DNA of 64,000 bases, from contig NW_002060951.1 of NCBI RefSeq assembly GCF_000150275.1, positions 1,684,297-1,748,296 on the forward strand, read 5' to 3'. How positions within the stretch are numbered: the first letter of the stretch is position 1; the number at the start of each line of letters is the position of its first letter. Source of the DNA: Trichoplax adhaerens (Eukaryota > Animalia > Placozoa). Shown one piece after another: positions 1 to 64,000 of the stretch. Position numbers and translations under genes: made by a program. The notes under the pieces were generated by a model. The model saw only the letters and a list, made by a program, of their open reading frames with translations, ran no database searches and was not told the origin of the DNA.

Positions 1-1375
1 TTAACCCAGCCCACAAGACATATCTAACTCCAACACGAGGTAACTACAAATTGATAAATCAGTACCCTTTTATTAGCTATTCAATTGGTGCGTCCGTGAT
101 ACCTTGAATTAGTATTGAGGCTGTTTATTGAGGTTAGCTCTATTTCATATCAATGTGAAGTAAACTTCATTCTGATTGAAATGCTACTGAACAGTTAGTA
201 GTTATAACTTGAATAAACTCCTTTTGTCTAATTTGGTAGTACCTTTACGTACGTTTAGAATGTTCCCGAATTGTCTAAGCAAGGTACTTAACACTACGGT
301 ATGATAACAGTACAGTACATTTACACAAAATAATCACGAGATGGACATTCTACTAGTCTATGCAATCCATTACTTACCAAAATGCCAACAATAGGTGAGA
401 AGATGGCTTTCACAATAGAATACACCACGAATATTATCCCAAGTTGAACATGTGTTATTTGTCTTTTTTCAGCCTATTCCAAGATAGGATAATAATTATA
501 ATTGATTAATGAATGATAGGTTAATCCTAAACCTACATTGCATGGAGTATTGCATTTTAATCACATCGTAAACATTACAATGTACCTAGACGTTCAATAC
601 CTAGCGATATCAAATCAAAATAATAACGGAATGGAAAATATCGTATACGACTATACGCGTATAGCTTAATGTTTGGTACAGAATTTTAAAAAGGAATTAA
701 TTCATTCAGTTTGCATTGACACATATGTACTGTACGTGTCTAGATCAGTGCATTGGCAAAAAAAACTGTCAGCTAGTCAAATTACTGGCATACAGGGTAT
801 TTACTTAGTAAATCGGATTCAAGCGAGAAAATGGAAGAGGTTAAAATAACTCTATGCAATCTTTCTACTATATGCATTCATATAGCTTTGTATTCGTATC
901 CATCCAGAATCGGTGTCTAGGTGAGAAACTGTCATATCGTTCGTTAATTACTGTACTGTACTGTACATGTTCACGTAGGAAATGGAATGAACACAAAGGA
1001 ATGGAACGCAGAATTAATTAATTTATACACTAGTACGCAAAATTGTAGAAATAATACAGTACGATAAATATAGTAGATCGCATTGCATAAAGAAGCCTCC
1101 TGTAACGCATGAAAATGGAAGTGATATCACTACTAGCCACTCAATGCCAAGACTGGCATTGTATCAAAAGAGTTTAAATAAATCATAAATAAAAGCAGAT
1201 CGATACTACAGCATATGTAATTAATTATCCATGGCATTACCACAATAGGGAAAAATGGAGCTATAATGGCGTAAGCACACGCAGATACAACATACAAGCA
1301 GCTAAAAATGACGATGATTGTTAGTCTAAAACGACGGGTGATATCAGGTAATTGAACTTCAGAAGAATCAGCCAT
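1..1375 (-). CDS. MFS transporter, SLC18B1-like (5' part; gene runs off the window start)
   Basis: Exons 1375-1241 (MADSSEVQ...CAYAIIAPFFPIV|GTAATG), 473-378 (AEKRQITHVQLGIIFVVYSIVKAIFSPIVGIL|GTAAGT) and 43-1 (LPRVGVRYVLWAGL). All join in phase 0 with GT-AG ends. The TM1-TM3 pattern 'APFFP..AE' resembles SLC18B1. Confidence 0.8.
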
Positions 1376-1554
1376 CAATCTCGCTTACGATGAACCCAGC
1401 GTTGATATCTGTCCAATTATCTAACTTTATCTATAACATACAACATGTATATCTATCTACAGTATGATAGTTTTATTCGACCGAAGAGAGTTGTTAGTTT
1501 CGTCTGAATCCAGAAATAGATGGATTAATATGATTAGGTAATACTAGACCTGAC

Positions 1555-1670
1555 CGTAATACTGTACAGTACAGTATAGTAGAAGAAAAGTTGTAGTCAG
1601 CAAATTTTCATCAAACTGCGTACAGTACAGTACAGTAATCGTACTGTACGGTACGATACAGAGTACCACA
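1555..1670. promoter_or_regulatory. (GTACW)n island in the divergent MFS/HBDH promoter
   Basis: TACTGTACAGTACAGTA and TACAGTACAGTACAGTA..GTACTGTACGGTAC between two head-to-head start codons. Confidence 0.55.
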
Positions 1671-1786
1671 GCAAATTCCTCCCGACAACAACTTTTTGCA
1701 GAGCTAGTGTGCAGAGGCACTAAGCTGGGAGTGACCAGAATCATTATATAATTTGAGACAATTTCACTTCAAGTGACTAACTAAAC

Positions 1787-2566
1787 ATGGCTGAAGGCAA
1801 AAATGCAGTGATCACTGGGTCAACAAGTGGCATTGGTCTTGATATTGCTCGTACGTTAGCAAAAAATGGAGCTAATATCGTTATTAATGGCTTTGGTGAA
1901 AAGCAAGTCATCGACAAAATTGTCGAAGAGCTGCAAGGTTATGGTGTTCAGGCCGCCCATCACCCTGCGAATATGTTGCGATCGAATGAAATTAAAGAGA
2001 TGATCCAGTTTACTATTGAAACATTTGGATCGGTCGATATCTTGATTAATAATGCTGGAATTCAGCATGTTTCACCTATTGAAGATTTCCCCGATCAAAC
2101 ATGGGAAAATATCATCGCTATCAATCTATCGGCTGCTTTCTACACCATGAAAGAAGCTATGCCATCGATGAAGAAAAGTAACTGGGGGCGAATAATAAAT
2201 ATTGCTTCAGTTCATGGCTTGGTAGCCTCTGTCGGTAAAACTGGCTATTGTGCAGCCAAGCATGGACTTGTTGGTTTAACCAAAGTCGTTGCGCTAGAAA
2301 CAGCTGAAGCAGAAATAACTTGTAATGCTATTTGCCCTGGCTTTGTTTTGACACCATTAATTGAACAACAAATTGAAAATATAGCCAAAAAGGAAAATAT
2401 ATCTATTACTGAATCTCAACATCGACTTTTAGCTGACAAACAGCCTGCTAAGCAATTTGTTAAAACAAAAGATCTTGGTGAATTAGTCTTATTTTTGTGT
2501 AGTGATGCAGGAAGATTAATGACTGGTGCTTCTCTAACTATGGATGGAGGTTGGACTGCTCAATAA
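1787..2566 (+). CDS. D-3-hydroxybutyrate dehydrogenase, bacterial HBDH-type classical SDR, intronless
   Basis: 259-aa ORF with TGSTSGIG, NNAGIQH, SVHGLVAS..K..YCAAKHG, TPLIEQQI and C-terminal MDGGWTAQ. Confidence 0.93.
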   Translation: MAEGKNAVITGSTSGIGLDIARTLAKNGANIVINGFGEKQVIDKIVEELQGYGVQAAHHPANMLRSNEIKEMIQFTIETFGSVDILINNAGIQHVSPIEDFPDQTWENIIAINLSAAFYTMKEAMPSMKKSNWGRIINIASVHGLVASVGKTGYCAAKHGLVGLTKVVALETAEAEITCNAICPGFVLTPLIEQQIENIAKKENISITESQHRLLADKQPAKQFVKTKDLGELVLFLCSDAGRLMTGASLTMDGGWTAQ

Positions 2567-5461
2567 AATTGGAAGCTTTTATTGCGCTATAATTTCAATC
2601 AATAGTAACCAACTTTAAGCCATCTTTACTAACATGAAAGCAAAAATTTTTATCATGATACTTTTAACCCTAGTATACTTAATAAAATCGATTGCCTTAA
2701 TATGCAGTGCAAAGTTACTAAGAGTATCGCTGCGGATATCTGCCAAGTTCAATCCTTATTGAGTAGAGAGATTTTATAATATCATGTATCATAAGCCAAT
2801 AGGAATAAGGAATAACTGGCATAACTTTGCTTGAAAAAGGCCGTCTGTGGTAACATGGAATCAAATTAGTAAATTTGATCCGGTATATCTGGGACAGCTA
2901 CAGGTCTATTCTTATTACACTTACAGCATTTAGAAAACGCTTTTTCTTCGTCTATTCGTATACCTTTCTTATCTTGATATCGCTAAGGTTAATTACCATT
3001 AACTGTATAAAAACATTAATATTTTCTCTGTAATACTATAGAGACATTATATATTGAAAATAATGTAAAGTTAATTACTGCAATACTTGCTGCCTTGGAT
3101 TTATGAATAACTACAACCTGATCATAATTGCTTAAAGCGCCAATATAACATTAAAAGATTATCTCATTTGTAATCATTTTCTTTATTGCCATAAGAATAG
3201 AATCTTTTAAACTTAGATGGTATAATTATGGTGTAGATGATTATAACGAATGAGTTCTAATTAAAGCATTGTAATCTCATTATATTATAGCAATTTTAGT
3301 GATTATCATTTAAGGAATCTGTTAGCATCGTGAGAATACGAGGAACATGCCGACAAACATTTCTGGAGCAAAGTCAAATGCAATTACTTGTTAGGTTTAG
3401 CCATTACCACATATATAGCCATGATCATATATTCGTACAGCTAATTGAGCTTTATCACCTTTTCGCGAAACGCTGATGTTTAAACAGATAGCTATCTTAT
3501 TGTAAGCTTCATGCATTTCAATGAGTATATACGTTGTAATTTAATTGTCCTTCCAGTATTACGCTGGCTAATCAACAATTTCCACATTTCTTTACATTGC
3601 AACCTTATTTATCTTCATAACAAAGTTCGGCATCAATTTAACATAAATGTGGACTTACATTATAATTATAGTTATTGATCTTGACATAAAAGAGCTCTTT
3701 TCTGTAATGTACTCGTGCTAGGAAATCACTCTTTAATATCTTAATTAAAACCTGTAAAGTAGCTATATAATGTCAGTTAACGCCGTATAGTCATAGTTTT
3801 CCATCTTTATTAAGGGTATCATATCAGCATTAGAAGTAAATTAATATTGAATGAACATCACTTAAATCACCATTACTAGCATTTATATAATCTGCTATAG
3901 CTGTTACTCATCTAGTTATGTATCTATAAAGCATTCAATACTGAATCGTATAATAACATTCCTTATCAGTTTGCATATAATTTCTAACTTGCAATATACT
4001 GCACATACTGTATTCAATACGTGTATATGGCATGGCGTCATTATCCATCAATATTATAAGGTAATTTATCCGAAATTCAGTAAGAGATTCGACTAGTATA
4101 TCACAGTAATGAGGTAAATTAAAAACTATTGACCGTAATGTTGTGGCTCTTCTCTGGATTTTATACATTCCCTTTGCATTAATGTTTGCCGACCGATAAG
4201 CCAGATATCCTTAAAAGTTGTACGTAGACGATAATAGAGTAAAAATACGGAATACTCTAATTACTAATTGTCTATTGGTATACTTTTATATCCTGCATAA
4301 GATTTTAAATATTCATAACGATTTTCAGTTTGGTTATTTACAATACAGTAATAATTAAATTAATGCGCATCAGGTGTGTAATATGTTACTATTTAGGACC
4401 TGCCTAACATCGAATAAAATTCCTTACCAATTTTAGCTAGTGTGCAACGGCTTTATTGAAGAGTTATAAAATGTCGAACAAACTTCTCGTAATTCTTAAA
4501 TTGTCTGCAATATTTAATTTAATATGCAGCCATACGTATGTGTTTGTGAATGTGCATCACTTATGTATAATCTGTTACATTCATAGGTGCCACAGTGTAT
4601 TATTTAAATGAACACATTTTGTACTAAATGAGGCTTTAATATATGGGATGTTAATTCGTATAACCGATATCTAATAAAGTGCTAAAAAATATTCTTTCTA
4701 GCATAGATAAAGTTAAATTTACATGACGTTCTGTGCTTATATATACAAGTCGAATCCATGCTCGTGATACTTTCTTTGCATACAATGCGGTGCTTGTTAA
4801 CAATTTATCTACTATCATATACACTACGCCAGCATAGATCATGATTATAATGCATACAGAACCGTTACAATAACGTAATAAACTAGAACCGTGTTAGATC
4901 ACAATCTATTACATATATGTATATGTGTGTTAGCGGGTTGGGTTCAGAATCCTTTCTCTGTGTAGCAGCATATATATCTCTCTCTACCTTGTAACTGACT
5001 GACTTAGGGTAATAAAGTTCTCTTCTCTGAAACAGTTATTTCTCTCTCTCGTCTACAGTCTATAAGTACAAAGGCATATTAATATAACTGTAATCTATCG
5101 AATTAATACATTCCTATCAGTACGTGTTATGTATGATAAACAGGTAATGTTTAGGAATTACGTTCACTAGTAATTTACTAATACGTATGTAATATAAGTA
5201 TAACATATATATCACTTGCGGGAAGGCAACCCAGAATAAAAAAGTGGACTCCACGCTTCAGGCTACTTTGCAGTATCTAACCTAGTATTACGTGGTTGGC
5301 CTAGTAGCGCCCGAGAGAACATAACGGTACGGCTGTCCAATATCGTTTTATACTTAGAAGTTTTACGTTTTACTGACTCTCATATCAGATATCATGCGCA
5401 CAATAAATTACTTGTATTGTGTATGAATAAAATACAATTAGGTGAGGAAGTAAAAATGTAA

Positions 5462-8188
5462 TCATGATATTGCATTAAGGCTTCCAGACATAGTTAACTC
5501 TTTATGAAACGTATAATTCCTTATTTCCATTATAGTTCTCTGCCTATTGTTCACTTGAGGAACAAATAGTATAACATAAATCTTATTAGTAAATAAGCAA
5601 AGAAGGATACCAATAATTAACCCTATCATTCCAAAAGCTCCGATAGTGCTTTGTACTGGACCATGAGCAAATATAATAGTAGGTATATATATGCAAGTAA
5701 AAAAGCAGATGAGTAAAGATGCTAGGGAGACATATTTGGCCTCATGAAAACGTGCTGGGATATGGCGAGCTCTATAAGTGAGATATGCAGATATTGTAGT
5801 GATAATTAATAAAATCGCCATGGAAAGATACGCACCAAGTTCATATCGAGTTTTACAGCGAAAATAAACTAAATTATCTTCAGTAACATATCTTTCGATT
5901 ATGACAGGATCTAAGGCTGTGATCACCAGGATTAGTGAATTAATAATAATTATTTCACCAATAATAAGAATAAATTGTCCGATATCTCTATTCCAAAAAT
6001 TTACTTGTCGACTAAATGATTTATCCTTGAATAGTTTAACAATGATACGAATTTTATTTATTATAACGATGTTAAGATTTGCTGGTGGTAGTAGAATAAC
6101 TGGAAAAATATAATGACAACCTACTAAGGCTTTAGGTAGAATAAACATAACCGGGCTGACATGGCACAGGCCGATGAAAAAGAGTAATGTATAAGTTAGA
6201 GCGATATTAGAAGCCTTTACGATTGGTGTTGATCGATTTTTGAATATAATAAGCCATGTAGTGATGGTTAGTAAAAAGCTCACTGCAGTAGTAATAAGAA
6301 CAACAAGTGGTATCGGATCGATTAATTTGCTCTCAGTTGGTGAGATTTCAACACAATCCGTCTGATTATTATTAGGCTTAGAACCACGTTTGCAACTTGT
6401 GCAAGTATCTGCGTTTATTTTGCTGGAGATTTGATGTTTAAGGCAAGGTAAACATTGCCAGCAGCACTTACTTGTTGTGATATATTGTCGAGTGCCAGGC
6501 TGACAATCATTACTACAGCGAGATGATACTACATGATCTCGAGATAAATTATTCTCCGAAATCATAAACCAAGAAGAATTAGTAGTTTCGTTTATTTCCC
6601 ATGTTCCTATTTTTTTAAAATATAAGTGTTTGCTACTTTCTGCTTTATTACTGTCACTATCTTTTGTCAACTGTAATTGAAAAATATCGTATTTAGGTCT
6701 GCTGTTACCCATGTGATCAAATTTAAATTGGGTTGTAGTGTATCCGTTGAAGTGAACTCTTTTAAGATTTTGTGTAACATCGCGCCATAATAAAGAATCT
6801 TCTTGTCTGATAATCCTACTATGACAGAAAATATTATTACATTTCAAGACTTTATGTAATGCATATGCAAATGCATATACGCCGTCCATCACATATGCTG
6901 CCAGGCTTGACTTCGAGTAAAATTCAATACTGTAATTATTAGATAAGTTTTTCATTTGACCACATTTTAAATAATCAGTAACATTATCTGACATAAATTG
7001 ATACCAATATTCATTAAACCATGGGTTGATATTATTATTACATAGATTTAATGTTTTTAAATATTCATGATATTTGTTTAGTTTCTGTTTAGATTGCAGT
7101 AATGTAACGCCAATCATGCCTATTACAACATCGGAATACGTTCGCGCAATTACAGGAGAATTACCCCACGCATCGGAACCTAGCCACATCCTACCAGTTA
7201 AATTTTGATATTGTGCTTCTTTCAGAAGTACTTTAGCTTCAGCTTCTGAACAAATTAAGATAATTGTTTTAACTTTAACATTATTAACCAATCTGTTAAC
7301 AATATCTGAAATAATTTGATCATGAAACTGTGAAGGAAACTGTGCATTGATTGCAATACATATTTGATATTCAGATGCTAAAGTTACAATTTTGGCTCGA
7401 AGTTGATTACCATATTGATCATTTGTTGATACGACTGCAATATAGTCCCATCCGAAATATTTAACAATATCCACGATAGCTTGAGCTTGATACGTATCGG
7501 ATGGTACGGTGCGAAAAAATGATCCAAATCTTGACTTATCACTTAACGTACGACTAGTAGAAGCGTAGCTGATTTGAGGCATCTTGTAAGTAGTAAACAA
7601 TGTTGCAGTAATTATAGACTCTTTGCTACTTCTAGGACCAATAACACCTATGATCTTTTTATTGAAAGTCTGTTGAATCATATGAATATCGGTTAGATTT
7701 GTTATCGCGTTGCAGTCTGCAGCAGTGTTGATACAGTTGCACATTTTTTCGTTCGCTTTTGGCTTTTGTAAATCATTACGTATCATATCTATAGCATGGG
7801 TCAAAGCTAGTTGTGAACTACCCCCGCTATCGAATAGATATAGCCCTAGGGTTATGTTGGGCAATAAATTGGAATTATTATTAATGGCATCGATAGCATA
7901 AATCATAGATTGTACTCTCTGTAGGCTTCTTGGATTTATAGATTGAAGTTTCCTGGTAATAGGATGGTAATTATCGTGAACATCGAACAATCCAGCTATT
8001 AGAAATTGTCCAGGTTTGACGCCAATTAAAGCTGTAGATTTACCGCCTAATCCCAAAGTGCAAGGCGAATGCAGCGTTGTCTGTCCTTTCTTGATAGAAA
8101 TAGAAAAATGAAACAAATGAAATAGCACAAAGAATTTGGCAAAGCCTAAAAGAGGACGGGTCGGCAATCTATGCAGATACGGAGTCAT
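5462..8188 (-). CDS. Class C GPCR (mGluR/CaSR-like amino-acid receptor), intronless
   Basis: First ATG at 8188 (the ORF track starts at an upstream TTG). Hydrophobic signal peptide, Venus flytrap (INNNSNLLPNITLG, QISYASTS, FFRTVPSD, GSDAW), Cys-rich domain (CSNDC..CCWQC), 7TM with VKAS and IPARFHEAK. Confidence 0.95.
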   Translation of the reverse strand: MTPYLHRLPTRPLLGFAKFFVLFHLFHFSISIKKGQTTLHSPCTLGLGGKSTALIGVKPGQFLIAGLFDVHDNYHPITRKLQSINPRSLQRVQSMIYAIDAINNNSNLLPNITLGLYLFDSGGSSQLALTHAIDMIRNDLQKPKANEKMCNCINTAADCNAITNLTDIHMIQQTFNKKIIGVIGPRSSKESIITATLFTTYKMPQISYASTSRTLSDKSRFGSFFRTVPSDTYQAQAIVDIVKYFGWDYIAVVSTNDQYGNQLRAKIVTLASEYQICIAINAQFPSQFHDQIISDIVNRLVNNVKVKTIILICSEAEAKVLLKEAQYQNLTGRMWLGSDAWGNSPVIARTYSDVVIGMIGVTLLQSKQKLNKYHEYLKTLNLCNNNINPWFNEYWYQFMSDNVTDYLKCGQMKNLSNNYSIEFYSKSSLAAYVMDGVYAFAYALHKVLKCNNIFCHSRIIRQEDSLLWRDVTQNLKRVHFNGYTTTQFKFDHMGNSRPKYDIFQLQLTKDSDSNKAESSKHLYFKKIGTWEINETTNSSWFMISENNLSRDHVVSSRCSNDCQPGTRQYITTSKCCWQCLPCLKHQISSKINADTCTSCKRGSKPNNNQTDCVEISPTESKLIDPIPLVVLITTAVSFLLTITTWLIIFKNRSTPIVKASNIALTYTLLFFIGLCHVSPVMFILPKALVGCHYIFPVILLPPANLNIVIINKIRIIVKLFKDKSFSRQVNFWNRDIGQFILIIGEIIIINSLILVITALDPVIIERYVTEDNLVYFRCKTRYELGAYLSMAILLIITTISAYLTYRARHIPARFHEAKYVSLASLLICFFTCIYIPTIIFAHGPVQSTIGAFGMIGLIIGILLCLFTNKIYVILFVPQVNNRQRTIMEIRNYTFHKELTMSGSLNAIS

Positions 8189-10507
8189 AATATGCAAAAT
8201 GCAAGTTAGATTCAATAACCTGACATGATATGCAAAAAGTTATCGGATCCAACGAATTATTTAGAGTACAGCATGGTATCTTCACCTAAAAGTTTTATTA
8301 GTTTTTAGCTTCTATTACTGTCTTTTAGAATTTTGAGAATTGTCTAATATAGCATACATCTTTATGAAAAGTTAACGCAAACCATATGTTGGGTTCGATA
8401 TACGACATTCAACTTATTTTACGTCATAAAAAATTCATCATCTATATTGGTAATTTAATTATGTAAGAACATTTTCGTTAATTTGTAAAATACAATAAGT
8501 ATAGATGACAGTAATTAAAACATCTTATTCAATACTAATTCTTCTAAATGTAGGTTACATTTATTACTTAAAGTAGGGATAGGTAAAGCCAACACCTTTC
8601 ATAGATGAATTAAAGCTGTCGCAATTTTACAAGCTATGAAAACTCTATTGGAAGACACGCTTATGCAGTGCAACAGCTAATCATTTTAAATCTTTGTATT
8701 ACGTAATATTATGGCAGCACTTCCGAAGATTGTCCTCAATTTGACGATGGATTTGCACAGAGTCTAAAGCGTTTACTTATTGAAAATATTCTACTTAATA
8801 AATTTTTACGGGTAATAAGATATTTGATTATTACGCGTATATATAAGAGTAATTTATACAATCGTCGGCGATAGCAATTTAAAAATAATTTTGACTTATT
8901 ATACATACAATTGAAATCGTATTGGAATATCTTATATAATCATGTATATTTTTAGTTTTTCAGAGTAGCCGATGCAACATCTTTCTACTACTGTAATTGC
9001 ATATAAATAGGGCCACTGCACTCTTAGTTCGCCACACTAACAAGATTTATACAGTAATCTCTGAAATTAATTAGGCTAGATGCTCCCACCTTCAGATTAC
9101 TTTTGAAACGATTAAATGCACGTCCAATCTGAACAACAATAGTACAGTTACTAGATATGCATGACTGAAACCGATAAAAAATTTCTAAATAGTAAAAATT
9201 TAGGTAATTGTACAGGATTTATCATATGAACGAGCTATGTAAATTATTTAATAGAAATACTGTATGATAAATCAGTCATCATCAAGTAGTAAGTTTGATT
9301 ACGGGTGCTAGTTTTCTCTGATCTACTGTTACAGTGTTGCCTTGTCATTAGGATAGTTTAATAAGTACAGTAGTAGCTAGTATGGAGAATATCCATATTT
9401 GTAGTGCTAGGTAAGATAAGTAATGCCTTAACGTAGATGTTGTTTGTAATAGTTCATTACATATTTGATATTGATTGTTATTGTGTGATAGATAGCAGTA
9501 GGATGATTCAAGTTCTAGTTGATGATAGTTGAATTAGATAACCTACGAGCTTAGATTAAGATTAAGTATGAGTAAGAGATTCAAAATATTTACTGATAGA
9601 AAAGCTATGTAAGGAGCATCTTAGTTCGAGATGATTCTCCTAGTAAGGTATAATAATAATACTGTTGTTGTTTACAAATTAGACGGTTCCTATATAAACG
9701 GGAACATTTGAGTTTTGAGGGTGGTAAAAAGTTGTAGATGTATCTTTGTTAATAAAAGCTTCATCTTTACAGTCTTTTGCTGTGTGTGTTTAACGTTAAG
9801 TAAAAGGGCGTTTAAGTCAGTAGCTACTTATAGACTTTTACTGTACTGTACGTTACCTTGTCGCAGAAGTGAAATTGTGACATCTACTTATACAAATGGA
9901 GTCAATCTCATATATATTTTATGGCGTATGGATTAATTTGCACATTTTACATCGCTCAGCGTATTTTATCGCCTGTCTACGATATAACCACAAATTATTG
10001 TAGGCCATTTCGTTATTATTGCTTAAACCGCGTCATCATGCATTACAATGTGATCTATCAATTAAAATGCTATAGTAGTAAGCGTTGAATTTCTTGTACT
10101 TATACACTTTCCCTTACAAAAATCAATAAGTAGCATTATCGAAGCTTGAGTAATGATATTCCACTTTGTATAGAATTAATAGCTATACCTTGTTAACTGA
10201 TACTACAAATGCGTATAAGGACGGTAGAATCGCTTAAATTAAATCGTGTGTAACATATTATTTCTACCATGAAGTAATTATAGCCATACCAAATTGCAGT
10301 TGTTCGAAATTAATAAGTTAATATTAAATAATAAGCAGTTTACGCATGACATGACTTAGTTTTGTTGATTTATTTTTTGGATCATTCATAATATTTACAA
10401 CTATTATACAGGTATGTAAGTCTTCCATATGTACAGATGAATCAATATTAATAAATTTAAGCTCTAAATTTTTAACTTGTAGAGATGAAATACATCACAA
10501 TTGCGCA

Positions 10508-11974
10508 TTATATGATTTTACTCTTCCCTTCTGTTGAAGTCTTTTCGCGAAAGTTAGCATTGCTCCATTTCCTATACCATAGCTGTGGAGTAAAAAAGAA
10601 GTATACTGCATAAATTTTTAGCATAGTAACTGGGCTCAAATCTGAGATTTAATTCTTTATAGATTATTACAGTTATTTATCAGTAAACATTAGTAAGCAT
10701 GAATACAGAAAATCAGTTAGATTAGTTCATATTATTAACGGTATAACATCAGGCTAAGCTAACATATTTCAGACTGGTAACTATTATTACTTACTCTATC
10801 AAGTTAGAGTCGTCTTTTTCAAGCTTTATACCTTCATAGATTAGCCAGTATGATTTCCAATAATATTTCCTGCAATGATTAATAAATTACAGCAGGATAA
10901 AATTTAATCTGCGTAAAAAATAGTAATTGTAAGGCAGGTACGATAATATTGATCATATATTGTTTGGCACAAATGCCGTGATATTACCAGTTAATTCGCC
11001 TAGATTCTCCTTTACGTTTAAGGTGGAGTAATGTTTGACGTTGAAAAGCTTTCTTAAACTGCTTGATTGTTGCAGTCTGGGGTACAATAACAGCTGTGAC
11101 CAGAAAATGTTTTAACATCAGTAAAATGTAATTCTGATTTAATTGATATGTAGTAATCCTGAAGACACGGTTATCAACTTATAGATGCACTTGAATGTAC
11201 GGCTTACATGAAATATTGCAATGAATAATTTTTGGCCAATTAACAAATTGCAATTTACATTAAATTAAGATTAGCTTCACTTGAAGTTATCAATATTCAT
11301 GTATGTTGGGCTTGATCTGTCTTATTATTAATAATCCTTAACTGCTTTCTAAAATTCCGTCTAAATTACATTGTGCTAGTCTTGAAGTAGACAAAGATGT
11401 ACGAGGTATCAATATAATAATGACAATGTTTAGCATCATCATGCACACTAGCAGTGGTTTACGTTGCAAAAGGCAAGCTTAATAATTAGGGCAATGTCAG
11501 TTTAATTTAATCTAATTGCTTGAGCTACTACAATGTTGATTCAAACAATCAAGGAAGCGTTCCCAATATGCAAGATTCAAGGGAAATGTATGAATGTCCT
11601 GTTTAAATAATTATTACTAATATATACACGTATATACAGCATATAAGTAAATCTTAAAGCTGCAGTACTAGAACAGTACAGTAAAAGCACCGGTTTATAA
11701 ACATCATCAGGCCGAGTCATTGTATGCACAGTAGTAGCAGCCTGCATCATCATCTTCCAATACAGGTAAGATTCTTACCTATCCTTTCACGACTATCTTT
11801 GCAAACAGTCACGGTCATAGCAAGGCCGTAATCTAGAGCAATAAGCGAATTTACTTCATCGATAGTCACATCATTGGGTAAAGAAGCAAGTAAGCTATCC
11901 TTCGTCATCTCAGCGATGCTATTTCTGAATATTGCCATAGCATGATTGTGCGTTAATAACTGATCTTCCGCCAT
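10508..11974 (-). CDS. SNRNP25: U11/U12 snRNP 25 kDa protein
   Basis: Exons 11974-11779, 11094-10988, 10869-10795 and 10582-10508 join in frame through GT-AG introns: LPNDVTIDEVNSLIALDYGLAMTVTV / VIVPQTATIKQFKKAF / INWKYYWKSYWL / DYGIGNGAMLTFAKRL. Confidence 0.9.
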
Positions 11975-12002
11975 GACGTTCGCCACCACTGAGTATACCC
12001 TT

Positions 12003-12146
12003 TTACAGTACAGTACTGTAGTACTGTATGTACTGTAATTTACAACCATGTCACTGTTCTGTACCGTACAAGTGTCCTGTACAGTACATTGTACACTGTA
12101 CTGTACAGGATATGGACCGATTACTGTTTTGGACAGTACTGTACTG
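12003..12146. promoter_or_regulatory. (GTACW)n island directly upstream of the SNRNP25 ATG
   Basis: Dense TACAG/TACTG units 30-170 bp upstream of the start codon. Confidence 0.55.
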
Positions 12147-13536
12147 CAAGTTCTAACTTGTCTGTCTTAATTTCGAGAAAGTCAGAGATGGCTAAAACCT
12201 GGAGAGAAACAGAAAGAGAGCGCGTGCCTCCTCGTGTACGCAAATGCATTCCCTGCTATGAAAATTTTGATAATTGGCACCAGTGTTTTAGTCACTCGCT
12301 GATTTAAACGCTATTACAATTCAATGTATAACTACTGTAAATGGCATTATAATTTCATTCAGGATAAGGCACAGTAATGTAACATCATGCAGTAATATTT
12401 GCAACTGCGTTAAACAAATCTGCTGAATGGGAATACTGTATCATATCATGTTATAAAACTCCTGTAATGAATCGAGTGCGTAGTGGTATCAAAAATTATT
12501 ATTCTTTTATTAGTGAACATACTGTATATACTGTATATATACAATATAAGTGCTGTCACATTGTTACCATATGACATTTCGTCCAATGATAAAAAGATCA
12601 TACTAATAACTGATACTGAACCATGTCATGAGTTAATCTTAATGATACAGTATATTAGCTTAGGAATATAATTATACAGCAATTTCAATTATTTCGACAG
12701 TCGATAACAAATTTATAATTAATATCGAATTTAAACTCTTGGCTGTTATACTGACCCACACGTGAGAACTCACATGGACTACAAGAAATATTGTATTCCA
12801 TTATAATTATGCTATTTACCGCTATGCATCAGTATTTTTTCTCTTTCTAAATTTGGATTAAGCAAATAGTCCGTCGGCGTAACTAAAATCGATCTAAGGC
12901 ATGGTTGTACGCGCACAGCAGACTATGTCGGTTATTTGATACTTCCATTAATAACACAATTTATGATTAAGACATCTTCATTACCGAAACTTAAATAGTC
13001 TAAAATCGATATGCATGGCGAACTCAGACCGAATCGCGAATAGGTATAATATACACATGCCTAAATATCATGTATCCATAATTACTTACTGCAATATGCA
13101 TGGTACATTATACTGTAGTAAGATTATATACGCAGCTAACTTTCTTCAAATTTTAAAAAGTTTGTCTATAATAAGTTATTTAGTAATTGCAAAGATATGA
13201 CGCCTAAATACTGAGTGTGTTAAGCCAACATTACCAAATAGTGATGTAATCAAACAAAAAGTTGCAATACTCTCATATGAACCAAGATACGCTCTGCTAT
13301 ATAGTAAATCATTTGTTGAATTTTATGTTCATTAATATCGCTTTCAGTGTTTAGTGCTTTCTAGTCTGCAAAGCAGCTTCTCTTTTAAGTACAGCAATCC
13401 ATGTCCTAGGTAAGCTTCGAATATCCCAATCTTCTCCATAGTTTATCCGAAGTTCTATTGTGTTACTTGCATAATGCATTTTGCGATATGATATATTGCA
13501 AAGGCAGATAAGTTTGAACTTGTACGAACTATCTCA

Positions 13537-16250
13537 TCATGCTGCAAATGAAGGCGGCCCAAAATATGTAGAATAAGCGACTAGATGAAACAAAATCGCA
13601 AATATGTAGATCAGCAGCAAATAGGCGCTTCGTTTTAAGGTTTATCCAGTAAGACATAAACCGTTAACAGAGTGGTCTCGGTTAAACTTACAGTTTTCGC
13701 TAACAACTTGATCATAAATTAGACCTACGAACTGCGTTATAGTATTTTGACGAAGTTTAGGGGAAATATTTTTGAATAGCCTAATTAGCAAATTAACGCG
13801 AGATATTAAATTAGCTGAGATAAAACGATATAGATATCATGGAACTTTAAAATAACGACCACTTTCAAATTAATATTCACGCAACGTACCACCCAAGATG
13901 AATTCCACATTTTGGACAACTTACAACAGTCCAAGAGTATCCAGGAAACCACGAGAACTGATCAATAGGCTTCATGTATATATAGTTTTTCAAAAAATTG
14001 ATAATGCAACAAAATATGAACATATTACTTAATAGCAATATCTGCTAATAGCGAACTTGACAATTAAATGGTTACGAATGACTAAACACAATCGAGATTA
14101 GGGCTTTTACACTGGGCCTGATAAAAATAACGTAGCTAAAGCTGTGGCACTTAGAAACATTCGTATGGTTGCCATTATGTATTATCTCAAGCAGATTCTT
14201 ATTCATAAGTACCTCTGTAACCTGTTTTACATTTGCATCTTTTACGGTGAAAACGTTAAACGGTTGACCTATTCGTAGTTGATAAAATATTTACAGTTGG
14301 TAAAATGCTGTTTATACGAAATTTTTTATACAAATTAAAACTAACACATTGTTATCATTATTACGTATGTAATAACTGCAATTACTAAATCATATTAGTC
14401 TATTTATATGTCTTATGAAATATTGTATATTATGCATGAATAATTTGAAGTCAGTAATAAGATTTTGCTTACCATTTGGATTTAGAAATTTTTGGACGTT
14501 AATTGAGGTATTACCAAGCTTTGTGTGATTGATCGTCCTGTCAGCTTTATCAGTAGCCACATTAATCACAGCACTGGAATTCGTTAATTCAAAACCACAA
14601 TGACGACATAAAATTATCTCAACTATGGTTGGAAGATATACAGATTAGGAATTAATTGAAAGTAGTGTTCCGGTACTGAATTGCTACATTTTGGAGATAG
14701 CCTGTTTTATTTACATACTAGGAAAGTCTTTCGCGTTCAACCACGTAATTGAAAAAATTACCAGCATGCATAACGACAAGAGGTTAGACATTTTTTTACA
14801 TAGTATTGCCCATAAACCACCATGAAACCCAAGACCAGGTTATCTTTCTTGTTTGTAGGTATAATAATTATAATTAACTTAGCATGTAAGCATTTACAAG
14901 CATTATTTTCAAATAATACTCCTTATATAAGATACTACAGTAATTAATGTTAAAGCAGCTTTCCGAAGGTAATAAGTAATTGGAGCTTTTAAAAGTGATA
15001 GTATTTACACGCTGCATTACAGGTTTTGATATTATTATTTTAATATGACAGTGGTAATATAGCTGCTTTTTAAATTGATGCAATGCAGCGTTGCAACGGT
15101 AAGATCATGGCCGTAAAAGAGTACTTGATATTAATTCCTTTCATACATTAGTTGAGACGTTCTACGTAAATAATCATAATACGTAAGTTAGGCATTTCAC
15201 TAATCTGTCTTAATGAACCCTTGCCATACGCGCAATTATTGCACGCTGATACTTTCTTATTAGACGTCTGTGTGTGCACCTTAAGGTCGTTAAGATTGTG
15301 CAGCATATAGCGTAAGGTACTCATATTTAAGTAAGAATAGTAGCGATATCGTTAACCTGAACAACATTCAACTGTATTAATGACAGATACTTAGACACTA
15401 AGAAAACAATATAGAAAAAGCCATTCATATGCGATGTATTGCCTCTGCCATAAGACCCAAAAGTATGAGACGTCAATACCGTACATGTTCTTGTAATATT
15501 ATATACTCGTATTGTACATTACATTCATTGATGACTGCCTACCTCAGCTCCTTGTGCCTCTATTAATGAACTAGTATATAGTATTATCCATTCTAAAATA
15601 CCAAGTTGAAAGTCTAAACAATATTGTTGTCATTTCCACCTTATAAATAACTGCTTTGCTTTCAAAAGTCACTGTTATACCTTTATTTCAATCTCATTAA
15701 ATATTATTAAAATTAGTAATAATGAAGCCTTCATATTATATTGCTGATAGTTAAATGATTAATTGGTATTACAAATACTAGTTACCAGTGTTGCGTAAAA
15801 TATCAATTTTTGCTTCCGATTTAATAAAGAACAGTAATTAGTGTACCAGCAATGTTGGGATTCTAGAGCTATTAGATCTGCTAACAGTTTAAAATAGGTC
15901 ATCTTACATGGTATAGATGTTAAATACATGTGCCTTATGAATCTAAACCTTTATATTATGTAGGTTATCATGTGCTGTACAATGTACGTTGTACAGTCAA
16001 GGGAATCTATTCTCAGTTTTATAGCTATAATTTTTCGCGCATACGTATAAAGTTGCAACGATTACAACACTAGCAATACCTTAGTGATGCTGGGAAAATG
16101 ACAACACCGTTGTACAGGGCGAAATTTATTAGCTATTAAGTAATCCCCAGTTACTATCGTGTACTGCTGTAGTTAAATATTTGATAAAATAAAATAAATT
16201 AATGATAGCCAACAGCTATCACTATCATCACTAACGATGAATAACATCAT
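13537..16250 (-). CDS. Stand-alone CULT (cereblon thalidomide-binding / yippee-like) domain protein, probably secreted
   Basis: Core exons at about 14622-14473 (LCRHCG..NPNG), 14268-14213, 13969-13890 (FSWFPGYSWTVVSCPKCGIHLGW), 13780-13692 (FVGLIYD) and 13580-13537 join in frame. Tentative 5' exons at about 16250-16236, 16132-16080 and 15570-15543 give MMLFILINFALYNGVVIFPASLSSLIEAQGAE. The junction from these to the core is unresolved. Confidence 0.82.
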
Positions 16251-16989
16251 CTGTATCCGTGAATTACAAGTACTATTGATTGATTATTATAATTATTATT
16301 ATATAGTCACTTAGTCAGTATTTGTTGCTTTACAGCAGACAGTTGATAGTTAATTAAAATCAATTAATATCAAGTTACTAATTGCAAGTACAGTACAGTA
16401 TCAAATAGCTAGCTACAACTTTCCGCACGTATCAGAGGGCTTTGTAAAGGAAATCGACAATCAACGTATTTACTGTAGTACGCCTTCGTATAATTGCAAC
16501 GCAAACATCTACTTTAGAACGGCGAAGTTAATTATATAATATATAATCCATCTGTTGAAGTTCAGTACTATCAAAGACGTTCTACTTATCTTGAACTACT
16601 AGCCTACAAATTTGTTTTCGAACTTGAAATACGTGCAATACAAAATATACATAATATTTCACCTGCTAGTTGAGGCGCTGTACTTTCAAAAATTTTTAGC
16701 AAGTTGCACGTGCGCAGTGTTTGCTCTATGCCATAATACTGTCGAATGGAATAGAAATTGGAGACGATTACCGTTCTACGCTACAGGAGTGTTTCCAACG
16801 GTCCAATTACCCGCTTACAGCCTCCACATGCACAACTGACGTATTATATTGTTATTATTTATGTATACCTCTATATTGAAAACTAATGAAACAAATTTGA
16901 GCTGTGCAATGTCTGTCTACTCGCTTGGTCGAGAGACGTTTCCTTTGAACTTCTGAAATGTCTTCAATGCTCGTAGTGCACTGTCTTTA

Positions 16990-19710
16990 CTAGAACTGCA
17001 GTACTGTACTGTACGTACAGTATGTGGTACTGAGTACTGTAGCTTGCAGGGATTTGTACTGTAATACTTTAGTACAGTACTGAACACAGTACAGTACACT
17101 GAATAGAGTACAAATCTCTACGTGATCGTATTCAAATTGTCTTGTAATAATACAGTATAGAGCAAAAATCGACCTTAAGTACTAAAAATTCAATTGCAAA
17201 TAAATCCCTTTATTGCATAAGTCTGTACTCGGTACAGTATCCGGATTCATGAAAATCAATTATAATCCTAATGTTGCAGTGATATACAAATAAAATTCGC
17301 AACAAAATCTATTTGCCATAACAAATAGGCTTCAATAATAATAGATTATAATTATCAACGGCGGTGTAAATCGAACTTGCTCACACCTTGTTTACCATCC
17401 CAAGAGTCCAAGAGTCTCACTCGGTTCCTAATTCAACATGTCTACTGTACAGTGTACAGTACTAAGAATTTATACTTGCGCCCGCTTGGTGCCCAATGCA
17501 CGTAGGATTTCCAAATTCGTGAAGCCTGGCATCCATGATGGATCTCATTTTAACATTTTAGCAATAATATTGATATGGTATAACATGTAATAAATTAGTC
17601 ATACAGTAGAATTTCTATAAATTATTTGATGACACATCAAAAATAATTTCGGATATCTGATACTGTCAACGTTGCGTTACAGTTAGACCAGACCAGACCA
17701 TGTAGACCTCTAGCTGCAGCTGCATCGATATTCGTAGAATAACTTTCTTAAACGAGTATAGACTGTACTGCTTGAAGACAATCCGGAGCCATATGCAGTA
17801 TTAAATGGGACCAAAAATTGATGAATACGTAATTAATTAATTAAAATGACAGAATAGAATAGGGATTGCATTTCACAGTAGGATGCTATACACTACAGTA
17901 TCGCATTTTTATTCGTGCATGGACTGCACTGTACTGTACTGTACATTATACTGTACATGGATCTGGACTGGACATTGGACACTCATTGGACAGTAGAAGC
18001 GGATAGGGCGTACAGTATGCTCATCTGTGCTGGAGTTGGTAATGCAATTACAGTACTACAGAGTGTACACTGTACAGTACAGTACAGTATAGTGACTGTT
18101 TGTATTCAGGTACAAGNNNNNNNNNNNNNNNNNNNNNNNNNNNNNNNNNNNNNNNNNNNNNNNNNNTGTCGTCAGTTACTGACTGATGACAGCTGGGTGT
18201 CTTCTTAATATAAATTCGTATTTTTATCATTATGATTACCGTAACTGTAGACTGTATAATAAATAAATAAATAATAATTAATTATAATTAGTAGTTTCGG
18301 ACCGGTATGGATAAGTTGATTCTGTAACTTTGATCTCAAAGCCCGTAGCAGTGGCCCCTGCGCAGTAAACAGTGAGCAGGCTCAAAATGAAGTGGCATGA
18401 TTTTACGGTACTCAGTAGTAAAGTACAGTGTACACTGTACAGTACGTCCACTGTACTGTAATAGTGTACTGTACAGTGACTGTAAGTGTAAAGATACAGA
18501 GTTGGGAGAGTTTACCCACCTACTCAACCAGCTTATAATACACCTGTCTATGGTTTGGTATAAAGCTTAACTTGCCTTGGCTTTCCCCTCATTTGGCATC
18601 ATGAATATGCAGCGTTGCGTCACGTCGTTTACAAATATTGCAACATCTGCATGCACGTCCGTTGCGTACTATACCAGGGAGTCCTTTTTTTAGAAGTCCC
18701 TGACTGTGCACGTACAATACGTACAGTATACGCGTTCCTACTATCCATACTATAGACAATACTGATATCTGTGTCATCATGTTACAGTATTTCTATAATT
18801 AATTTAACATCTGCTGAACTACGAATGCCGTTACAACGTACAATGTGCAAAACTCTTTAATTGGTTTTACTTTACAGCAGACTACTGAGTGAATGTACCA
18901 ATATTGTAGTGCATAAGCAAGTTTGTCATGCGAGATAGTAAACTGCTAAAGTGTTTTTAACCAATTTTTCAAAGCTAAGCTCGAGCGCTGAGTAAGGCGG
19001 CGATAAGATGGTCTTGCCGATATATTTTTAAAGCAATGGAATATTCATAATAAAATATGCAATGTACAGTACAGTACATGAAATACTATACACTGTACAG
19101 TAAAATGAAATAGTTTTGGTGAATTACATTCTTATTTATGGGCATCGGTAGCCGCATTAAAGTTCCTCAATCTCTCTCTCCCATTGCCAAAATTGCAGTA
19201 TACAGTGTACAGTGTACAGTGTACAGTACAACAATTGTAATTGCTTTTGGACACGCGTGAGATTAACCACATGTGCAAAGGGCAGAGGGTCGTAGAGGCT
19301 TGGAGACAATATACAGTATACGAATAGCTAGTAGCTCGCACTGCTGCCGCGTAATGTTTGATGTTTATTTGTTTTATCGCAAATCATGGACTTGCGGGTT
19401 AACGATTAGCTTGTACATACAGTATACTGTACCTGTGCTGGTACAGGGACATTGCTTTTTGGAAGAAGCCTATAGACTACAATAGTGGACTCCGCTGTCG
19501 TATTGTACTGTACTGAAAAAACTAACTCGCACAGTGACAACGCACGCCAATAAAATACTGTACCAACACAAAGAGTTTTTAAAGCTGTCCTTTAGGACAA
19601 TTTTACTGTATCGCACATGCGTCGGCTGCACATACTAAATACGCTAACGTACTGCACTGTATCGTACTGGCGACAATTTGCTTGTACTGTACTATATGTA
19701 CAGTACATTG
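16990..19710. promoter_or_regulatory. Multiple (GTACW)n islands between the CULT gene and Pumilio
   Basis: Clusters at about 17000-17100, 17445, 17925, 18050-18090, 18420-18475, 19065-19100, 19200-19230, 19410-19515 and 19650-19710. Confidence 0.55.
18117..18166. other. Assembly gap (50 N)
   Basis: Run of N next to TACAG-repeat-rich sequence. Confidence 1.
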
Positions 19711-20252
19711 TCCATTGGTACCGTGGTATAGTAGGACAGCTACGGGCATAAGGAGCATTTTTTTTTTTATCACCAAACACTACCACCAGTACAGCAAAGT
19801 AATATAAAACCATCGATCAGTGTGGTTAGGTACCACTGCGCAAGGATAGCTGGGATTGGCGGTAGCCATTATAATCTGTTGTCTACAATTCTTACAAGAA
19901 CCTGATGCTGGTTTAGAGCTATCAGGGGTCATCAGAACAGTATCGCAGGTAATCTTTCCTCATCCATGGTATTACTCCAATCTTGATAATATCTAGATGT
20001 TAAAGAATATTATTTCTGTTGTATTAGCTTTTTATTTGACCTCTAACTATCGAACGAAGGCCGTTTTACTAATGTTGTAGAACACGCCCCGTTCGAAAAT
20101 CATCGCCATTTTGAAATATGTCTATAATAGGACAATACCCTAGTGTTGTTAAATTGACTCTATACGTCGATTAATAGGAGTAAAAGAGCTCTTGTACCCC
20201 AGCTAACATTGGTGTCATTTTGTGTTCGTTGATTTAATTGTAGGTTAGTCAG

Positions 20253-23200
20253 ATGAGTTATCCATGCGTTCAGGGTATGCATGAGGTAGGTTGGGACGAA
20301 AATTCTTACGATAGCAGGCATCTGTCCAAAGTCGACGATACACCCAATACAGACTTATCCAATAGCGAGAAGAAAGATGGCCTTACCGATCATTTGTTTA
20401 AATCGCGCAAGAATTACCGCAACAATCAAGGCATAGACGACAATAAGAAAAGTTATAACTCGGAAGCGTGGTCTGTAGGTGATAACCAGATGAACCAACA
20501 GGTACAAGACTTGCTAGTTTTATATTTGTCAAATTCGTTTCAATCAAAGAGTGTTAATAATAATATAGTGTGTAGTTCGATCACAGACGCTTGTAGAATG
20601 ATAGATTATAGCACTTTAGCTCGTCATCAGTTGATGTTATAATTAGCTCAGGGTGAAACGCTTTCAACTACTGTACTAGGTGCATTTTTTGGTTGAATTG
20701 TTCCGATCTTGCTATTACCGCTTAAGTTTATTTAAGGCGAGATAGTTTTTTAACATTTGCCAATACGACAAGTTATTTCTCTGAATTTCAGTGCCGTATT
20801 GCCAGATGAGACTGACTGATGCTTTGGTCTCATCAAGATAGATATACTTGTACGACGGTAGCGTTGCTTGTGTACTGTATTAACGCTACTGTTGGATTCT
20901 AACTTTACCAGAACTCACGTAGGATAGCAAATTCAATTGCTACTAGCTGTTCGAAATAAGTTAAATACTCCAACACAATGCAGTATACTGAGTGTACAGT
21001 AGTGCTGCAATGTGCTATCGTTGTCAATATCAATCATTAGACTGGAGTTGATAATCGAAATATCGTTTCTAAGATTGCTTTTGACCATGTTGTAATGACA
21101 GCTGTATGACATTTATTATGGTCTGCTAGAGTATCCGCTTTAAATTTTTCTGTCTTTAAAACCGTTGTTAGATTTATAATATATTACTCATCTTACTTAA
21201 AAGAACAGCGATAACGATTTTTAACTGAATGACCTACATGAATAGAAATCATCGTTTGCAGCGCGTCGCTGTAATTTCACTGTAAATATGTTCCATTATT
21301 ATAACCACATCATACTTATACTGTATGCATATGAACAAGTAAAATCCTATTAGCTTCGTTAAAATATAAGCCTCATCAGTTCGTATTAACGCTCCGTTTT
21401 ATGTGGTTGAAGGTTTTAATTGTAAAGAATAGACTTGACGGTCAATACAGTAGGTCTTATTAAAGTCTGATCTCTCTTCTACTCTTTGCGCATAACAAAT
21501 GGTCTTGTTGTAGTTCACTAACAAAGAAAATTCATTCAGTGTCTTTGTGCTAATCTTACACAAGTTGAGTTTTATCCATCCTTATATATGAATTTTACCG
21601 CCATATCTACGCTTATGCAGTAAATATACCATCCATTTACTGTTGCTACTTCACGTTACGGTATAAAAGTAAACCGTATCGATATGATGCACTTGATTAA
21701 AAACGCCAAAAAAGTGAGACAATAGCTTAGAAAAAATTATCGTCCCCTTCGATATCGACATTATTCTTTTCTTTTTTATTATTTCGACGGTCAATCAGTC
21801 TAAAATTTAATTCGGGATGATTGCTTTGCGTACGGAGGCTACATCAAATTTATATGAAAGTGGTTGCATGAGTCAGGGTGAGAAGATCTTTACTTTACCT
21901 AAGTTATCGGTGCTATAGAAAAAAAATGTAGGAGTACTATGACCTTTTATCGAAATGTTAACGGTAGTACTGTAATTGATTTCTGTGTGCACATACCACC
22001 ACATGACGACGCTGACTTGAGATTTTTACATTCAGTCGCCGTCAGTGCAACAAAATACTGTAGTTCCTCAGGTAGAATCCGAATTTCATCAAATTAAAAT
22101 CGCCAAAGTACGTAATTGGGAAGTGATAATTACTACTTGACGGACGACCTAACTTTCCGTGCGTATGTCAATAACTGAGCGCATCTTGAGATTTTTTCAT
22201 ATCGTGGTAGCACCAGATGGTACTGTGTTGGCCTATTTTTTTCTCATATATTACCTTTTGATTGATATGTTAATATGGTCAAAGACTCTTTAACGGTGCA
22301 TTATTCTTGTTACATTGTTGTCTAATATTCGTAATTCGTTCGGATTACTGTACATTATATTGTACGGCGGATGATCTTCTTCGATATACAGTATTATATA
22401 GTAGCGTACTGTACAACCTGCTCTAGCGATATTTTACCATTAGAACGCTCAGAAATGTTGTTTGTTAGATAAGCTATCGTTATCTAATGTAACGTATTTT
22501 GTCAGTTTTATCCTTTTCTTTATCTGCTCGTTAATGTGTAAACCTTCCGTACATTATTAAAACTGCCGTGAAGATTCTTTTTTTTATAGTTAATACATTA
22601 ATAATATCTGTGGGTTACAAACAGCTTTTAACAGCTTCGACTAATATTGCTAGATCGTATTTTCATTTCGGGCGATCGTTTGACACTATGGTACTAGGAT
22701 GCGTAATTACTACAATGCATTAAATGTTATAAAAGTGTGATAATTTTTTTGTTATTGTTGTTTAACTTTTCGGTTACTGTGTATAATTTGCTAGAATACG
22801 TAATAGATTTATTCAGTCTTTAGTAAGAATTATTCTGTTGAATAAGATATTAATTCTGTGTGATATTCTCTGTAGATTGCGCCGGGTGCTAAAAAATTTT
22901 GGGAAGTCCACGATAATGACGACGATAGGAATCGAAGAACGTCGAACAGAGCCTTCTTTAGTGATCAATGGTGTACAGATCAAGCATGGGGCCCTTCAAT
23001 TACTATGTCGCAATCCGATCACGCCGTATCAGAGCCGATTGGTGTTAATCAATTAACACGGTATAACTTCTGCAATTATGAAACGCAATATTACAATCGC
23101 ACAACTAAAATTATTCTACTGGTGACATGCATATAATTACTCGAAGTGAAATTTGATTTTGTTGCTATTTCTTCTTTTAGTCCGACGGCATTTTCTCCAG

Positions 23201-26200
23201 AAGCTCTCTCTCCTAGATCAAGTAACACTGCTGATGTTGGTGTTAGTATGGTTGAGTCATTGCTAGGCTCTTCACCTGGTGGATCGGAATTGGTTGACTC
23301 GAGAAACTTTCGTCTGAAAGCTGGATATGTAAGTATTGTTGATGGCTATAGTCTATGTATTCGTTCTAGCAAATTAAATTGTGCTAATGCTTCAACATGG
23401 AATGTTCTTTATGAATGTCGTTCACAGCAAGGACTACCAGTATCCGAAATTGACACCGTACCCGAAGGAGAAACTACTAAGACTATAGTAGCAAACAAAA
23501 ACGCTCTTCCTAAATATGAAGAAGACGGCGAATCAGACATTGATAGAGATATTGATAAGTTAGCTCAGCAGCAACAGCAACAGCAACAACAGCAAAAGCA
23601 TAAACAATATACAAAATCACGATCCACATCTGTAGATGATGAGCCTTTTAGGTAATTCATTTAACCACATGGTGATTTCTAATGTAAATAAATTTTCTTG
23701 TTACCTTTAGATTGTTTCATTTATGCAACTTTTACATTTCTTTTAGCCGCAATATTGGTAGCCACAGAGCGTCACCTAGTGAGTCTCTTGGACATGTTGA
23801 GTCTCAGCAAAATTCTAGGAGATCTTCTCCGCAGCAGGAGTTAGATAATCATGATAGAAGCGGTTTAAGTTATGGTCAACAGCATATGGTACAATCGTAC
23901 GTAGACTCGTCAAGTGGAGTCGATTATATGGCTCAAAATAATTCAGGTTTGGCATACAATCGAAATGCAAGTTCTCAGGGGACATCTTTACATCAGCAAT
24001 TTCATCAGCAATTGACACTGACTTCAAACCAGCAACAACAACAACTGAACATGCCTGGGCCATCCTACGGCCCAGGTGCGTTCTTTATAAGTGCTTCTGG
24101 TTCGCAAGAACATTATGCAAATAGTCCTATTACACTCAGTGGTAATGGAAACAGTACATCGCACCAACCTCCTGCGGTTATGCCAACGCAATATGCTAAC
24201 CCTCCGTACGTTCCATCATGGAATATGTATTCCGGCATGATGCAGCAACAGCCTCAGCAGCAGCAACAACAACAGCTTATTCGTAACGCAACTGTCAATG
24301 GAGCTCAAATTTCCATGCAAGCACAACCCAATGAAGTAATTAATAACGTACAAGCTGGTAATGCTTTGACATCTCAACAAGCCAATTATCAGATCTTAGC
24401 TAATGCCGGCCAAAATCCTGCGGTTGCATTTCCAAGTGGCGCTCCTACCTACTACGAACAAACGCCAGCTCCAACTGTCATGGTCAATAATCCAAGAGCA
24501 ACCCCAGCGAGTGGTATGCCACAAGGCATGAGCAATCCAATACGCCTAGTATCACCACCTGTTATGATGAATAATTCCGGAAATGCTGCGGTTGGTAACC
24601 AAGCAATGCAGCAACCCATGCGAATGTATAATACACAACAAAATCAAGCTTCTGTTAATCGTTCTAGTAGTCATTACATTCAGGCTCCCTCAAATAATGC
24701 GTCAATGAATTCATCGAATATGACTATAAATAATACTGCGTCGGTATTAGGTGGTAACATTAATTCAATATCTAATAACTCGTCTGCTCCAAGACGCAAT
24801 TCTTTCGGCTCCACTGTCAATAATAATACTGAATATAATAAAAGAGCTCCATATTCTCAGTTTTACTCATCCAATTCAACTAATCCAGGTCCAGTTGGGA
24901 GTGGTGCTCCTGCAAATACTGGTAACTATAATCTTCAAGCAAGGTCATCACCTCCGACTGGTAAACCAGGTGTTGCTGCACACAATAATAATGCTCGTAT
25001 CGTTACTGGAGCCGGCGAGAAAAAGCATCGTGGAGGATATGGTAGGGGAAGAGGTAATAGCGGTAGTCATGGCAAGGAAACCGGGCGTAGTAGATTGCTT
25101 GAGGAGTTCCGTAACAACCGGTACCCTAATTTACAATTGAAGGAATTGTGCAATCATATTGTTGAATTTTCACAAGATCAGCACGGGTCTAGGTTTATAC
25201 AACAGAAATTGGAAAGAGCTACAACTGCTGAAAAACAGCTTGTTTTTAATGAGATCATAAATTCCGCTTATGATTTAATGACCGATGTATTTGGCAATTA
25301 TGTTATCCAAAAGTTCTTTGAATTTGGAAGTTCAGAACAAAAGCAACTACTTGCAGAACGGGTTAAAGGTCATGTATTGCCTTTAGCGTTGCAAATGTAC
25401 GGGTGCAGAGTAATACAAAAAGCCCTAGAATCGATACCGGTAGAGCAGCAGGTTAGATCTTTAGCTTTCAATGTAATATTACTGCCATAGAATGAAACAT
25501 TTATAACTTAATTACAAAATTTTACGTTATTAGACGGAAGTTGTAAAAGAGCTTGATGGCCATGTTTTAAAGTGCGTGAAAGATCAAAATGGAAATCATG
25601 TAGTGCAAAAATGCATTGAATGTGTAAGCCCATCAGCATTGCAATTTATTATAAACGCCTTTAAGAAACAGGTATGCCAAACATAGTGTATGCTCGATTG
25701 CATAGTATTGGATTATATTATATCGTTTACGCCTTATAAAGGTTATTAAACTGTTGTTTATTATATCGTTAATGTTATTTCTTAGGTATTTTCACTTTCT
25801 ACCCATCCATACGGTTGTCGCGTCATACAACGAATCTTAGAACATTGTACACCAGAGCAAACAGAACCCATTCTAGATGAATTGCATGAAGCAACCGAAC
25901 AACTTGTCTTAGATCAATATGGCAATTATGTAATTCAACATGTTTTAGAGCATGGTCGTTTAGAAGACAAGAGCAAAATTATTAGTAAACTGACGGGCAA
26001 AATTGTAGAACTTAGTCAACATAAATTTGCAAGGTACAGGAAACATAAACCTCATTTTATTTTGCTTCTAGCAATATAGAAAAAAATCATCTATTTAATA
26101 TACTAATAAATGTTACTTTATCACTTTCCTTTATAGCAATGTTATCGAGAAATGTGTATCACATTCTACAAAAGCTGAAAGAGCTCTTCTGGTAGAGGAA

Positions 26201-26619
26201 GTGTGTAGTAGCCATTCTGACAGGTATGAAAGAGTTTGATAGGATTATCGGTATCTATACGGTGTATATTCCGGTAAACCTGTTAAACGTACATAAACTT
26301 TGCCTACTAATGTATATTTTATGATGAAACTTATTTTGGATTATTCCTTCTTGACAGTAATCAAAATAATAGTGGGTTATATACTATGATGAAAGACCAA
26401 TTCGCGAATTATGTAATTCAGAAGATGATAGATATGGCAGACTCCCCTCAACGTAAGATATTAATCCAAAAGATACGCCCTTTTACAGGAGTGCTTCGTA
26501 AGTATACGTATGGGAAGCATATTTTAGCTAAACTAGAGAAATATGTTGGTAAAGGAAATGCTAGCTATGATGAGAGTGATGATGACCATGAAAGGTCTAA
26601 CAGCGGAGGTGCTATGTAA
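20253..26619 (+). CDS. PUM: Pumilio (PUF RNA-binding protein, PUM1/2 type)
   Basis: Exons about 20253-20501, 22876-23060, 23181-23328, 23428-23651, 23747-25451, 25534-25671, 25787-26033, 26136-26224, 26358-26619. N-terminal conserved motifs KKFWE, DQW..AWG..SDH, LSPRS..GVSMVE..LGSSPG. PUM-HD starts [19 protein letters not shown] and has 8 repeats. Confidence 0.97.
23565..23594 (+). repeat. CAG/CAA poly-Gln tract in Pumilio (further tracts near 24030 and 24242-24276)
   Basis: Q10 tract read directly from the sequence. Confidence 0.9.
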
Positions 26620-27416
26620 AAATTGTATCGCAGTATATCGTATGTCAATGTATTGTTTATGATTTGAGTAGCTGATCGCATTAGCCATTCTTCCACGGCA
26701 TAAAATGTAATAGTATTGAGTAGCAATGTGGTACTTAGAATTTTTATCTGGCAGTAAAGAGCGTATATTTGGTACTGTAACATGATATTTCATTCGCTTA
26801 TAGTGGTGATATTCACTCAAGGCCCTAATGTCGATAGTAGCCCTGCTTGAATAAGATTGTACAGTTTGTAAATTTGTGACCTATTCGTAGGATATGGGCA
26901 GAATATGGTAATTTAGTTGTGTGAACGTATTGCATTAGACTTTCTTATAAATGAAACCAATATTACGGCAGCTATCGCTTACTTATCACTATGTATGTAG
27001 TCAATCACGTAAGGATTGCAGTTGTAAGGCATTTTGAACTCGTAACAACATTGGCAAAGTTGAACTGAATTGTTACGTTATCGTGATTATTGATGTTCAC
27101 ACTCCACGAAGATGTTGTCATATAGCGTTTCCTATTTTTAATCAAGTTGGTTGGGTCTTGTAAATGTTGTAAAAATGTATTATTGCTGTACCTTTGTGAC
27201 ACTAATATCGTGCTTCTACCGTAGGTTGTAGATTTACCTAACTACGGTTATCTATTCCGCCATTATATTGCAGTAGATACACCTGTACTGTGTGTAAATG
27301 GAGTCGCAATAATCTATAGCTTGTGTACTGTAATTCAATCACCAATAGTTCCGTTTTGTGATGATTTAGATATGTATGCTACTGTATATCATGATTGTGT
27401 ACAATAGTGTTTAAAA

Positions 27417-27422
27417 AATAAA
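27417..27422 (+). terminator. Likely Pumilio polyadenylation signal (AATAAA)
   Basis: First AATAAA I found after the stop, about 800 nt downstream. Confidence 0.5.
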
Positions 27423-28115
27423 AGCCAAGTTAATTGCATTATAAATAAGTTGGATCAGATTATGTATACGGTCATCTTATTGCTATCACTAACAGCAGTG
27501 ATTATGGCTTGGCCAAAGAATTATCTATTAACATTGTCTGGTTCAGAATAATTGTAAAGATGAGCTATTCGGCGTTACCGTGATCACTTGATAGCAAGTA
27601 CTTTATTACAAAGCAGAGATGAAGCAAAATACAGGAACCATAAGTTTTTTAGTTAAGAGTAATTCCACAGTAATATTCTTGGAGACAAGCTTGCGAAAGC
27701 TAACAGTATTGTTTAGTTTATACTCTTAGACATTTAATAGTAACTCCGGCAAAGTTTTGCGGTCGACTCTGATAAGTAATGTATTATAAGATCATCACTA
27801 TCATGATATTCAAGTATATTTCGCACTTTTAATAGTTACGGAAACGATACAGTTGGGCTTCCAAGAGAAGATATCATTAAATAAAATACTTTAGTAACTG
27901 CGTTATGAAAGGTATATTTCTATTTCAAAGTATAAGAGAAAAATTAATATTATCATTCAGTTTTTCGGAATTATATATACGGTTATATTTACGCGTACTT
28001 TCTACATTACTCGGTACAATCAAAGCATGTCGATGCTAGTTCAATACGTGTGTGTACTATAATAATTAGCTGACGAGATTTCGAGAGGTATTTTAAAGAG
28101 CAACGGCATCCCACT

Positions 28116-28304
28116 GTAGGGTTAGTCCTACGTGATTTTTGTTTCAAAAGTATCGCTGAAACGGTTTTTTTTAGTGAATTGAATATGATTTTGCTTCAAA
28201 AATATCGCTAAATGTTTTTATCGAATTTAAGTCCGCTCTATAAAATCGTTTCAGCATTACTTTCGAAACAATAATTACAGTACTGTATGTAGGACAAGCT
28301 CTAC
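28116..28304. mobile_element. Degenerate MITE-like foldback element
   Basis: About 70-bp imperfect terminal inverted repeats: GTAGGGTTAGTCCTAC..TTGTTTCAAAAGTATCGCTGAAACG versus CGTTTCAGCATTACTTTCGAAACAA..GTAGGACAAGCTCTAC. Also an internal direct sub-repeat at about 28186-28212. No clear TSD. Confidence 0.6.
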
Positions 28305-30012
28305 TGTCGAGTGTCTCCTAGTGTACGATACGGTACTACAGCACGCTACTACAGTAGCGGTAGTACTGACTATAGTAGTTAGTGACTACTGTAGTCAGTC
28401 CTCAAAATACAGAAAAATATAGAAAAAAATAAAATATTGCCTATTTGCATCTCGTGCTTGCATATAACTTTATTAATTAACAAAGTTACAAAAATATGCA
28501 GTGTATTGCATGAGTCATGTTCGACCGGCACAGTAGGACTGTAGGTAGCTGTCAGCGTAGGAGAGTAGTTCGAAAAGCTATAAACTCGCTTTTATAAGAG
28601 CAGAAATAATATCGGGATTTTCTTAATTTTCTGCCTAACATGACGCGGTGACTGTTTAGTACCGCAGACCCTCGCCAGTTTATGAAAAGTTTTTAGAATA
28701 CAGTAGTGTACTTGACAGAAACTGTTGAACTGATGTATTCCATGCTACAGTACTAAACACTTCTACGAGCATATGAAAAAAACTGCGAAATTAATCCATT
28801 CCTAGCCGAGCCGTGCTTCGGATTACTCTGTCAATTTACAGTATTGCATTCATGATCTTGTCAATCTGATGCAATATCGTACAAAAAGTGAAGATCAATT
28901 CCACAATAGAGTACTGTACAGTCTGTACTAACATATTACAAATGAAAAGGAGAAATCCTTTTAGGAGTCCATGGACGGCAGTGAGCCACCGAACTCGGAC
29001 AGGCGGACTTTTTTTACTAAATGAGGTCGTCAATATTGAAGACTGATTACTGTACTTGGAATGGCTCTTTCATGTCTGTTTCTAAATCACTGATACTTAA
29101 TCAATAACATCTACGGTCTTATATAACTGTTTCCAAGCAGAACTTAGCAACAGATAATAAGATTCAGCGTAATACAGTATTACTTAATTTAGAAAAAATC
29201 ACTCAATTTAAAATCGATCCATTCCATACTAAAGTGCTATCATAACAAAGTATTTGGCACAATATTTTGACGAGATGACGCCAAAAGTGTCTGTCTGTCC
29301 AAGAATGATCAGTCCAGGTCTTCTTCTAATATTCCACGAGTGTACAGAACAGTATAGTACAATGCAGTAAAGTATCAGGGACTACTGCACATACTGTAGC
29401 GTATTGCAGGTCAAAATATTTACCCTTCCACGGTCTACTTTCTCTCTCTCTCTTACTACAGTGTATAATCGGGGATTATACAGTATAATAGTAAGAGAGA
29501 AGAGTAGGAGACGATGGAAAGAGTAACATTTTTACTTGAGTAGTCTCTGACAGTGTATACTAAGGACGGCAGTGTTTTTGTTACGATCATAATGAAAAGT
29601 GGGCAATCATGTACAGTACGGTATAAGTCTTCATGGTCTGGTCCGGTTCGGATCCGGTCTGATGGACTCGGCACTAAGGGACGTCTCATATTGTCGTTCA
29701 TACTGCGCAGACGTAGTATTTGAATGACGTTACGCTTTTATGACTGTGGTGTGTATGGCATCGGAGTCAAGTATCACTGCAAAGTCGCAACTCGTAATAC
29801 AGACGACTGACAGTTCTGCAAGGTATGGTACAGCTGATGCTGTACACTATCACAACGATACATCGTTGGTGTTAACCAGTCATTCTCCATTACATCACCA
29901 GAGCCGACGGAGAAAGAAGTATCCATATTTTATGATCGATTTAGACGTGCTAAAACCAATTTCTTGAACAAATTCCCTACAATCACTACAAGTTCTTCAA
30001 CGAATCTGATCA

Positions 30013-33000
30013 ATGGACGAACTTCGTCATAGAATCAACGTATGTAAAGTTAAAAACTCTTTTTCATAAACTTAGCTGTTGCAACTCATACAAGTGGATG
30101 GTAATGAATTAATTCATTTCATCTTGCTGTAGTCTATCTTTATTACTATTTGCTAATTGCTAAATCGGTCACATAACGATGATGCAACAGATTACAACAA
30201 CTGATAAATAGTGGTAACTTACTCTGTTGTGCCAAGATCATTTAATTAATACACTGCCATTGGAGATCTGTTGATGATGTACTATGAAAGATTCAAACGT
30301 TTACGCAATGGAGTATCCAGCAATATGGATGCACCCCAATGGAGAAGTTACTATGAAGTTGACACGTAGTGACGTATACTGTGCCAAGGAGTAGTCGTTA
30401 TTTAAAATTATAATCTGTTATAGCAAAATACCGTACAATTCCTATAGTTATATAACGTTCACAATCATTTATACTAGAGATATAGTGTAAATTATCGAAT
30501 ATTGTTCAATGGAACCTACTATAAAAGGAAGAATCGCTAAAGACGTAGCTTATGCTTAATTGTAAAGCAAAAAATTTCACATGTACAATATTATACTTGT
30601 AGGTTATTTTAAGCTAGTGCAGTCAAATCTTGAAAAGAACTGATAGTATTTGTATACCACTTTTAAAGACATATATAGTAAGAAGGGACTTCCAAGAGAA
30701 TTTCTCTTTAAGGAGATGCTGCAGTAGATTGCCTTGGTAGTTGGTAGTATAAAATTCTGGATATCACATCATATTTATAGCACTTGTTTTACTTAATCAA
30801 TTAAAAAAAATGTTGCAGAAGTAATAATTCAAATGGCAATCATTCATTAAATCACTTACAGACACACCTTTGAGAGTTGTAGTGACTACTTGTCTCTTCC
30901 GCTAGGGAAATAAAAATTATAGTTCAATGATATGTACACACTTTATCCGTAAAAAAAAATCCTTAATGATGCTTATATTATGATGCCTAAATACTGGACC
31001 CAGTCACCTACCGTTGGGGCAGTTCTAAATTAAGAATCTCCTATAACTTAAACAAACTGTCTTGTATACTTGGAATACTACTCGTACTATATAGGAAAGC
31101 TATGGAGTACACACAGTAAAACGTGCAATATTGAGTAATTCTTGATATCATAGAATTAGATAGAGCTACATGTTAGTCTATCTCCAATGTCTTTAATCAA
31201 AATAGTAGTGGTTATTCACTATAGTACTGTACTTTGATCGGTATGACTTTGAAAAAGAATTAATACTGTTAACATCTTTCCTTACAAGTTAACACGAAAA
31301 GTTTTCGACATGATTATTATGGCACGAACGAGGCAAATCCAATTGTTATCTTCATAGACTTTGCAAACTTTCCGTAGAAGTTAAAAATTTTAATTTATTT
31401 ACAAATGACAACATTATAGCTTTTAATTAAAGAAAGTGCCATGTTGGTATATCTTACTAATTTTACTATATTAAATTTTATTACAGCAATCTGACGCAAG
31501 ACATGAGCATTCGCTTTCATCCAATAATAATGTGGACCAGGTACGCTTCTAGTACTATATATTGCTATAATAATTTATTAGAGCAGTAAATGCAGGTATT
31601 TGCAAGAGATGTTGAATATAACTCTCTTATAGACTATCTAACTCATCAACTACCATAATTTAAAAATGATTATTTCCTGTACAACATTATTGTAGGTTCT
31701 ATTACGCGTAATAAAAATAGTAGTATAAAGCAAAGTTTTAATATATTCCTCTCGTTACGCAAGAAAAGCACTTTAGTGCATCATTCTTATGAGCAATTCC
31801 CAAACTAACAACTTATCTACAAAATTATTCTATTTGGCATATAATTATCTAGCAATCTGAAACTACTGAAAATTCAAATATCAACGAGAATGTGGACGGG
31901 TAACGAATATTTGTAGAATAGTTAATATGAGGTTTTGTTTATTGTATCATAATATATAATCTACGTTCTCTAATTTGACAACTAGCCAAACAGATTTGAT
32001 CCGTCGACCCATACAGGTTAGTTTAGATTCGTTATATTATATTACTTCAAATTTTGAATGTGTTTTATTGTTTTGAATTCATCAATATCGAGTTGCCGTT
32101 GTACGGTATCTTTATTTATCTAAAGCTTTTTATTATATCATCAGTTTTTAACAGCAATATTACGAAATGTCTTGACGTTTACAAGCAATTTTATAAATCC
32201 TATGACAACTGCCATTCAATTTTTGGGTAAAGAAATAATTTTTGATCAATGTATTTACTTGCTCTGTTGACGACTATATCTTAAAATATGCACTATGTGC
32301 ATATTTTAACATTCTTGTTTTTTGATAGTCCACCTTTTGATAGGTCGAAGAGCAACAGGTAAGCCGTTTCGTGTACCCTAAATAGCTGCCTAGATTTTAA
32401 AGATTTACTATAAAATCTTTATCTAAAACTAACTACTGCTAAACTCTACACCATCCTCAAAAATATTTAGGCGATCGGCGGCAAGTTGTCAATAGCATAG
32501 CATTCTTAGAAGCATTTCAAAGAGACTTTGGTGAGCGATGTCCGACATTCTATCGTGGCAGTTATAAACAGGTAGAAATGTTCATACATTTGTATGCGTG
32601 CGTTATTCTCTACTTTAAAACCTACCGAAAGATCGTAATAATGCCAAAGCAGATAGACGTAAAGTTTCTCATCAAATTATATTTCCGTTTTATTGAAAGG
32701 CTGTCAATTCTGCTAAAGAAGGTTTACAATTTCTCCTCGTTTATATCCATAGTCGAATGCATCAAGATACTGACACGTTTTGCAGGTAATTTATAAAACA
32801 ATTATTATCTTTGTATGATTGATATCCATGACTAATCAACACGTAGTCACTGTCTGCAAATTTCCCTTTATTAATTATGTTTCATCGATAATTACTGATT
32901 TTCGCTTATCTTTATTCCTAATTCTGTCTCTAATCTGAAAATAAGAGAGGTACTATGTAATGAGCAGTTTGTAGAGTTTATTAATAATAACCAAGTCCTT

Positions 33001-34284
33001 ACTTGGGGTGGTGATGTTGATACCTACGAAGGATACAGAGGTTTTATCATTATACATGTAGAATCTAAATTAAATTTGTAATATTTTTTAGTATTGTACG
33101 ATGTTTTTAGTTTTCATTGATCATACCTGATATTGAATACCGTTTACAGAGGCTTGTGAAGCTTTAAGACCTGCTACCTTTCCCTTTCTTGCCGTTATTT
33201 CACAGAGGGACAATAAAATGGTTGTCGTTAAAAGAATTGAGGGTATGTTTGATAAAGATCTGCAAGTAGTTATCATTTGTAATCCATCATAATAATCGTG
33301 AGAAAATCTATTTGCATAGCTTTATCACCATAAGAAATTTAAATTTTATAAATCTTCTCGCAGGATTGCTGGAATTGGATGAGGTTGTAGCTATGCTAAA
33401 ACAAACTTTTGAAGACAATGAACCTTATCTGGTGGTTGCACGGGATGAAAGGTATCCCACAATTATATTATTTTAAATCTTAATTATAAATAGTTAAGTA
33501 ACTATCATCAAATTTTCTAGAAATCAACGAATTACAAATCAGTTGTTGAGAGAACAGCAGGATGCCGCTTATCAAGAATCTTTAAGAGCTGATCAAGAGA
33601 AGGTAAAATCGCGTCACTGTCCTACACTGTGTTTTAAGTTACATTTCTACTATAAAATTGATACTCTACAATGATGGATTTTGCATGAATATTTGAACCT
33701 ACATGCAGGAACGTATAAAAAGGGCAGAATCTGAACGGTTAGAGAAAGAGAGAGAAGAAGAAAATAGAAAAGCTAAGGAAGCTGAAGAAAAATTAGAGGT
33801 GCCATTAAAGTTAGACTTTCATTGCTCTCTTATGATGCTGCGGGATTATTACGGTATAGTCATATAGTCAATTACAAATATTACTATTTTACAGCGTTAC
33901 AAATCGGAGCGTATCATGAGAGCTAACAGGGTACCCGCTGAACCGACAGTAGATGATCCTAATGCCGTTAGAATAATAATAAAATTTCCTTCAGGGTCTC
34001 GTCTTGAACGAAGATTTTCTACTAAGGATACTCTAGAGGTGATAAAAATTTACATGAATGGTCTCGCTTCCTTCAGTGAGCCTCTACAAACTTTTATTTC
34101 CTTATAGACATTATACGACTACATCCACAAGTCGGATGAAGTTCCTATGGAATTTGTAATTGTTACCAATTTTCCGCGTAAGACTCTTACATATGATCCC
34201 GACTCTACAAATATCCCTACTCTAGAGGAATTGGGTATCACTAGGCCATCAATGTTATTTATTCAAGATGAAACTGATGATTAG
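30013..34284 (+). CDS. FAF2: FAF2/UBXD8-like UAS + UBX domain protein (p97 adaptor)
   Basis: About 15 exons. UAS domain (FGERCPTFYRGSYKQAVNSAK..FLLVYIH..HQDTDTFCREVLC), coiled coil (LREQQDAAYQESLRADQEK) and UBX domain (IKFPSGSRLERRF..VTNFPRK..TLEELGI). The first exon MDELRHRIN (30013-30039) is less certain. Confidence 0.88.
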
Positions 34285-34964
34285 GCTGATTTGACAACAT
34301 CTACGGAAAGCATACCGTTAGAGCGTCCGAAAATCAAGTAATTTACTATAAGACTGACTTGCCTGTCTTTTGCTTCTGCTACATTCTCAGAGTATTCGAA
34401 ATTCGGGCAATCACTGCATATTTTATGTTGCAGTTCTGACATACAGTACTTATAATAAGAAAATTTATTTCGTATACATAAAAACAAATATTAATTCGGC
34501 ATGCTGTAAATATGCTAGTATAATTATTTCGGTCAAATTACTCCCTGAAATAAGAATTAACAGTTAGGCTAATACAAATCTTCTTAGTGGAAAACCAGGT
34601 CTCATGAGGAAAAAATTTACTTACACATAAATTGTACCTTAATTCCACATCTTAACACATCGCCAAAGGAGTAATTATTTTATATCAGCGCATTCATGAT
34701 GTACATTATAAACAGTTTATGCAATGTAACATAATTTTTGATAGTAATTACAATGTTTTTACACAATGTCTGATTACATAAAAAGATCTCTGAAAGTAAT
34801 ATTAGCAGTTCATATTCATTATATTCGATTTTGGGCCTAGTAGTAGTATGTTTGCTACTGTCGGTACGTTTTTGTGCTAAGTAATAAATTTGTTAACGTT
34901 GCGTGAAATAGTTAATTACATTACATGTTCACTATACATATTATATATGTAACTGGCTATCGCT

Positions 34965-37900
34965 TTAAATATCGTACTTTGATGCAACTTCTGCCTAAAG
35001 AGTAAAAATTGAAAGCAACACTATTCATATCTCCTGTTACGGTTTAACTTTTCGCCACAAATCAAATTAAACCTATATGGAAAATGAATTATTACCTGAA
35101 CACTTTGTAAATAGCGTTCCATCCTTTTTTTATCACGATTTTTTTGCTGTTTATTATCCTAAAACAAATTATTTTAGCTTTTGTTGTTAATTGTTACTAG
35201 TTGATACCATATATTACGGCTTATTGCGAATGTGGTAGATAACGGTCACAGTGCTTACAACAGTATTGACAATACATGAACAGGGAATCCATACGAGTAC
35301 GGAAATAATTAGGGTAGCTCCTACGATATTATTGGTAATCCATTCAGCTAGTAATTGATTGTAATTGTTCAACATTTAATAACGGAAAAATTATTGCAAA
35401 TTGTTGAATACATATTAAAGATACACTGTAGTTATCATAGTCAGTATAGCTTACCAACGTCGCGCGATGATAAATTTTCTAATGCGCTATGAATTCGTGT
35501 TATAAAGTCTTGCACAGTTTTGCTACACTTCCCCTAGTGCAATTCCAACATCAGCAATGCTTCAGATATGTTACACGAATGAGTAGGTAATCATGACTTG
35601 CTTGCTGTTACTAGAATAGCAATCTATATCTACAATCGATTATATTTAAGTGTCTGCAACGCAAGAGTAGTTTAGTTTTACCTTTTTACAAATTCCTTCA
35701 AGGCACGGATTATCGTCTGGTAAACTGATCATTTGGCCGTTAGCATCAAGATGTGGTTTACAAATAGCTGATGCATTGTCTTTGCAACATATTTGGCACG
35801 ATATGTTATCTAAATTAATTATACATAGATAATTAAATAATAATTAGCAAATTTGAGCCGGCCAATACACGATAATTTATACCTATAAGATGTAACATAA
35901 TGTCGAGACTTACTGTAACTAGAATCAAAAATATACACTTGAAACATTCATAATCACTACAAGAAAGTAAGCATTTCTATTACACGCAACTCATACCTAG
36001 TAAGGGTACTACAGCATGCACATATATCATCTACAAGCTAGTGAAGTAGTATAATAGGAAAGATAATGTAGAGGACGAGAACTCTATAAATTAATAACTT
36101 ATCAGTAAGAATACACGTTATCTAAAAATACTTTCGTCGTTGATTACCTCATAAGCCTAATATATTCGTAAACTTAATTACTATATTTTAAAATTGTATT
36201 ACCCAAATTCTAAGGATGCTGCTTGTCATGAACAGTAAATATGAGGATGTGCAAAATTACCTACTGCAATATTGCTACTGTTTAACACGCATTGCATCTT
36301 TCTTGTATGATTAAGAAACGCTTACCTTCACTACAAATGCACGGTGATTTATCGTATTTCTCACAGAATGTTAAGCAAATGCCATTTTGACAAACTCCCC
36401 TATGTTCACAAATCAATAATATAAATGAAAGCATGAGTTTACTAGCAGATTTCAAATCCATCTATTCGCAAGCTTAATTAACTTTCACGCTAAGTCAATA
36501 AATTATATTATATTACGCCTTCCAAATCGACATTAAACATTGAAAATAGTAAAGTCATTCTAAGTTAATCTTTTATTGCTAATATTCAAATCTAACACAA
36601 TAGCTAGTGTTAGTATTTATCTTCTGAAGTAAGGATTTTTAAGCTTACCCTCCAATGCATGGTGCATTATCTTCTTTGGGTAAAGCTTGAGGACATTGAC
36701 TGCTAAAACCAGTGGTCGAAGTTAAAGAAAGAATTATAGAAGCAATTCCATGATAGCAATGATATACTATGAAGGGTATTAGAATAGTTAAGTATCTTTG
36801 ATTTCGCTGATGTACGTTGTTGACTTAAAATTTCATTACTGTTCGTTAATGCGTCATAGAGTCTTCATTAGAAGACGATATGACTTCTGTAGTAGCTCAA
36901 ATTAGATTGTAAAAATTACAGGAAGGATTAAAATCCTGCACACTATAAAATTATTGTGAGGCAAAAACTATAAGTATTATTGCTTAATGAAGAGTAATGC
37001 AGCATGTGTAGTCTAAATCTGCATCTCTGAAACAAGTGCAGCAAAAAATTGAAGGACTATATGCGTAAACGAAAACATAAAATTGTGATATTAGAAGGAT
37101 ATTCGCAGTATGATTCTCCAAGGCATGATATATCTTCCGATACTGCTTCTTGACAGAGTGTTGTGTTTGGAGCAATTTGGCAGTTAAGACAGCAAATTTC
37201 GTTTTCATCGCTATTACATATACATAAATGATGCAGAATGTATTCCGTTGCATAATTAGCAAAGAAACCGTTATTCATTCCATGCTAAAACCTTAGTCAA
37301 AGCATGAACAATGTACTACTAATATTGAAATATGGTAAATACTTAAAAACAGGAATATGGAAAAATTATAGCATAAATGACTAAACTGAGCGAAACTGAA
37401 TGTCGTAGCTCCAATTTAATGACCCAGAGTAAACTGAAATATTATAATTATTTTTCCTATTTGATAATATACCTACAAACCGCATTTGGTCGGAATTTGC
37501 AATTCGGTGTACAACATGAACTTCTGCCTTTATTTCCTAGTATACCAGCGTCACATTCTTCTCCTTCTTCCACTTCATAATTTCCGCATCGACTTTTACT
37601 TCTTTCTAAAAATTTATAAATAACATTAGCTTTATTCCTAACAACTGATCGTACGACAATTGTTGCGCGATACATAACTTCAGTCCTACAAATTTTCAAT
37701 GTTAAACTTTATACACTTAATACCTGTAAAGCATAGCTGTGACTTGGCTTGCAATACTCCTTTAATACTGTCTTTACTACACGATGAAAAAAGCTATTAA
37801 GAAATAAAATACTGGTTAGCAACATCGAAATATATTATTAGCAAGTATTGCAAAATAAACTGTGCCTTTTCTTAGGAAACATAATGTAATGTATCAGAAG

Positions 37901-40900
37901 AAAATAGTCAAATGCGTCTGAATTATTTCGAAAACAGAATAAGTAAGCCACTTCTTTCATATAATTTTTACTAATTTTATAGTTGATAAGAAAATTGATT
38001 GTAGAATTTACATTAGAGCTAGGCACTATGCTCTTAGTACAGTACCTTATTGTTAGAATTTAATCCGGACAATGCCGCCGGAAACATTAAATATTTTCCA
38101 CCTTTTGCCTCCGATGGTGAACAAACTCCTTCTAATGGATCATGTTCAGAGCCAAAACTATGACCTTTATCATATTAAACGTTACAGACAGTATAGTCAT
38201 ATTAAAGGATTTATACGGAAATAAAAAACGTGAATTATCATTATTCTAATAACAATTATCTTACCGATTTCTATTTTTGAGAAGGGCATATTGATTCAAC
38301 AATCCCAAAGTTAATTCAAGCAAAATAATAAAAACGTTACTAATACTGATATTTTATAATTATTTATTTTCTTGAGGTAACTGCCGTATTTATTTAACCT
38401 TTCTCTAAACTACTTATCCAGTAATTTACTTTATGCAGTAACAATTTCGAGAACTACAGTATTATGCAAAAGCAATGCACGTGAAGCCATATATACGCTA
38501 AAATTAAGTTATTGCAACAATTACCGTGCGCAAGCACTAATTGAAACTCCAATGTTGTCATTCTTTTACCCCAATTTAGAGGAGTACTTAATCCCACATT
38601 AGCACTGACATAATCATTTCCGTTTCGGATGCCTAATAATATAGCAATGATTCTCATTCTATTTTGCCTATCTCCAATGGCTACTGAAGAACACTTATAA
38701 TTTAGACAAGGTCCTTTAGTCTTAGAAATTGCCGTCTATATAACATCGCGTTAATAATTCAAGCGTGCATACAAAGATATCCGCCTTTAGTTGTCGTCAG
38801 AAAAAGACTGTCTAACTTACGTGGTGAGCAAATACCTCCAACGGTATCCTGGCGTTGACTAGCTACGTAAGCTAAACCAATCGTTCCATCAGCAAAATCT
38901 TGATAGGTAAATAAATGTGCTAAGCAAACTTGACTCCAATCTTTAAGACTAAATAGCTACGATGTAATGGGGTATATCAAAGTAATAGAAATTAAAAGTC
39001 TTTCTCAAATGTTGTACGGATATTTTATATCTCATTAAATAAGTAATCTTATTTGCGCAATTAGCTGAGACTATCTCATAATTAATATCATTGGCTACAA
39101 ATAGAATTAGCCAGAATAACCATTCATAGCCTACACCAAATACCATTTAACATACCTTTAAATGTGATTGAATATCATGTAGCGATTTTTGCATATTGTA
39201 GTGATGTTTCGCACTAGTATAGGATTCATTATGTACTATAATCTAAACACATATAATAGAACCTTTGCTTATTTTTTATACATTTTCTAGAGATATTTCC
39301 ATTTTCTGAAGGATGGAAATTATGATAGCAATGAGGTTAGATATCGAATGGATTTTTCTTTATCTCATTTTAGTTATAATTAAAACTATAACAATAATCA
39401 AATATTTATAGCCTACCGAGATGCGTGTATTAATGCACTATCTGTCTAAGTCAATTTGTACCTTACTAATTTGAAATCCTATCCTCGGCATATTATCTTT
39501 AAATGATTCTGACCGATACATCCTATCAACCCTATCCGCTATATGGACCTAGTGATTGCAAATTTACAATAAAATAACCGAGACTAGAATTTATATGATA
39601 TCTTAAGCCTTTATCTTATATTTGTATATTTTTATAATAATAAAATGTTAACAAAATCTGATATCGCACTCTGCACATAGTAAAGGTTTGAGTGTTATTA
39701 AATGAAAAATCAAGTTAATCAGTTAATGTGCATAATCGATTTAAAGAAGAATTTACCGAAACTAAGCTTCGGAATATAAGATCCAATACTTACCATATAG
39801 TTAATTGTACTACCAACATTTTTATCTCCAATATGGTTAAAAAATCGATAATCCGCTACTAACGCCAGTTTACAAGTATCCATTTCCATAATTTCTCTTG
39901 TGTAACGTTTGTGATCATCGAATTCTGAAATATTAATTAAAGAATTCTTTTATTCGATTTTAATTCATCACTGTAATGGAAAGATACCATAAATTGCTTT
40001 GCAGTCAAAGTTGTATAAGCTGTGACTATAGAATTTATAGATTAAATTAAATTATCTTAGTTGTAATAATTGTAGCAGGTTCATTACAATTAGATGCAAT
40101 GAGCTACTAAGACATCTTACTGGGTCTAAGTCTACAATTGGTACTATTTCCTCATGTTAATTTACTATTTTGTACAGGATCAGTTCAGCACACTATATAG
40201 CTATCGTATTTAACGCTAATTTCGCACGATAAACTCTTGCGTACTCTGCGTAAAAGATGATATACAGAACACAAAACTGTTCAACGCATAACTTTAATAA
40301 TACTAATCTACAACAGAGCATACGATAAAGTCTAGGGTACGCTAGTCTACCTTCTTCATTTTTGATGTGATGACGATCAATCGAATTAGGTACAACAATA
40401 TTACATGAATCTGATAAATATCTGAAATTATAAAGATCATAATTATTATCAGATTTGATCGATGATAAAAGATATTACTGTAGTAAAAGACATGATATTT
40501 ACTCCCTGGCTACTGTAGACATAATTATAATATGTAGTACATACATGTACGGCGAGATGATAAAATGTATAAAAAAAGTATAAAAGCAGGCAAGAATTTT
40601 CCACTATAAAATAATTAGAAAACGTTATGTTGAGCTGGCAAAGTTCTTATACATTTGTTATAATCGATATCATGACTGCATTGTTGGAGAAAGTCGGCTA
40701 CAGATCTTGAAAAGCATCAATTATTTGGATCGTATACTATTTATATTTCAATATTTCACTGAAGTTATTCATCAATTGTTAATGGATATATCAAGTCATC
40801 AGTCTAGTTTAGCTATGTTTATATAGGGGCATCGTAGACAAGATAATAATAAAGAAATGGGGTAAAGAGATATTCATATTGCTGTTTATCGAAGTAATAA

Positions 40901-43616
40901 GGATAACCGTGGGTGGATGATAATCGTCTAATTTCATTTGCCTGTCAAGATATTACTTTAATTTTACAATGTAAACGATTTGAACCTGCTATTATTATAG
41001 CTATTATATTTCAAATCTCTTTGACGGTAGATAATAAATGTTGAGGCGCCATCCTGTCTGTTACTGCCATCTTGATAAGGCTTCGAAAACAAGAAAAAAA
41101 TAATTATCAGACTAACTTCAAACTGAATTCACTCGTTAGTGGAAATTTTCTGACGGCATAAAACTAGTATTAGCAATGGTTAAGTGAAGCAATATCAGTA
41201 TGAATTAATTATGGTGACCAAATCAACCAATAGATAGCTTTAGCCAAGAAAGATCATAAAATGAATATTAGAAAATTGTCAAGTTGTATTACAAAACTAT
41301 GTATTACTAATAACAGCGGTTTGGGTACGTATGATTGCTCATTATTTTAAGCGTGTTATTGATGATACGCATGCACATCCTATTCTTACCTCGATGGCAT
41401 AAGTTTCATTTATGGCTTCAAAAGTTCCCAAAATTGTATATTCATCGATATAAAAAGAACCTTCCGACGCTAAATCACCTAATTATGATCAAATTATAAA
41501 AATAATTCTTACCTAGTTTGTCTAGATGTAGGCATGTAGCTACTGGTATTGGAGTTCATTTAAATTTTTTACACATATTACTGTGATTTCTCAGAATATG
41601 CGCAATTAACCAATACTGACAGGAATGAATTAGCCAGTGTTTCATGTTTCCATTGTTGTCTCATGCAACGAAACGGCCCAATGCTTGAGATAGACTAATA
41701 AAAATTATCGAATAGCTAAAATTACCGTGCTTACCGTCGAGACTGCATTCATAAAGGTGATCAACTTGAAAATCGTATTTGATCATTTTGTTTTCAGTAT
41801 GACCCAAATGGTACACTTCGAATGATGGTGAGAACAGCCCTGAGCGTGGCCATAAATTTAAATTAAATTGCCTAACACAGGGGTTGTAAAATTAAATTAA
41901 AATATATGGAGTTGATACTAGTAATTAATTTATAAGTAATATGGTTTTAATATATCGTTCAAAGTGAGCTAAACGAATTCAGGAAGAATGAATTCTATGA
42001 ATTTAACATAAAGTATAACAATCCGACTAAAAAGAATACAGTATAGCTTAGGCAGTTGAGCACATTTAGCTGATGGATTGAAATAGCGAAAATAAGTGGC
42101 TAGATGAGTACTGATATTAAAGGAATAGGATACAAAAAATTCATGATCATCGCTTTGCAAGACACTAAATAGGATTATCAATTGCATTAGAGATATCAAT
42201 AAAATGAAAGCATTTAAGATCGTAATTGAAGATCTATGTTAATAATATATCTACGATTAAAAGACTTATGCAGTTGGCAGATAAAAATCTTGTACCGTTT
42301 TTAAGCGTAGTATTATATTATTAAAGTAAAAAACTGCCGATCTTGACAACGAATTGGATTTGATAGCAACTTGTATCGATAACTTGGTTATTATAGCAAA
42401 CAACATTTTTTGACCAGATAGTCTTATTTAATAGAAATATCATACCTATCAAAAGCTGTGAATAATATCGATTCAATCCGGCATGATAGACCGCTGCAGC
42501 CGTTCGTGTTAGACCTAGTATTTTGACTTGTGATGTATTTAAAATCCGCTAACTGCAATTTTTCATAATATTGGATACGTTCTGCAGTATACAATATTTT
42601 CAAAGAACACAAGATTGACTGAAAGATCGTATTGCATAAATATGTATAACTATAAAATTTATATTTTAGATTGTACCGTATCAACTGATGTTGCAATTTT
42701 TCAAAGAATAAGATTTCCATTAGCATTACGATAGTAAAAACTTAAGAAGTAGAATATAACTCATTGTCATTTTGTGGATATCTACGTTATAGAGATAATT
42801 TCAGTGGCATTTACTACGATATAGCTTTAAAGCTTCGTATCGGATCTAATATGAGCTATCTGCCTGAAATAAATAAGTTAATCGGCGATACGATACTATA
42901 TCAGGCGTGTATGAATGAGTGTTCGGAGCAGTGCATAGAAATTTTCACTTAATTTATCTTAATTTAGTGCACTCTTGATAAGATCAAGGGTTTAAGAAGA
43001 TTAAAAAGTACATTATAAACATGTATTTTGCACCAATGATATACTATAGGCGTTAGCAAGTAAACAAACATCACCCTTTATTTAATCTCAGTTTCGTAGT
43101 GGGTAGTATCTTGTATCGACAACTTGGTAGACGTAAAATCTAGTTTTTAGATTCACATGAAAATTACGCGGATAATATAAGACTAATAGATGTTCATTCA
43201 TCTTATGAATATATAAATAGGATCTTGAAATTACAAATTAATTGAAAGAATACCATCACTTACAACAATTTAATTGATTGCATGTGCTTTAAAAAAATTA
43301 AAAGTTATAGTCACATCATACAGAATGAATTTCGACTAAAATGAAGCGTCGAAATGACTAAAGAGAGTATAACGATATGCAAATTCTGTTATTATTTACG
43401 GTACAGAATTTAAAATTGACATCAGCTTAGAGCACTAAATATACGCGTAGTATAGTAAACGAATAATCAAACATATTGCATCTCAAAGAAATTTTAAGAG
43501 CTATGATGTAGAAGATTAATAACAATTTAGACATTACCTAGATCGATCATGGTAACCGAGAAATGGATACAGCCTAAAAATATATAAAGTATAGAAATAT
43601 AATGACACCCAACCAT
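34965..43616 (-). CDS. ADAM17: ADAM17 (TACE)-like metalloprotease-disintegrin
   Basis: Signal-peptide exon 43616-43538, prodomain, furin-like [57 protein letters not shown] Met-turn, disintegrin [15 protein letters not shown], membrane-proximal CQICC, VQDFITR and [18 protein letters not shown]. Stop at 34967-34965. Confidence 0.93.
36712..37102 (-). other. U12-type (minor) AT-AC intron in ADAM17
   Basis: 5' ATATCCTT (37102-37095), branch TTCTTTAAC (36729-36721) 9 nt before the terminal CCAC. Splicing restores YCDGFSSQCP in frame. Confidence 0.88.
38265..38270 (-). CDS. 6-nt microexon AAATCG encoding the catalytic Glu of ADAM17 HEIGH
   Basis: Context on the minus strand is AAATAG|AAATCG|GTAAGA. 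The flanking exons end CAC G and begin GT CAT, so inclusion gives H-E-I-G-H. Confidence 0.85.
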
Positions 43617-46600
43617 ATTGAATTCAATATATGATTGATTTTGTTTTGTCTATCGATTTAAGATAGTGCTAAAATCGATCATAACTTACTGATAATCATC
43701 ATTTTATTGCCATGAAAAGTGTGTCATTATATATCAATAAGGCATTTGCACATTAAGTATAAAACTGGTAAACAAAAGAAAGGATTTCTTTAAATGCGGC
43801 ATAATACTAACATGACATCTGCAATTGATCCGATATAACGCAACCAATTGTTCCTTCCTATTATTTTTCTTGGTTGTGAATGGCTGGCGAAAGTTTTAAT
43901 GTACTGTTTTGGCTTGGTAGGTTGATTTAAGTAACCAAGTTATTGACGTGCTTACATTAATGAATGGCCTCTGATGAGAAAGGTTCTCGGAAAAATTGCT
44001 TTCAAATTTGTCAATCAAATCTTTTAAGTAATAATTCCTAAAAATACAATATCTGATTATCATCACTATTTAATATTATGTGAACAACGTAATTGTGATA
44101 TGAAGCTAATTGTGATGAGAGTAGCTATCTTACTGTTACTGTCAACAGTATTTGACCTTTAAGATTATTACTTCTCGTGAATTCTCGACTTTTGATATCA
44201 TACTATTTAAATGAGTTATTTAATATTATGCTAAGTTCTCAATTAACGATGGTGCTGTAGCTTCTATAGTCTTAAGGACTAAGATGGATTGGCTTTAATT
44301 AATGGGACTGAGACCTTTCATCATCATGGTTTATCAGCGCATTTTAGATCGTTCTAGTGACGTTGGAGTGTCTAGTTATCACCAGTCTGTTGAAGTTGAT
44401 TACGGTATGATCCGAGGTTAATTCTGATCTATTGGTATAACTCTTTTATTCTGTGTTATTTCTACCACTAGCCTAGCCTTAAGATTGAAATAATGTCGGT
44501 TTAGCATGATTACGTCTTCAATAGCATGCCTGTTTAATTTATTCAATTGATCGTACTTGCTATAATATCGATTATTCGAAGAAATCTACAGCTTTAACCG
44601 TTAGATATAACACGGATTATACGTTTTTAACACCATGGTTTAACAAGTAAATTATAATTACCAACGTTTTGTAAAGGATTATTTAATTCTAGATAAGCTC
44701 TTGTAGTTTATCATTATCGAATAAGAAGCAAGTTATGATTGTGCTAGCGCTCTGCGTAGATTAAGAAAAGTATTGTGCTTCTATGCATGGATGGTAATAG
44801 TATATAGCCGAAATTATATGCATTTAAGCTGAGATTTGCAATTCCAGACTGTCTTTTATATCAATTGAACAGTAACAGATCGATAAATGTATTTATAGTT
44901 ATTCTTCAGTATACATGGAAAATTTGTAAAATTTAAGGAAAAGTCAAGTTATACTCGATTTCGTTCCAGTGTAAACGCTAGCTGAAATTGAAAATTAAAG
45001 TTTTAGGTCCGATAACTCAATGAAAGGAGTTGTAGACGGGTGGACAACTAGAGAAGCAAAATGTCATGCACTTGATAACTTGTAGTTATAAGGTAATCCA
45101 AAGACAAAAACACCCTAGTTTTAAATGACGTATAAAGACATTTAGAATTTAGCTTAGTAGTTATTATTTCGATATTTTAATGGGCAATAATTCACATTTT
45201 ATATTTGTGTTGTCAAAATATCACGCCCAACTTTTTAACAGTGCGTTACATCAGAACAATTAATTCCCAGTACAGCACTGCTCTATCCCGACTAATTCTA
45301 ATAGCTAACCTTTACGTTTGGACTATGTGATAAAAATGAGTTACAGGTATGATCTTTGATAGATATCAAAGCCGTAAGAGAAAAGACTGATATGGTCTAT
45401 TAACTAGTTCATACTAAGAATTCACTGGATCAAGTATATGTAGAGTGATTGTAAAAATTCGTTATTACACTTTAAAGCTAACTATGGCGACCAGTAGGTC
45501 GCCATAGTTTGCTTCAAAGACGAGATTAAACTATGCTGGTCAAAGTACAAAAAGCGGAAGGAGAATAGCTTCGGTGCATTAATAGATGACGAAATCGCTA
45601 ATAATGGATCAACTACGACAAGGATCTTTTGTAGTCTTGATTTATGAAACTTAAATGCACCGCATACGCGTATGTACTTTACTTGCATCACTACAAAGGG
45701 GACGATTTCTATCAAAGTACTGATGCATCCAGAAATTGAATCATAACTGATTAGTTCATTAAGATGCTTTAATGGTACTTTTATAATATATGCTGTACAG
45801 TCTACATGCTAGATAAAAATTAATAATAGCGTCTATGTACGCCGATGTTGCGTGCTAATAACTTATAAGTAAGTTAATGTAAAATAAAAGTCTTTTGTTA
45901 GTCATACAGATTTACCGACGTTACAGGATAGACATCCAAGGGAGAAAACTGAACGAAGACAATATTCGGGTGTATCATAGTAAGAAGACATAGACGAAAC
46001 CATATAATTACAATACTCAAGAGATGACATACTGCATTACGTTTTATAGAAAATACCGACAATAATTAAATCAGCATAATTGTGCTCGCTAGCTAATCTA
46101 TCACAGGCTGTAACTAATTAATTAGATCTACAATAATTGTGTTGCCGCCTTTTAAAATGGTGAAACTGTCGGTGGTGTTCAGACAGCTAACGTTGTCGTA
46201 ACATCGCCTGTCCTGTAAACTACAGTACTGCTTGTTACCTTGTAGTGTATGCCGCCATAGAACGTGGGAAATCCTAGATATCATACAATACTTTTTACGG
46301 CTTATCTACACCTACTACATTATGATCACATTCTACAAATGTTCACGTGCATTAGGATATGGTATTAAAGTTATGTTCATACTAGAGCTGATTTGTTGTC
46401 ACAGTTCTTATGACTCATTAACGTGTGTATGATATCGCGCTTGGCTTGGGCTTCCAAATAAAGTAGACTAAAGGAAAGGAAAGCTCAAAATCTCAGATTC
46501 TTGATCTCGTTACAAACGTATCTTTCTAAATCTGAATAGGAGTTTGAATGCATTAATACTAGCGATTTTGAGAGTATATCATTCATACTCTATTACCTTT

Positions 46601-48369
46601 TCGTCACACTAATTTATCACAGCATAAAATTGGAGAGGAAAGATGAAAGAATTAGATTCAATTTATCTATTGCGTGGAAAATCTATAGATGCTTACTTTA
46701 GGCTTACAAATTCTAGGAGTTAAAAATAACAAAAGCGATTACGGTAATAAAGGAATACACTTAAACTAAACTAAACTGCTTGTGTTTATTGGATAGTAAT
46801 CAGATAATCTCTAATTCCTTAAAAGAATATATGCATATCGGTATTGTAAAAATAAAAATAAACTGTACACTTTTATGAAGAAAATGCTATAATATGGTTT
46901 ATGATGTCCTTTGAATCAACAAATTGGCATATTGCAACTTTCCTGCTTCTTAATTAATGATGGTATTTTGGACGTAGCACTGGAAGAATTCTGGCTCAAG
47001 GCACATCCTTGACATTAAAGACAGTGAGACAAAGACTTAAACTAAGACAGTTACAATCTGTAGAATGGTGATAAATTGCTTACGCACGATAGAAATTGAT
47101 TTAAAACGTAGTTGATTGGAAAGAGCCTCTGCGACGTGCATTGTTTCTAGTGCAGTGCATCTTTTTTCTTCAATTAACAGCTCATAACTATACTACTGTC
47201 TATTTGAAGGTTTCTTTACAGGGCGCTATGACAATGAGGAATTATTGCTTTATTATCGATATCGTCAATCTCGATTTTAATCTCGCGAACAATTTACTAG
47301 GCTACTTGCTTTGAGTAAACTACCTGCCCTTAATGAAATTCTTCTGATGGATTCTATCATATATTGTACGTAAAGCGTACGTGCTCGACGAATGTCTACC
47401 TATCATTAGGATATCAATTTCCGATTACTGAATACACATATAATTTAAGTGTCACTGAAAGTTACTGAATGAATTAAAGAATCTTTTTGAGCGAGATAAT
47501 AAAATAACTGTTAACGCAGTCTTGAGTATAATTTATAAAAATGGAACAAAATTAGAAAAACATTTTGCTAGTTTTGAGTATATTCCATATTGTGAGAGTG
47601 CAGCCACAAGCAGTCGTTGTCGAGGGTTCTCATGCTGAATTGTTGTGTTAGCAGGCAGCTGTAGCCTGTAGGTATTACGGCAGTAATTGTAATAATCGGA
47701 ATGCAGGAAGTACAGGAGAATCTATACGGCTATGAGAGCATGAAAATCGTGTTGCAAATGGAAAATTGCAGAGTAGAAATTCTAAGCAGTCTCTAATATA
47801 CGCTAGAGAAGCAGATTTCACCAAAAGCATCGCGTTAATTTTTCGAAAAGGGTTGAGTCAATTTTAGTTGACCAAGCAATGCAGTATGTTCTGTGTAATG
47901 CCACGATTATACTGGATACGAATGTAGTACGTCCATACCATACCATAGGCGTATATCATATGCGATAGGTTGCATTGCGTCATTAAAGATTGGCAAATAC
48001 TTCAACTTTATTAATTAAGCTAATATCCAGTACAGTACTATCTGAACTCTGGTCCGAAGTTATAGTACCAATTGAATGTCTGTCTATTTTTGATGGAATA
48101 AAAAATCCTTCAATAGCAATATCTTGCGGAACAGACTTACTCTTAGTTGTACAGTACAGCGTATGCTTGGTTCATGCAATTAATCAAGGCAACCGTCATC
48201 AAACTATTCAATATTAGCTCTTCGTATATACTGTACAGGCATACGCTTATAGGCTTATCCTACAATTTATTCCATTGATTCTGATCAGATCTTATGGTGT
48301 TGCAATCATATTACGTGTCATCACACTGTCGAAATTATTCTATCTGCTACTCTTTTCACGAGAATGATT

Positions 48370-49590
48370 TACTGTACTGTACACTGTACAGTACAGTACA
48401 GCGTACATATCGATTGCTATACTGTAAAAGTGCAGTGCTGTACAGGGTACATTGTACTGTACAGTACAGTACAGTACAGTACTGTTCTTCATATCAACTA
48501 AGTATTGTATACTGTAAGATCCATTCAGAATGCTCAAAGTTGAAAAAAGTCTTTGCGTAGACCATTCCATATCATGCCATATTACACTGTCGTTAATCCT
48601 TTGGAAGTTTAAAACAATCGGCCTAAATGCATGCATATGATGCATGGGACAGTACGTACAGGAATCTATTACTAAAAGTTCCAAGCAGCGTTATGACTTT
48701 GCCTTTTGACTGCTAGATAGCACGGTTAAGGATAATGCAAAAGACATTAATAAATCAGTACAGCTGAGACGTAGTATGATGCATCGACTTACTCCACTCT
48801 ACAGTACAGTACTGTACAATATTGCACAGACAGTATTTAGACATTAATAAACCAGTACAGCTGAGACGTACAGTACAGTAGTAGTATGATGCGTCGACTT
48901 ACTCCACTATACTGTACAGTACTGTATACTAATTTACCGTAGTTTATTTTTTGACACCAGATAATCGGACGTGCGGTACAGACAGTGAAATAGTACTGTA
49001 CTGTACAGTATACTGTGCCACTAAATGAGTTACTATGAAAGAGTGAACATTGACGCGGCACGCGGTGACTGTACGCCCGAGTTGAGTGAGTGTACGGTAC
49101 AGTGTACAGTACACGAGAGGTCTGGTGCACAGTACTGTAACTCGTCGCTCGACGCTCAACGCCGGTCGCTGGCTGCTTGTATGAACGTACCATAGTGACG
49201 AGTGAGTACAGTACAGTACCACGGTACTCCCATAATAATCTGCACCTGTATGAACAAGTTCCACCAAAAATCAGTCAAACTTCAGGACAGTGCTATTCAC
49301 TGTCAATAGAAAAAGTCTTCCAATTTTTCACTGTCACAGTCAACGAGGTTTTTCTTTTGCCTCTACTAGTACACCAAGACTTATACTACTGCTTGTACTG
49401 GCAATTCCAAAATGCTAAATTTAGTGTAGTACCTATGACACAGAATAACTATGAGGTTATCTTTTGTGAAGTAGGGGACGGCTGAGAAGTCTGCCATAGG
49501 ATACCGACAAGTCTATGATGTACAGTACAGTAGCGTACTATACTGTACTGTACTTAAGAACTCTTGTACTGTACAATGTACAGTAGTCTG
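48370..49590. promoter_or_regulatory. (GTACW)n islands upstream of 14-3-3
   Basis: Densest tract in the window, e.g. 48453-48485 TGTACTGTACAGTACAGTACAGTACAGTACTGT. Confidence 0.55.
48743..48927 (+). repeat. Local tandem duplication (about 75 and 88 bp copies)
   Basis: GACATTAATAAA.CAGTACAGCTGAGACGT..AGTATGATGC.TCGACTTACTCCACT occurs at 48743 and 48840. Confidence 0.9.
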
Positions 49591-49620
49591 CACAAACGCT
49601 GTCGTCATCCTTAGCATTGA

Positions 49621-49628
49621 TGACGTCA
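49621..49628. promoter_or_regulatory. CRE palindrome TGACGTCA upstream of 14-3-3
   Basis: Exact CREB/ATF site about 300 bp upstream of the ATG, just after the TACAG island. Function is untested. Confidence 0.45.
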
Positions 49629-49919
49629 AATTGCCGCCATATGAACAGCAGGGGTTTGCTCACCCCACATCATTTTTTGGCTGGGTTAGGAGCTCTTTTA
49701 TTTCAATTCTACTGCACATTGCGCGTGCATCTTGCATTTCGGTTACGGTACTGCAGACTACTGTAAAGGAAGCGGTTAGGAAAATCATTGCTGTAGGCTT
49801 TTCTCTTGACCTGTTTGATCCGCCTTGTTTTAGGCTACCTAAAAATCGGTTGTCACGATTGAACATATTCCTTTTTCTAGAATCTTACTTAATTGATTTA
49901 AAGAAGACAAATCACAGTA

Positions 49920-52900
49920 ATGGAAGAATCGGCTAAGTTGATCCAAAAGGCTAAATTTGCTGAACAAGCAGAAAGATACGATGACATGGCCGCCTCTATG
50001 AAATCGGTCACTGAATCTGGTTTTGTATTGGATACTGAAGAAAGAAATTTACTATCTGTAGCATATAAGAACGTTGTTGGTGCTAGACGTTCCTCTTGGC
50101 GTATTATATCAAGCATTGAGCAAAAATTTTTAGACAAGGGTGAACCTGAGGCTAAATTGACAATCACTAGGGAGTATCGTTTGAAGATTGAGAAGGAATT
50201 ACAAGATATTTGCGATGACGTTCTGGTTAGTAATCGTTACCTTTTTGAAACTTTCCAACTAAATGATATCTGTTTGCCTAATGTCCCTTGCTTGCGGATA
50301 CTTCCATCTTTATTATGTCTATAACTAAAACATACAGTAGATTTTTCGTGATGATTTACTATTGAACCATACTTATTGATTCTGCGACCCTATAAATTCT
50401 GTTATTGCAGTAGTTACAAATTTTAAAGATTTTTTTGTCTTTGTCTTAACGTCATAATTGTCGAATACTGGCAAATTGCTTTAAAGCTTTCCGCCTTACT
50501 TTGCTGTTTGGCTATAATGGAAGCTGATGAAGGAATTCCCTACCATAAATATGGTAGATTGCATAAGAATGTTTTGTCTCTACTATACTGTAAAAATACG
50601 CGTGTATACCAGTGTTCGTTTTTAACTTTGACTCGTACCGCTGATACGTTATGATTAATGGCGGACACTGCAAGTGATCGTTTTCATACTATTGACAGCT
50701 TAAACGTGTAAACTATTAGTGTTAAATAAGCTACGTATTAATTCATCAATGTATATTGCAGTGGCGTACAGATTCACACAGTGCTCTGTATTGATGGGCA
50801 AAAAGAAATCCGTAACTTAATCAAACTCGAGAGGGAAATGTGATCATTTTCTGTTATGTCATGTACGCAGACGTTCTGTATAAACGCACTTTACCGCTTA
50901 CTCGCACATACGTCCCATATTAGTTGCATGCTGTTGCTTTATGTTTAAGTGTACTTTTAGTTCATTAGCAATACAATATATGGTATTCCGTCAAGAAAGG
51001 GACCACACAGACTGAAGAATAGTGAGAAACAGTAGAGATATTACTGCCGAAAGGAAGAGATCATTTCAAAGTTCTCTATGACTAGTTACACTGCTTTTTT
51101 TGCTTCCCATTGTTTGCTACTTCTCAGTCTGATTTGAAAAATTGTGAAAAGACGTCAAGTGCAGTATGTAGTATGACGCTGCGCGTTACCATTCGGTCTT
51201 ACGAAAATAGTTATTCAAAAAAAAACTGGTCTACGGCTGATAAACTGGAAACGCTCCCTGGCGGTCAACTCTTACCGTACTGCATTGTAAGGTACAATAT
51301 GCTGCAGTAGGTTACAGTACATATCGCTGATTTTACGGTACCAGTGACATAGTAAAATTGTATATTCGTTTACAGTACCGCAACACAGTACTGTACTGTA
51401 CTGTACTGTACACATCGTTGGAAACATGCGGTACAGGTACTGTACTTCTGTTTTTTTCACGATCTCCTATCATTATGCCCAAACCAAACATTGTGAAGCA
51501 CTGTATTCTTCTGTTTTTGCTGGTTTCTATGTAATTAGCATGGCATGAAAATCACTCTGCTGGCTCGTGACATTGTCTATATTAAGTCTGTACTGTCTTT
51601 TCGCCGTTACATATAGACTAAGGGCGAAAGCTTCTAGTCGTTTCCATACTCGTACAGAACCTTATCACAAAAAGATACCACCGTACATGGACGGTTTTGA
51701 AAGACGCGTATTAGTCACAAGATTTTGATTAGTACGCTCACTTATAAAAAATTGTATCAGATTGCCTTACTGGTGTAGTAATGATTTAAATACTGCATTA
51801 CATATTTTCAATCATTTCCCTATTTTATCCGGGCAATTTTAGTTTGGATCATGCGAAAATTAAAACGATATAAAAAGAGCTCATAATTTATTGTACTCCA
51901 TAATCAATTGCGGCGAGTGATAACCTGCTGGTTAAATTTTTTACCATATTTTCTTTTTTGGACCAGCGTTACAATAGCGTTCCTTAGTTACAATACTTTT
52001 GCCGTACATTATGGCTAATAATTATATTAATCATCATTAATGATTGAACTCTGAGTAAAAGATGTACACCGACCAGTTACGAAAAGAGATTCTTTTACGA
52101 GAATCCGATGACTACAGTATGCATTTTACGCATGTGTCTGTATTCAGCAATGGTGCTTGTACGATTGTAAATGATCTCTTTAAAATTTCTTTCTTTATTT
52201 ATAAGTTTATTATGTAACAAGCCGCGGCATCTTAGTTATAAATTATTTAGTTTAAATATCATCTTGCATATGGTAGAAAGGAACCCGGCAGTTGAGTGAA
52301 CTGCGTAAGTGTGCCTATAGAAAGTGGAGTAAGTGTTCTTAGGCAACGCAAATAGAAGTCAAAATTTTATAGTATTTTGCTATTGACGATGGCGTAACAC
52401 ATACCCGTAGTCTCCTCATTTTGGGTGACTTGAGTTTTTTATGCTCTAGCAATGGAACAGTTATCGGGGGTTTCAGGATGTAATATTACTCAGTGTGTAG
52501 ATTCGGGAGGAGCTCTGTATTAAAAGGTGCACTTCAATGCACTATACTATGAGTATTTTTAATTAAATTGATTAAAATTGATAGTGTGAAACTGTTTTTT
52601 TGCATTGTATTCCGTTAGCTATTGTATCGAATAATTATGAAATAATAGACGACTATCCATAATAACTCCTGTACAATGATATAACTAGATGTTACCCAAA
52701 GTAGATAGTGGTTAGTATCTTCCGTGCATGCATCTGCCTTTTAATTAAAGATGTAACATTTGGTAGTTTATAGTACAGCTCATGGGATAATTAGAGACAA
52801 GTTTTGTACCTTCTGTATTTCTTGCCGTAGAAGCGTAGACTTGACGTTTAACTTCGGTTTAAGTATATTAATCGAATTATTGTACTGTATACTAAGTCGT

Positions 52901-55348
52901 ACCTACGTACCTATACACGCTAGTATAGTGCACAGTATAGTTCAGTACTAGTGGTTAATCCAAGGTTATCCTTTTTCACAAATTTCTAATTGGCGTTAAG
53001 GCTTTGGACGATAATCCAATACACTAACGTTACGAGATTAAAGGGCTACTTGAATTTAGCAGTCGATACCATGCTAGACTGTACCGTAGACAAGGGAGAG
53101 TGCGATATCGGTAAATATGGATGATTTCCTAGAACTTCACTGACTATCTTGATTTCATCATTACCGATTTTCGGAACTAATTAATTTTACCGATCTCAAG
53201 CCTACGTGCAATACTCTACCGTTGAATTTATGATGAGAAGATACCACATTGAAGTTCCGAAGTTTCTCTGACAGTTTTGCTTTGGGATGACACCGTATTC
53301 TAAATTGTGTTGATGTAATGTTTTTTGCGGTCATTGCTCGCTGGTTTAATAAATGATTAATTAAATAAATGTAGTAGTTTATTAAAAAAGACTTCTATGC
53401 GGCATATTGCGGTTGCTGCCTATATAAGAGCAATAATTTTATTATCACCAACGCAACCCGAATATCCGATTGGATACTGACGCTTTAATCGTTCTAACTA
53501 GTAGACGATATATATGCACTCATTTAAATTCCTGTATGTAGTAAATGAAATGCTTACGATTAAGTAAAGTTTTGGCATTATTGGACCATATGTCAGGGCG
53601 AGTCATGACATACATGACTTCATGATACGAGGCACATACCATGCATCGAATACAAACCCTACGAAATCACATTTCATCTGTTGATTGTATTGCGTTTATA
53701 TTGAGCCAAAAAAGTATTAGTGCGGTATGGCCCGTTCCTTTATTATATTTATTGATAAACGATTATTAAATTTGTATCGGCATCTAATATCTGTCGGGAT
53801 AATTACCATGAATATGATCTTTGAAGACGATTGAAATTTACTCAACCAAGAATTCTTATGAAGCATAGAAATACTGTTTTTTTCATTACTGCATTGACTT
53901 GCTTATTTTCGCTATAGTTTTAAGATTTTCAAAATATGAATAGGTGTCAGAGCTTTCATGAAGTTCAGTTGTATATTATATTAGACTTTTCAGCGTAAAT
54001 GTGGTAATCTTTGTCTTACAGCTTTCTGAGTCGTGTAAAACATGTAATAATTATCATGCTCGTATCCTATCTAGAGCATCTATAGAAATTATCCTTACAT
54101 TATGTGCCAATTAATTCGTGTCATTTTTGAAATTGTACATTATACAGGGTGCGAGTCTTTGATACTCTCAAATTGATAACTTTTTATCATTATTATTAAA
54201 TTCTGCTATTTTAGGACCTTTTGGATAAATGTTTGATCCCACAAGCAACTGATGATGAATCTAAAGTCTTCTATCTGAAAATGAAGGGAGATTACTATAG
54301 ATATCTTGCTGAAGTAGCTGATAGGGAATCTCGCGAAGGTACGATATTGTTATATCGGATCATTATGGTATAGAATAAAGTACATACTGTATACAAGTAG
54401 TAGTACAGTACTGTATAAAGCTTTATCGCTATTCTAAGCTATTTGAAACCAGTGTTGTAGTAGTTGAAAAGTTATCACAGCTGCTCTGTACTGCTTCTCT
54501 GCCATTGAAGTTAAGAATCAAATGATATATCATTCCAACACTATCTTACATTTTCGATCGTAACCAGGTATAGTAGAGGACTCTCAGAAAGCGTACCAGG
54601 AAGCGTTCGACTTGAGCAAGAAACAGATGCCATCCACTCATCCTATTCGTCTTGGTCTGGCATTGAACTTTTCCGTCTTTTATTACGAAATCCAAAATAC
54701 TCCTGTAAAGGCGTGTGAACTTGCAAAGAAGGTAAATTTTTAAACTGATGTTTGATAATGTTAACGTATTTTATAGTTTATCATTTGGATCTTGTACTGC
54801 TAAGATTGTAATACTACATGAATATGGTACACCCTTATGTAAAATCCGTGATTGTCATAAAGATATAGTAAGATGTATCGCCATCGCTTTCCTTCCGCGT
54901 AACAAAGTGTTTCGTATTAATTCTCTAGGCTTTCGACGAAGCTATTTCTGAGCTTGATTCCTTGAGTGAAGATTCGTACAAAGATAGTACTTTAATTATG
55001 CAACTCCTCCGTGATAACCTTACTGTAAGTATTCCAAGGAATTACAAATTATACTTGTATTATTATATTAGGCCAGTACAGACGCTAATATAGAAGCGTA
55101 TATATATATACACAAAATTAATGTGTTGCTGTCTAATGAATAGAGTTTAGCTATCTTAATTATTACGTTATTACTGAGGATAATCGATATCTGAACTGAA
55201 AATCAATGTAAAATTACTTTTCGTGGCGTTGATCTCTTTCAAGTGAAAGATCAACTATTAGTAATATTACGACTAATATTTTTGTTTTACATTATAGTTG
55301 TGGACGACTGACAATGAAGTTGAAAACGATGGAAATAACGACAACTAA
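49920..55348 (+). CDS. 14-3-3 protein (non-epsilon/zeta-like)
   Basis: Exons 49920-50225, 54215-54338, 54568-54731, 54929-55024, 55298-55348. Motifs [73 protein letters not shown]. Confidence 0.97.
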
Positions 55349-58248
55349 CTGTAGAAATATTTTGAATTTGTTAAATTTTGGGCATTAATCATTGTGTCAT
55401 TGTGTGATTTCAAGCATCAGTATACAGACTCTAATACGAGTATAGTAGGTATTTGGGTCATTTTCAACTTAGTTACAATTCTCAGCATAAGGCTTCAGTG
55501 AGGGAACTTCATTAAAATAGTAGAGGTTTAAGGAGTCAGTTGCTGTATTCCGTGACGGCTTTTTGTTAAGGATTTAATTAAGTACTACTGATAAGTAAAA
55601 AAGTCGACGATTAAACCATGCTGTTACTTCCTTGTGATATAGTGCTTATAGTACATTAGTTTTTTCTCATTCGTTCAACGGAAAACGCAACATACTCTAG
55701 ACTAGATTTATTTTTGAGGTTTTGAGAATAACATGATTGGTATAAATGTGAAGAATCAGTATTTGAGTATGTTACTGTCGCCTTACCAGATCTGGCATAG
55801 TATTTACTGTAGCTACAAGAAAACTAGGGCGCTCTAGTATGCGTTTATATCAAATTTAGGTTAGAATGTGTCCTGCGCTATAGCTGCTGCTGTGCTAACT
55901 TACGTATACCCTTTCTGTTAACAAATGTGGTGAGATTTTTGATGTAAAACAAAAACTTCATCTAGATATTAATAGCGTTTTACGTAGACTGTAACCGTTA
56001 TTATATTATTAAAATACTCCAGTACTTATACTAAAAATTGTGATCGTCGAATATAATACGAAAACTCCCGGCATGGTCAAGTACTTACCTAATTTACAAC
56101 CAGTTACATGCAGTACTGTATTACAATATTACCGGGTTTGCAAATATATCTTGTGGCCGAAGATACTCAGTGCCTAGGTAGTTTCGTACCTGCAGTACAG
56201 TATATGTATGTATATACACTACTTTATTTAGTTACATTCAGTAATTAATTATTGTACATACACGTTATCAAAATGATCGTTGCTTTTCTCAGAAAAAGCT
56301 TCACTTTGTTTGCATGCTTACGCAAAAGTAATACCTTTTGTAATAGTAATTTTTATGCGCATGCTAAGATAAAGTGCCGACTCGCAGTTTATATGCTTTA
56401 CTCGACGTTCCATAGTACGTTAAGTAGCAAATATAGTAAACTGAACAATTTAAATTTTCACTTCGATTTACAGTATGCTGCGTGATGTAGTATCTATCTG
56501 ATCGGAGATTATCTTATTTTAATACAAACCCTAGAAGTTCGAACTTTTATTAACCTTAATTACGGATGCACTAATTTGCACCCGGTGCAAATGTTGTCAA
56601 AGCTGTTCAGTACTGGACTGCACAGTGCTATGCCAGCCGAAAGTACTAAGATCAAATGAATGCTACAGCACGGTACAATAATGTGACTTTAGAGCTCAAC
56701 TTCACCCGAAGTAAGCATAGTTAAGCTCTTTAACGGCCTTATATAGTCTGTCTTCAAGATCGAGAGTTGATTATTTCGTTCTAAATACCTTTAAGGAATA
56801 AATTACAATAACTTGAGCTGGAGAATCTATATTATAAATTGTAGATTTACCCTTACTGAGAGATACTCAAGCGTGCTGACAGAATTTGCTAGTTGTGCAA
56901 TAATAAACAGTCGAAAGTGCTATGTGTTTACTTCATTACATCGCGTGATCTCTCCTTGATCTGATTTTTAATCTTCTTGGTGGATGCTAGGGGATATCTG
57001 TTCCCAGGGTTATGCTTTAATACTTTAATTAACTAAATTTACCTTATGCCTAGTAAAGTAGATATGCATTTACTACATTTGAACATACACATTCCTGTTT
57101 AGATACTAAGGCCTTGTACGTTTTATATATAGTATTTACTAACTTGCTCATGCAAGAACAATCAAATGAGCACTACACAAAGTAGCGCCGTGCGGGAATG
57201 CGACTAGGAACAGTAGGATAATTTTCAACTTCACTACTAGGAATAGAATAGACACTGCAACTTTTTAAATTATTGATGGTTGCTGCTTAGTTGGTTATAC
57301 ACGCTACAAGTTTCTTTTTACCAAGTACGTCGATAAGTATGAAAGTTCAGTTTACTTTCTTTACCACATCTTATATTGAATGATGACGAACAATTAATTA
57401 ATCGACCGCAAAATTTGCTATAGGTTTGCAGTATTTACCGCTAGAGGAGATTTAGTTCATAAAGTGCCATCAACGTTTTAGATATTGCTCATAATTTGCA
57501 CTACTAATCACGACGATTTCACGATTTTATTTACAAGTATAGTCAATGGGTGTAATCATAACTAGTAGTTTATTCAATCAGTTTACGAAAATCTCGTTGT
57601 TCCCGCTTCTTACATAAATTGCCTATAATTTTTGCATGAACAATTTCGCAAGTCTACCTACCACTTTAACAACTGGCATACGAGTAATTACATAATTAAT
57701 TTATTTATCAAAATACAAGAAGATCAATAAATCACTTTATCTAGACAAACAAAATTGAATGATGCACCAACATCAAGGTAGTTATCAATTTTGTGCAGTA
57801 CTATACAAATTACGACCATAACTAGTTGGCTTCGCAACATATTTTGGTAAACATTACTAAATTATAATTATAATTAATGCAGCCCGGATCTCCTAGTAAC
57901 TGATTGCAACAGTACGTTCAGCTTTACACTTTATACCACAGGTCTGAGTAATACCCATAACGATGCAGCAGTGCATGTATGCAATGGTAGCATCTACAAC
58001 CAAGGTAGAATATTTTTAAAAAGATCGATACGGTTCCCAAATACTTGTAGTGGAAAGACGTTTACATAAAATGCTTCCAGTCTCATTGTATACAATTATT
58101 ATTTGATTCTTTCACTAAGGACTATAACATATTACTGGTATGGTTTTAATCTAGTGTCGATTGTAACCTCACAATCAATGATGTGCATTACGCCATATCG
58201 TACAAGCCTTGAATTGAAGGGCATCGATTGCTGTTTAACACCGCGAAG

Positions 58249-59704
58249 TTACGCAAATAATTTAAACTTCTTGAAATACTTCTGAACATCACTCTTGACG
58301 TAAGGCCTAGTTGCGATGCAAGTGGAAATATTTTCTGGTTGTTCCACCCAAATCTTATAATCTATATTGTTGGCTTTCAATTTATCGGCTAAGCGTAACA
58401 AAGTGTCTTCATCCTTAACCTAATTTGTAAGTTCAAATTTATGCAAAGCTCATATTATAAATTGTATAATTATAGTATCGGTATTTAATTACTGTATGTG
58501 CTAATTACGTTAAGTCTTTTAAAATGATGGAACTCCGAAGTACTTTAAGATTGTACGATTAACTGTAAGTATCGATGAAGTAGCTGAAATATATGATGTT
58601 ATCATGATAAAATGTTGAAAATTAGCAGGACTGTATCGTAACAGTACAATACAGTATAATTATTATAAGATGCAAATAGAGCTTATTTGGTTGTACAGTA
58701 CTGCACTACTGTAAATGCAAATTTGATCATAAATACTGTAGTATTAATTAACATATTGATCCACATTATAACGCATGTAAGGAGGCCTAAGTGATCTACC
58801 TAATAATAATAGAGTAGAATCCCACTTCTGGATATCTACCAGGCGAATTATTAGCTTGCTATTTATAGTATATACGGGTATAATCATACTATAAAAAATT
58901 ATTGCACATAATCTTCGTATAGTACAGTATAGTATTTATAGTTACTGGCAAGATTTATCCATGTAATTCATCAAATCTGAGAATAGAGTCCAGTTACGCA
59001 TCACTAGTGGGCCGGTATATGATCGAAGCAACATTAATTAAAGTGAGTTTTTAGTGAAATAAAGTATATTTGTCACATAACTGAGGTGGACTATTTTCTG
59101 TCGTTTATTATTGCAAGCCTTGGTTTGTAATAATCGTTAACAAAGATACTGAAATTTGATAACATTAAGTTATTAAGTAGATTGTAATTTGTAATCTACT
59201 GTACGCTGAACAGTACTGTATAAGCTCAATTGCTCATCTATTACTCCTTACTTCAAGGGTAAAAAAAAAACCGAGCACTGTGTTACTGTACTGTACAGCA
59301 TAGTTCAGCATAGCACTATGAAATCTATATGTGTGGTAGGTTATTTCAGTAGCGACTATTATACAGCAGGTGCTTCCTGTACAGTAATTTCCGGCCCATC
59401 ATAAACATACTGCTGTATTGAAGTACTACAGTACTGTACACTGTGTACAATATGCAGTTACTGTATTGGGTTTTGTAAAGAACTTAGCATACAGTACTGT
59501 ACATTAACTTACCCCCAAAACAACTTTATGCATATTATCTAAATTTTCCATATAAGATATGGTTGTTGGTTCGTTGCGAAAGATATGCAAGGCAGCAGAA
59601 CATGCATGGCATGCTTGAGCCAGTAACGCACCAGTTGGCCATCCAAGGACTGTTGTCAGGTCACTCCTGATGACAATATATTGAACTATATTGGCCGATG
59701 CCAT
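58249..59704 (-). CDS. PTRHD1: Putative peptidyl-tRNA hydrolase PTRHD1 (PTH2 family)
   Basis: Exons 59704-59513 ([29 protein letters not shown]) and 58419-58249 ([27 protein letters not shown]). Confidence 0.92.
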
Positions 59705-59879
59705 CTGAACATTCTAAGATAAGAGATTCAATCTGATAAACAAGCCACTGCAGTCAGTAGTCTTCTATAACTAGCATCAAATGCGTAACCTGCTAGTAGT
59801 ACGTACAGCTACGTAATAATTCCCTAAAATAAAATTACAATTATCTGCACTGCAGGGACTTTCTTTGGTAGACCAGTCT

Positions 59880-60125
59880 TTTATACAGTACTGTACACTC
59901 AGTGTACAGTACAATGCAGACTGTCTACTGTCTAGTTTCTCACTGTCTACAGTACCGATGGACATCGTGACAGGATAGGAGACTAGGAGTAAAAAATTTC
60001 AATTCGCCTCGAGTCCCTTATTACATATTCATATATTGCGTAGTACTGTACGTATAATGTCGTAGGTTAACATCCAACAGTATGTATATTGCCTTTCCTG
60101 GGTACACTATACTATACTGTATAAT
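59880..60125. promoter_or_regulatory. (GTACW)n island in the divergent PTRHD1/PFK promoter
   Basis: TACAGTACTGTACAC..GTGTACAGTAC and further units between head-to-head genes. Confidence 0.5.
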
Positions 60126-60602
60126 ATCCTATGCAAGGCTTCAAAAATGATGTAATTTAGCTTGTTTTTCCAGCAGGGTTGTAGTTTATGGTGGCCATAA
60201 AATCGGGGTAGTCGAAGTTCGCAGTGACACTCCGATGTAATATACTAAATGCAGAAGACGATGGTCAGTACAGCCTTAACAATGCCGTCACGTAGCGGTT
60301 CAACTTGGATCACGTATTCTGCGCAGTGTGAAACAGTTGGGATAACAATACTCCAGCTGGCGTACGGTACAGTATGGACTCCTAGGAAAGAACTAGTCTT
60401 TCCTAGTAGTCCATGAGTAGCAGTATTTACCATACTGCAAATAATACTGTCATAATACTGTAGAGGGGCAGTATCGATCAAAAGACAAGTCACGTCACGA
60501 CAACACCGGCGTTATTTGGAGCTATCTGCAGCAGGTGCTGGTACTGTACTGGACAACTTGCGTCGATTAAAATAGAAACATTGATTTGTAAAATCATACA
60601 AA

Positions 60603-63600
60603 ATGGAGAGCAAGGAGACAAGGGAAGATCAACAGCAATGCGATCATGGCACTAAGTCGAATGCTCCTACCAAATGCATTGCTGTAATTACTAGTGGTGG
60701 AGATGCTCAGGGTACAGTGCTTTGCTTACCAATAGATCCATACTCTACATGTCTGTTATTGATAGGCCACTGTAATCTGTATAGGCATTGAATACATTTT
60801 GCAATAAATTAATTGATGAACTAGTTATTCGCCATTCGATCAATTCGTAATCGCTTTTGCCATTGACCGTTACAACTGTGCCTTTCAGCGAGATGACGCT
60901 CCTATGTTGGCTACAATTGCATTGCTTCACTTTATCCACGTCTACAGTATGAATTTCGTTTTTCAAGAGTTGCTGACAAAATAGAATAAGAAATTGAAAA
61001 GTTGGCATTTGCATTCAAGGAATTCTAAATTAGCTTTACTCTAGACGTCAATATTGCGCATTCGTTGAAACAATCTTAAAAGGTTCTAAACTGCAGTTAC
61101 AACCCTAGTCAGTTTGTTAAACAGATTTTGATGTTCAGTACCTCCCTGCCATGACGTCGGCATTAGAGTTAGTTGCATTGATCAGCTGTAATGCATGTGA
61201 TGCACGGTAGAATATTCGTTACCAGAATAAGTAAAATACTCCTATCTGTATCTTAAAATGCGTTGAAATTCATCGTTGCTATGATTACTATTTCATATGT
61301 ATTATTTATCCACGTGCAGACTGCACAACTATAATCGTATTGATAAATAGATGCTGTTATTACAGACAATTATATACAGTAAGCATCATTCATTATTTAA
61401 TGAACAAAACTAGATTAAATTTGTATACGAGGATTACCGATAATTATAATCATTTTAAACTTGAATCAAGGCACGTTAGAGCTTCATTTGGTAGTCCTTG
61501 TCTCGGTATAAGTTTATACCCGTATGATGTCTTTAGAACCATTAAATTCGATAACGAGTGTCGATGTTATTATTTCATATTCATTGAAAAGTCTAAAGTG
61601 TGAAATTTTCTTCTTCTCATACTCAAAATACCTGACCTGATTACATATACATACATATACGTACAGTGTACAATTATATTATTATAAACACTCAATCTTA
61701 GTTTCAAGTACAGTACTGACGTACGAAGAAAAGAATTTACATAACATCAGGGGTATATTCGTTTGTAAACTTGCATTAAAAACGGAAAGATATCAATTTT
61801 AGTATAATTTTTACTGCTAAATAATTCGTATTTTTGAATAGTTGCTATTTTTTCTATCTTCTTGTAAATTAAGCTTGCGAAAACATTAGTTCATCCTTTG
61901 CTTCGCAGTATAGTTATAGCGTAGTAACTACTTCCGTTTCAGATATTTTATAGTGGGGTATGTATATATTATTTTATATTTTCATTCTTTAGGTATGAAT
62001 GCAGCAGTTAGAGCAGCGGTGCGAATGGCTATTTATAATGATGCTCGTGTCTTTGCAGTACATGAGGTAACGTAAAATACAATTAATAACGCTTAGTGCA
62101 TTATTTGCTATAGATATCATGCTTAACTTGGAAGATTTAGGAACAAACCTAGTCTTTCAGGTCCTTTTAGGTACATTCCATTATTTTTATATCAAAATAC
62201 TTGATACTAGGGTTATCAAGGCTTAGTTGAAGGAGAAGATTTCATTAAAGAAATGACATGGTCTAATGTGTCTGGAATAATACACAAGGCATGTTTACGC
62301 TAATCACGCTAGCCTGATACTGACTAACTATAATCTAGCAATGATTTATCCTGTGTACCCTACGTAACAGTTTCTTATTGTACTCATTCTAAAGGGGGGA
62401 ACAATCATTGGAACTGCCCGATGTCAGGAATTTAGAGCAAAAGAAGGCAGAATCAAAGCAGCTAAAAATCTTGTTGGTAGGGGCATCAGTAATTTAGTAA
62501 GTACTTCATTCGCGTGTATCGTTTAGTATTGCTTGTAAACGATCTTACTCGTAGTGATGATGTATACCCTATCTGCAGATGGTCATCGGTGGCGATGGTA
62601 GTCTTACTGGAGCAAACCTTTTTCGACGGGAATGGACAGAACTGTTGACGATATTAATTGAAAGAGGTAAAAGTATCATTAAATTTTTATTTATTCCCAT
62701 TACTACTTGACAACAAAGTTGATAAAGATAAATCTTCTTAAAAGCTATTACTCTTTACTACTACTGTATAATTGCTAGGTGAAATACCTGAAAACAGCCT
62801 AATTGAATATCCTGTATTAAATATCGTTGGTCTGGTAATTAAGAATTTATATAATTAACGTAATTACGTTTCAATTTTATAGCATATTCAATCACTAGAT
62901 ACAAAATTTCTATTTACAGTAGTAAAATATTAACGAAATTTTAAACAATGATACCGTCCTGTGCTTACTTGTATACTCCTCCAAAACAATACTCTTGCCT
63001 TACATTACATGTACGTGTATATCTAGGTTGGCTCGATAGATAACGATTTTTGTGGTACCAAGATGACCATTGGTGCCGACTCTGCTTTGCATAGGTAATT
63101 TCATTTTGCAATTTAAGATTATTGTATATAGTCTATGTGTATACTTTTTAGAAATATTCTTTCTGATTGCATGTAAACTTATTAAGTCGGATATTATCAA
63201 CTCACTAATCTAACTTTGTTATCTAAATCAATAATACGCTATCCAGGATTCTTGAGTGCGCAAATGCAATTATCACTACCGCTTCAAGGTATGCTCAATT
63301 CCTTAACTTCGGTTGAATACATTCGATAACTGTCGACTATTTATCGTTGAATAGCCATCGTAGGACATTTGTTCTTGAAGTGATGGGAAGGCGCTGTGGG
63401 TAAATACATATATGTCCAATACTAGGAGTGAAACTGTGTCGAAGCATCATGATACACATTAATTCAATGTACTTTAATGAATTAACTTAATTATCAGCTA
63501 CCTAGCTCTAATCTCCGGACTCGCTATTGGAGCGGACTGGGTAATTCAAACAATACTTATTTTCATGTATCGTATATATACAGATCAACTCTGTTAAAAC

Positions 63601-64000
63601 TAATTGCGGTGGTAAAAATAAATTAAAGTCCTCATAATTCAAATTGACATTAGATTTTTATACCCGAAGTTCCGCCTGAAGATGGATGGGAAGAACGCAT
63701 GTGTGCTCAATTGAAAGCAGTACGTCATGCTTAGAATTGGGGGAACTTGTTGAACTAGTGCTAATTTAGAACTTGTAATTATTGTAAGTTTAATTTACTA
63801 ACTCATAGGCCAGAAATGTTGGAAATCGCCTCAATATTATTGTTTTAGCTGAAGGTGCAGTAGATATTCATGGAAATGCTATCACAGCGGAGCAAGTCAA
63901 ACAGGTACATCGTAATACTTATTAATATTTATATATTACTCAATGCTTGCAACCAATATTTAATAAAACGTAAACAACTCCTGTTATATTATAGATCTTG
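60603..64000 (+). CDS. PFK: ATP-dependent 6-phosphofructokinase, eukaryotic type (5' part; continues past the window)
   Basis: Exons 60603-60711, 61993-62066, 62211-62288, 62395-62496, 62579-62666, 62779-62834, 63027-63094, 63247-63288, 63355-63399, 63498-63540, 63654-63719, 63809-63904, 63995-. Motifs [48 protein letters not shown]. Confidence 0.96.
62289..62394 (+). other. GC-AG intron in PFK
   Basis: AAG|GCATGT...TAAAG|GGGGGA joins SGIIHK to GGTIIGTAR in frame. The next GT, 4 nt downstream, would frameshift. Confidence 0.8.

What the first reader, a model, noticed from the sequence alone, without database searches (positions are those of the whole stretch)
940..60550. Self-complementary (GTACW)n pentamer islands mark 5' ends of housekeeping genes, like a CpG-island analogue
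Seen: degenerate arrays of TACAG/TACTG units, whose class is its own reverse complement with 5-bp period. They cluster at 1555-1670, 12003-12146, 16388, 17000-19710, 28276-29620, 48020-49590 and 59200-60125, plus first introns (948, 51360-51445, 58640-59500). They look scarce by eye across the GPCR, the ADAM17 body, the 44-47.9 kb spacer and the coding exons. Nearly every broadly expressed gene here has an island near its start, while the GPCR and ADAM17 ATGs do not. Inference: either an orientation-independent promoter code (multimerised TF sites or a nucleosome-phasing signal) or a mutational footprint of open germline chromatin. I know of no specific description for this lineage but cannot exclude one.
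Basis: partly seen in the sequence, partly recalled or inferred. Interest (0 to 1): 0.78.

Follow-up and report, generated by a model that had tools for sequence, protein, structure and literature searches.

The report
Trichoplax ACAGT promoter repeat islands
Clusters of a short self-complementary DNA word sit just upstream of most gene starts in this stretch of the placozoan Trichoplax; they are the ACAGT repeat reported near its gene starts in 2010, and likely act as binding sites for a promoter protein that is still unidentified.

Summary
The islands are real. TACWGTA occurs 200 times against 18.7 expected, at the stated coordinates. 135 of 200 lie within 2 kb upstream of 10 gene-start anchors (shifted null mean 56, max 101).

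The window is Trichoplax adhaerens and the feature is in print. Wang et al. 2010 (PMC2871265) report ACAGT as the dominant microsatellite, 54% within 1 kb upstream of genes and enriched at translation genes, and propose a transcription-factor site. Seven rows of their table are arrays of this window. A 2026 Hi-C model (PMC12817080) also recovers repeating ACAGT. This scan noted it twice before on other DNA.

Added here:
- The unit is the 7-mer; only 51 of 200 lie in perfect runs.
- Neighbouring units switch orientation at 12 of 40 junctions, against 61 of 1759 in metagenome control arrays, so plain slippage is insufficient.
- Phase is lost beyond about 10 bp, against nucleosome phasing.
- CpG is not depleted, so the CpG-island analogy is positional only.

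Best reading: multimerised, orientation-free sites of an unidentified promoter factor (0.5). The 7-mer equals the Sleeping Beauty excision footprint, an origin not excluded (0.12). Identity with Kim et al.'s loop-anchor motif is unconfirmed.

The parts
949..1061 (.). Cluster of 4 TACWGTA in the inferred first intron of the minus-strand MFS-like gene (ATG 1375)
   Evidence: the array 949-966 is a row of the PMC2871265 table; intron placement read from the sequence, no RNA laid here
1458..1648 (.). Island of 8 copies between head-to-head genes: MFS-like (ATG 1375, minus) and 3-hydroxybutyrate dehydrogenase (ATG 1787, plus)
   Evidence: the array 1620-1637 is in the published table
12004..12652 (.). 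Island of 13 copies (8 in 12003-12146), starting 13 bp upstream of the RNA-contig edge (11991) of a minus-strand ubiquitin-like gene (SNRNP25-like, name recalled)
   Evidence: PF18036
16389..16477 (.). Cluster of 3 in the first intron of a minus-strand gene (cereblon-like, name recalled) whose first exon 16663-16985 is non-coding and has no copy
   Evidence: (joint 14847-16663)
17002..19705 (.). Broad island (38 copies in 17000-19710) between the cereblon-like gene (RNA edge 16985; first copy 17 bp upstream) and the plus-strand Pumilio gene; contains a 50-N gap at 18098-18147
   Evidence: arrays 17928, 18072 and 19064 are in the published table; the Pumilio start is inferred, not shown
28276..29618 (.). 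Looser island of 13 copies, 0.4-1.7 kb upstream of the FAF2/UBX model ATG (30013)
48031..49771 (.). Densest island (36 copies), at the 14-3-3 end of the 6-kb spacer between ADAM17-like (minus) and 14-3-3 (plus); last copy ends 65 bp before the RNA edge 49830
   Evidence: the array 48459-48482 is in the published table
51313..51444 (.). Cluster of 7 in the first coding intron of 14-3-3 (50225-54213)
   Evidence: the array 51388-51411 is in the published table
58490..59501 (.). 16 copies in the intron after the first coding exon of the minus-strand PTH2-domain gene (PTRHD1-like, ATG 59704)
59884..60548 (.). 9 copies between head-to-head genes: PTRHD1-like (inferred RNA edge about 59849) and phosphofructokinase-like (ATG 60603, name recalled)
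5465..8188 (-). Single-ORF class C GPCR; no copy within 500 bp upstream, 6 within 2.1 kb (comparison gene)
34968..43702 (-). ADAM17-like gene; 6 copies in the body and none within 2 kb upstream of the model ATG (comparison gene)
   Evidence: start derived from the published table distance, not RNA-checked

Best explanation
These are the known Trichoplax ACAGT repeat clusters: runs of the self-complementary 7-mer TACWGTA packed upstream of gene starts and in first introns, which likely serve as multimerised, orientation-free binding sites for a still unidentified, probably broadly expressed promoter or chromatin protein. Shown: enrichment, position, equal use of both orientations, frequent switching between neighbouring units, and an edge 13-65 bp upstream of RNA-contig ends. 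Inferred: a dyad-symmetric site explains why A and T are interchangeable at the centre while G and C are rare. Slippage and local duplication likely add neighbouring copies. Bound clusters would help keep promoters open and insulated or looped. No binding, chromatin or expression data were tested here.
For: Centre W is kept: between GTACs 5 bp apart the letter is A 38, T 35, G 3, C 1. Orientation switches at 12 of 40 junctions (11 of 33 in arrays of 2-3 units), against 61 of 1759 (22 of 424) in 114 metagenome loci carrying the same repeat; Fisher p 2e-8 and 3e-6. Perfect copies exceed one-mismatch copies in islands (excess about 141 against about 78), more than simple decay would give (inference). 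Clusters stop just before transcript edges in 4 of 4 genes with RNA contigs, and the non-coding 323-nt first exon holds none. In the ADAM/14-3-3 spacer, 36 copies lie at the 14-3-3 end and 1 in the other 4.2 kb. Literature: upstream bias and translation GO, binding site proposed (PMC2871265); repeating ACAGT recovered as a motif that alters predicted Micro-C maps (PMC12817080); promoter hubs of housekeeping-type genes carry an enriched motif (PMC12221973).
Against: No protein is known and nothing was assayed. One-mismatch variants show a transition excess at all six outer positions (46.6 over 6 classes against 21.0 over 12 transversion classes), which looks like ordinary decay rather than a position-specific binding profile. 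The word is still about 3-fold enriched outside islands. A mutational process favoured in open chromatin would give the same positions. The evidence is one window with 10 anchors, six of them ATGs rather than transcript ends, and contig edges are not true start sites.
Confidence: 0.5

Rival explanations
1. Mutational by-product: short ACAGT microsatellites grow by slippage and are flipped by template switching or hairpin correction in open promoter DNA, with little or no function.
For: Same-orientation junctions exceed chance (27 of 38, p 0.014) and tandem pairs exceed random placement (38 against a simulated mean of 19.5, max 34). Decay is transition-biased. 9 of 12 listed perfect inverted repeats with arms of 10 bp or more (several overlapping) are built from the motif. 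There is a 64-nt local duplication at 48758/48868.
Against: The same repeat in other organisms' loci rarely switches (3.5%), so a placozoan-specific process is needed. 149 of 200 copies lie outside perfect runs. Flanks of neighbouring arrays are only slightly more complementary than those of distant pairs (3 of 57 against 10 of 3547 at 5 bp or more, two of the three sharing one end).
Confidence: 0.25
2. The 7-mers are excision footprints of a Tc1/mariner-type transposon (TA plus CAG or CTG plus TA) that inserted repeatedly into open germline or stem-cell promoters; slippage then lengthened some.
For: TACAGTA and TACTGTA are the two canonical Sleeping Beauty footprints (bioRxiv 10.1101/659086). 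Among all TA-N3-TA words only CAG/CTG stands out (200 against 18.7; next CCG/CGG 24 against 7.1). The two forms are equal (99/101). Random reinsertion at TA reproduces the number of switches (9.5 against 11). Two 5-bp presence/absence differences convert TA to TACWGTA (17700 in one contig; 46221 among copies of a dispersed repeat).
Against: The non-canonical footprints, over half of events in cell assays, are not clearly enriched: TACATA/TATGTA 89 against 107, TACGTA 31 against 24.7, TACTA/TAGTA 322 against 287. PMC2871265 found only 11 mariner/Tc1 remnants and no active element, whereas extrapolating this window implies some 10^5 copies. Both indels could equally be slippage deletions, as polarity is unknown. 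Array ends favour G and C (37 of 160 arrays have both).
Confidence: 0.12
3. The islands are terminal inverted repeats or fragments of one Mutator or other transposon family inserted at promoters, as proposed for the placozoan loop-anchor motif.
For: PMC12221973 reports Mutator insertions at GP1 promoters whose TIRs contain the loop-anchor motif.
Against: Copies from elsewhere in the genome share only the array: loose ends of 46-92 contigs per place agree at 0.37-0.43 (6 rows shown for run X3). The longest inverted arms in the window consist of the motif itself or of AT-rich matches. PMC12817080 assigns the transposon motif to ACGG, not ACAGT, and ACGG is not enriched here (34 against 35.6 in islands; no ACGGACGG). 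PMC2871265 lists only 6 MuDR remnants. That EDTA could call such arrays TIRs is my inference.
Confidence: 0.08
4. A nucleosome-phasing code, or a true CpG-island equivalent protected from a DNA modification.
For: Islands are slightly GC-richer after masking the motif (0.384 against 0.332).
Against: There is no 10 or 10.5 bp periodicity at lags 25-199 and no CpG depletion or island excess. GTAC modification could not be tested.
Confidence: 0.05

Closest known systems
ACAGT microsatellite of Trichoplax adhaerens (Wang et al. 2010, PMC2871265; read parts 1-3 of 4 of the text, and rows of Additional files 5 and 2)
   Same: Same organism, same repeat, same upstream-of-gene bias, housekeeping-type GO terms and binding-site proposal. 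7 of 7 table rows seen map to perfect arrays of this window at one fixed offset.
   Different: They counted perfect runs only. Here the unit is the 7-mer TACWGTA, 149 of 200 copies lie outside perfect runs, and arrays often switch orientation. One 13-bp run I looked up was not in their table.
Repeating ACAGT motif from the Chimaera Hi-C model (Shkolikov et al. 2026, PMC12817080; passages and section 61 read, supplement unreadable)
   Same: Same letters and species; found by a search for motifs tied to chromatin patterns.
   Different: It is a model prediction; the text does not say which pattern ACAGT drives. Their second motif, ACGG, is not enriched here.
Loop-anchor / GP1 promoter motif of placozoan promoter hubs (Kim et al. 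2025, PMC12221973; passages, sections 24 and 31, and 5 of 6 supplements searched)
   Same: Promoters of highly expressed housekeeping-type genes in the same animal; shared across placozoans.
   Different: Its letters appear only in figures, so identity could not be checked. PMC12817080 equates it with ACGG. No shared Mutator flanks were seen here.
Sleeping Beauty / Tc1 excision footprint (bioRxiv 10.1101/659086; passages read)
   Same: Identical 7-mers, with both forms about equal here.
   Different: Non-canonical footprints are not clearly enriched, and no active element is reported in this genome.
Vertebrate CpG islands (recalled)
   Same: Orientation-free sequence patches at 5' ends of broadly expressed genes, reaching into first introns.
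   Different: No CpG depletion or CpG excess; clusters end before the transcript edge rather than spanning it in the 4 genes checked.

Membership tests
Trichoplax ACAGT microsatellite (Wang 2010) | Sequence from Trichoplax adhaerens | tested here: met
   homologues named T. adhaerens and Trichoplax sp. H2
Trichoplax ACAGT microsatellite (Wang 2010) | Perfect ACAGT/ACTGT runs over 12 bp, the dominant pentamer | tested here: met
   23 runs; 48 tandem ACAGT-class dimers against 13 for the next class
Trichoplax ACAGT microsatellite (Wang 2010) | Lies upstream of nearby genes and is listed in the published table | tested here: met
   (7 of 7 rows seen)
Placozoan loop-anchor / GP1 motif (Kim 2025) | Matches the published motif logo | not testable with these tools
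   letters absent from the text and searchable supplements; PMC12817080 points to ACGG
Placozoan loop-anchor / GP1 motif (Kim 2025) | Sits at Micro-C loop anchors with ATAC and H3K4me3 peaks | not testable with these tools
   no chromatin tracks available; contig depth cannot show level
Mutator transposon TIR | Copies share long terminal sequence beyond the short motif | tested here: not met
   loose-end agreement 0.37-0.43; inverted arms are motif only
Mutator transposon TIR | 8-10 bp target-site duplication around TIR pairs | not tested
   no island pair could be defined as element ends
Tc1/mariner excision footprint | TA + CAG/CTG + TA, both forms | tested here: met
Tc1/mariner excision footprint | Shorter non-canonical footprints accompany the canonical ones | tested here: not met
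Tc1/mariner excision footprint | Arises as a 5-bp gain at a lone TA | tested here: inconclusive
   two unpolarised indels
Tc1/mariner excision footprint | A source element with CAG...CTG ends exists in the genome | not testable with these tools
   no genome held; PMC2871265 reports 11 remnants and no intact element
CpG island | CpG excess against a CpG-depleted background | tested here: not met
   o/e 0.96 in islands, 1.04 outside; 0.96 overall
Nucleosome-phasing signal | About 10.5-bp periodicity sustained over 100 bp or more | tested here: not met
   (motif-to-motif lags only)

The most novel reading that the evidence does not exclude
The placozoan promoter word TACWGTA began as Tc1/mariner-type excision scars that piled up in open chromatin and was then adopted as the binding site of a lineage-specific architectural protein. 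A whole phylum's housekeeping-promoter mark would then be built from transposon footprints, and the Mutator TIR calls at these promoters would be annotation artefacts of self-complementary arrays.
Probability: 0.12. Interest if true: 0.75.

Novelty: already known. Interest (0 to 1): 0.2.

Why it matters
The feature and its link to gene starts have been in print since 2010, so the finding is a rediscovery. What remains open is the mechanism. The architectural factor behind placozoan promoter hubs is unknown (PMC12221973). Defining the unit as an orientation-free 7-mer that switches within arrays gives a precise bait for pull-down and a precise indel test of its origin.

Tried and rejected
No whole genome is held for this window, so no genome-wide TSS test was run; that part rests on PMC2871265.

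A scan of metagenome contigs for an orthologous 14-3-3 stretch found 0 loci, so no second haplotype was available for conservation tests.

A homologue search with the Pumilio N-terminal region found nothing at E 0.001. The Pumilio start stays inferred and was left out of the final positional test; it was included.

Pfam gave no hit for 19 of 34 candidate exons, including those of the cereblon-like and PFK-like genes; those names are recalled. The proposed plus-strand ORF at 12189 was dropped, because RNA contigs there belong to the 3' end of the minus-strand gene.

ACGG repeats are absent. Single-strand folding gave z -5.8, -5.3, -1.9, -4.5, -0.5 and -2.6 for 6 hand-picked island stretches, against about 0 for 2 controls. 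This follows from the palindromic words and was not counted as evidence.

Run X21 gave only short scattered contigs and was not interpreted. Tables of other letters and indels were cut, so a substitution-rate test was not possible. No TIR was found at the two dispersed repeats.

Searches that did not give the Kim motif's letters. PMC10580291 (passages) and bioRxiv 2022.12.18.520930 (passages) named no binder. A search on DNA methylation in Trichoplax was seen as a listing only and not used. The supplement of PMC12817080 and file 6 of PMC12221973 could not be read and may bear on motif identity.
Full report
Organism and genes. The intronless dehydrogenase ORF at 1787-2563 clusters at 90% with a Trichoplax sp. 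H2 protein. Two other exons hit T. adhaerens and H2 models of FAF2 and an ADAM17-like protease. The window is therefore Trichoplax adhaerens DNA. Gene starts came from ORFs and Pfam, tblastn of the homologues, and spliced RNA contigs laid on 8000-18090 and 42500-62400. Names for the SNRNP25-like, cereblon-like, PTRHD1-like and PFK-like genes are recalled. Contig edges are lower bounds on transcript starts, not mapped starts.

Observation. TACWGTA occurs 200 times against 18.7 expected, and GTACWGTAC 73 against 0.6. Clustering holds after collapsing tandem copies. With 10 anchors (7 ATGs, 3 RNA edges; Pumilio left out), 46, 76 and 135 of 200 copies fall within 0.5, 1 and 2 kb upstream. None of 1160 circular shifts reaches these numbers, and gene 3' ends are not enriched. 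In 4 of 4 genes with usable RNA contigs the nearest copy lies 13, 17, 35 (edge inferred from record coordinates) and 65 bp upstream of the edge; the leading exon or UTR has none, except one copy in the first 500 bp of the SNRNP25-like gene. ADAM17-like has none within 2 kb upstream. The GPCR has none within 500 bp but 6 within 2.1 kb. Expression breadth was not measured.

Grammar. The unit is the 7-mer, and only 51 of 200 copies lie inside perfect runs over 12 bp. Both forms are equal, with no strand bias relative to genes (56 against 49). Phase fades after two or three units and there is no 10-10.5 bp signal. Adjacent units switch orientation at 12 of 40 junctions. As a control I fetched 114 metagenome loci with five or more units, out of an estimated 4500. 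Their arrays switch at 61 of 1759 junctions, and at 22 of 424 in short arrays against 11 of 33 here. The control loci are of unknown organisms, chosen for long arrays and not independent, and 10 of 114 also switch often. Still, ordinary slippage does not account for the Trichoplax pattern. Slippage does contribute, since same-orientation neighbours and tandem pairs exceed a random-insertion simulation (27 of 38; 38 pairs against 19.5). CpG is neither depleted nor raised in islands.

Not one transposon family. A DNA run laid 5321 contigs on 19.9 kb, with summed depth 19355 over the array bin against about 60 elsewhere, so the repeat is genome-wide. The unaligned flanks of those contigs agree at only 0.37-0.43, so they share no common element sequence.

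Prior art. Wang et al. 2010 (PMC2871265; recalled, found, read) report that ACAGT makes up 78% of 7233 pentanucleotide microsatellites. They find that 54% and 85% lie within 1 and 5 kb upstream of genes, that linked genes are enriched for translation and protein modification, and that the motif may be a transcription-factor site. All 7 rows that I saw of their Additional file 5 map to perfect arrays of this window at one offset. Shkolikov et al. 2026 (PMC12817080) recover repeating ACGG and ACAGT as motifs tied to chromatin patterns and say the former is the transposon motif of Kim et al. Kim et al. 2025 (PMC12221973) describe a motif at loop anchors and housekeeping-type promoters, linked to EDTA-called Mutator TIRs. 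Its letters are only in figures, and ACGG is not enriched here, so I cannot say it is this motif. Two earlier notes of this scan on other DNA describe the same feature. One led me to PMC12817080. The other raised the footprint idea and equated the motif with Kim's, which I could not confirm.

Mechanism. I favour multimerised, orientation-free sites for an unidentified promoter or architectural protein (0.5). The centre tolerates A or T but rarely G or C (73 against 4), perfect copies outnumber one-mismatch copies, clusters end at transcript edges, and an independent model ties the repeat to folding. Against this, decay is transition-biased at every outer position, the word is also 3-fold enriched outside islands, and nothing was assayed. 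A purely mutational origin by slippage plus template switching gets 0.25; flank evidence for it is weak. The 7-mers are exactly the canonical Sleeping Beauty footprints, the simulation reproduces the switch count, and two 5-bp presence/absence differences fit. However, non-canonical footprints are not clearly enriched, the genome has only 11 mariner/Tc1 remnants and the indels are unpolarised, so this gets 0.12. Mutator fragments get 0.08, and phasing or a true CpG-island equivalent 0.05.

Verdict. The feature is real and already known, including its link to gene starts and housekeeping functions. The new details are modest: the 7-mer unit, the orientation switching against a control, and the edge at transcript starts. 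Interest 0.2.

Noticed in passing
window 9326-9882: Multi-copy, transcribed dispersed repeat upstream of the GPCR (RNA contig depth 110-500 with many variants). It holds a TACTG dimer at 9839. No TIR found.
   Followed up: partly
window 46193-46514: Second dispersed repeat in the ADAM/14-3-3 spacer (DNA depth about 14 times background in its bin). About half of the depth at 46221 lacks 5 bp of the TACAGTA there. No TIR found.
   Followed up: partly
window 17241-17870: Unspliced RNA contigs in three runs, inside the broad island between the cereblon-like gene and Pumilio; possibly a non-coding or divergent transcript or a Pumilio 5' exon. Strand unknown.
   Followed up: no
window 16663-16985: Non-coding first exon of the cereblon-like gene, spliced over a 1.8-kb intron. 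The published gene model seems to start at about 14791, so older motif-to-gene distances are overestimated here.
   Followed up: partly
window 11985 and 16985: Two contigs of run X8 carry 21 and 24 unaligned letters at the mRNA 5' side; an adapter or a leader sequence. The letters were not shown.
   Followed up: no
window 1787-2563: Intronless 3-hydroxybutyrate dehydrogenase whose best hit in the published table is bacterial; possible horizontal transfer, untested.
   Followed up: no
window 48758-48931: 64-nt direct duplication, 84% identical and 110 bp apart, that doubles motif arrays inside the 14-3-3 island.
   Followed up: no
islands, after masking the motif: Other words remain enriched: CACTGTC/GACAGTG 9 against 0.6, TAATTAA/TTAATTA 23 against 3.5, GAGTCC/GGACTC 8 against 1.4; possible further promoter elements.
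   Followed up: no
window 32281-32309, 45480-45509, 60382-60406: Perfect inverted repeats with 10-13 bp arms that are not built from the motif.
   Followed up: no
L059, L066, L058, L056, L092: A few metagenome loci have TACWG arrays that switch orientation as often as in Trichoplax; organisms unknown.
   Followed up: no
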